In this document: piece after piece, positions 1 to 64,000 of the stretch
Layout of the letters: the number at the start of each line of letters is the position of its first letter
Position numbering within the stretch: position 1 is the first letter of the stretch
Origin: Methanobacteriota archaeon
GTDB taxonomy: Archaea > Thermoplasmatota > Thermoplasmata > SG8-5 > DAIRED01
NCBI GenBank assembly: GCA_043799545.1
Contig: JAZDNO010000026.1
Location: forward strand, 32,001-96,000
DNA length: 64,000 nt
Reading direction: 5' to 3'
Translations under genes and position numbers: made by a program
Notes under the pieces: model-generated
The model's database searches: none
Seen by the model: only the letters and a program-made list of their open reading frames with translations
Told to the model about the DNA's origin: nothing

Positions 1-1
1 C

Positions 2-817
2 CCGTCGTGCAGGTCTCCCAACAAAGCGGCCTCGAAGAAGTGCGGGGTCTGCGGCGCTCAGATTTCGACCGTGAGGAAGAACGTCGACCTCGAGCAAATC
101 CAGGGCCGTGTGAACGAGACGATTAAAGAGGTCCTGGGAGACTTCGCGGAATCCGAGGATTTCGGGGCGCTCCCAAGCGATATGAAGGAAGAGATCGCCG
201 CCGTCCTTTCTTCCGAGAGGGAAATAACTGAGGAGGAGGTAAAGGACGTCGCCAAGACGCTGACATCACTACCCGAGGACATGACTCAGATTGTCGATGA
301 CATCGCGCTGGGGGAGGACGATTTCGGGGAGGGGAAGGGTGAGGAAGACGGAGGTGGTGAGGGCGAATCGTCCCCGGTAGAGAAAAGCTCTCGGCAACTC
401 AAGAAGAAGCAGATTCTGATGGCGAGGCTCGAACGGTGGAAGAAGATGGGCTACGACGTCTCCGAACTGGAGCCACTCGTCGACGGTGACTTCGAGACCT
501 TCAAAACAAAGGCGAAGGATATACTGTCCAGCAAGCTGAACAAGGCTGCCGCGAAAGGCACCGCCAAGCCTCCCTCCGAGAAGGCGGGCGATTCTAAGAA
601 ACAGGCTCCGCCAGCCTCCCAGAAAACCGACGGCGGAAAGGCCCCAGGAAAGAGGGGCGCCACGCCGGAGGAGCGCGCAAAGTTCCTGAGGCAAATCGGA
701 GTCTGGAAGGAAAGGGGCTTCGACGTCGCAGGTCTGGCCGAGCTTCTCGAAACGGACATGGCGGAGTTTAAGAAGAGGAGCATGGCGATGTTGAAAGCGC
801 AGATGAGCAAGAAGTAG
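2..817 (+). CDS. 5'-truncated hypothetical protein with zinc-ribbon remnant and two copies of a WKxxG(Y/F)DVxxL motif
   Basis: Frame is open from position 2 (PSCRSPNKAASKKCGVCGAQI, zinc-ribbon-like cysteines), so the gene starts upstream of the window. Internal repeats RWKKMGYDVSELEPL and VWKERGFDVAGLAEL. Confidence 0.75.
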   Translation, partial: PSCRSPNKAASKKCGVCGAQISTVRKNVDLEQIQGRVNETIKEVLGDFAESEDFGALPSDMKEEIAAVLSSEREITEEEVKDVAKTLTSLPEDMTQIVDDIALGEDDFGEGKGEEDGGGEGESSPVEKSSRQLKKKQILMARLERWKKMGYDVSELEPLVDGDFETFKTKAKDILSSKLNKAAAKGTAKPPSEKAGDSKKQAPPASQKTDGGKAPGKRGATPEERAKFLRQIGVWKERGFDVAGLAELLETDMAEFKKRSMAMLKAQMSKK

Positions 818-834
818 CCATATTGGTGCGGGCA

Positions 835-1827
835 ATGATCACCGTCAAAAACGTCACAAAAAGATACCGGAAGAACGCCAAGAGCAGCTCGTGGAAGACA
901 AGGGTCAAACAGATGTTCAGCGACAAGAAACGCGAATCCATGACTGCGCTGAACAACGTCGATTTCCAGGCGAACGGCGGAGAGATAATCGGAATCCTCG
1001 GGCCGAACGGCGCGGGAAAGACCACGCTTTTAAAAATAATCGCGGGGTTGCTTGTGCCAGAGGTCGGCCAAGGCGAGGTCAACGGATTCGACATCGTCAA
1101 GGACAGGGAAAAGGTGAGGACGTCGGTGAACTTCCTCATGAGCGGCGGCTGGGTCATCTTCGATTACAAATTCTCCGTGCGGGACAATCTTAGGTTTTGG
1201 GGGGTCTACCAGGGGTTGAGCCTGAAGGACGTCGACCAGAGGGTGGCGGAGGTTTTAAAGGTTGTCGAGCTGGAGGAGAAGAAAGACGAATTCCCCGAAA
1301 ACATTTCCGCCGGGATGAGGCAGAGGATGAACCTTGCCAGATGCCTGCTCGTCGACCGCCCGGTGTATCTGCTGGACGAGCCGACGGCCAACCTGGACCC
1401 CTACTCGGCCGAATTCATTAGGAAGTTCGTGAAGGAGAAGCTCCGAACGGACAATAAGACAATCGTCCTCGCGACCCACAACCTCTGGGAGGCCGAGCTG
1501 CTGTGCGACAGAATCGTCATCCTTAACAAGGGCGAGGTTCTGCTCGCGGACAAAACGGAGGAGATAAAAAGAAAGATCGGCAAGGAGGTGGCCATCATCG
1601 AGATCGAAAGTGAGGACGCGGAACTGCTGAAAACTTTCCGGGGGCTGGATTTCGTGGACAGCGCCACGCTGGAGGGAAACCGCCTGCGAATATTCGGCGA
1701 CGTTAAGAGAAACCTCCCCCGCATCATCGACATCTGCCGGGAGCGCACGACCGTCACAAGCGTGAACGTCCAGGAGCTCTCGCTGAACGACATATTCATC
1801 CAGCTGGTGAGCAGGGGTGAAACATGA
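835..1827 (+). CDS. ABC transporter ATP-binding subunit (DrrA/ABC-2 exporter type)
   Basis: Walker A GPNGAGKTT, signature ISAGMRQR, Walker B YLLDEPT, H-loop ATHNL; C-terminal extension typical of the DrrA family. ATG 835 preferred to GTG 823. Confidence 0.95.
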   Translation: MITVKNVTKRYRKNAKSSSWKTRVKQMFSDKKRESMTALNNVDFQANGGEIIGILGPNGAGKTTLLKIIAGLLVPEVGQGEVNGFDIVKDREKVRTSVNFLMSGGWVIFDYKFSVRDNLRFWGVYQGLSLKDVDQRVAEVLKVVELEEKKDEFPENISAGMRQRMNLARCLLVDRPVYLLDEPTANLDPYSAEFIRKFVKEKLRTDNKTIVLATHNLWEAELLCDRIVILNKGEVLLADKTEEIKRKIGKEVAIIEIESEDAELLKTFRGLDFVDSATLEGNRLRIFGDVKRNLPRIIDICRERTTVTSVNVQELSLNDIFIQLVSRGET

Positions 1828-2681
1828 TAAAGCACAGCCTCTCGCTCTCGGAAAAGCTCGAAGTAGTATATATTTCGATGTGGAGGTACGGGAAGTTAAT
1901 GACCAGATTTAAAACGAGCTTCTTCTTTTCCATAGTCGCCATGTTCGTCTCGATTACGACATTCTACTACTTCGGACAGGTGTTCGGGGACGCCACTGCC
2001 GTGGCCGTTGAAGACTACGGTGGCAACTACTTTTCCTATGTGCTCATCGGACTCGCGTTCAATCAGTTCGCTGTCACTAGCCTCAGCACCTATCTCGCGA
2101 CCGTACAAAATATATATTGGTCCAACTGGCTCGAGCTGATACTGACAGCCCCCATGCGCCTCAAGACATATTTCGTCGCTGCGATGTCCTGGGCTTACAC
2201 GTACTCGACTATCCTCATCGCCTTTTACTTCATCATCGGGGTCGGGATATTCGGGGCCGCGATTGCATTCCCCCCAGGCTGGTACGTCATCATACTCATC
2301 CTGTTCTTGACTGTCCTAAGCATCTCGGGCATCGGTTTGATGGCCGCAAGCACTTTCATGCTGTTGAACGCGAAAGGCCAGGTGGAGCCCATCAGCTGGT
2401 TCGTGGGCACGGTTTCCGCCCTTGTCTGCGGGGTCTATTATCCGCCCGAATTGCTGCCCCCGTCCATCCATGCCATCTCATACATCTTCCCGCACACGTA
2501 TGCCCTCGAGGGGCTGCGAGAGATACTCCTGAACGGGAAAGGCCTCATGGACCCGTCCATCCAAATGATAATCCTGATATTGGCAATATTCTCCATGATA
2601 CTCCTGCCGCTGGGAATGGCGATGTTCAAGTCAGGAATTAAAAAGGCTGAGAAGGATGGAACCCTGGCAAGATGGGTTTGA
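1824..2681 (+). CDS. ABC-2 type exporter permease
   Basis: About six hydrophobic segments, GVYYPPELLP and FPHTYALEGLR motifs of ABC-2 permeases; 4-nt overlap with the ATPase. Confidence 0.92.
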   Translation: MIKHSLSLSEKLEVVYISMWRYGKLMTRFKTSFFFSIVAMFVSITTFYYFGQVFGDATAVAVEDYGGNYFSYVLIGLAFNQFAVTSLSTYLATVQNIYWSNWLELILTAPMRLKTYFVAAMSWAYTYSTILIAFYFIIGVGIFGAAIAFPPGWYVIILILFLTVLSISGIGLMAASTFMLLNAKGQVEPISWFVGTVSALVCGVYYPPELLPPSIHAISYIFPHTYALEGLREILLNGKGLMDPSIQMIILILAIFSMILLPLGMAMFKSGIKKAEKDGTLARWV

Positions 2682-2790
2682 TTCTGCGATCCAGCCCCCG
2701 CGCGATTTCATCGAATTCGCGAGCGGTTGTGCGGCGCGGAATGCAAATCAATTGATGTATTGGGTCACAACAATGTTAATCTATGTGATT

Positions 2791-2806
2791 CCAAAAAATA
2801 TAAATA
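2791..2806 (+). promoter_or_regulatory. BRE/TATA promoter of the putative RiPP precursor
   Basis: CCAAAAAATATAAATA: A-rich BRE-like tract then TATAAATA, flanked by the inverted repeat AATGTTA (2772-2778) / TAACATT (2814-2820). Confidence 0.7.
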
Positions 2807-2879
2807 TGAGATGTAACATTCACGATTCACCCTGACATGCAAAAGCATGTGTGTGGTAACCAAGAAAGGGAGGTTAAAA

Positions 2880-3017
2880 ATGCCAGGAGACGGAAATGGA
2901 TTCGACCCCATCGACCCGGGCCAGGGATACAAGCACAGGCACGGACACGAAGCAACCGGATGCGGATGCGTAGAGGTTGGTTCCATATACGCAGTATTCG
3001 ACCCACAGCCGGTTTAA
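2880..3017 (+). CDS. Putative RiPP precursor peptide, 45 aa: MPGDGNGFDPIDPGQGYKHRHGHEATGCGCVEVGSIYAVFDPQPV
   Basis: Hand-translated ATG 2880 to TAA 3017. Strong Shine-Dalgarno GGGAGGT (2868-2874) 5 nt upstream, own TATA box, and position directly upstream of an RRE-radical SAM gene. Confidence 0.85.
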   Translation: MPGDGNGFDPIDPGQGYKHRHGHEATGCGCVEVGSIYAVFDPQPV

Positions 3018-3030
3018 TCGATTTAAACCG
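3010..3030 (+). terminator. Stem-loop overlapping the precursor stop codon (stabiliser or attenuator)
   Basis: Perfect 8-bp stem CGGTTTAA / TTAAACCG with a 5-nt loop TCGAT. Function is inferred. Confidence 0.5.
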
Positions 3031-3141
3031 ACGGAGAAAAACTCTTCCAATCTTTCTATAATTATTAATAACTGATAATAATAGGGAGCAGCGCGGGCTG
3101 CCAGAGGTGGTTTCACGGAAAAACCGAAACTCGCAAAGGCT

Positions 3142-4491
3142 GTGGTCGTCAAGAAGAAGAACGGAAAGAGCGCGTTCATTCACCCCGACATTCCCAAATG
3201 GCTCGCTTTCCGCGCCGAGGGGGCCCGGACCCTGGAGCTGTGCGACGGAACGCGGAGCGAGCGGGACATCATCGAGACAATTTCGAGGGAATTCAACGAG
3301 CCCATGGAGTATGTGGGGAAGGGAGTCGCCGGCCTACTTAGCCACTGCGAGAAGCAGGGATTCTTCCAGGATGTCACCCCGAAGAGACCGGACGCCCTGC
3401 CAGTGGAGATGAAGATACTCTACCTGAACATCACCCGGGAGTGCAACCTGAGGTGCACCTATTGCTATGCGAGCGCGGGCGCCCAGCGGGAAAAAGAGCT
3501 GACTCTGGAGGAGATAAAGAAGCTCCTGAGCGAGTTCCACGCCCTTGGAAAAGGGACGCGGCAGAACGTCATAATAACTGGCGGGGAGCCGCTGCTGAGG
3601 AAAGACTTCTGGCAGATTGCCGAATATGCGAGGTCGCTGGGGCTCGTCCTTGTGCTTTCCTCAAACGGACTCCTCATCGACAGGGAGACTGCAAGGAAAT
3701 TGGGTAAGCTCTTCGGCGGCGTGCAGATCAGCCTCGACGGCGACAGGGAGATGCACGACAAATGCCGGGGCAAGGGGTCCTTCGACGGGGCGACGAGGGG
3801 CATAGAAAACCTGGTCGAAGCCGGCATCACGCCGTCGATATCTGCCACTGTGACAAAAGAGAACTTCAAAAAGCTGGACAACCTGTGGGACGTGTGCGAC
3901 AAGTACAAAATAAAGCACGTGAAGACCAACCCCATCATCCCCCTAGGCCGGGCGGAGAGCGACAGAGACGAGATAATGCTGTCGAGGGACGAATACATAG
4001 AGCTCTGGAGGGCGACCAAGCAGCAGCTCAAGAAGCGCCGCCTGGAGGTCACGATAGATAACGAGCGGTCCATTTTCTCGGGAGGCACGTCGTTCAAGGG
4101 CACGGGCAACTCTTGCGGAGCCGGCCGGACGTCCATCAGCTTCGAATCCAACGGGGACGCCTATCCGTGCCAGGCATCGCATCTCCCGCAGTTCCTCTGC
4201 GGTAACATAAGGGAGAAATCTCTGGAAGAGATCGTGACGGGGGCGGAAGTTCTGAAGGACTGGATGGGCCGCTCAATCAACGACATTCCGGGATGCAGCT
4301 CCTGCGAATGGAAGATGTACTGCGGCGGCGGCTGCTTCCTGCAGGCGGCTCTGGGCCACGGGACCGTGCACGCGCCGGATGTCTATTGCGACGTTTACAA
4401 GTTCGAATACGAGGAGACGTTTTGGGAATTTGTGGACAAAAGGGAAAAAGAACAGGAGGAATCAAATGACGGGCAAGCAGCCAAAGTTTGA
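3142..4491 (+). CDS. RRE (PqqD-like)-fused radical SAM/SPASM peptide maturase
   Basis: N-terminal PqqD-like segment (EGARTLELCDGTRSERDIIETISREF); CNLRCTYC radical SAM motif; TGGEPLL; SPASM CX12GX4C then CX2CX5CX3CX17C. True start may be the in-frame ACG at 3115. Confidence 0.93.
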   Translation: MVVKKKNGKSAFIHPDIPKWLAFRAEGARTLELCDGTRSERDIIETISREFNEPMEYVGKGVAGLLSHCEKQGFFQDVTPKRPDALPVEMKILYLNITRECNLRCTYCYASAGAQREKELTLEEIKKLLSEFHALGKGTRQNVIITGGEPLLRKDFWQIAEYARSLGLVLVLSSNGLLIDRETARKLGKLFGGVQISLDGDREMHDKCRGKGSFDGATRGIENLVEAGITPSISATVTKENFKKLDNLWDVCDKYKIKHVKTNPIIPLGRAESDRDEIMLSRDEYIELWRATKQQLKKRRLEVTIDNERSIFSGGTSFKGTGNSCGAGRTSISFESNGDAYPCQASHLPQFLCGNIREKSLEEIVTGAEVLKDWMGRSINDIPGCSSCEWKMYCGGGCFLQAALGHGTVHAPDVYCDVYKFEYEETFWEFVDKREKEQEESNDGQAAKV

Positions 4492-5602
4492 AATCAAGAG
4501 CGGGCGAATTTACTACGAGAACATACCGCCGGGAACGCCTATGTCCCAGCTGATGACGGGATTTTTCAAGGACAAAATAGAGAACGAGGGGATGGGTCCG
4601 CTGATGGCGCAGTGGATAGCGACCAGCAAATGCAATTTCAGGTGCCCGCATTGCGGCACCGCGGCCTCTGAGGCAAAGCCCGACGAGCTGAGCTGGGCCC
4701 AAATCAAACCGGTCATAGAGGATTTGGCAAGCATGGGATGCAAGACTTTCACGATGACCGGGGGGGAGCCGATACTGCGACCGGATTTCTGGAAGATCGT
4801 GGACCACGCCCACGCCAACGGGATGAAGACCGGATTCGTGACGAACGCCTGGGCCATAAAGGATTTCGAGGACGAGCTGAGGCGAGCCAAGATAGAGACC
4901 ATCCTGGTCAGCATCGACGGCTACAGAGAGAACCATGACAAAATCCGCGGGATGCCCGGCTCGTACAAGAAGTGCCTCGAGGCCATCCGGTTCCTGAAGG
5001 ACATCGGCACCCCCGTGGTGGGCGTGTCGACGGTCTACATGAAGGACAACGTCGATTTCCTGCCGCAAATCGTGGACGAGGCGGCCAAAGCCGGCGCGGA
5101 CAGGCATCGCCTCCAGGCCATCGTGCCGGAGGGGCGCTCGAAGGGCAAGGGTAACAGCCGGGAGGAGATAAAAAAGGCCATAAAATTCGTCTACGACGCC
5201 AGGAAGCGAGGGGTCAACATCGAGGTGTGCGAGGCGCACGGATGGCTCGGGCCGCTTGACGGCATCCTGAGGGCCAACTTCTACTGCGGCATCGGCCTGA
5301 ACACGCTGTGCATAATGCAGAACGGCGACGTCATGGGCTGCTCCCTCATGGACTACCCGGACAAGACAGAGGGGAACGTGAAGGACAAAAGCATCAAGGA
5401 CATATGGTTCAACGGTTTCAAGATGTACAGGCAGCCTACGCTCCCGGACCTCCCCAAGGAATGCACCGACTGCAAGCAGCTCATCGAGTGCAGGGGCGGA
5501 TGCTGGCTCCACCGCATGAACAACAACTTCTGCTTCCTCCCCATGGCCGTGGAGGTCGCGCGAGAATCTGGGGATTTCCCCAATCTCGACGAGAAGTACT
5601 GA
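4466..5602 (+). CDS. Radical SAM/SPASM protein without RRE (second maturase)
   Basis: CNFRCPHC motif, TGGEPILR, SPASM CX12GX4C then CX2CX5CX3CX9C. ATG 4466 follows SD GGAGGA and overlaps the upstream gene end. Confidence 0.93.
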   Translation: MTGKQPKFEIKSGRIYYENIPPGTPMSQLMTGFFKDKIENEGMGPLMAQWIATSKCNFRCPHCGTAASEAKPDELSWAQIKPVIEDLASMGCKTFTMTGGEPILRPDFWKIVDHAHANGMKTGFVTNAWAIKDFEDELRRAKIETILVSIDGYRENHDKIRGMPGSYKKCLEAIRFLKDIGTPVVGVSTVYMKDNVDFLPQIVDEAAKAGADRHRLQAIVPEGRSKGKGNSREEIKKAIKFVYDARKRGVNIEVCEAHGWLGPLDGILRANFYCGIGLNTLCIMQNGDVMGCSLMDYPDKTEGNVKDKSIKDIWFNGFKMYRQPTLPDLPKECTDCKQLIECRGGCWLHRMNNNFCFLPMAVEVARESGDFPNLDEKY

Positions 5603-5672
5603 CGCTCGCAGCTTGATGGCGCGGAAGGCGGCAGCGGGGCGCGCAGCCCGCGGGTCCAATCTATGCCTCCGC

Positions 5673-6935
5673 CTAGCACATCAGGAAGAGCCAGTAAATC
5701 GCCACTTGGGCGAGGGTGAGGGGGATGCCGACCTTTGCGAACTCCATGAACGTCAGGGTCTGGTTCCCTTTCCTCTCTGCATTCTGGATGATTATCACAT
5801 TGCTGGCGGCTCCGAGGATGAGCAGGTTGCCGGCGATGGTGCTCCCCGCAGCGAGGGCCATGAACCCCCTGTCTCCCGTGCCAGCTGCCACGAGCATCGG
5901 AATGTAAAGAGCCACGAGCGGGACGTTTGATATCACCTGGCTGAGCAGGACGGAGATGATGATAATCATCGCAATTCCAGACATGTCTATGCCCCATTCC
6001 CCGATGAGCCCTTGGAAGAAGCCCGAATTCCAAACGGCGGCCATCAAGACGAACATCGCGGCGAAGAAGACCAGCGTGGACCAGTCGACTCCCTTCATTA
6101 TCCCGACGCGTTTCGGGCTGAGTGCGAGGATTGGCAGCGCAGCCGCAAGCGCGACATAAGTTAGGCGCATCTCGGTGTTCAGTCCTGCGATGGCCATGGA
6201 GATTTTCAAAGCCACCAGCGCCAGTATCATCACGAGGGAGGCTTTGGCGAGCATCGCGAGCTTCGGGTCGCGCAGCGGAACGTCCTCGTGGACCAGCGGC
6301 CTGCCGTGGAACTCTTTTCCGAAGAAGATCCTCAACGCGAGGTATGCTAGCAGGAGGTTGAGCACCGTGGGGACCAGCAGATTCCTCGCGAAGGTGGCGA
6401 ACGGGTTCTCCATCCCCCCGCCGATGGCGATGAGAAGGTTCTGTGGGTTTCCGATTGGGCTGGCCACGCTTCCGACTGTAATCGAGAAGGCGAGCACGAG
6501 CAGCATCAGCTTTGGGGACATCTCGTGCCGCTTCGACATCGCCAGCACGACCGGCGTGCCTATGATTGCAAGCGTGTCGTTCATGAGGAGCGCGGACGCC
6601 GAACCGAACCCAAACATCATAAGTAAGACGAGCTGGTCCGTTGTGCGGGCGCGTCTGAAAAGCCTGTACGACAGATGCTCCAGGTAACCGCTCCGCTCCA
6701 GCGCCTCCCCCACAACGAACATCCCGAAGAGGAATATCATCACGTCGGGGTTTATGGCCTTAATGGCTTCGACGGGTGATATCTGGAGCGTCGCCACGAC
6801 CGCCACCGCGCCACCGAGCATCACCTGCCATATCTGAAGGCGGAAACGCCCGACCTGCCTCACCGCTATGAGCACAAAGACGGCGAGCAGGATGAAGATG
6901 GTGAGGGGCGGCACGGCATCAAGGAAATCCGGCAA
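5673..6935 (-). CDS. ArsB/NhaD/SLC13-family anion permease
   Basis: Polytopic membrane protein with SALLMNDT, ASPIGNPQNLLI, ISNVP and AGSTIAGNLLILGAASNVII motifs. Confidence 0.9.
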   Translation of the reverse strand: MPDFLDAVPPLTIFILLAVFVLIAVRQVGRFRLQIWQVMLGGAVAVVATLQISPVEAIKAINPDVMIFLFGMFVVGEALERSGYLEHLSYRLFRRARTTDQLVLLMMFGFGSASALLMNDTLAIIGTPVVLAMSKRHEMSPKLMLLVLAFSITVGSVASPIGNPQNLLIAIGGGMENPFATFARNLLVPTVLNLLLAYLALRIFFGKEFHGRPLVHEDVPLRDPKLAMLAKASLVMILALVALKISMAIAGLNTEMRLTYVALAAALPILALSPKRVGIMKGVDWSTLVFFAAMFVLMAAVWNSGFFQGLIGEWGIDMSGIAMIIIISVLLSQVISNVPLVALYIPMLVAAGTGDRGFMALAAGSTIAGNLLILGAASNVIIIQNAERKGNQTLTFMEFAKVGIPLTLAQVAIYWLFLMC

Positions 6936-7022
6936 GCAGATATAATATTAATGAAGCCGGCTCGCGCGGAAGGCCGACCCAACCTTTAAATCCCATCTAT
7001 GCGATGCTCGTTTTGGGATAAT

Positions 7023-7721
7023 ATGAAGGAACGCATCAAGACATACGTCATGGACCTGGACGAGCAGATAGGCGGAGGGGTGCCGAAGGGCCACGTCGTG
7101 CTGGTCTCCGGGATGCCTGGAACTATGAAATCGTCAGTCGCTTACAACGTTCTATACTACAACGCGCGCGAGCTAGGTACGCGAGGGCTCTATGTCTCGC
7201 TCGAGCAGGGACGCGACAGCATCGTGGAGCAGATGGCCGGGCTCGGCATGGCGCACGGGGAGGTCGAGGAGCTTGTGAACATCGTGGACCTCGGGTACCT
7301 GCGCATGAACACGGACCAGGGAAAGATGAGCCACGACTGGCTTGAGGTTTTTAGGCTGTATGTCCAAAACCTCCGCGCTGCGACGAAGTACGAACTGCTG
7401 GTGGTCGATTCGCTCCCGGTGCTGGAGATTCTTTCCAAGCCCGACGACCGCCGCGTGAGGCTCTTCGAGCTTTTCGGCTGGCTGCGCGAGCTGGGGATAA
7501 CCACGTTCATCATCTCCGAGTCGGCGAAGCGCGACGACGTCGTGCACGAGGAGGACTTCCTCGCGGACGGCATCATCCTTCTCAGGAAGGAGATAGTCGG
7601 CAACGACGTCCAGCGCCAGATAATCGTTGACAAGATGCGCGGCGCGAAGCACGCCATGGGCGCCTACTCGCTGATGCACGACGGGGAGAACTTCAGGATA
7701 ACGAAGGTCATAAACGGCTGA
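7023..7721 (+). CDS. KaiC/RAD55-like ATPase, single domain
   Basis: Walker A GMPGTMKS, LYVSLEQ, Walker B LLVVDSL, ADGIILL and KMRG motifs. Confidence 0.9.
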   Translation: MKERIKTYVMDLDEQIGGGVPKGHVVLVSGMPGTMKSSVAYNVLYYNARELGTRGLYVSLEQGRDSIVEQMAGLGMAHGEVEELVNIVDLGYLRMNTDQGKMSHDWLEVFRLYVQNLRAATKYELLVVDSLPVLEILSKPDDRRVRLFELFGWLRELGITTFIISESAKRDDVVHEEDFLADGIILLRKEIVGNDVQRQIIVDKMRGAKHAMGAYSLMHDGENFRITKVING

Positions 7722-7792
7722 ACCGTGGTGGCAGCCTCACCGTTCAATCCTCGCCGTCCTCGCCGCACGTTCAACTAGCTTTCGGGAAATCT

Positions 7793-7804
7793 ATGAGAAC
7801 TCTC
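7793..7804 (+). promoter_or_regulatory. Operator-like 12-mer ATGAGAACTCTC upstream of TATA
   Basis: Identical copy at 11027-11038; about 19 nt upstream of TTTAACTA (7813). Confidence 0.5.
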
Positions 7805-7877
7805 AGGTAATCTTTAACTAGTCTTACTTACAAAGTAACTTTTCAAGCGTTGCGCAAGCAACGCCGGAGGCTGAAAA

Positions 7878-8375
7878 ATGAGACGATTGGCAACAATAGC
7901 GGTAGCGCTGGCCTTCGTCGCCCTTATCTTTCAGGGCGGCGGAGCTCGAGCGTGCGGTGTGAACGTCGTGGACGCGACAATCAGCGCCACCATCTCGGGG
8001 GGAAACGCGTCGTTCGTAGTGACTTACCCTCCGGAGACGGAGGTCGCGGGGACGATACGCCTAGCTCCCAGACCGCTGGTCTTCACGGAAAACGAGGAAA
8101 CGGGATGCTGGGAGACCGGGGACGTGAGCGCTCGACTGATAATATCCGGAGGCAACTCGGAGATGGCAACATTGATACCTGCGGGACACGGACCGCACGC
8201 GCATGAGACCGTGCTGAGGCTCGGCGGGCCGCTCAAGTTCGTATGCGACCCACTGACGCCCGGCACGGTTTCTCTCGGACCGCTGCCGCTGATGGAACCG
8301 GACATCCAGGACACGTTCGGCAACGGCAGCCCGACGATAATCCTGATGGAACCGGACATCGAAGACCCATACTAA
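7878..8375 (+). CDS. Secreted hypothetical protein with duplicated C-terminal LMEPDI(Q/E)D motif
   Basis: Signal peptide MRRLATIAVALAFVALIFQGGGARA; DNA repeat ctgatggaaccggacatc occurs twice near the 3' end. Confidence 0.7.
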   Translation: MRRLATIAVALAFVALIFQGGGARACGVNVVDATISATISGGNASFVVTYPPETEVAGTIRLAPRPLVFTENEETGCWETGDVSARLIISGGNSEMATLIPAGHGPHAHETVLRLGGPLKFVCDPLTPGTVSLGPLPLMEPDIQDTFGNGSPTIILMEPDIEDPY

Positions 8376-10984
8376 GCGAGCATGGTACACTGCCCATGTC
8401 TAATAAACTCTTTCGATATTTCTTTTCTAAGGATCTTGTTTCCCATATCGTCAGCTAAGGAAAGAGCCCGCTTAAAAACACTCCTGGCCTCATCCTCACG
8501 ACCGCAAGCATTGCACGCCATCCCAAGGCGGGTGAGGGCTCGGGCGATGGCTTTGGGCTGAGCGTATCGCTCCGCTGCCTCGACGCCAGACCTCGCAAAG
8601 TCCAGCGCTTCCGTATACTGGCCTCGCTGGTAGTAGACCATCGAAAGGTTGTTGTGCACGGCCACCAGCATACGCAGATCCCCGATGCCCACAAGAATGT
8701 CACGCGCCTTTACCAGCGCATCCTCCGCCGATGTGAGGTCCGGTTTCCTTATCAGCACGCCCCCGAGGTTCGCCAGGGCCATCCCCTCCATCGGGAGGTT
8801 TCCGGTCTCTCTCGCCAGGTTAATGGTTCTATCGTAGTAGCCAACAGCCCCCGGTATGTCGCGCACCGCGAATGAGATCTTTCCGAGCGACATGAGCAGT
8901 TTGAGGATCGTAGCCTTCTCCTCGCTACCTTCCAGAAGCTTCAACGCCCGCTCTTTATAATACCTCGCCCGCCCGAGGTGCCCCCGCGCCTCTTCCACCC
9001 GCCCCTTGCCGTAGAATGCCAATGCCAACAGCGGCGTGCTTCCGCAGGATTCGGCCAGCTTCCTCACCATACCGAATTCGCTTTCGGCCATTTCCATGTC
9101 CTCTGTCTCGAGGAGCGATCCCATGAAGTACCGCCCTCTTGCCTCGGATTCCCTGTTCCCGGTTTTCACAGAGAGGGCAATCCCCTGGTCGAGCGCATGG
9201 CGCGCTTCAGCCCTCTTCCCTCTATGCAGGCACAGCTCGCCCAGGGCGCACAGCGCGTCGCATTCGAGCCCGGAGATCCGCGCCTCCCGCGCCAGTGAAA
9301 CTGCGGAGCCGAGCTTGATGGAGGCCTCGCTCCACCTTCCCACGTGCCCGTAGACCTTGCCCAGGGAGACCAGCATCTTCGGGTCAAGCTCCGTCCGCCC
9401 GCCGCACAAAACATCGGCAGCCTCGTCCAGCCCGTGCACGAACCCCTTCCCGACCAGCTCGACCGCCAGCTTGCAGAAAAGGGCGCGCGCCTCTGCATCC
9501 TCCCCGGCCTTGCACAAATGATGGATGGCCTCGAGCCCGCTTGCGGGACCGACCGACCCCGCGTAGTGCCTTCCCAGCAGGAGATGGGCCCTCTTCCTCT
9601 CAGGGCCGGCCCGCCTCTTCTGGACAAAGTCAGACAGGATGTCGTGCACTCCGAACGCCGTGGGCGACACCGGCATGGCCAGGCCGCGCTCGACAAGGCC
9701 GTCCATCCTCTCCCGCCCCACGCCCAGCGGTCCGGCCAAGGCGTCGACGGAGATCGGTTCGCGCGAGACGCTGAGCAGCGTCATCGCCTCCCAATCGGCT
9801 TCGGAGAGACCGGAAAACACCTCGGCGCGCAGGTAACAGTCCAGGCTTTTGTCGACCGCCGGGCTCTCCGCCGGGGCGAGCTTGAGAAACAGGGGGTGCC
9901 CCCCGCAGAGTTGAACCAGCCCTCCGGCTGGCACCTTCCTGGCCGCAAGTATCTTCCTCGAGGATTCGGAATCCAGGAAACCTAGCTTGATTTCGGAGAC
10001 AGTTCCGTCCATAACGTCGCGCCCGTCATGGATTTTCGGGCATCTTCTGCCGATCGACACAAGCTTGAGGCCAGGTTCGCCACGGGTTATTTCCAGAAGC
10101 ATCGACACGAGGTCCATCGCGTCGCCGCGTGCGGCATGGATGTCATCGATGACCACCGCCAGCCTCATCCGCTTGGCGTCCTCCGCCATCGCGCGCCCGA
10201 AGACCTGCAAATCCCAGTCGCCTGCGGAGAGCGCGGATGCCGTGCGGCTGCGACCGAGGACTGACAGGAATGCCCCCAGCTCCGCCGCCACCTGCTGCGC
10301 CGAGGTCCAGCGCTTCAGCGGAATCCAGCAGACGTGCGACCTTGCGGACCAGTTTTTCACCATTCTGGATATGAACGCGGTCTTTCCAATCCCGGCGATT
10401 CCCGTGACAACGAGCATTTTCGCGGCGCGGCTGCGCCACCATTCGGACGCCTTGGCCATCTCCGCGCTCCGGCCGTAGAAATCGCCCAGCTCGGGGATTG
10501 CCTTTACGGCATAGCCGCCGAAACCGCGCTTGACGCGCCGGCCCTCAAACCAGTTCAGGTCCAGCTCCCCGAATTTCACTGACCCGGCGACCTCAGACAA
10601 CGTGCATCCTGCAGGGACGTACGCCGGAATCTCGGAGAGCGGAACGACCCTCGGACCTCCCGGCGTCTCAATCCTCACATCCAGCATCTCGGCCCTCTCC
10701 ATGAGCGCCCCGAGTTCGACCGCGCCAGCCCTGTCGAGCCGGTAATATTTTGAGATGTGGGTCCGGCCGGCCGGCCTCGCGCGCCTAACCTCCACCAGCC
10801 TCGCGCGCTCCATCTCCTTCAGAGCCCTCGCGACGTTTCCCCTTCCGACTCCGGTGGCGTACGCGATACCCTCCTGTGTAACCGTGTTGGGAACGTCGTG
10901 GTCCCTGACGACGCGCTGCTCGCCGAGGTGGAGGACTATACGCTCCTTCACTGTGAACGCGGCCTCTCCCTTCCTTGGCCTCAT
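8372..10984 (-). CDS. wHTH-STAND (NB-ARC/MalT-like) NTPase-TPR regulator
   Basis: N-terminal HTH (TQEGIAYATGVGRGNVARALKEME), Walker A GIAGIGKT, Walker B VVIDD, STAND GxP motif CGGHPLFL, multiple C-terminal TPRs. Confidence 0.9.
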   Translation of the reverse strand: MRPRKGEAAFTVKERIVLHLGEQRVVRDHDVPNTVTQEGIAYATGVGRGNVARALKEMERARLVEVRRARPAGRTHISKYYRLDRAGAVELGALMERAEMLDVRIETPGGPRVVPLSEIPAYVPAGCTLSEVAGSVKFGELDLNWFEGRRVKRGFGGYAVKAIPELGDFYGRSAEMAKASEWWRSRAAKMLVVTGIAGIGKTAFISRMVKNWSARSHVCWIPLKRWTSAQQVAAELGAFLSVLGRSRTASALSAGDWDLQVFGRAMAEDAKRMRLAVVIDDIHAARGDAMDLVSMLLEITRGEPGLKLVSIGRRCPKIHDGRDVMDGTVSEIKLGFLDSESSRKILAARKVPAGGLVQLCGGHPLFLKLAPAESPAVDKSLDCYLRAEVFSGLSEADWEAMTLLSVSREPISVDALAGPLGVGRERMDGLVERGLAMPVSPTAFGVHDILSDFVQKRRAGPERKRAHLLLGRHYAGSVGPASGLEAIHHLCKAGEDAEARALFCKLAVELVGKGFVHGLDEAADVLCGGRTELDPKMLVSLGKVYGHVGRWSEASIKLGSAVSLAREARISGLECDALCALGELCLHRGKRAEARHALDQGIALSVKTGNRESEARGRYFMGSLLETEDMEMAESEFGMVRKLAESCGSTPLLALAFYGKGRVEEARGHLGRARYYKERALKLLEGSEEKATILKLLMSLGKISFAVRDIPGAVGYYDRTINLARETGNLPMEGMALANLGGVLIRKPDLTSAEDALVKARDILVGIGDLRMLVAVHNNLSMVYYQRGQYTEALDFARSGVEAAERYAQPKAIARALTRLGMACNACGREDEARSVFKRALSLADDMGNKILRKEISKEFIRHGQCTMLA

Positions 10985-11026
10985 CAGGGATGAGATTGGC
11001 TACGTCATAGAAAAAGGTATCTGAAA

Positions 11027-11038
11027 ATGAGAACTCTC
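11027..11038 (+). promoter_or_regulatory. Operator-like 12-mer ATGAGAACTCTC upstream of TATA
   Basis: Identical to 7793-7804; TTAAATA starts at 11048. Confidence 0.5.
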
Positions 11039-11078
11039 GCGATAATCTTAAATATTAAGAACATGAACATCGCCACGG

Positions 11079-11243
11079 ATGACGGAACACCAGAGAAAGC
11101 CAGAGCCCCGGTGCGACTGCCACACTTGCAGGCTCGCCAGGATAGAGGCCAGCATCGATTCTCTGCGCAAGTCCGTCGATGACATTTCCGCGTCGGTGGA
11201 GAGGCCCTTCAAGCGCGACGGGAGTAGCGGGGGGCGGGATTGA
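11079..11243 (+). CDS. Small 54-aa protein with CxCxxC motif and predicted coiled coil
   Basis: Hand-translated MTEHQRKPEPRCDCHTCRLARIEASIDSLRKSVDDISASVERPFKRDGSSGGRD. ATG is about 25 nt after the TATA box; stop is 1 nt before the DUF835 start. Confidence 0.6.
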   Translation: MTEHQRKPEPRCDCHTCRLARIEASIDSLRKSVDDISASVERPFKRDGSSGGRD

Positions 11244-11244
11244 A

Positions 11245-11724
11245 ATGCCAGACGCACAACATATTTGCCCCGGCGTCAGCATCATCGTCGAGCCCGAGCC
11301 CAACCGAATCATGAAGTTGTTCTCCGAACTTGTCACAGGCGGCTGCAAGGGGCTCTACATGACGAGAAGGTGTCCGAGCGAAGTCGCAAAGAGACCGGAG
11401 AGGGGCTCCGTGAAATATGTATGGCTGCCTCGCAAGGACTCGCACACGAGGGGAGAGGAGGCTTTCGCCCTGGGCAGCACGATAGAGAGGTTCCTTGATG
11501 AGAGCGAGGGGGGTGTGGTTGCGGTGGACTGCGTCGATTGCCTGAACTCCGCGAGCGGTGGGAAGACGTTCGCGGAGATGCTAGGCGCAGTCTCCCGCAA
11601 GGCCCTGGAGCGGGGGTCGTACGTCCTGATCCAGACATCGGGCATGGCGCTTTCGGAGGAGGAACTGGAGAAGCATGCCGGCGCGACCGGGTTCCCTATA
11701 CTCGCCAGGGACGGGACAGGCTGA
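11245..11724 (+). CDS. Stand-alone DUF835 domain protein
   Basis: GLYMTRRCP, YVWL, IERFL and VVAVDCVDCL pattern typical of DUF835. Confidence 0.8.
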   Translation: MPDAQHICPGVSIIVEPEPNRIMKLFSELVTGGCKGLYMTRRCPSEVAKRPERGSVKYVWLPRKDSHTRGEEAFALGSTIERFLDESEGGVVAVDCVDCLNSASGGKTFAEMLGAVSRKALERGSYVLIQTSGMALSEEELEKHAGATGFPILARDGTG

Positions 11725-12274
11725 GGAATAGGTTGTCAAGCACGGATTGCCGCGGCTCGCCGCTATCTTCGACGTCGGGAGCGTCCGAGGCGTCCCAGGC
11801 AACGAACGCGAAGGCCATAACGCAGAACGCCGCCCACAGCGCCAAAGGCACGTCCGATATCGCAAGAAACGGCCGGCTCCCGGCATAAATGACGGCTCCC
11901 CGCGCGGCCACGAACGTTCCCGTCTCGACGGGATAGGCCATTGGCAGGGCGTTGCCTGCGGCGATGTCGAGCGCCATGTGCCCCGCCAACACGGCGAGAA
12001 CGGCGAGGGCGAGCGTCTGGGCGTTTGCGTTCCTTTCAGGCTTCGCGTGGTCGAACACGAACGCCGCTGCGAACAGCATCGTCGGGGCGACGACGAGGAA
12101 ATAGCCGCTGTGCAACCAGGATTCTGGCATGGACGGAGATGTGAGGAAATGGTCCAAGTCCGGCAGCATGCCGAGGATTCCGCAAGCCAGGGCGAAGAAC
12201 AGCGGGTGCCTCTGCCCCCGCGCCAGCATGGCCCCGACCAAGAGCGACATCGTGAAATGAATTATCGGCTGCAT
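11696..12274 (-). CDS. Membrane metal-dependent hydrolase (YdjM-like)
   Basis: IHF, LPDLDH, WLHS and GHMALD metal-ligand motifs in a hydrophobic protein. Confidence 0.8.
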   Translation of the reverse strand: MQPIIHFTMSLLVGAMLARGQRHPLFFALACGILGMLPDLDHFLTSPSMPESWLHSGYFLVVAPTMLFAAAFVFDHAKPERNANAQTLALAVLAVLAGHMALDIAAGNALPMAYPVETGTFVAARGAVIYAGSRPFLAISDVPLALWAAFCVMAFAFVAWDASDAPDVEDSGEPRQSVLDNLFLSLSRPWRV

Positions 12275-12342
12275 CGCCCAAGCATAGCATGTCGGGACGA
12301 TTTAACCGGTCGCCTACGGTTCCGCTCCGTGATTGCCGCCCG

Positions 12343-12364
12343 TGATTATTGCAGGTGATACCAG
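12343..12364 (+). promoter_or_regulatory. Shared island operator TGATTATTG-CAGG-TGATACCAG
   Basis: Proximal TGA box starts 21 nt before a TATAT element; precedes the 12419 operon. Confidence 0.5.
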
Positions 12365-12418
12365 TGTCGATACAGGTATATCCCTTCCACACGATTGAGT
12401 TGTGAGGTCGAAACAGCG

Positions 12419-13168
12419 ATGAATGAAAAGGACGTCGTGCTGATGAACAAGTTCGTGAACGAGGTCAGCGGCAAGGAAAACGGGCACAGGGTGCTCCTCT
12501 CGGTGAAATACAACCAGATATGCAAGATTAACCTCATCCTCCTGAGGGCTCTCATCGGGGAGCAGGGCAAGCACGGCCTGTTCGTGACCGTGGACCGCCC
12601 GCACCAGTACATGACCTACCTTCTGGACCTGCACAAAATCCCCCGGGACGGCCTGATCTTCCTGGACATAATAAGCAGGTTCTCGGGGGAATCCATCAAG
12701 GTGTGCGACACGGATGTGAACACAGCCTCGCCTTTCAGGATAAACGAGCTGCTAGACCTCCTGGAACACGGCGGCGGCGGGCGCGACAGCCGGACGGCGA
12801 AGATAGATTTCGGGCTCCTGGACTTCATTATGATAGACAACCTCGGAGCCATGCTGTCATACAACGAGCTTGACGACGTCGCCGCCTTCATCCAGAGATA
12901 CCTGCGCCTCGTCGAGAGGTACGGAAAGCTGTTCACGGCCATCGTCATTGACGTCCGGGCCCAGCCAGCCCTTTACAAAGCGGTGCAGGGGCTCTGCCAG
13001 CAAGAGTTTTTAGTCGCAGACGACGGGACCCTGGTGTTATTGGCTACGCCGAATGACTTTCACGAGCCTGAAAAGAAGATGGACGAGATAGCCGAATCCG
13101 TCCTCCTGTACGCGCCGGACAGTCCGAGAATTGGAGCCGCTCATCCGAGGCCGGTCGGGGGCGCGTGA
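12419..13168 (+). CDS. Degenerate KaiC-like/FlaH-like P-loop protein lacking Walker A
   Basis: LFVTVDRP, IFLDIIS and IMIDNL elements of the RecA/KaiC fold; no GxxGxGK. Confidence 0.65.
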   Translation: MNEKDVVLMNKFVNEVSGKENGHRVLLSVKYNQICKINLILLRALIGEQGKHGLFVTVDRPHQYMTYLLDLHKIPRDGLIFLDIISRFSGESIKVCDTDVNTASPFRINELLDLLEHGGGGRDSRTAKIDFGLLDFIMIDNLGAMLSYNELDDVAAFIQRYLRLVERYGKLFTAIVIDVRAQPALYKAVQGLCQQEFLVADDGTLVLLATPNDFHEPEKKMDEIAESVLLYAPDSPRIGAAHPRPVGGA

Positions 13169-13169
13169 A

Positions 13170-13853
13170 ATGGCCGACTCCTTCCAGCGGGTGCCGAGCG
13201 GCATCCCCGGCTTGGACGAAATGCTCGACGGTGGTTTTCCATTCCCGTCCGTCATCCTTCTGGCAGGCAGCGCGGGCACGGGCAAGACCACGTTCTGCCA
13301 GAAGTTCCTTTCATCTGGAGCGGATGCCGGCGAGCAGTGCCTGTACCTCACGACCTTGAGCGAGCCCACGCAGTGGATGCTGCGGTTCGCGACGCAGTTC
13401 AGCTACGTGAACAAGCGACACTTCGGCAAGGAAATCGTGTACGTGGACATGGGCGAGCTGGTCCGCAAGGGCAAACCGGCGGACCTGCTCTCGTTCGTGG
13501 ACGAGCAGGTCGGGTCCATCATGCCACAGCGCATCGTAATAGACCCGATAACGGTCGTCGGCGACTTCATGGAGAAGAACTACCGGAGCTTCCTCTTCGA
13601 CCTCTCGAACAAGCTGAAGAACTGGCGGGCCGTGACTATTTTGACTGGCGAGGTGAAGCCCGGCGACCTGTACCCTGCGGAAGCGGCCTATGCGACCGAC
13701 GGGGTGATACTGCTGAGGCTCCTCGAGGAGGACGGCGCGCGCAGGAAATACATCGAAGTGCTCAAGATGCGCGGGACGAACCACACCTCCGGGAGGCAGT
13801 GCATAGACATCACAAAGCAGGACGGCATCGTGGTGCTCAAGTCGAAGTTTTGA
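13170..13853 (+). CDS. KaiC/RAD55-like ATPase
   Basis: RVPSGIPGLDEMLDGG, Walker A GSAGTGKT, VIDP, DGVILL, LKMRG. Confidence 0.92.
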   Translation: MADSFQRVPSGIPGLDEMLDGGFPFPSVILLAGSAGTGKTTFCQKFLSSGADAGEQCLYLTTLSEPTQWMLRFATQFSYVNKRHFGKEIVYVDMGELVRKGKPADLLSFVDEQVGSIMPQRIVIDPITVVGDFMEKNYRSFLFDLSNKLKNWRAVTILTGEVKPGDLYPAEAAYATDGVILLRLLEEDGARRKYIEVLKMRGTNHTSGRQCIDITKQDGIVVLKSKF

Positions 13854-13886
13854 TGCCGCTGGCTTTGAATCCCGCAATTGAGGTCG

Positions 13887-13908
13887 TGATTATCAGCGGC
13901 GATAACGA
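13887..13908 (+). promoter_or_regulatory. Shared island operator TGATTATCA-GCGG-CGATAACGA
   Basis: Proximal box starts 18 nt before TTTGTAATA (13918); no plus-strand gene follows. Confidence 0.55.
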
Positions 13909-13991
13909 CGGAGGAGGTTTGTAATAGCCCGCCCCGCATCTGTAGATTGGGAGGAAGAACCCTATCATAACCTCTCTGAAAGCCTCTATGA

Positions 13992-14029
13992 ACGGGCTCC
14001 GGCATTTGCCGTGGCCCGTCCCTTTTTTT
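13992..14029 (+). terminator. GC-rich hairpin followed by T7 tract
   Basis: ACGGGC-TC-CGGC-ATTT-GCCG-TG-GCCCGT, then CCC TTTTTTT. Confidence 0.65.
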
Positions 14030-14107
14030 AACGCCGACGATGAATGTGTAAATGACTTGACCGGCAGCCCCGAGATTTGATGTCGGAAGCAGGCTCGCCG
14101 CCATGAG

Positions 14108-14245
14108 TTAACATCTGTGCTTGCGTTCGGCCCTCTCTGGCTTCGGTTCGTACGGTATCAGCCTTATGCTGAGGACGTTCTTCATCGGGACTTCGAGCAT
14201 CGTCGTTATCACGTCGCCGGATATCTTCGTGAATTTTATCTTCAT
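14108..14245 (-). CDS. Small hypothetical protein, 45 aa (MKIKFTKISGDVITTMLEVPMKNVLSIRLIPYEPKPERAERKHRC)
   Basis: Protein-like beta-strand composition; lies downstream of the wHTH gene on the same strand. Confidence 0.45.
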   Translation of the reverse strand: MKIKFTKISGDVITTMLEVPMKNVLSIRLIPYEPKPERAERKHRC

Positions 14246-14336
14246 GAACCGGGAAACGGCTTCCCCGAGAATAAAGCAAGCTGCCTGAATGGCGCGTTTG
14301 AGAATCAGCGACGATTGGCAGCGCCTACCGAGGCCT

Positions 14337-14705
14337 TCAGGGTTGATCGAACGCGCTGCCGGGCAATCCAGTTTCAGCGGAGCCGGCCCCTGCGCCGATT
14401 TTCTTCGTCCTGCCATCTTTGAAAGAGACCTTCACGAGCATCTTTCCCCCATCGAAGGAGACTTCCATCCCTTTGACATTCGAGAGATACAAACGGATCC
14501 ACTTGCCCCGCGGGTTGAGGAAACGCTCCTTGTACTCGATGACGCCGATTTCCTCCAGCGCCTTGATGCGCCGGTAGCAGGCCGCGATGGGAATACCGCA
14601 CTGCTGCGAGAGACCCTGGGCGCTCTTCGGGCGCATGCTCGTCGCGAAGATTATCTGGGATGAATACCTGTCCGTCACCAGTTTCGCTGCTTCATCCTTT
14701 TCCAT
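14337..14705 (-). CDS. ArsR-like winged-helix regulator (GIPIAxCYR family), paralog 1
   Basis: KSAQGLSQQCGIPIAACYRRIKALEEIGVI HTH with beta-wing RGKWIRLY. Confidence 0.85.
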   Translation of the reverse strand: MEKDEAAKLVTDRYSSQIIFATSMRPKSAQGLSQQCGIPIAACYRRIKALEEIGVIEYKERFLNPRGKWIRLYLSNVKGMEVSFDGGKMLVKVSFKDGRTKKIGAGAGSAETGLPGSAFDQP

Positions 14706-14865
14706 ATCTGAACCCTCCCCTTGACAATGATGTACATGAAAGGCAGGGTATTTAAAACGTCGCGCGTGAGAATCATCCGCGCATCTCGAAAGTAAGATTC
14801 AGCCCTGACAGCCGAAGGGGCAGGATACTATACCCGTCCCGCCAATATCCATGGGTCGTGAATAA

Positions 14866-15111
14866 ATGATAACCAAGAGAATAGACAAGGTTGTGATCCT
14901 CCTGGCGCTGGGGTTCGTCTTCATCGTGCAAACGATTGTGACGGGCGAGCTCGGATACGTGCCGACGGACATCCTTGTCAAACTCGGCCTGGGCATCGGA
15001 TTCAGCATGGTGCTCGGCTCAGGATACGCCCTCATTGTACCGGCGACCGGCATGCGAAACGCGTTCCGCGCCAGCACGAGCGCCCCCAGCGGGCTCCCGG
15101 CAGCAGCATGA
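14866..15111 (+). CDS. Small two-TM membrane protein
   Basis: Two hydrophobic segments in 81 aa. Confidence 0.55.
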   Translation: MITKRIDKVVILLALGFVFIVQTIVTGELGYVPTDILVKLGLGIGFSMVLGSGYALIVPATGMRNAFRASTSAPSGLPAAA

Positions 15112-15119
15112 GCGATGCG

Positions 15120-16775
15120 TCACATGATTGGGACGAACTTCAGCCTGGGGCTTCCATCTGAGCTGTCTAAAACGACCTCGTGCAGCGTCGTGTAAGGCTT
15201 CTCCCCGTACATCACCACGCTCCCTCCGACGCGCTCCAGCCTGATGTGAACGCTCGAGGAGGCCAATAAAATCTCCGGAGAGCGCCCGCCGGACGTCATC
15301 CCCACAAAAACGCCCTCGGCCCGGCGCACAGAGAAAAGGTGCGAGTTCATGCCGTCGTACCACGCGGGGCCGTATATCCTCTCCAGCATGTCGAGCGCAA
15401 GGAGCGACAGCATAGGTTTTTTCGATGCCGGGAGGTTGTACTCTATGTTGTCCCATCGAAAGTCCGTGTCCATCTGCGCGCCCTCGACCAGCAGCACGTT
15501 CTGCAAGCGGTCCTCGCCCCCGATGATGTTCATCTCGAAGACCCTCACGTGCTCGTAGAATTCCTCCAAACCCATGTGCCGGGTGAACGAATCCCTCACA
15601 GTGAAGCCGTTTCCCCTGCCCCCCGGGAGGTGCGCCACTCCCCGTCCTTGACCCACAAAGTTAGCCACAATCATCGCCGCCAGCAGCGACGACACCTCCG
15701 CCGGGATGCCCGGTCCCACTTCTACGAGGTTCACGCTTCCTTTCGAGAGGCCTCCGAAGAGCGCGTCCATGTCGCGGTCGCCCATCGATACGGTTTGCCC
15801 GTCCGGGTCTGGAACCGGTGACCGGCGCCCTTCGTGCGCGGCTGTTTTTACCTCCCCGAATCGCTGCGGTTCGAATATCCTTATCCTTCCGTCCAGGAGC
15901 GTGTAGTTGAGATTCGGATGCGGTATCGCCCGACCTCTGAGCTTCTCTATCTTCATCGTCCTTACCCTGCGTCCGGCATGTTCGCCCGTCGAAAGAGATA
16001 TCACTCCGTCGCCGAGGTAATCGAGGGCGGTGGGACCGTGGGATTCCAGGACATAGACGACGTTGGCGCGCCCGCTCTCCACCACGTCCTTCTGTATCGT
16101 GTTGACTAAGCGCGTCTTTGAAATCCCGTACTTCTCGGCGAGGGCATCTATGCTGTCGAAGACTATCAGCGCCTTGCCAGGCTGCGCGGCCTCGACCGTG
16201 TCGTAGGCAACCTCGATTTCCGGCAGGTCCGAGCCGACGTCGAAGGTTATGGAATCGCCGGAAAACGTGCCCGAGCCCCTCGCTTCCTCGGCGCTCTCGT
16301 CCGCCTCCCCGGCCTCTATCTGCCCCTCCAGCTTCCTCAGCTCCTCCCTGCCCAGCGCCGACTCGCTCGTCTCGGCCTGGTTGAAAACCATCAGCAGCTT
16401 CTCCGCCGCCAGGAGCAAGGCTTCAGGCAGCTTGGTCTGGACCCCCCCGCAGGTCTTTGGGTGCAGGACCTTGAGGAAACCCATGGAGGCCATGAGCAGG
16501 TTGCGCTGGCGGTTCTTCTCCGCAAGCCATGGGAACTGCGCGTACAGGGCGACGTCTGATACTCGGCTGGAGATGTACTGGGTGCGCTCCGTTCTGGCCA
16601 TCGTTTCCACAATCTGCAGCGCCAGAGTGGTCTTTCCAGTCCCCGCGGGACCCTTCAGAATCAGCGAGTGCCCTCCCCTAGACTCGAAGAAGTTCGTCAG
16701 AACTCCGGGCAGCGACACCCGCCCCGCGACTGCTGTGCTCACCGCCGTTATCAGCGCCTCCAACGCATCTTTCAT
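15120..16775 (-). CDS. GvpD-like KaiC-family P-loop protein (two RecA-like domains)
   Basis: GHSLILKGPAGTGKTTLAL, YISSRVS..LYAQFPWL, VFDSIDAL, DYLGDGVI, KLRG; degenerate second domain. ATG 16775 preferred. Confidence 0.8.
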   Translation of the reverse strand: MKDALEALITAVSTAVAGRVSLPGVLTNFFESRGGHSLILKGPAGTGKTTLALQIVETMARTERTQYISSRVSDVALYAQFPWLAEKNRQRNLLMASMGFLKVLHPKTCGGVQTKLPEALLLAAEKLLMVFNQAETSESALGREELRKLEGQIEAGEADESAEEARGSGTFSGDSITFDVGSDLPEIEVAYDTVEAAQPGKALIVFDSIDALAEKYGISKTRLVNTIQKDVVESGRANVVYVLESHGPTALDYLGDGVISLSTGEHAGRRVRTMKIEKLRGRAIPHPNLNYTLLDGRIRIFEPQRFGEVKTAAHEGRRSPVPDPDGQTVSMGDRDMDALFGGLSKGSVNLVEVGPGIPAEVSSLLAAMIVANFVGQGRGVAHLPGGRGNGFTVRDSFTRHMGLEEFYEHVRVFEMNIIGGEDRLQNVLLVEGAQMDTDFRWDNIEYNLPASKKPMLSLLALDMLERIYGPAWYDGMNSHLFSVRRAEGVFVGMTSGGRSPEILLASSSVHIRLERVGGSVVMYGEKPYTTLHEVVLDSSDGSPRLKFVPIM

Positions 16776-16804
16776 CCCGCTTCCAGTTAAATAGCCTTGC
16801 GGTG

Positions 16805-16826
16805 TCATTATCAGCGTCGATTCGGA
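16805..16826 (-). promoter_or_regulatory. Shared island operator TCCGAATCG-ACGC-TGATAATGA (minus strand)
   Basis: Proximal box starts 20 nt before TATTTAA serving the GvpD-like gene. Confidence 0.45.
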
Positions 16827-16835
16827 AGCTGGACA

Positions 16836-16857
16836 TGGCAATCATTTGCGATACCCG
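16836..16857 (+). promoter_or_regulatory. Shared island operator TGGCAATCA-TTTG-CGATACCCG
   Basis: Proximal box starts 20 nt before TAAATA (16869), upstream of the cadherin-like gene. Confidence 0.45.
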
Positions 16858-16929
16858 GTTCGACAGCCTAAATACCGCAGGTGCCAATCGAGATGCAGAA
16901 TGCGCTGAGTGCGCAACATAGGTGAAAAC

Positions 16930-25012: not shown

Positions 25013-27526
25013 ATGACCGAAAGCAAGAAAAAACCCAACGGGCAAGGCGCCAACGACGCCGCGGATGCAGCCCGGCGGAAGAAGGCCGAAGATGCCTGCA
25101 GGGCGGGCGCCGGCGAGATTCCCGAAGAAGTGAGCGGGCTGGAACCGGACGAAGCCCGGAGAATCCTCCACGAGCTCCGGGTCCACCAAATCGAGCTGGA
25201 GATGCAGAACGAGGAGCTAAGGCAGGCGCAGGAGAACCTGGAAGCTTCGCAGGCGAGGTATTTCGACCTCTACGACTTGGCCCCGGTCGGATACCTGACA
25301 ATAAGCGAGAAGGGATTGATAGTCGAGGCGAACCTCACGTTCGCCACGATGCTGGATGTGGCCAGGGGCTCGCTCCCGAAGCAACCCATCACGAAGTACA
25401 TCCTGCGGGAGGACCAGGACATCTACTACAGGCATCGCAAGGCGATGTTCGAGACGGGCGAGCCGCAATTCTGCGAGATGCGGCTCGCCGGCAGGAACGG
25501 CGCCCCTTTCTGGGCGCACATGGAAGCCAATATTGCAGAGGCCCCGGATGGAACTCCAGTATGCCGGGTCGTCGTGAGCGACATATCCGAGCGCAAGCTC
25601 AACGAGGAAGCCAGGGAATCGCTCAGCCGCTTCCCGCTCGAGAACCCGAACCCGGTCGTCCGCATCTCAGCGAAGGGCGACATACTCTTCAGCAATTCTA
25701 GCGCCACCACGCTCGTTGACGATTTCCTCGCATCCGGGAAAGACGAGATACCCGTCGAGCTGAGGGAGAGAATCGACGGGGCGCTGGCCACGGGGAAGGT
25801 CGGTTTCATGGAGTGGGTCGCGGAGGGCATAGCCTACATCCTCACCATAGCCCCGGTCCGGGAGCGCGGCTACGCAAACCTCTACGCGGTCGATGTGACG
25901 GCCAGGAAGTCCGCCGAGAAGAAGCTGAAAAACAGCATGGAGCTGTACAAGGACCTGGTCGAGAACATCAACGACGTCATCTTCTCGGTCGACGCCGAGG
26001 GCAAAATAACTTACATCAGCCCGCCTGTCAAGGCGCTGGCCGGATACGAACCGGAAGAGCTCATCGGAAAAACCGTCTTCCGATTCATACACCCCGACGA
26101 CCGCGAGAGGGTCTCGGAGAAATTCCAGCGGGCCGTCCACAGCGGCTCTGGCATTCTCGAATACCGCATCCTGACGAAGGGCGGCGAGACACGCTGGGTG
26201 AGCGGAAACAGCAGGCCGAGGATGAAGGACGGAAGGACCGTGGGGTTCCGAGGCGTTCTGCTGGATATAACAAAGCGCAATCGCGCTGAAGAAGCCCTCG
26301 CAAAAAGCGAAGCCCAGTACCGCCTCATCGCCGAGAACATGGCAGACACGATTTGGCTCATGGACCTCGACCTGAGGGTGACGTACATCAGCCCGTCTGT
26401 CGTCAAGACCAGGGGCTACACGCTCGAAGAGCTGAACGACCTCCCGCTGGATAAGCAGCTGACCGCCGAGTCGTTCGAGATGATGATGAAAGTCCTCGAA
26501 AGCGAGATGACGGCGGAGCGTCTGGCGCAGAAGGACCTTCAGGTATCCCACACGTTCGAGCTTGAGTTCTATAGAAAAGACGGCTCCACCTTCTGGTCCG
26601 AGGTCACGATAAAACTGTTGCGCGACGCGGGCGGCAGCCCCACGAGCATGCTCGGGGTCGGAAGGGACATAACAGAGCGTAAGCTGGCAAGGGAGGCGCT
26701 GGTCGCGAGCGAGGCGAAGCTCAGGGGAATCACGGACAGCATGTTAGACATGGTATGCACAGTGGACCCAACTGGCATCATCACATACGCGAGCCCATCG
26801 TACAAGGCGTCCCTCGGATACGAGCCGCAATCGTTGATGGGGGGCTCGATATTCGACCTCGTTCACCCCGACGACCTCGACTCCGTCATGGAAGCCGTGA
26901 CCGTCACCAAGGGAACGAAATCTAGCGGCCTGATGTCGTTCAGATACCAGAAGGCTGACGGGACGTATGCCTGGCTCGAGTCGCTGGGCAACATCTTGTA
27001 CGACGGCGACGGGAACGTCTCCGGGGCAATCTTCGGCTCCAGGGACATCACCGACAGGATGAGGGCCCAGGAGGCGATGCTGAGGGAGAAGACCCTCGAA
27101 TCCAGGTACACGCTCACGAAAATCATGACCGACGTCGTGCCCGCCCTGCTGACGATGGGCAGGGGGGACAAATCCAAGGAGGAGTTCATGGGCGAGATGA
27201 TGCGGCGCCTCGAGGAGGCGTTCTTTGACAAGTACTTTCCCACCCAGGGACTGGGGCTGGAGGAGTTCGGCGCTAACATCTGCGCTTTGATGAACGACAT
27301 GGGCGGCGAATTCTCGCACCGCGCCGACTGTGGCGAACTCCACATACTCGGCGGAGGTTGCCCATGGAAAAACGACCTTACACGGAACCCGATTCTGTGC
27401 ATGATAGACCGCGGGCTAATAGAGAGGTTCGCCAATAAAGCACTGGGGAGCGTCAGCCTTAACCAGATTTCGAGCCTTGTCAATGGCGATGCCGCCTGCG
27501 AGTTCGTCACATCCAAGGTCGATTGA
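25013..27526 (+). CDS. Multi-PAS sensor with C-terminal methanogen output domain 1 (MetOD1/V4R-like)
   Basis: LRVHQIELEMQNEEL coiled coil; about five PAS repeats (FIHPDD, DITERK); C-terminus GCPW..RNPILCMIDRG..GDAACEF; no histidine kinase H-box. Confidence 0.85.
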   Translation: MTESKKKPNGQGANDAADAARRKKAEDACRAGAGEIPEEVSGLEPDEARRILHELRVHQIELEMQNEELRQAQENLEASQARYFDLYDLAPVGYLTISEKGLIVEANLTFATMLDVARGSLPKQPITKYILREDQDIYYRHRKAMFETGEPQFCEMRLAGRNGAPFWAHMEANIAEAPDGTPVCRVVVSDISERKLNEEARESLSRFPLENPNPVVRISAKGDILFSNSSATTLVDDFLASGKDEIPVELRERIDGALATGKVGFMEWVAEGIAYILTIAPVRERGYANLYAVDVTARKSAEKKLKNSMELYKDLVENINDVIFSVDAEGKITYISPPVKALAGYEPEELIGKTVFRFIHPDDRERVSEKFQRAVHSGSGILEYRILTKGGETRWVSGNSRPRMKDGRTVGFRGVLLDITKRNRAEEALAKSEAQYRLIAENMADTIWLMDLDLRVTYISPSVVKTRGYTLEELNDLPLDKQLTAESFEMMMKVLESEMTAERLAQKDLQVSHTFELEFYRKDGSTFWSEVTIKLLRDAGGSPTSMLGVGRDITERKLAREALVASEAKLRGITDSMLDMVCTVDPTGIITYASPSYKASLGYEPQSLMGGSIFDLVHPDDLDSVMEAVTVTKGTKSSGLMSFRYQKADGTYAWLESLGNILYDGDGNVSGAIFGSRDITDRMRAQEAMLREKTLESRYTLTKIMTDVVPALLTMGRGDKSKEEFMGEMMRRLEEAFFDKYFPTQGLGLEEFGANICALMNDMGGEFSHRADCGELHILGGGCPWKNDLTRNPILCMIDRGLIERFANKALGSVSLNQISSLVNGDAACEFVTSKVD

Positions 27527-27549
27527 GCCGCGCGCTTTTGCCTGACGGG

Positions 27550-28290
27550 TCACTTGGCGGCGTTGGATTTCCCCGCGCCGGTTATCTTAATGCCGTTGTC
27601 GGTGAGCTCGTAGAATATGTACGACGAAGGCACCTTCGTGCTCCTCATCTTGACTATCTCCATCACTCGCTCCCTGGAGTCCGTGAACGGGTTGTTGCGC
27701 CTGAAGAGCCGGACGACTCCGAACGACGAGTGCGTCACGGCGTTCTTCATCTCCTCCTGGACGTCCTCGTCGTACACCAGAAGCGTAGTCGAGCCGTGCT
27801 GCTTCAGCTTGTACACCAGCGAGTCCATCTGGTCCCTGAAGCGCGCCGCTTCGTAGGTGGCACCGAAGACGCTCAGGTTGTCGAGGATGATGTTGATGCC
27901 CTTCGGAGGCCGCAGCCGCTAGATGAAGTGCTGGAAGCCGTCGGGAAGCTTCGCGCCCGCGGCCCTATCCGGGAGGATTTCCACGACCGTCAGCAGCCCG
28001 TCCGCCTCGAACTTGGCGAAGTCCCAGCCGAACGTCCATGCCTGGGCGAAGATGTCATCCTTCTCCTCCTCGGTGAGAATCTGGAAGCACTTCTTGCCGC
28101 GCTCGCAGGCCGTCTTGATGAAATGCAGCGTGAGAATCGTCTTGCCCGTTCCTGCTCCGCCCATAATTAGAGTCGTGCGGTTCTTCGGGTAGCCCGATAT
28201 CAGGCTGTCCATCTCCGGAATCCCCGTAGGAACCCTCTCGACATGCTTCGGCGCGATGACGTCTTTTTCTCCGTCGATTCTCGTGGTATG
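27550..28290 (-). pseudogene. KaiC/RAD55-like ATPase interrupted by an in-frame TAG and lacking a canonical start
   Basis: ORFs 27919-28212 and 27550-27828 are in the same frame: QHFI-TAG(27921-27919)-RLRPPKGINIILDNLS. Conserved VERVPTGIP lies upstream of the first ATG. SD GAGGGGGG is followed by CAT ACC ACG with no ATG. Confidence 0.7.
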
Positions 28291-28397
28291 ACCCCCCTCG
28301 CACGAATCGATTGTTCGGGACCGTATTTAATGGTTCTCATAACGTTATCATTTCTTCGGTGCGAGGCACTCAGCGGACGAAAATCACCCGAGCCATC

Positions 28398-29090
28398 TCA
28401 ACCCGTCAGCTCCTGCGCTGGAAAAACGACCACGCCCTCGGAGTTCATCTCGTAGCGCATCGTGTCCAGAGGGTGGTCCACGCCCCTGAACTTGGATATC
28501 CTTAGGCTGCGGTAGCCGCGCACGCCGACCCTCTCGACGAACAGGTTCACCACGGCGTCCACGAGATACGGCTCCACGCGGGCTCCCGCGGCGTCCTCGG
28601 AAAACTCGCCAGTCATCAGGACCGTCGCGCCCGTCAGGCGCAGCCTGGTGAAGAGGCCGTCCAGAATGCGGCGGTACGCGCCGGGCTCGACGTACTCCTT
28701 GAAAATCGTGACTGGATCTATGACTATCAGGTCGGGCTTGAGCGAGTCGAGCTGCGCCAGAATGCCTTCCAGGGTCTCCTCGAGGCTCGACCCGCGCCTC
28801 ATCTGCGCGAGCATGTCGAACGACGTGCAGTTGGCCAGGAACGCCCCGTCGTCGAAGAAGCCGAAGGCGGAGGCGTACCTGACCACGACTGAGAAAGGCT
28901 CGGTCATGGCCGAGATGTAAGCCACCTTCGACCCGCGCCGCACGAACGAGCTGGACACCTGCATCGTGAAGGTCGTCTTCCCCGTTCCCGGTGGCCCGGA
29001 AAGCAGGATGAGGGCGCCTCGTGGCGCGCCCCCGCCGAGCGCCTCGTCGAGACCGGATATGCCCAGAATTACCCTGTTCATCTCGCTCAT
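28398..29090 (-). CDS. KaiC/RAD55-like ATPase
   Basis: GISGLDEALGGG, Walker A GPPGTGKT, VIDP, VDAVVNL, SKFRG. Confidence 0.92.
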   Translation of the reverse strand: MSEMNRVILGISGLDEALGGGAPRGALILLSGPPGTGKTTFTMQVSSSFVRRGSKVAYISAMTEPFSVVVRYASAFGFFDDGAFLANCTSFDMLAQMRRGSSLEETLEGILAQLDSLKPDLIVIDPVTIFKEYVEPGAYRRILDGLFTRLRLTGATVLMTGEFSEDAAGARVEPYLVDAVVNLFVERVGVRGYRSLRISKFRGVDHPLDTMRYEMNSEGVVVFPAQELTG

Positions 29091-29965
29091 GCCGGGTTCA
29101 CGCTCCACGACGGCTTGCCCGCGGGCTGCGGCGAGGGCTTCTGGACCCCTGCTGGCCTCTCGACGAGAGTCTCCATCATCGATTCGAGCGTCGCCAGCTC
29201 TCCGTCCGAGAACGATTGGGAATGCAGGCCGACTATCATCAGCCCGCCCGAGTCGTTCATGATGTCGGCGATGTCCGCCAGCAGCGCGTAGAGCTTCTGG
29301 AATCCGTTTATCACTTTCAGGTATTCGGCGCAGTCTACGAGCACTACCGAGTCGGGGTGCGATTCCAGATGCGAGCGTATGATTTTCAGCAGCGGCATCT
29401 CGTCCACAAGGTCCAAGGACCGCTCGCGCCCGTCGGCCATCCCGCCCGAAGTTTCAGACGAAGGCCAGAACAATCTGCTGAGCTGCTTCCGCACCATGAC
29501 TATCTTGACCTCGCTGATGTCGAAGCCCAGGATTTCCGGGCGAGCCCTCCTCGTCAGCACGAGCCCGTGCTTGCCGTCCAGGACGCGCTCGATGAAAATC
29601 GACGTGGCCGCGTCCGGAGCCTCGTCCGCATAAACCAGATAGGAATCTCCCGGCAGAGAGTTTTTCAGGGCTTCCCCGCCCTTCGTAGATGTGCCCTTCC
29701 AGCCCTCGTACCACATGGCAAGCTTCTGCCCGAGCGCGGGCTCCAGGGCTTCCGTGAGCTTCCTGGCTATCACGCGCTCCTCGACGCCGGCCTTCTCCGA
29801 TGTGGCGGATATCAAAGACTTCAGGCGCTCCGGCCCCGTGTCGATGACCGAGGCCATCACAGATTCCGCGACCCTCTCGCCGAGCCAGACGCGCATCCGG
29901 CGCGCGAGCGCCGCCTCGACCTCTTCGTAATCTAGCATCCCGTTCATCTGGAAGTTCCCGGCCAT
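29087..29965 (-). CDS. Protein with C-terminal DUF835 domain
   Basis: GLVLTR, VVLVDCAEYLKVINGF and ELATLE DUF835 motifs. Start 29965 fits a leaderless transcript from the TATA near 29990. Confidence 0.85.
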   Translation of the reverse strand: MAGNFQMNGMLDYEEVEAALARRMRVWLGERVAESVMASVIDTGPERLKSLISATSEKAGVEERVIARKLTEALEPALGQKLAMWYEGWKGTSTKGGEALKNSLPGDSYLVYADEAPDAATSIFIERVLDGKHGLVLTRRARPEILGFDISEVKIVMVRKQLSRLFWPSSETSGGMADGRERSLDLVDEMPLLKIIRSHLESHPDSVVLVDCAEYLKVINGFQKLYALLADIADIMNDSGGLMIVGLHSQSFSDGELATLESMMETLVERPAGVQKPSPQPAGKPSWSVNPA

Positions 29966-30005
29966 GGACCAGTTCATGGTTTGCGATATGAATAACGTAG
30001 CGGTC

Positions 30006-30027
30006 TGGGTATCACGATTGAGACTAT
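30006..30027 (-). promoter_or_regulatory. Shared island operator ATAGTCTCA-ATCG-TGATACCCA (minus strand)
   Basis: Proximal box starts 19 nt before TTATTCATA. Confidence 0.5.
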
Positions 30028-30737
30028 CTGCGCACCGGTCCGTTCGGCATAATTTTAAGGCCGCTGGCATCGACGCTGTAACGTCCTGTGGCGGGAGCCC
30101 TCGACGGCGTCGTGACCTTGATCGTGCTCGTGGCGCTCTCCATCCTTATCACGACGTCCGCGAGCTCCATGAGTATGCCGCGGTCCTTCTCCTGGCACAG
30201 GTCCGTGCTCAGGACGGCGATGGCCGAGCCCTTGAACGAGCGCACCTTGGCCTTGATGAAGAACAGGAAGCGGTAGATGGCCTGGATTGGCAGGTACATC
30301 ATCATCGTGTCGACGGACTCGACGACGGCGCGCTGCTGGACCACACCAGAAGCGAAAAGGTTCGACATCGCCGTCACGGTCAGATGGCTGAGCTTCGGGA
30401 GGTCGGAGACAGACGAGACGTACTGAATCGTCTCGGTGTCGCGCACCTGCGGGTCGGCGAGAGCGGAATACGCGTCCACGATGCTGAGGCGCTTGCCCGC
30501 GTCCAGCGCCCCCGCGCCCACAAGCTCCTGTGCGAGGTTATCGCCGAACTCCTTGGTGCTGAGGTAGACGCAGCCGTCGCCGGAGGCGAGGCCTTTTGCG
30601 GCGTACTCCAGCGCGAGGGCGTGGACCGCGCTCATCGGGTCGCCGTCGAGAATCACGAAAGCGCCGGGGGGAAGACCGCCGTCGAGGAGGGTGTCGAGGC
30701 CTGCAATTCCAGTCGGAACCTTGGGGAGAATGCCCAA
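30024..30737 (-). CDS. Degenerate RAD55/KaiC-like protein with inactive P-loop
   Basis: KVPTGIAGLDTLLDGG; Walker A position reads GDPMSAVH; YLST, VVESVD, LADVVI. TTG 30737 start is coupled to the upstream stop. Confidence 0.8.
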   Translation of the reverse strand: MGILPKVPTGIAGLDTLLDGGLPPGAFVILDGDPMSAVHALALEYAAKGLASGDGCVYLSTKEFGDNLAQELVGAGALDAGKRLSIVDAYSALADPQVRDTETIQYVSSVSDLPKLSHLTVTAMSNLFASGVVQQRAVVESVDTMMMYLPIQAIYRFLFFIKAKVRSFKGSAIAVLSTDLCQEKDRGILMELADVVIRMESATSTIKVTTPSRAPATGRYSVDASGLKIMPNGPVRR

Positions 30738-30738
30738 T

Positions 30739-31098
30739 TTATAAACCCCCGGGCTTCGTGTCTTTACCAAATGGCCTGACATTTCCTTCGTGGGATGATG
30801 TTAATATCTTGGCTGAAGTATATGTGAAAGCAACGTAAAAAAGCACGCCTATGAACAGAGCCAAGAGTAGTATCCCTGCATCACCCGTCGAGATGTTAAG
30901 GATAAAGGCAATCGCCAGAATAATGTCGAAAAGAGCGAATAAATAAAGCGAAATTGTTCCCTCGCGCCTTAAAAAATATTGCGAAGCAGAAAAGACCGGG
31001 TCTGCGATGAATTTTTTCCTTATGTCGTTTAAATAAAACGTTCCGACAGTCATCAATATGAAGACAGCCAGCGATAACAAAACCAGCGGAATCTGCAA
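30739..31098 (-). CDS. Small three-TM membrane protein, low GC
   Basis: Three hydrophobic helices; AT-rich codons. Confidence 0.7.
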   Translation of the reverse strand: MQIPLVLLSLAVFILMTVGTFYLNDIRKKFIADPVFSASQYFLRREGTISLYLFALFDIILAIAFILNISTGDAGILLLALFIGVLFYVAFTYTSAKILTSSHEGNVRPFGKDTKPGGL

Positions 31099-31434
31099 TC
31101 AATCACCCCTGACAATAAAATATAGTCTGACGACTACATAAGACATGCATATGAAACCTGCAGTTATGAAAGCCGTGACAATATAATCGAGTATGACTGA
31201 TTGATGAACATGATATAAGACGTAGAAACCGGCGGCTATCACTGCGGACACGCCGAGTCCCCAAAATAGAACCGAGAATAGTATTCCAACCTCCTTTGCC
31301 TTGAGGAATAAAAAACCCCCGGCTATCTGCCTGTCTTGCAATAAATAAATCGTTCCAAAGGCGAAAATTGCAGAAACTAGAGCGGATGAGATGTATATTG
31401 TGTTCTCGATGTAAAAACGGAGGTCCGTCATCAT
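31099..31434 (-). CDS. Small three-TM membrane protein, low GC
   Basis: Three hydrophobic helices; abuts the next gene; AT-rich codons. Confidence 0.7.
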   Translation of the reverse strand: MMTDLRFYIENTIYISSALVSAIFAFGTIYLLQDRQIAGGFLFLKAKEVGILFSVLFWGLGVSAVIAAGFYVLYHVHQSVILDYIVTAFITAGFICMSYVVVRLYFIVRGD

Positions 31435-31440
31435 GCAACC

Positions 31441-31818
31441 TCAACCATCCAGTATCCCCTTGACCTGGCTCGCCTGCTCCTCCATCTCCAGCAGCAGCAT
31501 GCCGAGGTTGACCGAATTCTCGGCTGTGCACACTATCAGCGCTTTCGGGCCAGCGCCCATCGCTACGATTGTGGCGTGCTCGACCTCGGCGATCACGCGC
31601 CTGACGCTGCCCTTGTTCAGCGTGGTTCCAGTCGTCTCCACGGCACCCATCATCGTCGCCGTCATCGCCCCCAGGCGCCTCTCGTCGATGTCCCTCGGCA
31701 GCTCCGACGCTATCAACAATCCGTTCCTGGCAACAATCGCTGCGCCTGTGACCCCGCCCACGGCAGTCACCTTCTTCAAAGCCAATGTCAGCCTATCGCT
31801 TTTTGTCTCGGTCATCAT
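31441..31818 (-). CDS. Roadblock/LC7 (MglB-like) protein
   Basis: VTGAAIVARNGLLIAS, LGAMTATMMGA and MGAGPKALIV pattern. Confidence 0.92.
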   Translation of the reverse strand: MMTETKSDRLTLALKKVTAVGGVTGAAIVARNGLLIASELPRDIDERRLGAMTATMMGAVETTGTTLNKGSVRRVIAEVEHATIVAMGAGPKALIVCTAENSVNLGMLLLEMEEQASQVKGILDG

Positions 31819-32963
31819 GCCACCGCCGTTATTTGTTCGACTAATTTATCGAGAAGCTCGCCAACTCCGCCCTTGACGTTCGCCACCGTCCGCACGATCG
31901 GCGTCGCGTCGGGCAGCTTCAGCACCGCCCGTATTATCTCCGGGTCCACGGCCTTCGGCGAGTCGGAGTGGTTCGCCGCGACGGCCATGGGCAAGTTCAG
32001 CGCACGCGTCTTCTCGAGCATCTCGCGCGCCCTATCGAACGTGTCGGGGTTCGACGAATCGACCACGAGTATTATGGCGACTGCCTCGTCGGAAAGGTAT
32101 TCGAGCAGCGGGTCGAACATCTCCTGGCCAGGCGTGCCGTAGACCTCTGCGCTGAATCCGCCGTAATCCAGATACCCGTGGTCCATGGCGACAGTCGTGC
32201 CCATTCGGTCCACGCTGACCGTCTGGGTGGAAATCGCCCTCGTCATCGTCGATTTTCCGGCCGCATACGGGCCGGTGACCAGTATCTTCGGGACGTAGAC
32301 CCTGAGCCCGCCGGGCTTCAGTATCTTGATCGGGACGGAAAGCTGGCGCGCATCCGCCCATCCGACCTTGCGCAGGTGCATCATCTGCTTGAGAATCGTG
32401 ATGCTCTCGACTGGCTTGACGCTTATCATGGCGTCGAACTGCCCGATAAGAGCGTTCACGGTCGCTTCATCGTACGACCAGTCGGAGAAGAGCGCTATCG
32501 TTCTAACTTCCTTCGGGAGGGCGGACAGGAACTCATTTATGGCTTTCGGGCTCATTCCCAGAACATCCAGCATCGTGCTCACGTTGTCCAGGACGAACGT
32601 CGTTTCGCGGCCACCGACGGCGTCGCAGACCTGTTTCATGATGTGCCTGGGGTCGAACGGCTGCTGCACGAACTCGTCGCCCTCGCTGTGGATGCCAATC
32701 ATCCCCGAGAACGCGTCCAGCAGGTGCAGGTTGCCCGCCCCGCCGTTGATACTGTCAACGAGGTCGAACTCGCGGCGGATGGCGCTGCCCGGCTTGTTGT
32801 TCGTCAAATAAATCGTGTTCCATCCGTCGCGTGCGGATGCCGCAGCGATGCTTACCCCTATTGGCGTGGGGTCTATCCCCGGCGCGACGGAAAGCAAGAT
32901 GTTGGCTCCCGCTGGGATATCGCCCATCTCGTCGTCAATCAGCTTGATTCCCAAGCGGGTCAT
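31815..32963 (-). CDS. Fusion of degenerate KaiC/RAD55 domain and MglA-like small GTPase
   Basis: N-terminal RLGIKLID..IPAG, IYLT, FVLDN. C-terminal G1 GPYAAGKS, G2 TTVAMDHG, G3 GTPGQ, G4-like ANHSD. SD GAAGGAG precedes ATG 32963. Confidence 0.88.
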   Translation of the reverse strand: MTRLGIKLIDDEMGDIPAGANILLSVAPGIDPTPIGVSIAAASARDGWNTIYLTNNKPGSAIRREFDLVDSINGGAGNLHLLDAFSGMIGIHSEGDEFVQQPFDPRHIMKQVCDAVGGRETTFVLDNVSTMLDVLGMSPKAINEFLSALPKEVRTIALFSDWSYDEATVNALIGQFDAMISVKPVESITILKQMMHLRKVGWADARQLSVPIKILKPGGLRVYVPKILVTGPYAAGKSTMTRAISTQTVSVDRMGTTVAMDHGYLDYGGFSAEVYGTPGQEMFDPLLEYLSDEAVAIILVVDSSNPDTFDRAREMLEKTRALNLPMAVAANHSDSPKAVDPEIIRAVLKLPDATPIVRTVANVKGGVGELLDKLVEQITAVA

Positions 32964-33018
32964 TTGCCTGTCTCCTTCTGAGATTGTATCGCCTGCAGGG
33001 TATTTATCAAGCGGTTTG

Positions 33019-33040
33019 TCGGTATCACCCGTGGTAACGA
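33019..33040 (-). promoter_or_regulatory. Shared island operator TCGTTACCA-CGGG-TGATACCGA (minus strand)
   Basis: Near-palindrome; proximal box starts 19 nt before GATAAATA serving the GTPase operon. Confidence 0.6.
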
Positions 33041-33146
33041 CGCCGCCCGGGGGCGAATCCGCCGCTCGAGTACGCATCTATGCCTTGGTTGGTCAACATG
33101 TGTGGTGCCTCTGACGCAAGCGGCGGTTGCGGCGATTGGCGCGGGT

Positions 33147-34688
33147 TTATCCCAGTCTGTATGCGGATCGTTCATATGGCTCCAATATCCTCGTAGTGAA
33201 TTCCAAGGCCGACTTCCCTTTGTGGTCGACGAATTTCGTCTTGAGGCCGACTTGCTGTCCGAACGCAAGAGAGACAATCCCCGCGCAGAACCCGGTACGG
33301 TACGACTCCAGAGGGTTCGTGCCAATTTCTGCGGCCTCGCCATTGGGCGGGACCATCATGAACCTCGCATTCATCTCCTTGACGTCGAAATCCATCACGA
33401 CCACTTTGTCTCCGTCGGCCGGAGCCTGCCTTGCGAGCGCCACCTCGACGAACTTCAGCCTCGATAGCTGGCTGGCCCCGTCCGGCGGCCGCGACCACTT
33501 CATGGCCATCTTCCAACCGGAACCGTAGAGCAGACCGGACGCCCTCTCCGGGCCGATATTTTCCACCATCGCCCTGCATATTTCCTTGGCCTGGCGCGCC
33601 TGGCGCTCCATCTCGTCCTTTGTCGCGCTCAAGGCATTCATTGAGCGATCCAGCTTGTCCAGCATATCGTTGATTGCGCGCGTGAGAGAAGTGATTTCAT
33701 CGTCACCTTCGATGGCCAATCTCTTCGAAGAATTCCCAAGGGGGCCTATTCCGCCCACGTTCATGCTCAGCTTTAACATCCTCGAAATGACGAACCTCTC
33801 AATAGCGAGCGCAGTCACGACGATTATCGTCGCCGCGAGGGTCACCAACGCCGCCATTAGGTACGCGGAACTCGCCTGGCCTTGCTTGAATATTCCACGC
33901 TCCAACAATATCTTGCACAGAAGGGCGGGTTCCCCGTGAACGTCTTCCATCAGGAAATAACCGGCTATGGCGCTTCCGTTCAGTGGTATGATGTGGAACC
34001 CCGATTCAGCTGACAGCGCGCTCCTCGCTTCCAAAAGGTCTCCGTCCAGCGCAGGATCCTCGAATAGGCTGAACGAAACGTCCATCTGCGTGACGTCCGC
34101 GAATTGCGCCACCAGGGATTCGTCTATAAACCGCCCCATGAGCAGCGTCCCCCGGGCGGGCCCCTGCTCAAGGCTGGTGAGAATCGGTTGCGTGGATATC
34201 AAGAGCGCTCCGTCCGGCAGGAGCACGATTCCGCACGCTCCTCCTGTCAGATTGCCAGTTCCGGTGCTGATTTCCCCCGATTCCACCAGCGAGACCAGCC
34301 CATCGGGCAGAGGCGTCCCTTGTGCGCCATCCAGGTCCACGGCTTTGGCAAACACTATATCGTCATGCGTGTCGGCATACACTATCACATTCACGTTTAT
34401 GATTGCGAACGTTTCGTCGGGGAGGTTTGAAGCGAGATATGTGCCGTTCCCATCCTGGATGAAATCGTACGTGTCGTCCCATGAGGCCCAATCCACGCAC
34501 GTGCGATTGATACGTTCCGTCTCTCGCCCGACGGCATTAATTACCCTCTGGGCATTCTCCTCCACATCCAGCCTTTCGAGCTCTGAGAACCCATCGGACA
34601 CTATGGTGTTTGATACGACGACCAGCGCGACGATGAACATCGCCAGTGTGCTTGCCAGTACCAAAGATATCTTCTTGCGGAGCTTCAT
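33147..34688 (-). CDS. CHASE4-HAMP sensor with C-terminal V4R-like output domain
   Basis: TM, CHASE4 (CVDWASWDDTYDFI), TM, HAMP (DDEITSLTRAINDML), V4R-like tail ending LEPYERSAYRLG. Confidence 0.85.
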   Translation of the reverse strand: MKLRKKISLVLASTLAMFIVALVVVSNTIVSDGFSELERLDVEENAQRVINAVGRETERINRTCVDWASWDDTYDFIQDGNGTYLASNLPDETFAIINVNVIVYADTHDDIVFAKAVDLDGAQGTPLPDGLVSLVESGEISTGTGNLTGGACGIVLLPDGALLISTQPILTSLEQGPARGTLLMGRFIDESLVAQFADVTQMDVSFSLFEDPALDGDLLEARSALSAESGFHIIPLNGSAIAGYFLMEDVHGEPALLCKILLERGIFKQGQASSAYLMAALVTLAATIIVVTALAIERFVISRMLKLSMNVGGIGPLGNSSKRLAIEGDDEITSLTRAINDMLDKLDRSMNALSATKDEMERQARQAKEICRAMVENIGPERASGLLYGSGWKMAMKWSRPPDGASQLSRLKFVEVALARQAPADGDKVVVMDFDVKEMNARFMMVPPNGEAAEIGTNPLESYRTGFCAGIVSLAFGQQVGLKTKFVDHKGKSALEFTTRILEPYERSAYRLG

Positions 34689-34733
34689 GTCACACCCTTG
34701 TCAGATACCAGCGACACCACATCACCCGAACCA

Positions 34734-36275
34734 CTAACCCAGCTTGTAAGCTTTGAATTCATATGGCTCCAGCTCGCGCGTCTCGATTTCGTAGCTGGGG
34801 ACAAGATTGCCCTGGACGGCGCTCACGACCTTCACGCCCACGGGCTTGCCGAAGGCAACGGAGAGGACCGCGGCAACGAAGCCGTGCGCGTACGCCATCT
34901 CGGCGTCGGCGGCGCCGTTCACGTCGAGGATGCGGTCCACCGGAAACATCCCGACTCTGGCGTGATGCCTGGGCCCATAGAATTCCGTGAGCTTCGCCTG
35001 CAATGAAATCATCATTGCATGGCGCTCGAAGAAATCCTCCGCGAAGGACTTCGAGTCTCCCTTCCAGGTCGTGCGCGACGGCCTGGCCTCTTCCAGACCG
35101 ATTCTCCAGCCGCTCTCGTAGATGATGCCCGCCGCCCGCTCGATGCCGATGTCGTTTATCAGCGCTCTGCTGATTTCATTGGACTGGCTCACGCGGGCTT
35201 CGAGACTGGCGTTGGCATGGTAAAGGGCGAGCTCGGCCTTCTTGCGCTCTGTGATGTCCTGATTCGCACCGTGGGTTTTGATGGTCCTGCCGTCTTCGCC
35301 TTTCGTGATTCCTATGCGCACGACGATGTGCCGGACCTCGCCGTCCCTGCGGATTATCCGGTGCTCCAGCTGCGACACATACCCTGGGTCGGTGGTCAGT
35401 ATGGCCTTATGCACTTCATCGGCCACCACGTGGATGTCGTCCGGATGAACGAATCCCTTGGAATACACGTCTGCCGGCATCTGGTAGCCGCCTTCGAGCT
35501 CCGCGGTGGTGCCGTAAAAAGCGTAGAATCGGTCGTTAAAGGTAAAGATGCCGGTAGCGACATCAAATTCCCAGTTGACTATGTGCGCCAGGTCCATCGC
35601 CTGTGTGAGCCGGGCCCGGCTCGTTTTCAGGATTTCCTCCGCAACCTTCCGCTCGGTAAGGTCCACGAAGCTCTCCACGAGATATTCACGGCCGTTCATC
35701 GTCGCCCTGACGACGTTTTTCAGTATGGGAACGCGCTCCCCCTTCTTGTTGATGAGGATTCTTTCAGAATTGTCTATGCTATGTCCTGAGTCCAATACCG
35801 AGCAGCGATTGTCCGCGCCGGAATGGAAAAAATTGTAACAGCGATTGCCGACGATGTCCTTTTTCCCCGAGCCAAGCATTTTCACCGCGACTGGGTTGGC
35901 TTCGACGATCGTGCGCGTCTCCACGTCAACAACGACTACGCCGGTCTGAAGCGCGTTGAATATTGATTTCACCCAGGTCTCGCTCTGCTTCATGGCGTAC
36001 TCGGACGAGCGCGCCTTTGAAATCATTATCTGGTTAATTATGCCCAATCCCATAATCAGTGACACAACGAGAACGCGGAAATATATCTCGAACGGCTCGG
36101 GGCTGAAGAGCTGGGACAGGAACGTCCCCTCCTCGCCGAAGATGTAGATGTCTATGTTGATGTCTATGACCCAGAATACAGCGCTGAGCAGGATTGCCAG
36201 TAAAATAGCGCTGCAACCGGACAATTTCGATGCGCCCTTCCGTCGGCATCCGTGCGTGTTCGTATTCTCGGACAT
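34734..36275 (-). CDS. Membrane PAS-PAS sensor with V4R-like output domain
   Basis: Two N-terminal TMs, two PAS domains, tail GIERAAGIIYESGW...GFVAAVLSVAFG...LEPYEFKAYKLG. Confidence 0.85.
   Translation of the reverse strand: MSENTNTHGCRRKGASKLSGCSAILLAILLSAVFWVIDINIDIYIFGEEGTFLSQLFSPEPFEIYFRVLVVSLIMGLGIINQIMISKARSSEYAMKQSETWVKSIFNALQTGVVVVDVETRTIVEANPVAVKMLGSGKKDIVGNRCYNFFHSGADNRCSVLDSGHSIDNSERILINKKGERVPILKNVVRATMNGREYLVESFVDLTERKVAEEILKTSRARLTQAMDLAHIVNWEFDVATGIFTFNDRFYAFYGTTAELEGGYQMPADVYSKGFVHPDDIHVVADEVHKAILTTDPGYVSQLEHRIIRRDGEVRHIVVRIGITKGEDGRTIKTHGANQDITERKKAELALYHANASLEARVSQSNEISRALINDIGIERAAGIIYESGWRIGLEEARPSRTTWKGDSKSFAEDFFERHAMMISLQAKLTEFYGPRHHARVGMFPVDRILDVNGAADAEMAYAHGFVAAVLSVAFGKPVGVKVVSAVQGNLVPSYEIETRELEPYEFKAYKLG
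35090..35165. repeat. 76-bp identical segment, copy 1 (copy 2 at 36712-36787)
   Basis: Base-by-base identity checked by eye; lies in the V4R-like coding region. Confidence 0.85.
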
Positions 36276-36315
36276 GAGGCCTAGACCGCCCTGGTGTTGT
36301 TAATATCCGCCGTTT

Positions 36316-36337
36316 TGAGTATCAATTGTGGTAACGA
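36316..36337 (-). promoter_or_regulatory. Shared island operator TCGTTACCA-CAAT-TGATACTCA (minus strand)
   Basis: Proximal box starts 18 nt before ATATTAA; ATG 36275 fits a leaderless or short-leader mRNA. Confidence 0.6.
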
Positions 36338-36352
36338 CTCGCGCTGCATTCG

Positions 36353-37648
36353 TCAGGCCAGCCTGTAAGCTTCGACCTCGTATGGCTCCAGCTTGCGCGT
36401 CTCAATCTCGTAGCACGAGGTGAGATTTCCATGGGTAGCTGCTTCCCCGCCCTTCACGCCCACCGGTTTTCCGAAAGACACGGAGAGCACCGCTGCTATG
36501 AAGCCGTGCGCGTACGCCATTTCCGCGTCGGCTGCAGTCCCCTCGTGTTTCGCATTGTCCATCGGGCACAGCCTGGCCCTCGCGACCGTCGAATTTGCTT
36601 CGAAGTGCAACAAACGCACATGAAATGACATCACGGATGATTGGCGCTCGAAGAAATCCTCCGCGAACGACTTGGAATCCCCTTTCCATGCCTTGCGCGA
36701 CGGCCTGGCCGCTTCCAGACCGATTCTCCAGCCGCTCTCGTAGATGATGCCCGCCGCCCGCTCGATGCCGATGTCGTTTATCAGCGCCTTGCTGATTTCG
36801 TTCGACTGATTAACGCGCGCTTCAAGACTGGCTTGTGTGCTGTAAAGGGTAGCCTCGACCTTCTCTCGGTCCGTTATGTCGCGGAAGAAGGCCACGCCGC
36901 ACATCGTCCCGTCTATAACCACCACAGTACCCTTTATGTCCACATTGAATACATTGCCATCCTTCCTAAGACAAGGGACGTTAAATGCCGAATTCCGTTC
37001 ACCTTTGTAAATCTCCTGAAACATTGATACAATCATAGGCAGCTTGTCGCGAGGGTGTATGTCCGCGACGCTCATGGATTTCATTTCTTCGGATGTGTAG
37101 CCTAGCATCTGGCACATGGCGGAGTTCGCATATCGGAAAGTGCGTGTTTCCAAGGACGCAATTAAGATGCCGTCCGGGCTGCAGTCGAAAAGCGTCCGGT
37201 ACCGCGATTCGGATGCCTGAAGCGAATCCGCGGCTTTTTTTCGCTCGGTTATGTCTCTGCTCGAACCGATGATTTCGACGGGCTTTCCGCTCCCGTCACG
37301 TAAGAGTTTCAACCGAGCCTCAACAAATATAGTCGAGCCATCCTTGCAGAACTCCTCGGCCTCGATGATGCGAGCGTGGTCATGGTCAAAGCCTGAAGAG
37401 CCTTCCCTTTCGAGCAGCGCAGTCATATCTTCCATAACTTGATTTAATGATTCTGCCGTCATCATCTTATCGAGCGGCAATGCCATCGCCTCCTCGGGAG
37501 TATACCCGCGCATCTTTTTTACGGAGGGGCTGAAATACGTGAATCTGCGTGACTTCAAATCCATAATCTAGATAACATCCAGGGAGTTCTCGGCAAGGAG
37601 GCAGTATTTCTTCTCGCTCTCGAGCAGGCCGTTCAATTCTTCCGACAT
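36353..37648 (-). pseudogene. PAS-PAS-V4R-like sensor with in-frame TAG at codon 27
   Basis: ATG 37648 (SD GGGGTGA): MSEELNGLLESEKKYCLLAENSLDVI-TAG-IMDLK. The TAG (37570-37568) is at the Trp of the ENxxDxIW PAS motif (compare ENMADTIWLMDL in the 25013 protein). Confidence 0.7.
36712..36787. repeat. 76-bp identical segment, copy 2
   Basis: Identical to 35090-35165. Confidence 0.85.
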
Positions 37649-37688
37649 GTCACCCCGACCGCGCCTTCGCCGTTAATATCCGCCGCTG

Positions 37689-37710
37689 TCGCTATCACGC
37701 TGGATAATCA
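37689..37710 (-). promoter_or_regulatory. Shared island operator TGATTATCC-AGCG-TGATAGCGA (minus strand)
   Basis: Proximal box starts 18 nt before ATATTAA; supports ATG 37648 as the true start. Confidence 0.6.
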
Positions 37711-37903
37711 CGACCCAGTCGCCCAGCTCTGGACGGTATGGCTAGCGCCTGTGGAAAACCGCCTCCCCAGCGGATGAGGGTCTCCGAACCTCCCTCCATT
37801 CCCCCTTGTTTCAAAGACCAGCGAGAACGCGGGAAAGGCCCGGATAATGAGAACTTTTGAGTCGGTTTTAAATACAATGAATCGAACCAACATCACTGGT
37901 CAC

Positions 37904-38728
37904 ATGTCGGCAGTGATATTCGCCCTGAGCAAGAATCCCCGACCAGGCGTCAATCTGGTTGTCGAGGACTACCCCGGGCAGTCGCAGGAAATATTCGGCA
38001 GCTTGGTTTCGATCGGGACCAGGGGGCTCTACATCTCCGAGGAGCGCCAGCCGCAGCACCACATCAAGCCGTCTGACACGCGCGTCAGGTACCTTTGGTT
38101 CTCGAAGATGGGGCTCTCGCCGGGTGACGATGCGGGCGCAATCGTTGCCGAGATCGGAAATAGGATACGGTCGTTCATCGAGGAGTCCGGCTGCAGCGTC
38201 GTGATGGTGGACGCGATACCAAGACTTCTGCGAAGGGGGGGGCTCGCCTCTCTCGGCACCCTGTTCGAGGCCGTTTCCGCATATTCCGAGAAGCGCGGGG
38301 TTCCCATCATCATCCCTGTTGCGATACCGCCGCAGGCTCGCAATCCAGAAGCCCGCGCTGAGATGCCTTCGCATGGCAAGCCTTCGAGGCCTTCGAAAGC
38401 CGTCAAAGATGCCGAGAGGACGGCAGCCCCGGATGGCTCCGAGCGCGCAAGCTGCTTCCGACCCGCCGCGCTTCCGTTCGCGAACTGCGAGCGCTGGGAA
38501 GGGCTAATCGGACTTGAGGCATCAAAATGCCCCAGGGGCGACGAAAAGTCCCTTCATTCCCGGAGGGCGCCAGTCCAGACGCATCGAGAGGCCTCGGCGA
38601 TAATGGCTTCGCTCTCCTGCCACGTGTGCGGCGGCGACATTGGTGGCGACATGAGACGCTGCTCCGTTTGCGGCAGCCGCGCCATCTCGGCCATCGTGAG
38701 AAAAACCAAGAGTCCGTTCTGTAGTTGA
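37904..38728 (+). CDS. DUF835-like domain protein with C-terminal zinc ribbon
   Basis: GLYIS, YLWFS, IRSFI, VVMVDAI; C-terminal CHVCG..CSVCG. Start 37904 chosen from the TATA at 37866. Confidence 0.7.
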   Translation: MSAVIFALSKNPRPGVNLVVEDYPGQSQEIFGSLVSIGTRGLYISEERQPQHHIKPSDTRVRYLWFSKMGLSPGDDAGAIVAEIGNRIRSFIEESGCSVVMVDAIPRLLRRGGLASLGTLFEAVSAYSEKRGVPIIIPVAIPPQARNPEARAEMPSHGKPSRPSKAVKDAERTAAPDGSERASCFRPAALPFANCERWEGLIGLEASKCPRGDEKSLHSRRAPVQTHREASAIMASLSCHVCGGDIGGDMRRCSVCGSRAISAIVRKTKSPFCS

Positions 38729-38761
38729 TTCCGCGCGATTCAGGCAACCTGTCGAGCGAGA

Positions 38762-39799
38762 CTACCCGTCCACCCTCACGTCTAGCACCACGTGGCTCAC
38801 TCCCGGCGCGTACGACTTCACTTCGCGACAGCGAGCCACCTCTGCCTTCAGGCCCTCGGCTTTTGCAGCGTCCATGACGCGTCCTGTCGGCCTGTCCGGC
38901 AGCAGCGCGTTCGGGCAAGTCTCGTGGTAATGTATGATGCCTGGCCCGCGCAATATCCTCATCGCCTTTCGGAGATACAGGTGCGTCGTCCCGACGTAGC
39001 CCATCAGCACCCTGTCAGCGATGCGCTCCTCCGCCTCCGCGCAGTCCCCGAGCCTCGGTTCGACGTTGTCCAGGCCGTTCAGCGCGACGTTATTGACGAG
39101 GTACGAATGCGATAATGGATTTATCTCGTACGCGACGACGCGCGATGGCTTCGAATATTTGGCCAGCGGCAGAGTGAAGTAGCCGATTCCCGCGAACATG
39201 TCCACGACGACCTCGCCCGGTTTCGAAATGGTGGCCATGCGCAGGCGCTCGTCCATGTTGCCGCTGGAGAACATCAGCTTGGCCGCATCTAGATTGTACT
39301 TGATTCCGTTCTCGACGTGCGTCGTCTCGGTGCCGTCCCCCCACAGCTCCTCAACGCCAGGCTCACGGTACTGGCCCGATATCGGCGCGACCTCTCGCAG
39401 CACGGTCTTCGCACCCAGTTCCTCCGCGTAGGCGGCGGAAATCTGCTCTAGCCAGTCTTCGAGGAACTCGTCAAGTTTCAGCACGAGCACGTCGCCGAGA
39501 AGCTCCCACTTGTCCGGGAGGAGCGCCTTGGCATCCTCTGGAATTTTAAGCGCTCGAAGGATATTCTCGTATGGCGCAGCCCGCACGGTGCGCGGCACGG
39601 CCGCAGCCAGCTCGACGAGCACACCGCCGAGGGAGCGCACGAGCGCGAGCTCGTCATCGCCCAACCCTCGCGAGAGCGGAATCTGGACGAAATCGCCGGA
39701 TTCGTGTATTTTGACTCCGCGCTCGACCGCGCCCGCCCGGTCGAGGGCGATGCGCGCCTCCTCGCCGCTGGATTTCGGGACCTGGACAGCCTGGCTCAC
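38762..39799 (-). CDS. taw2: tRNA(Phe) wyosine-pathway aminocarboxypropyltransferase (Trm5/TYW2 family)
   Basis: MFSSGN..ER, VDMFAGIGYF, EINP, DRVLMGY and IHYHE motifs of the TYW2-type branch. Confidence 0.8.
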   Translation of the reverse strand: MSQAVQVPKSSGEEARIALDRAGAVERGVKIHESGDFVQIPLSRGLGDDELALVRSLGGVLVELAAAVPRTVRAAPYENILRALKIPEDAKALLPDKWELLGDVLVLKLDEFLEDWLEQISAAYAEELGAKTVLREVAPISGQYREPGVEELWGDGTETTHVENGIKYNLDAAKLMFSSGNMDERLRMATISKPGEVVVDMFAGIGYFTLPLAKYSKPSRVVAYEINPLSHSYLVNNVALNGLDNVEPRLGDCAEAEERIADRVLMGYVGTTHLYLRKAMRILRGPGIIHYHETCPNALLPDRPTGRVMDAAKAEGLKAEVARCREVKSYAPGVSHVVLDVRVDG

Positions 39800-42297
39800 T
39801 CGCCGTCCTCCTTCTCGAGGTAGCGCTCGTCTATAATCTTCCGTATGTGCTCCGCGGTCGCCTGGCCTACTCCCTTGACACGGCAGAGCTCTTCCGCCGA
39901 CGCCGTCATCACGGCGCGCGCGGAACCGAAGTGCGCGAGCAGCCGCTGAGCCAGCGTCGCCGAGATGCCGGGCAGCCCCTCGACGAGGAACTGCTGCCGC
40001 TCGTGCAGGAGCATCCCGCCCTTGCCGGAGCGCATCGGAGGCGGACCGCCCCCCGTGGCAATCTCGCGCTTCACGAAGGCGTGTATCATCCGCGCAGTCT
40101 CGAGGGGGTCCTTGGAGAACAGAACAGGAACGCCGAAGTCGCCGGCGATTGACGCCAGCGCTCCGTAAATCGCTGAGTCGGATACCTGGCGCACTCCGAA
40201 CAGCGTCTCGCCCTCGATTATCATCACCGGCCGCTGGTACGCCCGCTTCAGCTCCTTCGCCTGCTGGAACAAGCGGCCGTCGAGCATCGACGCCAGGAAG
40301 TCGGCGACCTCCTTCCTTTCGACCGCGACGCGCTCCGAGACCACGTAATCCCCGGTCGGAAGCTGCGCGGTCCGAACCGCGAGGCCCATCCTGGCCAGCT
40401 CGCGGACGACCGAGGAATTTAACTCCCTGCTGTCGACGACGACCTCGGCTGTTTTGGGCGGGGGTTCGGATGCCGATTGCCGCCCGCCCGCGGCAACGAC
40501 AATCGCAGGCTCGACTTTCTGCGCTTTGAAATCCGCGAGCCTGGCCTGCCCCTTCCTCGCCAGCTCTGGATGGTCTGGCGCGTCCGACGGCGCGTCGTGT
40601 ACCGTTTCATCGGGTGCTGCAACCGCAGGCGGTTCTCCGGTTCCGGGCGGCGGCGGGACGTCCGTCAGCTCGTCCAGCTTCGCGACCGACGGGTCTGGGA
40701 CCTTCCGTCTCGCCACCTTTCCCTGCGGGGCGCTGGCCATCGCCTCGAAGGCGCTCTTGAACGCCGTCTCCGCGGGCTCACCGACGGCGATGCGCTTCTT
40801 CAGTTCGGCCCGCAGGCGCTCCATGTCGTCGTTCATCTTCCCTTCCTTGCGCCTGCTGACCCAGTACGCGCCCTCGTCGCGGGTGTTCTTCGTGATGAGA
40901 TAGACTACCTTGCCGGCGCGGCTGCGGCCGGTGCGACCGCGGCGCTGGATTGTGCGAATCTCGCTCGGCACTGGCTCGTAGAAAATCACCAGGTCGGTCG
41001 CCGGTATGTCAAGACCCTCCTCCGCCACGCTCGTTGCGACGAGGACGTTGAACTCCCCGTCTCGGAACTTCTGGAGCCTCTCGACCTGGTCCTTCTGCTT
41101 CATCCCCTTGTCCTTTCCCTTGGTCGCCTGGCCGACGAAACGCAGGGCGCGGACGTGCCTCACCTTCTGAAGCTCGGCGGTGACCATCTCCGAGATTTCG
41201 CGGTAGTGGGTGAAGACGATTATCTTGGCCTTGGGGTTCGACTGCAGCTCGTCCTCGACGACCGCAACCACCCGGGAAACCTTCGGATGCTCGAAATCGA
41301 GCTTCGAGGCGATTCTGCGGACCTCGCCAATCCGCGGGTCCACCAGCAGACGGCGACCGGACTTGGTGCTGTCGTCCTCCAAGCGCTCTAAGTACGCAAG
41401 TAGAGCGCCGACGCCCTGCGTCTCCGCCATCGTGAGCGCATGATTCGCTTTCATCGCCATCGCCACCGTCGCCTGCGCATGGAAGAGGCGGGGGTCCTTC
41501 TGCGCCTGCGAGTGCAGCTTCGCCTGGATGAGCTGCTGCGCCTCGAGGATGCTCCGGACGGACGCTGGCTTTCCCCTGGGAAGGACTCCGTAGTTCCGGA
41601 GCGCGTTCACAGCGTCGTTGAGAATTGCGCGGAGCAATTCAGCGAGCTTCTTGACCTCGGGCGGCACGTCCACGCGCAGCCAGCGCTCGTCGATGTCGTG
41701 CAGGTACGGAGCGACATCGGGGTCGTCCTCGCTGCGGATTTCGACGGCCTGGATGCCCAGGTTGGCGCAGACCTCCATGACCTTCTGCGGGTCGCTGCCC
41801 GGCGAGGCGGTCATGCCCATAACGAGGCCCTTGTTCGCGAACTTCTCCCCTATGAAAACGTAGGCGTAGTCGCCGACCGCGCGGTGCGCCTCGTCGAAGA
41901 CCAGAAGGCTGACATCGTCGAGGTTCATCTCTCCCGAAATCAGGTCGTTGACAATCACCTGCGGCGTGCTCACGATGATGCTGTAGCGGGACCATGACTC
42001 GCGGCGCTCGTGCGGGGCCATCTCCCCCGTGAAGACTGCGGGCTCCTCGACCAAAAGCACATCCCTAAGCGTCTGGGCGTGCTGCTCGACAAGCGGCTTT
42101 GTCGGGGCGAGGAACAGAACTTTGCCCTTCTGCCGCTTGAGTATATCGGCCATCGCCAGCACGGCTATCATGGTCTTGCCTATGCCGGTCGGCAGGACGA
42201 CGAGCGTGGGGCGCTGGACGCACGAACGGGCTATAGCGATTTGGTAGGCTCGCTCCTCCACTGTCTCGGGCTTTATCAGCGAATGCGAGACGAACAC
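39796..42297 (-). CDS. hef: Hef helicase-nuclease (FANCM-like DEAH helicase plus ERCC4 nuclease and HhH)
   Basis: LPTGIGKT, FDEAHRA, MTASPG, QRRGRTGR; ERCC4 VDSRE, GDY, VERK; HhH VKGVG. Confidence 0.95.
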   Translation of the reverse strand: MFVSHSLIKPETVEERAYQIAIARSCVQRPTLVVLPTGIGKTMIAVLAMADILKRQKGKVLFLAPTKPLVEQHAQTLRDVLLVEEPAVFTGEMAPHERRESWSRYSIIVSTPQVIVNDLISGEMNLDDVSLLVFDEAHRAVGDYAYVFIGEKFANKGLVMGMTASPGSDPQKVMEVCANLGIQAVEIRSEDDPDVAPYLHDIDERWLRVDVPPEVKKLAELLRAILNDAVNALRNYGVLPRGKPASVRSILEAQQLIQAKLHSQAQKDPRLFHAQATVAMAMKANHALTMAETQGVGALLAYLERLEDDSTKSGRRLLVDPRIGEVRRIASKLDFEHPKVSRVVAVVEDELQSNPKAKIIVFTHYREISEMVTAELQKVRHVRALRFVGQATKGKDKGMKQKDQVERLQKFRDGEFNVLVATSVAEEGLDIPATDLVIFYEPVPSEIRTIQRRGRTGRSRAGKVVYLITKNTRDEGAYWVSRRKEGKMNDDMERLRAELKKRIAVGEPAETAFKSAFEAMASAPQGKVARRKVPDPSVAKLDELTDVPPPPGTGEPPAVAAPDETVHDAPSDAPDHPELARKGQARLADFKAQKVEPAIVVAAGGRQSASEPPPKTAEVVVDSRELNSSVVRELARMGLAVRTAQLPTGDYVVSERVAVERKEVADFLASMLDGRLFQQAKELKRAYQRPVMIIEGETLFGVRQVSDSAIYGALASIAGDFGVPVLFSKDPLETARMIHAFVKREIATGGGPPPMRSGKGGMLLHERQQFLVEGLPGISATLAQRLLAHFGSARAVMTASAEELCRVKGVGQATAEHIRKIIDERYLEKEDGE

Positions 42298-42412
42298 GCA
42301 CCACCATCAGCCGGGAGATATAATGTGGTTTCGGACGGGTCTCCGAAACTGCATGAGGGTCTTGGCTCATCCCGTCGCAAAGTCTTTTATATATCAGAAC
42401 CGATTATCACCC

Positions 42413-42958
42413 ATGTTCGTGAACGCGATGGGTCCGCAGAGCCGCACGGGCTACGAGACCGGAGATTTGTTAACTGGGCTTCTGCTGCTCGTGGTCGGGC
42501 TGCTGCTGGCGTTCATGGGGGAGGACATCTGGTCGGCCGTGCTCGGGTTCATAGGGGCGATAATCGGCGGCGTCATCGGCTACGCGATCGGGTTGGCGAT
42601 ATTCGGCGGATGGCTCCTGCCGCTCATAATCGGAATCGTCTGCGCGATAATCGGCAGCATCCTGTTCAGCTGGCTGGTCGAGCTTGCGCTGGCCGTTCTC
42701 GCCGGGGCGATGGCGGCGGGCGTGGCCTGGCTGATATATCCGGAATACTGGGTCGCCATCGTCGTCTTCATCGTTGTCACGATAGTGGTCTACGTCTTCA
42801 TCGAGGAGGTCGTCGCCGTGCTGACCGCGCTCATCGGCGGGATACTCGCCGGCGCCGGGACGTACCTGCTGACGGGGACCTGGTGGCTCGCGGCAATCGT
42901 CGGCGTGCTGGTGTTCATCGGCGGCGCGGCGTACCAGCTGTTCATAGATGACGATTAG
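42413..42958 (+). CDS. Polytopic membrane protein (DUF4203-like)
   Basis: About seven Gly-rich TM helices; LLLAFMG motif. Confidence 0.75.
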   Translation: MFVNAMGPQSRTGYETGDLLTGLLLLVVGLLLAFMGEDIWSAVLGFIGAIIGGVIGYAIGLAIFGGWLLPLIIGIVCAIIGSILFSWLVELALAVLAGAMAAGVAWLIYPEYWVAIVVFIVVTIVVYVFIEEVVAVLTALIGGILAGAGTYLLTGTWWLAAIVGVLVFIGGAAYQLFIDDD

Positions 42959-43322
42959 TGATATGATGAGGCCAACGAGAACGGGTATGGTATTCATGGC
43001 GATTACCGCCTTCGCCGTGATTGTCGGCGTCGTTCTGTCGCCATGCGTTCCGTTTTTCATCGGAGCGGGGGCGATGATGCTGGTCTGGGCGGTCCGCGGG
43101 GGGATGAGCGCCGGCAATCCCTTTAAGAAACGGGCAATCGACGAGGGTAAGATCGGTTTCACAAGCGGTTATTTCAAACCTGCTAGCCAGGCCGATTATT
43201 CCTTCCGGGGGCCGAAAATCACCGACAAGGATTACTTCTACATCTTTCTCTGGGGCGTCGGGCTGCTCATTCTGTTTCTGGCTTTGACGGCCATGTCGAT
43301 ATACGGATGGCTGAAATACTAG
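42948..43322 (+). CDS. Small membrane protein
   Basis: Three hydrophobic segments; overlaps the upstream stop. Confidence 0.65.
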   Translation: MTISDMMRPTRTGMVFMAITAFAVIVGVVLSPCVPFFIGAGAMMLVWAVRGGMSAGNPFKKRAIDEGKIGFTSGYFKPASQADYSFRGPKITDKDYFYIFLWGVGLLILFLALTAMSIYGWLKY

Positions 43323-43376
43323 GCGGATTACGGCCCTCCGAAACCAATTTATCCCCATTTCCATTAGCACAACGCA

Positions 43377-44354
43377 ATGATTATCCTAGGAATCGAAGGC
43401 ACCGCCCATACGGCCGGCGTTGGAATAGTCGACGACAAGGCGAACGTCCTGGCCAACGTCATCGAGATGTACAAGCCCGCGCAGGGAGGCATCCACCCCC
43501 GGGAGGCGGCGAACCACCACGCGGAGGTTCTAGTTCCGACCATCGAGAAGGCGCTGGCCGACGCCAAGCTATCTGCGAAGGACATCGAGCTCGTGGCGTT
43601 CTCGCAAGGGCCTGGCCTCGGGCCTTGCCTGAGGACCGCAGCGACGGCCGCGCGCGCCTTCGCGGTCTCGCTAGGTGTCCCCCTCATCGGCGTCAACCAC
43701 TGCGTGGCGCACCTGGAAATCGGGCGCGCGGTCACGGGCTGCGACGACCCGGCTTTGCTCTACGTCTCGGGTGGGAACACCCAGGTCATCGCCTTTTCCA
43801 ACGGGCGCTACAGAGTCTTCGGCGAGACGCTGGACATCGGAATCGGCAACATGATAGACAAGTTCGGGCGCGAGTCGGGCATGGGTTTTCCCGCTGGTCC
43901 GCTCCTAGAGAAGAAGGCCGCGGATGGCAAGCGCCTGCTGGAGCTGCCATATTCGGTAAAGGGCATGGACGTGGCGTTCTCCGGCATTCTGACTGCCGCG
44001 ATAGCGCTCTCGAAGAGCGAACCCATCGAGGACGTGGCATTCTCAATCCAGGAGACCACATTTGCCATGCTCACCGAGGTCACTGAGCGGGCGATGGCGC
44101 ACGTCGGTAAAACTGAGGTCCTGCTCGGCGGCGGCGTCGCGCAGAACAAGCGCCTCCAGGGGATGGTCCGGAAGATGTGCGACGAGCGGGGCGCGAAGAT
44201 GTTCGTGCCGCCGAGGGAGCTCTGCGTCGACAACGGCGCGATGATTGCCTGGACGGGGTACGTGATGCGCCGCGGCGGAGTCAGAATGAAGGTCGAGGAG
44301 ACGGCCGTCAACCAGAGGTTCAGGACGGACGACGTGGACGTGACGTGGAGATAG
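43377..44354 (+). CDS. kae1: tRNA N6-threonylcarbamoyladenosine synthase Kae1/TsaD (not fused to Bud32)
   Basis: [53 protein letters not shown]. Confidence 0.97.
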
Positions 44355-44358
44355 TGGC

Positions 44359-45120
44359 TCACTCCTTCAGCCGCACGTACACGCCCGCCCCGCTTCCCCG
44401 GAACTCGAAGAAGCTCTCCTGGTCCTTGAACAGGGGGAGCATCTGCCTGTACCCGTAGTCGCGCGGGTCGAAGCTGGGGTCTATCTTGCTCAGGCTCTCC
44501 CGAATCTGCGATAGGTGCGCCCAGCCGTCGTCCAGCACCGCCATGTTGTAGGCTTTAATCAGGAGCTTGATGAGCTTGGCGTTCTTCGCCTTCGAGGGCT
44601 CGACGATGACCTTCGCAATCTTCTTCTCCACGGGAGTCTCGGGTCCGTCCCCGCGCATCAGGTTCTCGGTGTACACGAATATCTCGCAGCTCTTCACGAA
44701 GGCGTCGGGCGTCTTGCGCTCGCCTATCCCCATCACGAAGATTCCGTGTTCGCGGATGCGCGTTGCCAGGCGCGTGTAGTCCGAATCGGAAGATATTATC
44801 GCGAAGCCGTCCACCAGCTTCGAGTGCAGGAGGTCCATCGCGTCTATTATGAGCGCCGAATCCGTGGCGTTCTTCCCCACGGTGTTGCGGAACTGCTGAA
44901 TCGGCTGGATGGCGTGCTCGTGGAGGTACCGCTTCCAAGAAGTCATCGACTGCTGGGTCCAGTCGCCGTAGATGCGCTTTATCGTGAGCGTGCCGTGGCG
45001 GCTCGTCTCCTGGATTATCTTCTCGATGAGCTTGGGCTGGGCGTTGTCGCCGTCGACCAGCATGGCAATCTTGCGCTGCGGCCTCATGGCTTCGGAGGTT
45101 TTCTCGACCATATGAAACAC
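44359..45120 (-). CDS. NYN domain protein with OST-HTH/LOTUS domain
   Basis: LVDGDN, GKNATDSALIIDAMD, SSDSDY; C-terminal FDPRDYG. Confidence 0.93.
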   Translation of the reverse strand: MFHMVEKTSEAMRPQRKIAMLVDGDNAQPKLIEKIIQETSRHGTLTIKRIYGDWTQQSMTSWKRYLHEHAIQPIQQFRNTVGKNATDSALIIDAMDLLHSKLVDGFAIISSDSDYTRLATRIREHGIFVMGIGERKTPDAFVKSCEIFVYTENLMRGDGPETPVEKKIAKVIVEPSKAKNAKLIKLLIKAYNMAVLDDGWAHLSQIRESLSKIDPSFDPRDYGYRQMLPLFKDQESFFEFRGSGAGVYVRLKE

Positions 45121-45178
45121 TTCTCGTCAAACGATAGCGGATATTGATAGAAAAGGCTGCCGGAGCCTCGGAGCTGGG

Positions 45179-45784
45179 CTACCGCGTACTCCCCCCCCTG
45201 CGCTGGGTTCGCAACAATTTGTAGGCACCCCCGACCTCCAGGATGATGTATTTGTACCGCTCCGAGGATGCCTCCCGGCCTATGCCGAGCCGCTCAGCAT
45301 AAATATCATAATTGTGCGGCGCGTACATTTTCGCCATCGTCCGGTACGCCTTGCGCGCGGAGTCCACCGAGGTCTTCCACGGTATCGAGATGCCCAGGGA
45401 GGCAGCTTCTTGACGGATGAGCGAGTATGCGGCACGGGGCGTCAGTTCCTTGCGCTTGGCCAGTTCCAGCGTCCCGCGCAGCCCGTCGATGTCGCTTCCG
45501 ATTTTATAATGGTCGATTTCCAGGTCGTTCAGCCAATTGTAGGCTCCTTCCAGTTGAGCCAGCCTTATATTCCCTTCGAGATAGCTCCTGCTGCCGCGCT
45601 TTATCTCGTCGATGCGGAACCACGGCGGCGAGGCCTGGGTTTTGGCCTTCTCTATGTCTTTCTCCACGAGCTTTATCTCCTTCTTCAGGACTGCTAGCTC
45701 CTCCTTGACTGCCCGTATCCTGGCCTCCCTGATTTTTCCGAGGCCTTCCTTGCCGACGAGGATTATCTCCGTTCCCTTCGCCAC
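45179..45784 (-). CDS. Coiled-coil protein with degenerate J-domain-like C-terminus
   Basis: RKAYRTMAKMYAPH...ERYKYI...AYKLL resembles J-domain helices II-III but has no HPD. Confidence 0.55.
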   Translation of the reverse strand: MAKGTEIILVGKEGLGKIREARIRAVKEELAVLKKEIKLVEKDIEKAKTQASPPWFRIDEIKRGSRSYLEGNIRLAQLEGAYNWLNDLEIDHYKIGSDIDGLRGTLELAKRKELTPRAAYSLIRQEAASLGISIPWKTSVDSARKAYRTMAKMYAPHNYDIYAERLGIGREASSERYKYIILEVGGAYKLLRTQRRGGSTR

Positions 45785-45847
45785 GATTCTCCCTTCGGGT
45801 AATTGTCTTGGAGATTATAAAATGATTATCGCGGGAGAAGATGCCGC

Positions 45848-46372
45848 TCAGATATCCAGTATCATGTGTATGTCTTCCGGCTCCTTGGCGAAGAGCCCTG
45901 GATCGGGCTTCTCCGCCAGGCGCGCCCCCTTCGAGAGATAGAAGCCTACGGCGGACTCGGACGGCGTCGCGGAGATGTAGAGGCGCTTCCGGCTGCGCAT
46001 CCTGGCCTGCCTCACGCACTCTGCCACGAGCGCGGAAGCCACGCCCTTGCGCCTCTGGGCTCTCGACACATGTAGAAAAACCAGCTGCGCGGTCTTGGGG
46101 TCGCCCCCGACGGGCCTGTTTCCCAGAACGGCCAGGCCGAGAAATTCTTCGCCCTCGAACGCGCCCAGAAGCACTCCGCCATGGGAGAGCTCGTACTCCT
46201 GCCAGGCGATGTGGGAGGCGCACTGCGCCTCGGTCCACTGTTGGACATCGATGCGCTTGCTTTCCTTCACCAGCCGCCCACCTACGCTCCGGTGCAGCGC
46301 GCGGACATCCTCCGTCCTGTCGATGTCGCGGATGCGAGCCAGCTCGTCCCGCCCCATGACGCGGACGTTCAT
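45848..46372 (-). CDS. GNAT family N-acetyltransferase
   Basis: LHVSRAQRRKGVASAL acetyl-CoA motif and AVGFYL; ATG overlaps the stop of the DHH gene. Confidence 0.9.
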   Translation of the reverse strand: MNVRVMGRDELARIRDIDRTEDVRALHRSVGGRLVKESKRIDVQQWTEAQCASHIAWQEYELSHGGVLLGAFEGEEFLGLAVLGNRPVGGDPKTAQLVFLHVSRAQRRKGVASALVAECVRQARMRSRKRLYISATPSESAVGFYLSKGARLAEKPDPGLFAKEPEDIHMILDI

Positions 46373-47730
46373 TCTGCAGGCCCCATCTGTTTCAACACGA
46401 GCTCGTCGGCGAGCGCGAGGAACTCGTCCTCCTTGCCAGACGGCACGTTCGCGCCAGAAGCCACGTTGTGACCCCCTCCGCGGCCGCCTAGATTCTCTGC
46501 GAGCGCGCAGACCTTCCCCAGGTGCAGGCCGCGCGCCACCATCGCCCTGTTGCCCCTGGCAGATATCGAGGTTTCGCCGCCGTCCGGGCTGATTGCGAAA
46601 ACCGGTTTGTCCTTTCGGAGTATGAACTGGATTCCGAGCCCCGCCTCGCTTCCCGCGAACGTCGCCCCCTCGGTGCGGAAGTACTGGATTGCCTTCAGCT
46701 CCTTCGCCCCCTCGCGCTCCAGCCTCACCAGCCCGTCCTTGAGCCGCGAGCGGTACGCCTTGCGGAGGATTTTCGCCTTTTCCAAGGACGCCAGGTCGCC
46801 CAGGCACGCCCCCAGGCCGACTTCAGGCTCGTCCATCCGCCCGGAGGCGTTCACGAGCGCGGAAAGCTCCGCTGCGTCCATCCCCAGCTTGGGGCAGGCG
46901 AACCGCGGGGCCGTGAACTCGGCGACGCTCTCGGGATGGACGTTCGATTCAAGCAGCCGCAGGGTGAGGAGCGAGGCCAGCAGCCTCATGCTCTCCCCCT
47001 CCAAATCCTTTGGCGCGCCGTCGTCCAACCCTGACTCGGAAAGGAACTTCGACGCGGCAGCCGGATTCCCTGTCAGTCCCAGAAAGTACGGGTTTATGGA
47101 ATCGGCTATTCCCTTGGAAATCGTCGCGCCGCGCAGGGATATGCCTTTTTCCTGGACCACGCTTCCGCCCTCGATGGAGTGAGCGACCAGCGCGGCGTTG
47201 ACCCCCTTGAAACCGCCGAGCGACTGCTTGTCGCCGATTATACCGGCGAGCGCGTAGGGGAAGAGGTCTGCGTTGCAAATGTCAAGCTCATAGGCGAACG
47301 CATATGCCAGGCTCGCCGCGCAGAGCTCCGTCGCGCCGTCGACGCCGAAGAAATGGGGGTTCACCTGGACTACCCGCTCGGACTCGCGCTTCGGAGCGTG
47401 ATGGTCCAGTACGATGACGTTGCCAGGGAGCCTTTCCACGAGGTCTATCTGCGCGCTGCCAGCGTCCGAGATGATTGTCAGCGCGTTTCCTTCTGCCGAG
47501 AGAGCCTCGAAGAACGGGGCGTCGAACTTCCTCGCCAGCGTGGCGTGGAACTGCGCCCCCCGCCTGTGCAAGGCCCTGCAGAGCACGCCAGCGGCCGAGA
47601 TGCCGTCGGCATCGTAATGCGAAACCACGCGCACGAAGGGGGCGCCCCCCCGCACGAGTTCTGCAGCGGTCTTGACCCGCTTTGCCATCTCGGGCGGGAG
47701 CCCATGCATCGTGGCGCTCTTAACGGACAT
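46369..47730 (-). CDS. DHH/DHHA1 phosphoesterase (archaeal RecJ-like)
   Basis: HYDADG, SDAGS, LDHH, GGGHNVASG; conserved position downstream of rps15. Confidence 0.92.
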   Translation of the reverse strand: MSVKSATMHGLPPEMAKRVKTAAELVRGGAPFVRVVSHYDADGISAAGVLCRALHRRGAQFHATLARKFDAPFFEALSAEGNALTIISDAGSAQIDLVERLPGNVIVLDHHAPKRESERVVQVNPHFFGVDGATELCAASLAYAFAYELDICNADLFPYALAGIIGDKQSLGGFKGVNAALVAHSIEGGSVVQEKGISLRGATISKGIADSINPYFLGLTGNPAAASKFLSESGLDDGAPKDLEGESMRLLASLLTLRLLESNVHPESVAEFTAPRFACPKLGMDAAELSALVNASGRMDEPEVGLGACLGDLASLEKAKILRKAYRSRLKDGLVRLEREGAKELKAIQYFRTEGATFAGSEAGLGIQFILRKDKPVFAISPDGGETSISARGNRAMVARGLHLGKVCALAENLGGRGGGHNVASGANVPSGKEDEFLALADELVLKQMGPAE

Positions 47731-47734
47731 GGCC

Positions 47735-48193
47735 TCAGCGGCTCAGCTGAATCTCCGCGGTGGCCAGGGAATAAGTCCAGCCCTCGGGCAGCACTTCGTT
47801 CCGCCTGTAATAAGTGACGAGGCGCCTGATTCTGGCCTCTATGAGATGCAGGCCGCGCTTGTTGTGCGTGTCCTTTGGATTCTCCACTATGTGAACGTTC
47901 AGCTCGACGGCGCGCCGCATCAGCGCCGCCAAGTCTTCCGGCAGGCTCGGCTTCACGCCCCTGGCTGTCAAAATCTGGGTGACGGACTTGCCCGTGGCCA
48001 GCATAACGTCGGGGACTCCGAACTGGTCCCTGAGCTTTAGGCCAATCATGGGCGCGGCCATCCCCTCGTTCGCCAACTGGACTATTTTTTCCTCTATCTC
48101 CGCAGCGTCGAGCGGCACCCACTCTGGGTTCTCGCTTATGTTCGGGCGCTTCGAGCTCGACCGGCCCTTTCTCTTCGAATGCATTCTAGACAT
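47735..48193 (-). CDS. rps15: 30S ribosomal protein S15 (uS15, archaeal S15P/S13e)
   Basis: MSRMHSKRKGRSSS..., LPEDL..L, RGLHLIEARIRRLVTYY. ATG 48193 fits the GGAGG SD spacing. Confidence 0.97.
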   Translation of the reverse strand: MSRMHSKRKGRSSSKRPNISENPEWVPLDAAEIEEKIVQLANEGMAAPMIGLKLRDQFGVPDVMLATGKSVTQILTARGVKPSLPEDLAALMRRAVELNVHIVENPKDTHNKRGLHLIEARIRRLVTYYRRNEVLPEGWTYSLATAEIQLSR

Positions 48194-48256
48194 GTTCATA
48201 CCTCCAGTGGCGAAGGTGAAATTCCCGATACAGTTACTCCTATATAATATTGCATG

Positions 48257-51200
48257 TCACCAGTCGACGGTCCAAACTGCATCCGCAGGCACGTAGACCC
48301 AATACGCGGTGCAGCGCTTGAGGATCAATCCGTACGCCAGCGTCGTCACCAGGTATTCAGCAGCCGGGTCGAACCCCTCCAAAATCGTCGCCCCGGTATC
48401 CGTCCTGAATTCCACAGTGGAGTAGAAGCTGTCGTTCGCTGATGGATAACCCACGAGGTTCCAGCCGGCACGGAGCTCTATCGTCGTCGAGCCGGGAGGC
48501 AGCCCACACACTCTGAGAGTGCACGCGTCGGAAACCCTCAGCCAGAATCCAACCCGGTGGTCCAGCTTCGTCAGGTCGTTCATCGATGCCGACCATCCAG
48601 TGAAATACTGCTTCCAGCGGTTCCAGGGATTGCCCGGGTCCCAGGCCATCACATGGTCCCATTTCCCCTTGATTGACGACAACGCGGACTCCACGGACTC
48701 GTTGAGCTGGACCAAGGGCAACGAGACGAGGTTCCAGCCCTTGTCTAGGGGTATGTCGACGAAGGTGACTGCTGTGAAGCTCCAGGAGCGGTCCATGAGG
48801 TTTCCGGCCGGGTCGCGGGCGACTATGCGGCAGCGCACGACGTCGCCTACGGAGAAACCCGCCGCGTGCCAGTAGCTGACGTTGTATCCTCCGGAGACAG
48901 GGGCGAGATCGTAGAAGACTGCGTAACCCTGGACGTAGAGCCTAATGCTAGATTGCACAACTCCCGAGACGTCTGTGACTTGGACGGATATCACCGGGCT
49001 CAAATCGGTGTAGCCCTCCCCGGGGGCGGGCCACTCGCGCGATGCCGAAGGCGGATATATATCCGACTCGGTGATGAAATTCCATCCGTACGCGCCCATT
49101 GAGTTCCCGGCGACGTCCTCGATGCCGGCCTCGATGTGCGCCGCGTATGCCCTGGATGGCAGCAGCTGCTCCCCGGGGACGAAAACCATCGTCGCGCCGT
49201 CCGCCCAGTAGAACTCTCCAGAAACCGGGGGATCGAACCACAGCGCCATCTCCGCGCCCACCTTGCGGACTGGCTCGTTGAAACGCACCGTTATGTTGGA
49301 GAAAACCCCCACTCTGGCCTCGCCATCGAATGGGTCGGTCCAGAGAATCACGGGCGCGCTCAAGTCCGCTGTGAAGTTCCAGTAGAAATCCGCGAAATTC
49401 CCATACATGTCGGTCGCCGCGATGCGGCACCTGATTACCTGGCCATCATTGGCTCCGACCTCGTAGAAGTAGGACACGTTGTAGCCGTCGGTCACCGCGC
49501 TGAGGTTGTAGTACACCCTGTACCCGTCGACGTACAGCTTGATGGAGCTTGCATCGATTCCATACGGGTCTATCGCGAGGATTGAAATCGTTGGGTATGG
49601 CGCGTTGACGAAGCTGTCCGGCGCGGGACTGGCCTCCAAAAAGGTCGGGGGAGTGCGGTCCGTGGAGAAGATTTCCAGGTGGCTCTCCGCCATGGGGACC
49701 AGCCTCGGGTTCAGGTCGAATTTCGCCCCGAGGTAATCGACACGGGCCAGCGTTTCGTTCTCCCACGCGCCCGTGGAGTTGTGCATGCGGTCCGTGACCC
49801 GGCTCCAGTCCAGGCGGCCGTCCTCGGATGTGAGCGAGTCCAGGGCGAGGGTCCCGGAGTCGTAGGCGCGGACGCGCGCGCCTGCCAGCGGGCTGCCTTC
49901 CTTGTCCTCTGCCAGAACGTGGAGGAAGTTCCTCACCGTGACGTTCGACCGCGCGTCCGAGAACGCAAAATCGCCGTCGAAGGTGCAGTTGAGAAGCTCC
50001 GGATTTGAGCCGCCAGCGGCATTGATCTCTGTGCCGGGAAGAGCCAGCGTAGCGTTGACCAAACGGAAGTCCGAGTCCCAGCAATAGACGCCGGCGGCTC
50101 CGTCGCCCGTGAAAGTCGTCCTCTCCGCCAGACCTGGCACCTCGTAGGTGAGTTCCAGCCCCGAAAGCCTCACGCGCCCCGTGGAGGAGCTTCCGATGCG
50201 GATGGGCACGGTCGTCTCTGCGTCACTTTCCGAGTTCCGCACAAATCCGGCGAACGCCTTGGCCAGGACTGTGCCGTTCATTCGGACTGTGGATGTGAAC
50301 TCTCCCGCGCGGGCCCACTCGGCAGAACCGTCGTCCCCGATGTCTACCCATGGATTCGTCGGGAAACCGGCGTAGCGCTGGTCGTAGACCCAAATGTCGC
50401 CGCCTCCGCTCTTGTTGACCCACGCCACGCGGGGGCCGTTGGCGACGGGCCACGAGTCGCCTCCCGTCTCCCTTTCCAGCGTCTCCGTCGTGCCGGTCGT
50501 GATGTTGTGCATCATCACGCTCCATCCCTCTATCGTGGCTGGCAAGGAGTCGTCGAGGGTCCTGTCGTGCCAGTACCAGACAACCTTGTCGCCGCTCAGG
50601 TCCGGGGCGAAGCTCGCCTGCCCGTCGAATGTGAGCCGGCGCTCCTCCTCGGTCGAGAGGTTGTACAGATATATATCCCACTCTTTCCAGCCATCCAGGT
50701 TGGTGTCCCCCTTTCGGTCGTCCTGGTACGCGAGCCAGTCTCCCCAGAGTGTCGGCAGGCACTGCTGCGACGGCAGCGCCTGGACAAGCTTGTCCTCGCC
50801 TGTCGTTAGGTTGTACAAATGGATGTCCGCCAATTCATAGTATGGGTTCCCCTCGTAATCGTGCCAGACGACCTCGTCCCCGTGTATGTCCGGGTTGATG
50901 TTGTAGCGCGAGTTGTTAGAGAGCTGTTCCGCCCCCCCGGATAAATTTCCTGCGAATATCTTCTGTTTGCCGTCGATTGCGGACCAAGCCAGGCGGTCCC
51001 CCCAAATGGACGGCTGCAAGTCCATCGACGCGCCTGGAACGGCAGGCCAGGTCGTTCCGTTCGAGAGGTCGTGCGCCATGATGTCGTACCCGGCCGCAGC
51101 GTCCCACCTCGTCCAGACGATCGTAGTCCCCCATATGGCTGGGTCGTAGTCAAGCGTTGCGCCGTCCGTTATCACGGTTACCGCGGGGTCGGGGTCCAGG

Positions 51201-54200
51201 TGCGGGTATTCCATGTAGTTGAAGATGCCGTCGCCGTCCGTGTCCGCGGTCAGGTTGTACGCGCGAATAGCCCACACGCCGCCCCTCTTGTCCGCGTAGG
51301 CGACCGTGTCGCCCCAGACGGCCGGGCTGAACTGGAGGGCGCTGTCGGACGTCATCGCCGACTTCTTCAGGTCGACTCCCGTGACTGCCATCGAGGCGCC
51401 GAGAATCCGCGCCCTCTCGGGAAGCGTGACCGAATTCTTCGCGCGCGACCCTCCGCCTATGAAGGACTCCATTGCATCCTCCAGCCCGTTCGAGAACGAC
51501 TTGACGGAGCGCACGTACATGCCGTTGGAATAGATGCCGTACTGGTTCCCGTCGAAAGAGCCCCCCGTGAGATGCGGGGCCGAGTTGTACGAATACAGGC
51601 CGTAGTAGTTCGAAACCGCCGTCAGGTTCTGAATCATCGGGGCCGAGTCGTCGAGGCGCACGCCGACCTGGTTTCCGCGCGCCTCCACCCCCCGCACAAC
51701 GGCGCCGCAGTTGGCCAGATACAGACCGCTCCCGGTGTTTCCTGTGAAAAGCGATTCGGCCACTGCGACATCCGACTCCTTGATCCAGCAGCCATCCGAG
51801 TTCCCGCTGATGTCCGCCCCGGTGATGTTGCCGCGCGAGCCGTCGTTGATGGACAACCCATAGAGGTTCGCGCGCGCCTTCGCCCCGGAAATCTCCAGCG
51901 CGCAATTCGACGCCAGCGTGCCGGAATCCGCGCAGTTGTCCGCGCTTGCGTTTTCCATTGTGATGCGGGAGTCGTAGGCTTCGATTCCGTCGCGGCAATA
52001 GGAGATGTTGGAGTTCGCCAGCGTCACCTCACCCGAGACTGAATAGATTCCCGCGGAGAACGATTCGTGGACGTCGGTGCGGCTGATGTCGGCCCTGCCG
52101 TAGACGTTGACGGGAACCCACGCGAGCTCAGAACCGCTCACGGTGAGGTTCGCCCCCGGCGAGACTGTCACAGGGACCGACAGCGGCCTGCCAGGAGATC
52201 TTGACTGCGTCGGGGCTGCGCGGCATCCTTCGAGTGTTATGTCCCCCATGTACGCCCAAAGGCCGTACGAAACCTGAGGCGTGCTCCAGAGAAGCAGGTC
52301 GCACGATTCGATGTCCAGGTTTCCTCCCTCCATGACCTTCACGTCGCCCTTCACCACGATTGTCTCGTTGGCGTGCCGCTCGTCGCCCCAGACCTCCCTG
52401 TCGGCGCCCCACACCAGGCAGTTGTCCGAATCTGGAAGTTCAAGGGCATAATTAAATCCCTGAGATAGAGCGAGGTCAACAGAAGCGAGCCTCGATGCGT
52501 TTGCCTCCGCTAAAATGGCGGTCACTTTAACCGGTTGAGGGCTCTCATAGCCTGTGGCCGTAACCCTGTGGTCGCAATACGCCATCCACCCAGTCGAGCC
52601 GTTCGTTCCCGAGGTGGCGCTGTAGAAGCCCGCGCCAAGCGAGACGAGCGCGCCAGCTGCCGGCAAACCAGATTCTGTCACATTGAACCGCGCGAACCCG
52701 CCTACGTTGACGTACGAAGATTCTGGCACGAGCAGCTTCTCCTCGGAAAAGACGCAGTTCAGCAAGGCGGGCCTCGAACCCCGAGCCGGAACGGCGTCCC
52801 ACGTGTTGGACAGGGTCGAATTCGCGAGCACCGGCGCGGCGGAGCTGGACGATAGGCCGATGGCGTTGCCTACCAGTTCGCATCCCTCGGCCCATAAATT
52901 CGCGCTCCCGTCGGCGATTCCGACGTTGTTTCCCACAATCGTGCAAGCCTCGAGGCGGACCTTTCCGCCCTGGAAATCCATGCCTATGCCGTCGCACCCC
53001 CCCGTTCTGGTTCCGAGCAATGCGACGTCGCAGGACGACGACGCCAAGCCGTTGTCGCAATCGGCGAACAAGGAATGCTCGTCCAGGTAGCTCGAATCCG
53101 ATGCGAAAACTCCGTAGCTGGCATTTCGCACGGTCAGGTTGTAGGTCTCGACCACCGAGCCATATGCGGAAAATCCGTTGCCTGCGAGGTTGTCAAATCG
53201 GCAATCCGCGAGGGTCAGCTCCGTCCCGTAGGCTGCGACGCCGGACTTGGACAGGAATACCGAGAACGCCCCGGGCGAGCACGACGCGCCTTCGAAGGTC
53301 AGGGCGTCGGCCTTGGCGTGCAGGAACGAAGTTCCAGCGGCGTCGAAATCGCCAGTCTTCACAGAAGCCCCGTTCGAGCTGACGATGCTTGAATTCCGGA
53401 TGCTGGCTGAGGAGCCTGACGCGAAGAGAAGCGCGTATCCGGCGCTCTGCAGCGGGCGCGGGCTCCAGACGCTTAGGATGCGGCATCCTTCGGCGCGCAC
53501 GCTCCCTCCAGCGTAAGTGTGGAGTCCGGCGTTTGCCTCCTCGGACGCGTCGAAGAGAAGGGTCACGTTGTCGAGGGAAAGGTTTCCGAACTCGGAGACG
53601 TCCAGTTCGCGCGAGAGGATGTACGTGGCGTTTGCCAGCGCAACGGAATCTGTGATGTTGATTGCTTGGTTGAAGTACTCGATTTCCAGCGACACTGAGG
53701 TCGCGACGACGGCCGAACCGTTTAGCGGCGACGAGCCTGCTTCCGTCCAGCCGCCGTAATCGACGTATGCGTATGCGGTTCCGCCCGAACGGTTCGAAAC
53801 GCCCCCGGATGTGACTAGCTGGATTCTCTCGATTGCGACGGCCGTCCCATCCTCGGAGGCGCGACCGGACCACGACGCGAGCCCTTCGGAATCTATCAGG
53901 GACACCTTCGCGCCATCGGCTGGATAACCCGATTCGTTGAAAACCGACACTGGTGAATACCGTCCTACGGAGATGTGCTGTCCGTTGCCCACGATCGTCC
54001 TCGATGACGAGAAAGTGGTGTTGACCAGCCCCGGAAATGAATTCCAGTCCGCCTGCACGTCGACTCCCCCAACAATCGACGAATCGTATATCAAGGGGGA
54101 AGCTTCCCAGCAGTAAACGGCTGTGCCAGCGATTCCTGAGATTTGAAGCCCTCCGATTTCCGGGTTGGAGTATGAGAGATATATCCCCCCGTAACCCCCG

Positions 54201-54904
54201 AGGATGCTCATCCCCGAAATCTGGAGGTTCGCAAACTGCGCCCTCACGGCCCAGTTGCTGGAGGAAACGACTGTGCAATTGCGTATCTGAGCCGACGATT
54301 GATGGGCGTCGATGCCGTACTGCGCGGATTGGAACGTGCAGCTCTCGACTGTCGGCGACGACGAGGCGATGCTCAACCCGGCAAAACAGCTAGAGAAAGT
54401 GGTGTTCAGCATCAAAGCGGTGCTGGTTTGAATTGCGAAACCCATGGCTGATTTCGCGGCCCCGCAGAGCGATACCTTGCTGTTCGTGACGTTCGCCACG
54501 GAGCCGGCCCTCGCGTAGAAAGAGTACCTGTGGAGGCCGTCGTGCGAGGTCAGCCCGCCGGAGTCGTTCGCCGTCGCCGGGTCACCGTCGAGGTCGCCCA
54601 TCATGAATTTTCCTCCAGATTTCACCTCCCCCGCGAACTCCAGGTCCTTTCTGCAGTCGAACCTCAGGGTCGAGTTGCGCAGGTCCAGCGTTGCCCCGCC
54701 GGCAACCGATAGATTACCCCTCAGGATAATCGTTTTGTTCGTGTAATTCTGGTATCCGTAAACAATCCAATCCTCGTAGATATATATTGTGCCGGGTCCG
54801 GGAGCGGCTGGTGTCGGAGGTGTCGGCGCCAACGCGGTCCCCGCTTGGAAAGTACCTGGAACGAAGAAAAGGGCGGCCAGCAAAATGACGAGAAGCTTCC
54901 TCAT
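48257..54904 (-). CDS. Giant secreted surface protein: parallel beta-helix, beta-propeller, Ig-like domains and GWNLVS-type C-terminal domain
   Basis: Signal peptide; many beta-helix repeats (GI..); Methanosarcina-type propeller repeats (PAIWG..VW, DIYLYNLST); SbsA-like Ig (ITVRFNEPV); duplicated GWNLVSLP / GWNLVGYP. Confidence 0.88.
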   Translation of the reverse strand: MRKLLVILLAALFFVPGTFQAGTALAPTPPTPAAPGPGTIYIYEDWIVYGYQNYTNKTIILRGNLSVAGGATLDLRNSTLRFDCRKDLEFAGEVKSGGKFMMGDLDGDPATANDSGGLTSHDGLHRYSFYARAGSVANVTNSKVSLCGAAKSAMGFAIQTSTALMLNTTFSSCFAGLSIASSSPTVESCTFQSAQYGIDAHQSSAQIRNCTVVSSSNWAVRAQFANLQISGMSILGGYGGIYLSYSNPEIGGLQISGIAGTAVYCWEASPLIYDSSIVGGVDVQADWNSFPGLVNTTFSSSRTIVGNGQHISVGRYSPVSVFNESGYPADGAKVSLIDSEGLASWSGRASEDGTAVAIERIQLVTSGGVSNRSGGTAYAYVDYGGWTEAGSSPLNGSAVVATSVSLEIEYFNQAINITDSVALANATYILSRELDVSEFGNLSLDNVTLLFDASEEANAGLHTYAGGSVRAEGCRILSVWSPRPLQSAGYALLFASGSSASIRNSSIVSSNGASVKTGDFDAAGTSFLHAKADALTFEGASCSPGAFSVFLSKSGVAAYGTELTLADCRFDNLAGNGFSAYGSVVETYNLTVRNASYGVFASDSSYLDEHSLFADCDNGLASSSCDVALLGTRTGGCDGIGMDFQGGKVRLEACTIVGNNVGIADGSANLWAEGCELVGNAIGLSSSSAAPVLANSTLSNTWDAVPARGSRPALLNCVFSEEKLLVPESSYVNVGGFARFNVTESGLPAAGALVSLGAGFYSATSGTNGSTGWMAYCDHRVTATGYESPQPVKVTAILAEANASRLASVDLALSQGFNYALELPDSDNCLVWGADREVWGDERHANETIVVKGDVKVMEGGNLDIESCDLLLWSTPQVSYGLWAYMGDITLEGCRAAPTQSRSPGRPLSVPVTVSPGANLTVSGSELAWVPVNVYGRADISRTDVHESFSAGIYSVSGEVTLANSNISYCRDGIEAYDSRITMENASADNCADSGTLASNCALEISGAKARANLYGLSINDGSRGNITGADISGNSDGCWIKESDVAVAESLFTGNTGSGLYLANCGAVVRGVEARGNQVGVRLDDSAPMIQNLTAVSNYYGLYSYNSAPHLTGGSFDGNQYGIYSNGMYVRSVKSFSNGLEDAMESFIGGGSRAKNSVTLPERARILGASMAVTGVDLKKSAMTSDSALQFSPAVWGDTVAYADKRGGVWAIRAYNLTADTDGDGIFNYMEYPHLDPDPAVTVITDGATLDYDPAIWGTTIVWTRWDAAAGYDIMAHDLSNGTTWPAVPGASMDLQPSIWGDRLAWSAIDGKQKIFAGNLSGGAEQLSNNSRYNINPDIHGDEVVWHDYEGNPYYELADIHLYNLTTGEDKLVQALPSQQCLPTLWGDWLAYQDDRKGDTNLDGWKEWDIYLYNLSTEEERRLTFDGQASFAPDLSGDKVVWYWHDRTLDDSLPATIEGWSVMMHNITTGTTETLERETGGDSWPVANGPRVAWVNKSGGGDIWVYDQRYAGFPTNPWVDIGDDGSAEWARAGEFTSTVRMNGTVLAKAFAGFVRNSESDAETTVPIRIGSSSTGRVRLSGLELTYEVPGLAERTTFTGDGAAGVYCWDSDFRLVNATLALPGTEINAAGGSNPELLNCTFDGDFAFSDARSNVTVRNFLHVLAEDKEGSPLAGARVRAYDSGTLALDSLTSEDGRLDWSRVTDRMHNSTGAWENETLARVDYLGAKFDLNPRLVPMAESHLEIFSTDRTPPTFLEASPAPDSFVNAPYPTISILAIDPYGIDASSIKLYVDGYRVYYNLSAVTDGYNVSYFYEVGANDGQVIRCRIAATDMYGNFADFYWNFTADLSAPVILWTDPFDGEARVGVFSNITVRFNEPVRKVGAEMALWFDPPVSGEFYWADGATMVFVPGEQLLPSRAYAAHIEAGIEDVAGNSMGAYGWNFITESDIYPPSASREWPAPGEGYTDLSPVISVQVTDVSGVVQSSIRLYVQGYAVFYDLAPVSGGYNVSYWHAAGFSVGDVVRCRIVARDPAGNLMDRSWSFTAVTFVDIPLDKGWNLVSLPLVQLNESVESALSSIKGKWDHVMAWDPGNPWNRWKQYFTGWSASMNDLTKLDHRVGFWLRVSDACTLRVCGLPPGSTTIELRAGWNLVGYPSANDSFYSTVEFRTDTGATILEGFDPAAEYLVTTLAYGLILKRCTAYWVYVPADAVWTVDW

Positions 54905-55119
54905 GACGGTGTCAAATATCCCTCCCCAGTTACTTAAAACTTTGTGCGAAAACGGTTTTATGGCTATGAAAAGCGCCGTGGCTGCGGCGACGCGGCTCCG
55001 CCGCGCCCGTCGGTTCCGCCCGGTTCCATCTGTCTCGGGGCTGACCGCGGGCGCGCCTCAGCCTCCCGGCTGGGGCGCGCCTCGAGCGCGGCGTGTCGCG
55101 TCGAAAGAGGACGATGCGC

Positions 55120-64000: not shown

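Follow-up and report, generated by a model that had tools for sequence, protein, structure and literature searches.

The question raised by the genes at 835–5602 of the window, the 64,000 nt stretch of DNA analysed here, from an uncultured archaeon of the Thermoplasmata, is what a short peptide gene flanked by transporter genes and two radical SAM/SPASM genes (rSAM-1 and rSAM-2) might produce, and what each of the two enzymes would contribute. All five of the co-oriented genes that a preliminary description had claimed for this region were found on the + strand at these coordinates, with intact reading frames (Table 1). With a probability of about 0.8, the cluster holds the biosynthetic genes for a radical-SAM-modified RiPP of a family that is neither curated nor characterised, and its product is most likely a small modified peptide that would be made, cross-linked by an inferred chemistry, and exported. 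The RiPP reading had been put forward in the preliminary description, and it is supported by the PqqD-like RRE in the model of rSAM-1, by CteB as the nearest structure, and by the short ORFs beside relatives of the enzymes.

Table 1. Positions of the genes and candidate signals of the cluster within the window
Feature	Position	Strand	Remarks
ABC transporter ATPase, DrrA type	835–1827	+	ATG 835; TTG 823 is an alternative start
ABC-2 type permease	1824–2681	+	PF01061 match; 4 nt overlap with the ATPase stop
TATA-like AT-rich element, candidate promoter for the peptide gene	2793–2807	+	AAAAAATATAAATA, read from the sequence
Shine-Dalgarno GGGAGG of the precursor gene	2868–2873	+	6 nt before the ATG
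45 aa precursor peptide	2880–3017	+	conserved orthologue in G016
AT-rich spacer between peptide and enzyme genes	3053–3083	+	may act as an attenuating terminator and/or a second promoter
rSAM-1, RRE-radical SAM-SPASM maturase	3115–4491	+	first canonical start GTG 3142; conserved N-terminus from codon 3115
rSAM-2, radical SAM-SPASM enzyme without RRE	4466–5602	+	26 nt overlap with rSAM-1

The ribosome-binding site of the precursor gene is a strong one, with GGAGGT at identical spacing in the orthologue from G016, and the TATA-like element is approximately 73 nt 5' of the peptide ATG. At the orthologous locus the spacer between peptide and enzyme is a T-rich tract. The orthologue is in the same locus position with 54% identity to the window peptide, and the core stretch CVEVGSIY is identical; all five of the nucleotide differences within this stretch are at third codon positions, as are most of those across the conserved core. 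As judged from the sequences, the peptide is under purifying selection and is not a mere chance ORF. Residues 1–27 are likely to be a leader, with an FDPIDP motif, and the leaders of the window precursor and its relatives have in common an aromatic-(D/N/Q)-P-(I/V) motif. The core extends approximately from C28 to V45 and holds C28, C30, E32 and the Y37-A-V motif, and cleavage is predicted, as the likely site, directly after the conserved Gly that precedes the first Cys. The precursor matches no family in Pfam or NCBIfam, and a whole-genome search with a profile of 16 family peptides found only the window peptide and one paralogue at E < 1e-7.

For rSAM-1, the N-terminal RRE proposed at the outset is sub-threshold as a PqqD match here (3.8e-4; 21.2 bits, slightly below the cutoff of 23.4), yet 11 of 13 family members match PqqD (best 2.5e-11) and the RRE fold is present in the AlphaFold2 model (pLDDT 93, pTM 0.90), where residues 2–71 form a beta3-alpha3 N-terminal domain of three strands and three helices. 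The other Pfam domains are radical SAM (6.5e-28), with invariant C101/C105/C108, and SPASM (7.9e-9), with an invariant seven-Cys motif (C325, C343, C385, C388, C394, C398, C416). There are only seven SPASM cysteines, and therefore the first auxiliary cluster would have one open iron site. This layout of N-terminal RRE, radical SAM barrel and seven-Cys SPASM is that of the SCIFF maturase CteB (PDB 5WGG/5WHY), which is the best match by both sequence and fold, although the identity is only ~20%. CteB is the top Foldseek match over the full length, including the N-terminal domain (TM 0.68–0.72), followed by SkfB, anSME and SuiB, and phmmer against the PDB gave 4.6e-24 for CteB and 3.9e-20 for SkfB. 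The SPASM hairpin starts with a single Cys, as it does in CteB and unlike in anSME.

The conserved N-terminus of rSAM-1 starts 5' of GTG 3142, at codon 3115, where the window has ACG and the orthologue ATG; a ribosome-binding site, AGAGGTGG, precedes this codon at 3103–3110. The ancestral start is now ACG and therefore rSAM-1 may lack part of its N-terminus or be translated poorly. Taken further, the loss of this ATG might mean that the cluster is decaying or silent here and yields no mature product. The alignment of the ACG with the orthologue ATG, behind a ribosome-binding site that is still there, would fit such a loss, as would the truncated rSAM-2 copy carried by G016 (L021:7496–8260), which indicates that such clusters do decay. 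It is nevertheless improbable, given five intact reading frames, an in-frame GTG 3142 from which the modelled RRE would still have its three strands, the usability of ACG as a weak start codon, and the possibility of a single-base assembly error.

The second enzyme has radical SAM (4.1e-27) and SPASM (1.4e-7) domains, with invariant C56/C60/C63 and the seven-Cys SPASM motif. No RRE was found in it by domain search, and the N-terminus of its model is just a beta-hairpin and one helix. Its ATG has AGGAGG 6 nt 5', and the overlap of 26 nt indicates that rSAM-2 is translationally coupled to rSAM-1. Position 4379 was set aside as its start, 4466 being the best supported. For both enzymes SkfB and CteB are among the top structural matches, PqqE is a structural neighbour, and EpeE is a distant structural match. 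Neither reaches any curated NCBIfam cutoff, with StsB, MftC, PqqE, SCIFF maturase, AhbD and NirJ all falling short; the best scores are to StsB (190 bits, cutoff 625) and to TIGR04133 (138 bits, cutoff 425).

As had been anticipated, a conserved peptide accompanies these enzymes: related short ORFs are next to homologues of rSAM-1 or rSAM-2 at 12 further loci. Comparison of these loci suggests that the precursor splits in two, which is new here, with the Cys part pairing with rSAM-1 and the Tyr motif part with rSAM-2. Every locus with an rSAM-1-type enzyme has a Cys pair or trio in the precursor, and where such an enzyme is absent the precursor region lacks it, the loci behind this correlation being few in number and of common descent. 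A hydrophobic-Tyr-(Gly/Ala/Ser)-(Val/Ile) motif accompanies rSAM-2. Where both enzymes are present (the window, G016 C16, G016 C77, L036, L037, L039), the cores follow the pattern C-x(0-7)-C-[TV]-[ED]-[VI]-G-x-x-Y-[GA]-x-F or one close to it. In the rSAM-1-only loci (G006, G014, the paralogue on G000 C2, and T. prieurii), the peptides still have the Cys pair or trio, and those of the rSAM-2-only loci L121 and L122 lack Cys and keep (W/L)-Y-(S/A/G)-V; L121 further encodes PqqD as separate proteins and has B12-binding radical SAM genes. The bacterial rSAM-2 relatives are 3' of genes for proteins of 170–330 aa, which bear signal peptides and 3–9 P(M/L)Y(G/A)(V/I/A)(E/Q)P repeats, for example PMYG(V/I)(E/Q)P. 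No motif-bearing ORF was found beside the rSAM-2 relatives of L045 and L046.

The proposed pathway starts with translation of the 45 aa precursor, whose gene has a strong ribosome-binding site of its own. The PqqD-like RRE of rSAM-1 would bind the leader, and the CteB-like rSAM-1 would form intramolecular thioether cross-links of the sactionine or ranthionine type at C28 and/or C30. The thioether assignment is inferred from the resemblance to CteB, SkfB and StsB and from the Cys correlation. The conserved I-Y37-A-V motif would then be modified by rSAM-2, most likely by a Tyr-centred cross-link, with epimerisation of the neighbouring Val/Ile as the main alternative. Among rSAM-SPASM enzymes, triceptide maturases, PqqE, MftC and RrrB target short, often repeated, aromatic-first motifs, and the Y-(G/A)-(V/I) motif, with up to nine repeats, is presumably similar in form to the aromatic-X-X motif of triceptides. 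Unlike the three-residue cyclophane and Tyr-directed enzymes, rSAM-2 is near none of their cutoffs and has no RRE. Leader removal, if any, would occur in trans; in line with the preliminary description, no peptidase was seen in the cluster or directly beside it, the extent examined, and an HExxH protease query gave 0 matches in the host genome (94% complete).

The two enzymes might instead make the same kind of bond, as one thioether synthase per Cys (cf. TrnC/TrnD, RumMC1/RumMC2), with the Tyr-Gly/Ala stretch as the acceptor region only. The seven-Cys SPASM motif of both enzymes, the high structural rank of SkfB and CteB for both, and the two Cys of the core are consistent with this. YGI is also retained in the rSAM-1-only peptides of G006 and G014, and therefore the Tyr motif is not exclusive to rSAM-2 and could be a thioether acceptor region. 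However, an rSAM-2 relative is the only CteB/SPASM-type maturase in L122 and in the bacterial loci L043, L123, L124 and L130, and the repeat or core regions of the precursors at those loci are free of Cys, so that rSAM-2 in general cannot be a Cys-thioether synthase. A shared thioether chemistry is therefore unlikely, and a division of labour between Cys and Tyr motif is preferred.

Export, and/or protection of the producer, would be the role of the DrrAB-type ABC-2 pump, as suggested by its co-inheritance. The ATPase matches PF00005 (2.3e-30) and the DrrA C-terminal domain PF13732 (4e-10), and scores 228 bits against TIGR01188 drrA, under the cutoff; the permease matches PF01061 at 1.3e-12. 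Their identities to the counterparts in the related clusters L122 and L022 are 47–49% and 40–47%, respectively. The pair is absent from the related loci L036, L037 and L039 and is therefore no obligatory part of the system. The cluster as a whole is patchily distributed: within the order it occurs in 4 of 22 genomes, and in a sample of the phylum in 3 of 401, and it was not found in the same-genus genome, a distribution that would be like that of accessory genes.

PQQ is built from one Glu and one Tyr of PqqA. The peptide here could likewise be a scaffold for a small redox cofactor, like PQQ or mycofactocin, for intracellular use and not secretion, with both enzymes acting by cross-linking or decarboxylation on the acidic residue and the Tyr that are conserved (E32...Y37). 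An acidic residue and Tyr are indeed kept in most cores, MftC ranks among the top NCBIfam matches for the two enzymes, at 166 and 136 bits, and their structural neighbours include PqqE. These scores are far under the cutoffs (265 for MftC, 381 for PqqE), though, and the cluster has no PqqB, PqqC, PqqF, MftD, MftE or MftF homologue, nor any other accessory gene of the Pqq or Mft type, next to it. The co-inherited ABC-2 exporters and the bacterial signal-peptide repeat proteins suggest an extracellular product, the precursors vary widely by locus, unlike those of cofactors, and the distribution is patchy, all of which leaves a redox cofactor as somewhat less probable again than the alternatives above. 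That the radical SAM genes serve cofactor maturation of the AhbC/AhbD/NirJ heme type, with the short ORF there by chance, is effectively refuted, since the AhbD and NirJ models reach just 130–151 bits against cutoffs of 500–650, these families have no RRE, the peptide is conserved and apparently under purifying selection, and separate AhbD-like matches are elsewhere in the genome. The view that the locus is distinct from cofactor gene clusters thus stands, the AhbC, AhbD, NirJ, PqqE and MftC models giving 100–166 bits against cutoffs of 265–650.

With a radical-SAM-modified RiPP as the preferred reading, the cluster can be set beside known systems. It resembles the thioether-forming rSAM-SPASM enzymes CteB, SkfB, AlbA, StsB and PapB in the Cys-bearing substrate core, but rSAM-1 is far under the NCBIfam cutoffs (StsB as above, SCIFF maturase 99/425, PapB 117/340, SkfB 92/300), the window precursor, with two Cys, lacks any SCIFF, Sbo or Sts motif, rSAM-1 is coupled to a second and unrelated SPASM enzyme, and the host is archaeal. 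In Methanococcus voltae, CrpC, a TIGR04463 member, has been shown experimentally to install ranthionine thioethers on CrpA, a large Cys-rich repeat protein (PMC13692751). The subtilosin-like sboA-albA-albC loci of Thermococcus have an ABC transporter gene together with that of the enzyme, and their AlbA/SboA homologues probably came from Bacillota (bioRxiv 10.64898/2026.07.27.741052). Both share with the window an archaeal rSAM-SPASM enzyme alongside a Cys-bearing ribosomal substrate, whereas the window family has another precursor, a second enzyme and a distribution in both domains.

The epipeptide system YydF-G-H-IJ/EpeE consists of a short peptide and its rSAM enzyme together with an ABC transporter and a membrane protease of the HExxH type (PMC13012085). 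An HExxH RiPP-type protease that is YydH/LiaK-like adjoins the rSAM-2 relative at L043, and the Val/Ile beside the conserved Tyr could be epimerisation sites; on the other hand, EpeE is distant in structure, the precursors have no sequence similarity, and the window cluster, with its immediate flanks, has no protease. The best NCBIfam match of rSAM-2 and its relatives is TIGR04133, the 'rSAM/lipoprotein system' radical SAM/SPASM family, at 138–169 bits, which leaves its cutoff unmet by the rSAM-2 family. Like that system, the bacterial relatives have an adjacent secreted or lipoprotein partner and no short peptide, while the partners with the Tyr-Gly/Ala motif match no NCBIfam model. The enzyme is very rare, with 12 relatives in 5.8 billion proteins and, among 185,579 species genomes, one archaeal and four bacterial occurrences; its ESM Atlas neighbours include a cluster automatically named for TIGR04133.

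The five genes of the cluster lie in one orientation on the forward strand, as the preliminary description had stated, and listing and translation of the open reading frames bear this out (table). A TATA-like AT-rich stretch is present ~73 nt upstream of the peptide gene. The gene for rSAM-2, the radical SAM-SPASM enzyme without an RRE, overlaps that of rSAM-1, the enzyme carrying the RRE, by 26 nt, with AGGAGG 6 nt 5' of its ATG at 4466; a longer start at 4379 was rejected, since the alignment of homologues begins at 4466. Neither flank seems related to the cluster. On the downstream side, Pfam matches identify an opposite-strand CitMHS transporter and then a KaiC-like ATPase. Upstream, a 405-aa protein with zinc ribbons and low-complexity acidic and lysine-rich stretches ends 17 nt 5' of the ATPase start, and the two genes may share a transcript; no homologue of the protein was noted at the other loci. 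Further 5', and divergent to the cluster, is a gene for S-adenosylmethionine synthetase, a neighbour of two SAM-consuming enzymes and probably a housekeeping gene.

Features of the cluster, its upstream flank and related loci (window coordinates unless a locus is named; L206 is the stretch reaching upstream of window position 1)
Feature	Position	Strand	Matches and remarks
S-adenosylmethionine synthetase, archaeal	L206:4312-5511 (~490-1690 bases before window position 1)	-	PF01941, 4.9e-168
405-aa zinc-ribbon protein	L206:5601-6818 (window -400..817)	+	no family match
ABC ATPase	835-1827 (ATG)	+	ABC_tran and DrrA C-terminal domain (Pfam/NCBIfam)
ABC-2 permease	1824-2681	+	ABC2_membrane
45-aa peptide ORF	2880-3017	+	GGGAGG 6 nt before ATG; no Pfam/NCBIfam family
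rSAM-1	3142-4491	+	Radical_SAM, SPASM, weak PqqD match
rSAM-2	4466-5602	+	Radical_SAM, SPASM; no N-terminal domain match
Repeat protein upstream of rSAM-2 relative	L043:4260-4784
Repeat protein upstream of rSAM-2 relative	L123:2400-3380
Repeat protein upstream of rSAM-2 relative	L124:2400-3359
Repeat protein upstream of rSAM-2 relative	L130:81-611
Second locus of the same genome, peptide	L025:7172-7312	-	L025 is G000 contig 2: 139000-151000
Second locus of the same genome, enzyme	L025:5741-7138	-	rSAM-1 paralogue
Region adjoining the orthologous cluster	L021:7496-10225		L021 is on G016 contig 16
Thermococcus prieurii locus	L027:3141-8577
Transposase-like ORF	L045:862-1260	+	IS200/IS605 type

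The nearest orthologous cluster is in the related genome G016 (Methanomassiliicoccales archaeon CSMAG_1752 in the public record), where rSAM-1 is 61% and rSAM-2 72% identical. The conserved N-terminus of rSAM-1, T-E-K-P-K-L-A-K-A, is encoded upstream of the first canonical start codon, the GTG at 3142 (window 3085-3145). The codon at 3115, preceded by a strong ribosome-binding site, AGAGGTGG, at 3103-3110, is ACG in the window and ATG in the G016 orthologue. Translation may start inefficiently at this ACG. Alternatively, the start codon may have been lost, with re-initiation downstream at the GTG, which would retain the whole of the modelled RRE, or the ACG may be a base or assembly error.

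The preliminary description had claimed a PqqD-like RRE on a SPASM radical SAM enzyme, and several lines of evidence agree with this. The PqqD match in rSAM-1 itself (E 3.8e-4, residues 27-74) scores 21.2 bits, just under the Pfam cutoff of 23.4, and PqqD matches 11 of the 13 aligned family members, at best with 2.5e-11. The AlphaFold2 model, for which 63 sequences were aligned, has a pLDDT of 93 and a pTM of 0.90; its N-terminus (residues 2-71, pLDDT >90) has strands at 2-6, 9-13 and 20-23 and helices at 25-32, 40-51 and 55-71, and in the model these three strands and three helices form the winged-helix topology of an RRE. In the Foldseek comparison with the PDB, the thioether synthase CteB comes first (TM 0.68-0.72), with rSAM-1 aligned from end to end and its N-terminal domain included; SkfB, anSME, SuiB, PqqE and TigE follow, and phmmer against the PDB gives the same top order (CteB 4.6e-24, SkfB 3.9e-20).

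The cysteines of rSAM-1 are strongly conserved. Across 63 sequences, C101, C105 and C108 of the CxxxCxxC motif are invariant, as are C325, C343, C385, C394, C398 and C416 of the seven-Cys SPASM motif, with C388 present in at least 90%. At residue level, the SPASM hairpin begins with a single Cys in rSAM-1 and CteB, as against two in anSME, and because only one Cys begins the hairpin, one iron of the first auxiliary cluster would be without a protein ligand. In CteB, this open iron site binds the substrate cysteine.

None of the curated NCBIfam cutoffs is reached by rSAM-1, and it belongs to no curated family. Membership of the MftC or PqqE families was rejected, as both enzymes score under the cutoffs of 265 bits for MftC (TIGR03962; rSAM-1 166, rSAM-2 136) and 381 for PqqE (TIGR02109; 100 and 89), and mft or pqq accessory genes were not found adjacent. 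A SCIFF system does not fit either, the maturase score being 98.9 bits against a cutoff of 425 (TIGR03974) and the peptide having two Cys rather than the six-Cys SCIFF motif. A heme or cofactor role of the AhbC/AhbD/NirJ kind, which had been named as evidence against a RiPP, was rejected on scores of 103-151 bits against cutoffs of 500-650 (AhbD 151 against 500), on the RRE of rSAM-1 and on the context of peptide and exporter. The scores for DynA (149 against 450) and PapB (117 against 340) are also under their cutoffs, and the StsB sactipeptide maturase family (NF045574) is ruled out by 190 bits against 625. The RRE, the cysteine motifs and a conserved adjacent precursor gene, which characterize the general class of RRE-dependent radical SAM-SPASM RiPP maturases, are all found with rSAM-1, and its layout and predicted fold place it in that class, nearest the thioether-forming members.

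Homologues of the 45-aa peptide are not called as genes, and therefore had to be found by six-frame reading beside homologues of the enzyme: rSAM-1 was used to search the genomes of relatives, flanks were fetched, and the intergenic regions were read. G016 has a 43-aa ORF at the corresponding position, behind the same ribosome-binding site; in it, the leader motif F-D-P-I-D-P of the window peptide reads F-Q-P-I-D-P, and the core stretch C-V-E-V-G-S-I-Y-A is identical. The DNA of this stretch differs at five sites, each of them a third codon position. Neither of the two replacements next after it falls on a third position, and similarity is much lower in the flanking DNA. Together this is the mark of selection for the peptide that the ORF encodes. 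Related Cys-bearing short ORFs are present at ten other rSAM-1-type loci, which answers the earlier question of whether a peptide is conserved beside homologous enzymes. Across the entire 2.06-Mb genome, a profile of 16 family peptides gives two matches at E <1e-7: the window ORF and, on contig 2, the ORF that accompanies a paralogue of rSAM-1. The next match (E 0.14) lacks credibility.

Among 5.8 billion predicted proteins, the 45-aa peptide recovered itself alone, and it matches no Pfam or NCBIfam model, in keeping with the claim that it lies outside PqqA, MftA and SCIFF; with neither called-protein relatives nor a family, it is unannotated. A functional importance for its HxHxH motif was rejected because the closest orthologue does not have the motif. 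Several leaders share aromatic-(D/N/Q)-P-(I/V) near the N-terminus, a candidate RRE contact, and (A)N(E/D)NSA...G just ahead of the core, a candidate cleavage site. No leader peptidase is evident at the window cluster, as had been noted before, and a search of this genome with the HExxH protease of the bacterial locus L043 gave no match. Candidate peptidases at related loci are S24/S26-like (Thermococcus prieurii), M29-like, a weak match (L037), and HExxH (L043).

In rSAM-2, C56, C60 and C63 are invariant in the family alignment, together with a seven-Cys SPASM motif. In its AlphaFold2 model (pLDDT 88) the barrel is preceded by no more than a beta-hairpin and a single helix, so that rSAM-2 has no RRE. 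The nearest solved structures are SkfB, SuiB, CteB, PqqE and anSME, and the best curated model is the uncharacterized TIGR04133 'rSAM/lipoprotein system', at 137.6 bits against a cutoff of 425 (169 bits for the relative at L123); an ESM Atlas search returned generic rSAM/SPASM neighbours alone. Relatives are few. Twelve, at 42-74% identity, came from a word-seeded search of 5.8 billion proteins, and four scored above 250 bits when 1.84 billion cluster representatives were searched exhaustively with phmmer. In 185,579 species genomes, rSAM-2 was found twice in G016 and once each in an Elusimicrobiota, an Omnitrophota, a Nitrospirota and an unclassified bacterium, and 241 million metagenome records added three family members. 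The boundary of the family is sharp: members are at least 40% identical, and beyond them identity is 30% or less (29% or less in the species-genome scan). The proposed 'Tyr-Gly/Ala motif' family was defined by at least 40% identity to rSAM-2, a SPASM motif of seven Cys, the lack of an RRE and, in an adjacent gene, at least one hydrophobic-Y-[GAS]-[VIAPF] motif.

The peptides differ according to which enzymes are present. Where rSAM-2 is found with an rSAM-1-type enzyme (the window, G016 contigs C16 and C77, L036, L037/38 and L039/40), two or three Cys come before [TV]-[ED]-[VI]-G-x-x-Y-[GA]-x-F or a near variant. Where an rSAM-1-type enzyme occurs without rSAM-2 (the relatives G006 and G014, the contig 2 paralogue, a second G016 locus and T. 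prieurii, 32% identical), there is a CxC, CxCxC, CxxxC or longer-spaced Cys pair and then a hydrophobic Gly-rich tail. Two loci with rSAM-2 but no rSAM-1 have Cys-free peptides: one of 38 aa in L122, ending A-L-Y-G-V-M, with its gene beside an ABC pair, and two in L121 that contain A-W-Y-(S/A)-V. At the bacterial loci L043, L123, L124, L130 and L044, which also have no rSAM-1, the rSAM-2 relative is directly downstream of proteins of 170-330 aa with 3-9 repeats of P-(M/L)-Y-(G/A)-(V/I/A)-(E/Q)-P, several with signal-peptide-like N-termini and none matching a Pfam or NCBIfam family. These may be protein-sized substrates of the rSAM-2 family. A further gene of L043 encodes a membrane protease of HExxH type, with relatives among the RiPP proteases of the daptide and YydH/LiaK kinds.

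Core Cys and an rSAM-1-type enzyme are found together in 11 loci, while in the six loci without rSAM-1 the sole Cys are one or two outside the repeats in three long bacterial proteins. The hydrophobic-Y-[GAS]-[VIAPF] motif accompanies rSAM-2 in 13 of the 15 loci examined, in an ORF directly beside the enzyme; since the loci share descent, the counts give a pattern rather than a statistical test. At L045 and L046 no motif-bearing precursor was found beside the rSAM-2 relatives; in L046 the rSAM-2-like domain shares a single open frame with another domain upstream of it. An IS200/IS605-type transposase-like ORF lies between the Nitrospirota relative in L045 and the expected position of the precursor. 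The ABC pair of the window shares 40-49% identity with the pairs of L122 and L022 (47-49% being the figure for L122); the exporter is therefore co-inherited in part of the family, although L036, L037 and L039 do not have it.

Each enzyme appears to act on its own, separable part of the precursor, and the comparison suggests which residues each would target. That the locus makes a RiPP, as first proposed, is supported by the RRE and the conserved precursor, while its cross-linked product stands as predicted chemistry. The mature peptide of a sactipeptide has Cys sulfur bound to the alpha carbon of an acceptor residue, and that of a ranthipeptide has it bound to the beta or gamma carbon. Because its relatives act in Cys-free contexts, rSAM-2 cannot in general be a Cys-thioether synthase. 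Three-residue cyclophane (triceptide) systems act on aromatic-X-X motifs, and the partners of rSAM-2, with an invariant Tyr, a small residue and Val or Ile, often repeated, are formally like these. For rSAM-2, a Tyr-centred C-C or C-O cross-link is the likeliest single option, though less likely than not; epimerization of the adjacent Val or Ile is rather unlikely, and a Tyr-to-acid link of the PqqE type quite improbable.

The boldest reading, given a probability of about 0.4, is that rSAM-2 represents an unrecognized and very rare family of RRE-less radical SAM-SPASM enzymes, present in both domains, which would place a new modification on hydrophobic-Tyr-(Gly/Ala/Ser)-(Val/Ile). Its substrates would be short archaeal peptides and long secreted proteins of Elusimicrobiota and Omnitrophota with up to nine PMYG(V/I)EP repeats, and the product of the window would be a hybrid RiPP with both Cys thioethers and the new Tyr-motif modification. 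If the Tyr-Gly/Ala modification is new, it would be an additional type of RiPP or protein cross-link common to Thermoplasmata and several poorly studied bacterial phyla. With a single 45-aa peptide, a pair of enzymes and one pump, the cluster is compact enough for direct testing, and the natural single-enzyme system at L122 and the multi-repeat substrates at L043, L123 and L124 would ease isolation of the rSAM-2 chemistry.

Archaeal radical SAM RiPPs are almost unexplored. One biochemically characterized SPASM thioether enzyme was found, CrpC of Methanococcus voltae, which installs ranthionines on a large Cys-rich protein (2026; PMC13692751), and one bioinformatic report, of subtilosin-like sboA-albA-albC loci in Thermococcus (2026 preprint; 10.64898/2026.07.27.741052); neither belongs to the family of the window. 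In literature mostly outside subscription journals, nothing was found on the peptide motifs (PMYG, MYGVE, KYGVF, ANENSA) or the rSAM-2 family, and nothing relevant on radical SAM RiPPs in Thermoplasmata, Omnitrophota or Elusimicrobiota.

Within the order, 4 of 22 genomes have the rSAM-1 clade, as do 3 of 401 sampled across the phylum; it was not found at the search threshold in a genome of the same genus (84% complete). The flanks vary, with dihydroorotate dehydrogenase genes at the G016 locus and the zinc-ribbon protein and CitMHS transporter in the window, and GC is 0.52 over the permease and peptide region as against 0.57-0.60 nearby. This patchy distribution, the differing flanks and the GC dip fit an accessory, horizontally mobile cassette in archaea and bacteria.

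Simpler and altered versions of the locus are also seen. The second locus of the same genome, L025, has a 47-aa two-Cys peptide, C-H-G-P-C ... G-I-M-I-I-I-G-P-W, beside an rSAM-1 paralogue of 35% identity, with neither rSAM-2 nor a matching ABC-2 pair. Adjoining the orthologous cluster in G016, L021 has a 254-aa, N-terminally truncated copy of rSAM-2 without CxxxCxxC, as well as a divergently oriented second peptide and an rSAM-1 paralogue, and is a duplicated, partly decayed cluster. In T. prieurii, of a cultured genus, the theme recurs with a split RRE: a 37-aa C-A-C-Q-C ORF is followed by a DrrA-type ABC pair and the rSAM-SPASM enzyme, with a separate PqqD protein and the S24/S26-like peptidase.

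Follow-up and report, generated by a model that had tools for sequence, protein, structure and literature searches.

A 45-residue archaeal peptide encoded beside two radical SAM/SPASM enzymes as the probable precursor of an uncharacterised RiPP

We conclude that the short open reading frame at positions 2880-3017 of the 64,000-nucleotide stretch of archaeal DNA analysed here (the window) is, judged by how its sequence has been conserved, a genuine protein-coding gene under purifying selection, and that it probably specifies the precursor of an uncharacterised radical SAM RiPP produced by a compact cassette with two SPASM enzymes and an ABC exporter. The firmest part of this reading is that the peptide is a genuine RiPP precursor of the adjoining enzymes, which we hold to be very probable. 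That its cysteines are used to form thioethers, as their conservation suggests, has a slightly less than even chance, and cross-links other than thioethers take a distinctly smaller share of the total. The features on which the argument draws are as follows, with coordinates in the window except for the last.

820-5714, plus strand: block of five genes (ABC ATPase, ABC-2 permease, peptide, rSAM1 and rSAM2), missing at the syntenic site of a genome of the same genus.
823-1827, plus strand: ABC transporter ATP-binding protein, DrrA-like (PF00005, E 2.3e-30; PF13732, DrrA1-3_C).
1824-2681, plus strand: ABC-2 type permease (PF01061, E 1.3e-12).
2793-2808, plus strand: A/T-rich TATA-like element read from the sequence, a candidate archaeal promoter of the peptide gene.
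2868-2874, plus strand: Shine-Dalgarno sequence GGGAGGT, 5 nt upstream of the ATG, read from the sequence.
2880-3017, plus strand: gene for the 45-aa putative precursor peptide, with a leader-like part, a His-rich linker and a conserved core.
3010-3030, plus strand: predicted hairpin that takes in the stop codon, with an A/T-rich tract behind it at 3040-3082 (fold of 3000-3145).
3142-4491, plus strand: rSAM1, an RRE (PqqD-like)-radical SAM-SPASM peptide maturase, assigned from Pfam domains, an AF2 model and Foldseek.
4466-5602, plus strand: rSAM2, a second radical SAM/SPASM enzyme without an RRE (PF04055, 4.1e-27; PF13186, 1.4e-7).
Positions 2914-3057 of locus L022 (contig C2 of the window genome), minus strand: paralogous peptide of 47 aa that contains C-H-G-P-C-D-H-G and has a hydrophobic tail with G-P-W.

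The reading frame runs from the ATG at 2880 to a TAA at 3015-3017 (45 codons), and its translation is identical to the one quoted in a first-pass annotation of this DNA, in which all the residues singled out (Y17, H19, H21, H23, C28, C30, F8-D9-P10 and F40-D41-P42) were also numbered correctly. As that annotation remarked, the frame is missing from the track of open reading frames; it was left out because even its longest version, from the ATG at 2847, encodes 56 residues, under the usual 60-residue threshold for listing. The 45-residue product is present in a public protein collection as an entry of NCBI origin without a name, so some gene caller had called it. The strong Shine-Dalgarno sequence ascribed to the gene was confirmed, and in the orthologous and paralogous peptide genes that were examined, GGAGGT precedes the start by 5-8 nt. 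The orthologues, too, have A/T-rich TATA-like stretches about as far from their start codons. A scan of the plus strand for sigma-70 promoters and intrinsic terminators, whose models include no archaeal signals, returned nothing useful.

Six distinct sequences could be aligned: the window copy and five orthologues from Methanomassiliicoccales/Thermoplasmata MAGs and metagenomes (G016; P0075, which is the L029 copy; P0073; P0076; and the second of two tandem genes in L037). The peptide frame (+1) is the only one open in all six, invariant residues are written with differing synonymous codons between copies, and pairwise dN/dS ranged from 0.07 to 0.50, at a dS that was mostly 0.6-2. Because this frame alone is open throughout, dN/dS is below 1, as the first-pass annotation had asked to see, and the Shine-Dalgarno sequence is conserved, we take the gene to be protein coding.

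These orthologues came from several searches. A six-frame search of relatives gave one clear match to the peptide (G016, E 7.6e-5), directly upstream of an rSAM1 orthologue with 61% identity, and a scan of the genome collection returned this contig only. Four further sequences were reached through rSAM1 homologues in a large protein collection and through a profile search of 1.84 billion representative proteins, which gave no credible relatives outside the small orthologue group; a word-based protein search with the peptide had found only the window's own protein, the orthologues emerging later by profile search. The fourth profile match, P0074, is a 416-aa repeat protein that aligns at a K-P-I-D-P stretch only, and the sole match of a metagenome pattern scan (L031) falls on the antisense strand of a gene for a membrane protein, no radical SAM gene being close by; both were judged to be chance matches. 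Wherever the contig reaches far enough (G016, L029, L037, L038 and L039-L044), some 80-125 nt separate the peptide gene from an rSAM1 orthologue downstream. This is the conservation at syntenic loci that had been proposed as a check, and together with the orthology it bears out the earlier view of a precursor-type peptide gene adjoining an RRE-bearing radical SAM/SPASM enzyme. A homologue of rSAM1 with 48% identity (P0004) has a gap of about 73 nt ahead of its gene. Three distant homologues (L033, L035 and L036; 31-34% identity) stand in other contexts with other kinds of upstream gene, which places them beyond the range of the peptide family. Orthologues of rSAM1 are patchily distributed, with one turning up among 21 other genomes in the order and, at E <= 1e-60, none beyond the window genome in a 400-genome sample of the phylum.

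Within the peptide, the residues invariant in all six copies are M1, G3, G5, P10, I11, P13, G22, C28, C30, V33, G34, I36, Y37 and F40, and residue 32 is always acidic (Asp in two copies, otherwise Glu). They mark out a leader-like motif, [FY]-x-P-I-x-P, at residues 8-13 and a core, G-C-x-C-[VI]-[ED]-V-G-x-I-Y-x-x-F, at residues 27-40. The His-rich linker at residues 18-24 is specific to the window: in its place the orthologues read [QE]-W-G-[KQ]-[ED], G22 being the sole residue shared, and none of the five has H19, H21 or H23. On this alignment, the linker acquired its His run in one lineage, by replacement or insertion, and the run has no part in the conserved mechanism. Since it occurs in the window copy only, the HxHxH motif loses the functional role first proposed for it, and neither three-residue cyclophanes (Y17-K-H19, H19-R-H21 or H21-G-H23) nor metal binding by His and Cys, both of which had been suggested, can be the conserved function of the family. 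The lead is thus corrected, in that the eye-catching His motif should not guide experiments; the residues that the six natural variants mark as important are C28, C30, [DE]32, G34, Y37 and F40.

The other motifs fared unevenly. Both cysteines of the reported CxC are invariant, which keeps thioether formation, the chemistry suggested for them, the leading candidate, but their spacing varies (one or two intervening residues in orthologues, five in a diverged cassette), so that the motif is really C-x(1-5)-C. Of the twin FDP motifs, the first falls within [FY]-x-P-I-x-P, where F/Y, P, I and P alone are kept, and its conservation fits the leader or recognition element that it had been supposed to be; the second site keeps F40 only, and there is no conserved pair. 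The C-termini vary among orthologues, the window peptide ending in Q-P-V. No family in Pfam or NCBIfam matched the peptide, with NCBIfam precursor models followed to an E of 10.

The enzyme encoded downstream has the features of a radical SAM RiPP maturase, namely an RRE, a CxxxCxxC motif, a seven-Cys SPASM domain and conserved adjacency to a precursor. Its radical SAM and SPASM domains both score above the Pfam cut-offs (PF04055, 6.5e-28; PF13186, 7.8e-9), and its PqqD-like domain (PF05402, E 3.8e-4) scores 21.2 bits, slightly under the cut-off of 23.4, the family being recorded in orthologues. The AF2 model has a mean pLDDT of 91, and residues 1-71 form the beta3-alpha3 layout of an RRE at a pLDDT of about 90. 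Among 34 homologues, C101, C105 and C108 of the CxxxCxxC motif are invariant and the SPASM cysteines (C325, C343, C385, C388, C394, C398 and C416) nearly so. Among solved structures, CteB (5WHY/5WGG, in a full-length match) is nearest to rSAM1, before SkfB, SuiB and anSME; for rSAM2, SkfB comes first, and both enzymes also count PqqE among their solved relatives. Because both enzymes fall far under the curated cut-off of every NCBIfam family, the best match of rSAM1 being StsB at 190 vs 625 bits, their chemistry is not readable from family membership. A predicted complex of rSAM1 with the peptide scored 0.25, where the mark was 0.32, and is given no weight for or against binding. The second enzyme overlaps rSAM1 by 26 nt and is 72% identical to the gene directly 3′ of the rSAM1 orthologue in G016; its start was placed at 4466 by comparison with an orthologue, the alignment beginning near residue 34 of the open reading frame from 4379.

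The start of rSAM1 calls for comment. Conservation of the frame reaches back 9-10 codons beyond its first canonical start, the GTG at 3142, and the codon at 3115 is ACG (T-E-K-P-K-L) where orthologues have ATG (M-E-K-P-K-L in L029), with an SD-like AGGTGG immediately upstream of it. A non-canonical start, a shift to the GTG at 3142 or a base error in the assembly could explain this. With ACG at what the orthologues indicate was ancestrally an ATG, expression of rSAM1 in the window genome is not assured. The spacer ahead of it is predicted to be strongly structured (-49.8 kcal/mol for 3000-3145; z -5.55), and the hairpin at 3010-3030 with the A/T-rich tract behind it may act as an attenuator or terminator between the precursor and enzyme genes. 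A second G+C hairpin lies at 3088-3102. T-rich tracts also occur 3′ of the orthologous peptide genes, but because the orthologous spacers are shorter and A/T-rich, the RNA structure as such does not look conserved.

The genes are co-oriented and have well-defined edges. In a genome of the same genus (G001, contig C92), window positions 1-819 and 5715-8997 have their counterparts on a single contig with about 100 bp between them, leaving the block's site at C92:4342-4445. Because the flanks nearly abut there, the five genes constitute a single indel of 4.9 kb, and this shared indel ties the exporter to the cassette in the window genome. No transporter adjoins the orthologous cassettes in G016, so that a role in export is backed by co-insertion in the window genome only. 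The ATPase scored 227.8 bits against TIGR01188, under the cut-off of that family. A recent foreign origin of the block was considered, and base composition gives no support to it, the GC content of 0.50-0.60 being indistinct from that of the flanks. No leader peptidase is encoded within the 4.9 kb.

Related cassettes indicate which part of the peptide is shared most widely. Five more RRE-rSAM/SPASM genes from the same taxonomic order, 36-39% identical to rSAM1, were found (one on another contig of the window genome, L022; two in G016; one each in G006 and G014), and just upstream of each is a same-strand ORF of 35-47 codons preceded by a Shine-Dalgarno sequence. The peptides have at least two Cys followed by a hydrophobic, Gly-rich stretch with an aromatic residue. 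In L022, the peptide gene lies 30 nt upstream of its enzyme gene (36% identity) and there is no second SPASM enzyme; the G006 and G014 cassettes resemble it, with peptides of 35-37 aa (L024 and L025). Because no side-chain feature other than the Cys pair is shared by the peptides of all cassettes, that pair is the most likely site of the chemistry shared by the RRE-bearing enzymes. A homologue of rSAM2 (50% identity) is present in only one paralogous cassette, on contig C77 of G016, 3′ of the RRE-rSAM gene. The motif C-x-[DE]-φ-G-x-x-Y-x-x-F is common to its peptide and to the window type and is lacking in the cassettes without rSAM2. This co-occurrence, a correlation over two lineages only, suggests that rSAM2 may target the acidic residue, Tyr or Phe of the core.

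Several arrangements near the orthologues are worth recording. In L037, two tandem precursor genes of different subtypes (C-G-C ... I-Y-S-P-F-D-P vs C-N-N-C ... I-Y-A-A-F), at 40-165 and 378-509, precede a single rSAM1 orthologue. A gene for a B12-binding radical SAM protein of 645 aa stands ahead of the precursor at L038:236-2173 and L029:1-1163; it resembles RiPP C-methyltransferases (TIGR03975, 163.8 bits, below the cut-off of 281.85), which suggests that methylation may be added in the branch with the C-G-C/I-Y-S-P-F subtype. Tandem precursors and a B12-dependent radical SAM gene are features usual in RiPP clusters. In G016, just upstream of the precursor, is an N-terminally truncated duplicate of rSAM2 (L032:1999-2763; 254 aa, 73% identical) without the CxxxCxxC region, an intact rSAM2 also lying downstream, and a divergent peptide and RRE-rSAM cassette adjoins the truncated copy.

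Explanations that dispense with a modified, exported peptide carry very little weight. It is hardly credible that the functional element is a non-coding RNA or an overlapping frame, whether that of 2837-3061 on the plus strand or an antisense ORF. Frames +3, -1 and -3 across the peptide are also stop-free in the window copy, and the region downstream folds strongly; yet stops break up each of these frames in two orthologues or more, four of the five have them in the 2837-3061 frame, whose conservation would have told against the peptide, the substitution pattern is protein-like in frame +1, and the best Rfam match of the peptide region reached 22.4 bits against a gathering score of 43. The overlapping-frame reading was therefore rejected on the conservation data. 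Scarcely less improbable is an unmodified small metal-binding peptide beside which the radical SAM gene is found incidentally. The clustering of H19, H21, H23, C28 and C30 within 12 residues gives this idea its appeal, but none of the five orthologues has the His residues, and the linkage to an RRE-rSAM gene survives rearrangements, tandem duplication and the divergence of paralogous cassettes. Only a shade more probable, and still very improbable, is that the peptide gives rise to a redox cofactor that stays inside the cell, like PQQ or mycofactocin, and not to a secreted product. The mycofactocin maturase model is the second-best NCBIfam match of both enzymes (165.8 and 136.1 bits), and transporters are lacking beside the G016 cassettes, as a cofactor pathway might have it; however, both scores are below the cut-off of 265, the peptide does not end in the Val-Tyr of mycofactocin precursors, the block encodes no partner dehydrogenase, peptidase or glycosyltransferase, the occurrence in one of 21 other genomes and the absence from the congener's syntenic site are very patchy for a cofactor, and an ABC exporter was co-inserted in the window genome.

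A weightier alternative, which we still regard as unlikely, accepts the RiPP precursor and disputes the nature of the defining cross-link: the SPASM enzymes would form C-C or C-O bonds at Y37 or F40 and the acid at position 32, such as an aromatic cross-link or a Glu/Asp-Tyr bond of the kind known from PQQ biogenesis, with the cysteines serving as cluster ligands in catalysis, in a disulfide or as metal ligands of the product. Y37, F40 and [ED]32 are conserved as strongly as the cysteines in the cassettes that carry rSAM2, PqqE is among the structural relatives of both enzymes noted above, neither enzyme attains the cut-off of any thioether family, and a substrate Cys can be a cluster ligand, as in CteB, where one ligates the auxiliary cluster (5WGG/5WHY). 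Against this, when all paralogous cassettes are considered, it is the Cys pair alone that is kept and not the Tyr, Phe or acid; the top structural and NCBIfam relatives of rSAM1 form thioethers; and the acid and Tyr are separated by four residues, as compared to three in PqqA. We favour thioethers because the Cys pair is kept in all cassettes and because the nearest enzymes are CteB, SkfB and StsB, an argument limited by the family scores below cut-off and by the fact that RRE-bearing SPASM enzymes also form C-C and C-O cross-links. The peptide also has only two Cys and lacks the repeated C-x-x-x-[DN]-type motif typical of ranthipeptides.

Taking thioether formation on a RiPP precursor as the preferred reading, we propose the following course of events. 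The peptide would be translated from its own strong Shine-Dalgarno sequence, and the hairpin and T-rich tract behind its stop codon suggest that its transcript may be in excess over those of the enzymes. Its [FY]-x-P-I-x-P part may then dock on the PqqD-like RRE of rSAM1, which would join C28 and C30 by radical chemistry to downstream residues in V33-G34-x-I36-Y37-x-x-F40. The bridges would most likely be thioethers of sactionine or ranthionine type, closing a small bicyclic hairpin around G34; a topology of C30-Y37 and C28-F40 is our working guess. The RRE-less rSAM2 could add a second bridge or another modification tied to [DE]32...Y37...F40, and the ABC-2 transporter presumably exports the product or protects the producer.

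More speculatively, and with well under an even chance of being right, the cassette may represent a new RiPP class confined to Methanomassiliicoccales-type archaea, defined by the motif C-x(1-5)-C-x-[DE]-φ-G-x-x-Y-x-x-F and by a cross-link pattern, as yet undescribed, that two cooperating SPASM enzymes install, only one of them equipped with an RRE; a thioether might, for instance, be combined with an acid-to-aromatic bond or with an aromatic C-C bond. Were this so, the product would be among the first structurally defined small radical SAM RiPPs of archaea. Genome mining has predicted thousands of archaeal RiPP clusters, many of them of the radical SAM type and essentially uncharacterised, with very few products known (PMC12144867), and a literature search combining Methanomassiliicoccales, radical SAM and RiPP found no paper. 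The one characterised archaeal SPASM thioether enzyme that we found, CrpC, acts on a large protein (PMC13692751). The present locus is a minimal, well-bounded test case, with a 45-aa substrate, two enzymes, an exporter and mapped edges to its 4.9-kb block, and the cassettes with and without a second SPASM enzyme offer a natural contrast. It is thus suited to heterologous reconstitution, for which it is a clean candidate, and to asking what the RRE-less SPASM partner does; the system itself is new and very rare, and of a kind already known.

Of the known systems, CteA/CteB, the SCIFF ranthipeptide system of Clostridium thermocellum, is the closest in organisation, having a short precursor with a Cys-bearing core beside a polypeptide that combines an RRE, a radical SAM domain and a two-cluster SPASM domain. 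CteB is the best match of rSAM1 by sequence (phmmer E 4.6e-24) and by fold (Foldseek E 1e-22, TM about 0.7), the structural match spanning about 450 columns with the RRE included, at only about 21% identity. SCIFF precursors have six Cys in about 45 residues, whereas the window peptide has two and no SCIFF signature, and the second SPASM enzyme and the archaeal host are further differences; rSAM1 scored 98.9 bits against the SCIFF maturase model (TIGR03974, cut-off 425) and 117 against PapB (NF047865, cut-off 340). Among sactipeptide systems (StsB/streptosactin, SkfB/SKF and AlbA/subtilosin), StsB (NF045574) supplies the best NCBIfam match of rSAM1, at the score given above, and SkfB is its second solved relative and the first of rSAM2, with 91.6 bits for rSAM1 against TIGR04403 (cut-off 300). 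In hairpin sactipeptides the donor Cys are N-terminal of the acceptor-side residues, and the window peptide likewise has its candidate donors N-terminal of conserved aromatic and aliphatic residues; it differs in its variable Cys spacing, from one to five residues between, and in a sequence unlike that of every described precursor family.

Other systems stand further off. Two SPASM enzymes beside a short peptide recall the paired cassettes HxsB/HxsC and ScmE/ScmF, but the models are far from satisfied (HxsB, 93 vs 370 bits; ScmF, 118 vs 400; ScmE, 112 vs 400), and the H-x-H-x-H of the window differs from His-Xaa-Ser and is unconserved. Neither cofactor system fits: for mycofactocin (MftA/MftC, TIGR03962) the 165.8 bits fall short of 265 and the precursor's Val-Tyr end is replaced by Q-P-V, and for PQQ (PqqA/PqqE, TIGR02109) the score is 100.3 vs 381 bits, the acid-to-Tyr spacing of four residues departs from the Glu-x3-Tyr of PqqA, and pqqB and pqqC were not found in the 4.9-kb block. 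Within the archaea, the nearest characterised precedent, compared here by family and description only, would be CrpA/CrpC of Methanococcus voltae, in which an RRE-rSAM-SPASM enzyme installs ranthionine cross-links on an adjoining Cys-bearing substrate, a large repeat protein with C-x-x-[QD] motifs (PMC13692751). The family of CrpC, TIGR04463, does not figure in the best 25 of the 88 NCBIfam families matched by rSAM1, and the large substrate of CrpC differs from the 41-45-aa peptides found here. By analogy with these systems, the locus appears to work like an RRE-dependent radical SAM RiPP system of the sacti- or ranthipeptide kind, and it stands outside all described families of precursor and maturase.

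Follow-up and report, generated by a model that had tools for sequence, protein, structure and literature searches.

The window, a stretch of 64,000 nucleotides from an uncultured archaeon related to methanogens, covers an island of signalling genes. About ten of these genes have a short palindromic box, ATCA-N4-TGAT, exactly 19 bases ahead of their TATA. The putative regulators and their neighbours are located as follows.

8372-10984, minus strand: HTH-STAND-TPR protein, 870 aa (Pfam)
14337-14705, minus strand: wHTH-C, 122 aa, third paralogue, 35% identical to wHTH-A
15120-16775, minus strand: GvpD-like KaiC-family ATPase (Pfam GvpD_P-loop, 1.3e-17; GvpD_bR2, 8.4e-9)
16909-19584, plus strand: Big_9/cadherin-like surface protein, 891 aa, a conserved predicted target directly upstream of wHTH-A/B
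19690-20052, plus strand: wHTH-A, 120 aa, candidate regulator (weak Pfam matches to HTH_20, IclR and TrmB)
20118-20492, plus strand: wHTH-B, 124 aa, prime candidate regulator, recognition helix GIPIAACYRRI

A sequence-only reading of the island had listed 17 TGA(T/G)-type boxes at a fixed distance from TATA. TGAT, CGAT or TGAG is indeed present at 17/17 coordinates, the first base being 19 nt (18-20) ahead of an AT-rich 8-mer. The boxes do not form one regulon, as had been supposed, but three groups: 11 dyads, three sites of another palindrome (7794, 11028, 37848) and three single half-sites associated with strong TATA boxes (14775, 21900, 28350). Six of the 17 are half-sites only, in agreement with the remark that several were incomplete. 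Sites were called dyads when the left half ATCA was found at N4 with at least 6 of 8 core matches, as in 11/17. The best form described earlier, TGA-N3-TCA-N4-TGA with core ATCA-N4-TGAT, is confirmed in this group, the extended version being TGATAATCA-N4-TGATAwC. Dyad cores are mostly degenerate (7/8) in the GC-rich genome of the host, and the accompanying TATA boxes are mostly weak. The dyads and two of their TATA elements are listed below.

12330-12362, plus strand: boxes of the unk249-KaiC2 operon, three TGAT 13 nt apart, TGATTGCC..TGATTATT..TGATACC, core 6/8
13892-13906, plus strand: orphan dyad, ATCAgcggCGATAAC, core 7/8, very weak TATA
16807-16821, minus strand: dyad of the divergent GvpD-like ATPase gene, ATCG....TGATAAT, core 7/8
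16841-16855, plus strand: dyad before the cadherin/Ig-like surface protein gene (Big9), ATCAtttgCGATACC, core 7/8
19622-19636, plus strand: dyad before wHTH-A, ATCAcatcTGATTTT, core 8/8
20042-20056, plus strand: dyad before wHTH-B, ATCAgccgTGATAGC, core 8/8; full form TGATAATCA-N4-TGATAGC from 20037
20069-20076, plus strand: TATA box of the wHTH-B promoter, AATATAAG
21840-21847, minus strand: TATA-like element of a 114-aa leaderless gene, TTAGATAC, matrix score -0.3
21859-21873, minus strand: dyad before the same leaderless gene, CTCA....TGATGCC, 7/8, with a further TGAT 13 nt upstream
30008-30022, minus strand: dyad before the DUF835b-KaiC3 operon, CTCA....TGATACC, 7/8, conserved in genome G001
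33021-33035, minus strand: dyad before the KaiC-like::GTPase-Roadblock operon, ACCA....TGATACC, 7/8
36318-36332, minus strand: dyad before a PAS/V4R-like sensor gene, ACCA....TGATACT, 7/8, promoter paralogue of 37697
37691-37705, minus strand: dyad before the PAS2 gene, ATCC....TGATAGC, 7/8, TGAT at -13

The TGA of the proximal half of the wHTH-B dyad is the stop codon of wHTH-A. The real start codon of the KaiC-like::GTPase-Roadblock operon is located near 32968. No called gene is found downstream of the orphan dyad at 13900, and no counterpart of it was found in G001. Promoters 36324 and 37697 are clearly paralogous, and 33027 probably belongs with them; site counts therefore overstate the number of independent origins.

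The other palindrome, TGAGAACTCTCA, to which three sites are assigned, is tied to the HTH-STAND-TPR gene.

7794-7805, plus strand: palindrome TGAGAACTCTCA, 19 nt ahead of the TATA of a gene for a 162-aa protein, conserved in G001
11028-11039, plus strand: same palindrome, as TGAGAACTCTCG, upstream of a plus-strand TATA
37848-37861, plus strand: site TGAGAACTTTTGAG, of the TGAGAAC type, a misfit to the dyad (leave-one-out score -2.5)

The copy at 11028 also sits just 3' of the TATA serving the divergent HTH-STAND-TPR gene, and relatives keep the palindrome just downstream of the corresponding TATA, as TGAGCACTCTCA in L029 and TGAGCATGCTCA in L034. A third near-identical copy is found on another contig. 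The HTH-STAND-TPR protein is a likely binder of this palindrome, as suggested by the position kept in relatives. A TGAGAACTCTC operator has been noted on the same DNA stretch.

The distribution of the boxes was analysed by calling TATA boxes automatically with an EM-trained matrix. TGAT starts at -20 to -16 in 7/17 island promoters vs 14/731 promoters outside the island, and TGAT at -20 is the top signal of the island in a scan of all 4-mers at all positions. Only 2 of 1000 random sets of 17 promoters matched the seven hits (p ~0.002), and the five promoters out of 17 featuring the 5-mer TGATA were equalled in 1/1000 sets. The element is concentrated in the island. De novo EM likelihood does not discriminate (57.9 in the island vs 54 ± 4.5 in control sets), a matrix derived from AT-rich relatives gives about 3-4-fold island enrichment only, with many AT-rich false hits, and TATCA-N4-TGATA is barely more frequent genome-wide than versions with other spacers. 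Candidate sites are found also beyond the island, for example ahead of a CHASE4 paralogue.

Promoters aligned on the box feature a 'CG' at +12/+13 (C in 10/17, G in 14/17), and this falls on the BRE consensus CGAAA obtained genome-wide from 533 promoters. The element is located upstream of BRE and TATA without overlapping them, at a constrained distance from the core promoter in the island, in relatives and in class-level loci, as archaeal upstream activator sites are. In general promoters of the same genome the sequence upstream of -7 from TATA is uninformative, and the box is therefore not a general promoter element. Consistent with the reported absence of the box before hef, the conserved promoter of this gene, ATTATATC, located about 25 nt ahead of its GTG start, lacks the box; a TGATAAT found about 100 nt upstream of hef is part of the TATA region of the divergent gene.

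Comparison with a same-genus genome showed that 67/72 positions of the dyad core are identical (93%; Fisher p = 1e-9) vs 522/867 of the other intergenic bases (60%). TATA boxes, initially picked by eye, are conserved to a similar degree (65/72, 90%; Fisher p = 5e-8). The dyad footprint extends class-wide at the 19-nt spacing, in intergenic DNA otherwise diverged, and marks the tandem wHTH-A/wHTH-B genes, the cadherin-like and GvpD-like ATPase genes and the KaiC operon. The wHTH-B dyad is conserved in G001 and in 11 relatives; the wHTH-A dyad is conserved in G001, G002, G005 and G011. The surface-protein dyad of relatives reads TGATAATCA-N4-TGATAtccgt.cagataccTTAAAA, exactly 19 nt from TATA, and in eight relatives a second perfect dyad, ATTATCA-N4-TGATAAT, is found in the GvpD-like/cadherin-like intergenic region. 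The unk249-KaiC2 operon of relatives features a perfect ATCA-N4-TGATAA 18-20 nt ahead of TATA. The TGAT boxes of this operon, as well as the dyad at 21859-21873, are conserved in G001.

Spacer and spacing counts were obtained in relatives independently of the sites of the window. The surroundings of the wHTH genes in 11 order-level relatives, 164 kb in all, contain 30 perfect ATCA-Nx-TGAT dyads at N4 vs 1-10 across the N0-N9 spacers. In 24 kb from class-level relatives the perfect dyad occurs 9 times at N4 vs 0-3 at other spacers. Ten of 18 dyad-TATA pairs in relatives lie at matrix offsets 17-19. When the host genome was ranked by a matrix built on relatives only, the wHTH-A promoter came first and the wHTH-B promoter eighth. 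N4/N6 dyad counts were 446/372 in genomes with a wHTH homologue and 152/231 in those without a detected one, in a comparison that is phylogenetically non-independent and in which incomplete genomes may conceal a wHTH gene. In every family examined the best and most conserved dyads precede wHTH-A and wHTH-B themselves. The dyad is under purifying selection, position-locked to TATA, and co-occurs with wHTH genes class-wide. Of the suggested island-wide co-control, the selected element is real; the conserved regulon core, made up of GvpD-like, cadherin-like, wHTH-A, wHTH-B and unk249-KaiC2 genes, is narrower than the whole KaiC/DUF835/PAS/CheBR set.

The wHTH-A and wHTH-B genes are found in tandem throughout the order, and all three wHTH paralogues of the genome sit within the site-rich island. 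Synteny of the GvpD-like ATPase gene is kept in 9 relatives. The recognition helix IPIA(A/T)CYR(R/K) is common to A, B and C; wHTH-B is the more conserved paralogue, with 59-80% identity class-wide. The wHTH-C gene is preceded by a TGAT half-site only (14775) and a strong TATA. The predicted structure of wHTH-B (pLDDT 86) resembles solved ArsR/Phr winged helix-turn-helix proteins, the best Foldseek match being 2P4W (Phr; E = 2e-4, TM 0.61 over about 98 residues), followed by 2CWE (1.2e-3) and many ArsR/SmtB chains. At the sequence level all NCBIfam matches to curated families (Phr, ArsR/SmtB, Lrs14/Sta1) are far below cut-offs, and Pfam HTH_20 is marginal (28.8 vs a cut-off of 27 for wHTH-A; B and C below). 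Assignment to the TrmB family, whose regulators combine an N-terminal TrmB domain with a C-terminal sugar-binding domain, was rejected, the proteins being 120-124 aa long, PF01978 matching wHTH-A only (26.8 bits, cut-off 25.6) and the NCBIfam score reaching 11.6 bits vs a cut-off of 600. The indication of the wHTH genes as candidate regulators proved sound, as the best copies of the box are those in the promoters of these genes, and the box travels with them class-wide. The dyad is very probably a site for the wHTH pair, since its conservation next to these two small DNA-binding proteins extends class-wide. The assignment to A and B is based on gene adjacency, on the autoregulatory placement of the sites and on co-occurrence.

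Assembled contigs from a single metatranscriptome, which define starts and expression levels only loosely, bear on promoter activity. One contig starts at 20098, the predicted wHTH-B start (TATA start +29/30); another ends at 21817, next to an adapter; this position is TATA start +30 and directly precedes the ATG at 21816. These two contig ends match predicted starts and place TGAT at -48 (n=2), and therefore the centre of the dyad near -50. Dyad promoters have a median TATA score of 3.4 bits vs a genome median of 7.3, and yet the one with the lowest-scoring TATA (-0.3) is represented by RNA contigs at a depth of about 2100-2500 vs 2-9 for neighbouring genes. Position and weak TATA boxes make activation by the dyad plausible.

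With moderate confidence, the dyad is regarded as the operator recognized by an uncharacterised, autoregulated family of ~120-aa ArsR/Phr-like winged-helix proteins, which would activate weak promoters from this upstream position. In the window the family would comprise wHTH-A and wHTH-B, and possibly wHTH-C. A wHTH dimer would read the inverted repeat ATCA-N4-TGAT, and further subunits might bind additional TGAT copies 13 nt upstream. With the proximal half-site 19 nt ahead of TATA, about 5 nt would be left to BRE; bound wHTH is proposed to act as an activator because it would help TFB/TBP onto promoters with an intrinsically weak TATA. In addition to the wHTH genes themselves, targets would include the adjacent cadherin-like surface-protein gene, the gene of the GvpD-like ATPase and several of the island's KaiC/DUF835/GTPase/PAS operons; outside the island, a few sensor genes would be under the same control.

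The same element and binder could serve mainly for repression, or as a dual-function site, at which the protein would spread as an oligomer from the additional TGAT repeats over BRE/TATA, or keep one divergent promoter off while the other is activated. The nearest solved fold is that of the heat-shock regulator Phr, a repressor with an operator overlapping the start site, and ArsR-type wHTH proteins are mostly repressors. At 12330-12362 the TGAT boxes recur every 13 nt, which hints at multimer spreading, and the GvpD-like and cadherin-like dyads lie within a divergent region of 133 nt; TrmBL1 and SurR are cited for activating one promoter and repressing another from a single region (PMC4706686). 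However, the dyad stops short of BRE and overlaps neither TATA nor the start site, and its spacing to TATA is fixed within ±1 nt across the class, which fits face-of-helix contact with the pre-initiation complex and is not needed for simple occlusion. The abundance of RNA from a dyad promoter, in spite of weak TATA boxes, similarly makes this alternative unlikely.

A true operator might also be bound by a regulator encoded elsewhere, or by wHTH-C alone, wHTH-A/B genes being mere conserved targets. The genome encodes many other HTH proteins; TATCA/TGATA is also the TrmBL1 half-site (PMC4706686), wHTH-A has a weak TrmB match in Pfam, and several genomes lacking a detected wHTH homologue host many N4 dyads. 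Such a binder is nevertheless improbable, given that the top copies precede wHTH-A and wHTH-B in every family, that N4 enrichment follows the presence of the wHTH family, and that the three paralogues lie where sites cluster. Far less credible, and strongly disfavoured, is the notion that promoters were simply duplicated with paralogous genes and TGATs picked by eye fell by chance next to AT-rich stretches, no dedicated regulator being involved. The 36324 and 37697 (and 33027) promoters do align past the box, six sites are half-sites, and the EM likelihood of the island is within the control range. Against this, the dyad precedes non-homologous genes (surface protein, ATPase, wHTH, small leaderless gene), recurs with the same spacing in distant genomes with unalignable flanks, and stands out both in core conservation over flanking bases and in the scan statistic.

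Activation by wHTH proteins from an upstream dyad, the reading preferred here, has known parallels, as archaeal regulators bound upstream of BRE/TATA, such as TrmBL1 (PMC4706686), Tar (PMC6737238) and GvpE (PMC2241852), activate transcription. TrmBL1 of Pyrococcus furiosus recognizes the Thermococcales glycolytic motif TATCAC-N5-GTGATA, and activates from sites upstream of BRE/TATA and represses from sites downstream (PMC4706686). Its operator, like that of the island, is a palindrome with half-sites TATCA/TGATA, and its regulon is likewise small and position-defined. The ATCA-TGAT gap is of 7 bases in the glycolytic motif vs 4 in the island dyad, and the glycolytic spacer was rejected for the loci of relatives (N4 30 times vs N7 10 times). 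TrmBL1 is in addition a large sugar-sensing TrmB protein, whereas the island candidates are ~120 aa long with a marginal TrmB-domain match, and they are predicted to control signalling and surface genes rather than sugar metabolism. In Thermococcus kodakarensis the small regulator Tar (TK0271) activates from the palindrome TGGACA-N8-TGTCCA, similarly located upstream of BRE/TATA at several operons (PMC6737238). Tar differs in sequence, spacer, protein family and regulon (amino-acid biosynthesis), and its binding and activation have been experimentally demonstrated, while those of the island dyad are deduced. Phr (2P4W) and the ArsR-like PH1932 (2CWE/1ULY), top structural matches to the wHTH-B model, share with it a layout in which additional beta strands come after the winged helix; sequence identity to wHTH-B is about 20%, with no family match at the sequence level, and Phr has about 200 aa vs the ~120 of the wHTH candidates.

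The GvpE UAS of haloarchaeal gas-vesicle clusters, TGAAACGG-n4-TGAACCAA, is adjacent to BRE, and its distance from BRE is critical (PMC2241852). As in the island, the element is bipartite with a 4-nt spacer, activator sites are common to two divergent promoters, and the locus also encodes a P-loop ATPase of the GvpD type. The GvpE site consists of a direct repeat immediately next to BRE, whereas the island dyad is an inverted repeat about 5 nt off; the island candidate regulator is a winged-helix protein, and GvpE and gvpA families are not found among the Pfam matches of the island proteins. That the GvpD-like ATPase antagonises the wHTH proteins is only an analogy. Extended further, and doubtful in our view, the analogy would make the GvpD-like ATPase, wHTH-A/B and the strictly spaced dyad an ancient class-wide activator/anti-activator switch, a winged-helix counterpart of GvpD/GvpE, in which KaiC-family signalling would set wHTH stability or activity, and hence the cadherin-like adhesin and the kinase-free sensor network. 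If true, the switch would be a general, experimentally tractable archaeal model of class-I-like activation, centred near -50.

Seventeen boxes lying 18-21 nt ahead of TATA-like elements had been taken, in the sequence-only reading, as the mark of one putative regulon spanning the signalling island (about 7-39 kb). The position of the boxes is confirmed: TGAT, CGAT or TGAG is found at all 17 coordinates, with the first base 19 nt (18-20) ahead of an AT-rich 8-mer. The single regulon is not borne out, because two separate operators and some half-sites had been mixed. Eleven sites, named by the position of the proximal TGA (12356, 13900, 16849, 19630, 20050, 16813, 21865, 30014, 33027, 36324 and 37697), match at least 6 of the 8 core bases of the inverted repeat ATCA-N4-TGAT, here called the dyad, whose right half is formed by the proximal TGAT. 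In five of these an extra TGAT located 13 nt upstream gives the structure TGAT-w-ATCA-N4-TGATA. Sites 7794, 11028 and 37848 are of a TGAGAAC type other than the dyad, and 14775, 21900 and 28350 each consist of a half-site alone. TATA is strong at every one of the six non-dyad sites (5.8-10.5 bits); the median TATA score is 3.4 bits at dyad promoters vs 7.3 in the genome.

The window (C18:32001-96000) belongs to a genome of 2.06 Mb, 31 contigs and about 59% GC. The gene content described for 7-39 kb is upheld by new gene calls and Pfam scans, and dyads cover about ten transcription units in the island. The genes are the following:

7-39 kb: many KaiC-like ATPases and two DUF835 proteins
7-39 kb: CheB-CheR-PAS, PAS-MetOD1, Roadblock, KaiC-like::GTPase fusion, CHASE4-HAMP and PAS sensors
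8372-10984, minus strand: HTH-STAND-TPR protein
14337-14705, minus strand: wHTH-C, small winged-helix protein
15120-16775, minus strand: GvpD-like ATPase
16909-19584: Big_9/cadherin-like protein, 891 aa
19690-20052: wHTH-A, small winged-helix protein
20118-20492: wHTH-B, small winged-helix protein

A split or broken KaiC gene is found downstream of the 28350 half-site (27550-28212, minus strand), where adjacent ORFs of 92 and 97 aa correspond to the C-terminal and N-terminal parts, respectively. A DUF3800-X RNA, member of a known family (RF02984; 69.5 bits vs a gathering score of 38.2), is located at 21323-21394 on the minus strand, just after and convergent to a DUF3800 gene (20679-21320).

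A TATA matrix was trained by EM on 870 upstream regions. The result, T[TA]TA[TA]ATA[AC], peaks 30-50 nt before start codons, and 533 strong promoters anchored on it share a BRE consensus CGAAA and a proximal A/T signal, with no sequence information upstream of -7. It was therefore rejected that the box, which lies at about -19, is shared by promoters in general or extends the BRE. When the 17 sites are aligned on the box, C is found at +12 in 10 and G at +13 in 14, which is the exact place of the BRE CG expected if the hand-picked TATA boxes are correct. With automatic TATA calls, TGAT starts at -20 to -16 in 7 of the 17 island promoters vs 14 of 731 others. TGAT at -20 is also the top signal of the island in a scan of all 4-mers in all 5-nt position windows; when 17 promoters were drawn at random 1000 times, just 2 draws reached this value (1 for the 5-mer TGATA). 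Genome-wide, loose dyads followed by TATA are modestly more frequent at offsets 17-19 than the other offsets would predict (82 vs about 52), and among TATCA-Nx-TGATA spacers N4 is just marginally above the others. A de novo EM motif search on 16 island intergenic regions recovered GATTaTCGCnngTGAT with a likelihood of 57.9, inside the range of 25 length-matched control sets (54 ± 4.5), a test of low power. The box is missing before hef, as had been stated: the TGATAAT found about 100 nt upstream is part of the TATA region of the divergent gene, and the same-genus genome G001 has not kept its dyad.

Comparisons among relatives are independent of the window's own sites. Homologues of wHTH-A were identified by protein search in 25 of 40 relatives, mostly as a tandem A-B pair. 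Eleven order-level genomes share a core in which a GvpD-like gene is divergent from the array cadherin-like gene, wHTH-A, wHTH-B; genes for wHTH-C plus KaiC, unk249 plus KaiC2, HTH-STAND-TPR and PAS-MetOD1 are found nearby. Where the rest of the intergenic DNA is impossible to align, the dyad precedes wHTH-B in each of the 11 genomes and, among the closer relatives, also wHTH-A. The cadherin-like gene of relatives features the dyad TGATAATCA-N4-TGATAtccgt.cagataccTTAAAA exactly 19 nt from TATA; a second dyad serves the divergent GvpD-like gene, and another is found before unk249-KaiC2. Perfect ATCA-Nx-TGAT repeats in 164 kb of these neighbourhoods number 30 for N4 and 1-10 for each of the remaining spacers N0-N9. 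A further 24 kb, taken from other families of the class, contains 9 vs 0-3, the distance from TATA being again 18-21 nt. Matrix offsets of 17-19 were found in 10 of 18 dyad-TATA pairs in relatives. In G001, where intergenic DNA is about 60% identical, 67 of 72 positions are conserved in dyad cores (Fisher p 1e-9) and 65 of 72 in the hand-picked TATA 8-mers (5e-8), vs 522 of 867 in all other intergenic columns. Both the box and the TATA boxes picked by eye are therefore under selection.

Dyads have been found also outside the island. The dyad GTTATCGtcccTGATACC and the TATA-like CTTTAAAG occur at island spacing (C30:66937-66959) before a gene encoding a 510-aa CHASE4 protein, paralogue of the island's CHASE4-HAMP gene. 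Dyad and TATA are at the right offset also before a dCache-HAMP sensor (C6:40922) and before a 471-aa gene divergent from a PAS gene (C1:78383). Sites ahead of the genes for L10e, LonB, UDP-glucose dehydrogenase, an aminotransferase and RsgA were discarded as probable coincidences. An orphan dyad, ATCAgcggCGATAAC, is located in the island at 13892-13906, with a TGAT ahead and a very weak TATA. Only a 30-codon ORF and no called gene follow it, and no counterpart was found in G001; it could belong to an unannotated small transcript or be a decaying site. Downstream of promoter 37697 (37565-37640, minus strand), an ATG at about 37633 opens a frame of about 30 codons that ends ahead of the called start of PAS2 (37564). 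G001 conserves the beginning of this stretch (ATGTCGGAAGAAG), and the stretch could encode either an N-terminus separated by a frameshift or a small ORF upstream of the gene.

RNA data come from one groundwater metatranscriptome, whose assembled contigs cover part of the region and prove neither starts nor expression levels. Runs X2 and X3 hold almost nothing of this stretch, and island parts devoid of RNA are no sign of silence. One contig ends at 21817 and is directly followed by what we take to be Illumina adapter. The end is at +30 from the start of the TATA-like TTAGATAC (21847-21840), one base before an ATG at 21816; the 114-aa ORF found here (21472-21817, minus strand) appears to be carried by a leaderless mRNA, as the contig end suggests. 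The encoded protein is hydrophobic at both its N- and C-terminus and matches no Pfam family. Contig depth is about 2100-2500 for this gene vs 2-9 for neighbouring genes, even though no promoter of the set has a lower-scoring TATA (-0.3). Only the promoter, and not the ORF, aligns with G001. A second contig starts at 20098, the predicted wHTH-B start being 20098/20099. Counted from either contig end, the proximal TGAT is at -48 and the centre of the dyad close to -50, a suggestive fit to the predicted starts.

The three winged-helix proteins, all encoded inside the island, are paralogues (35-38% identity) sharing the recognition helix IPIA(A/T)CYR(R/K). A matrix derived from relatives alone ranks the wHTH-A promoter 1st and the wHTH-B promoter 8th in the whole genome. 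The same AT-rich matrix is unusable for regulon membership in this GC-rich genome: AT-rich regions such as contig C13 dominate, and the island is weakly enriched (9 of 255 hits). In 41 genomes, WATCA-N4-TGATW and its N6 control number 446 and 372 where a homologue occurs, vs 152 and 231 where none was found (chi-square about 23). Given the kinship among the genomes and the incompleteness of some, this co-occurrence is no more than supportive of a tie between the dyad and the wHTH family. The wHTH-B model (pLDDT 86) is most like the Pyrococcus heat-shock regulator Phr (2P4W) and the ArsR-like PH1932; by sequence, wHTH-B has no significant match among solved structures, and no curated sequence family claims it. 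Modelling wHTH-A and wHTH-B as a complex (score 0.01, mark 0.32) has no bearing either way. wHTH-A/B, with or without wHTH-C, are the likely binders of the dyad. In another family, promoters of the KaiC-paired wHTH-C-like gene (L032:5033-5200, L033:8510-8679, L036:10445-10610, L037:10110-10280) share a different conserved element, the direct repeat TTTCTAT(T/C)-N13-TTTCTAT, immediately before TATA, and this paralogue may therefore have an operator of its own there.

The TGAGAAC-type palindrome constitutes a separate small regulon. In the window, 11 or more of its 12 bases are matched at TGAGAACTCTCA (7794) and TGAGAACTCTCG (11028) only. A third near-identical copy of the latter, with the same flanks (aaaaTGAGAACTCTCGtgata..TTAAATAG), is located at a contig end (C20:24652-24663), where a TATA and a gene follow; by eye, the product of this gene starts with a hydrophobic segment resembling a signal peptide. 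The palindrome lies just downstream of the HTH-STAND-TPR gene's own TATA, a layout kept in relatives as TGAGCACTCTCA and TGAGCATGCTCA, and also in G001. Most simply, it is a putative autorepressor/activator site of the STAND protein.

Archaeal regulators activate from sites upstream of BRE/TATA and repress from sites downstream of it, as described for TrmBL1 (PMC4706686). Tar provides a precedent for activation from upstream (PMC6737238), and the GvpE activator site must hold its distance to BRE (PMC2241852). An activator sitting at the dyad would recruit TFB/TBP to promoters with a weak TATA. This reading is favoured by the rigid spacing (±1 nt), the dyad end about 5 nt before BRE, the weak TATA and the abundant transcript issuing from the weakest one. 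The dyad is very probably a functional operator, and activation is the moderately favoured outcome of binding. The whole model, operator, wHTH-A/B (±C) binder and activation taken jointly and with their dependence allowed for, is rated slightly above even. The sequence-only reading is thus partly supported: the operator is real, conserved class-wide, at fixed distance from TATA and tied to an uncharacterised wHTH pair, which is the candidate for binding and activation.

A class-wide operator, a rigid 19-nt distance from TATA, two to three candidate binders, weak-TATA targets and predicted starts, two of which fit RNA, make a ready system for the study of how archaeal activators recruit TBP/TFB. 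They also give a first access to the regulation of "kinase-free" signalling islands (KaiC-like/DUF835/GTPase/PAS), which are poorly understood in Thermoplasmata. The main outputs indicated are the cadherin-like protein of the surface and the small protein that is hydrophobic at its ends and very highly expressed. An upstream operator coupled to an autoregulated winged-helix regulator is a kind of element already known in archaea; as judged from sequence comparison, support for the present one is unusually clean.
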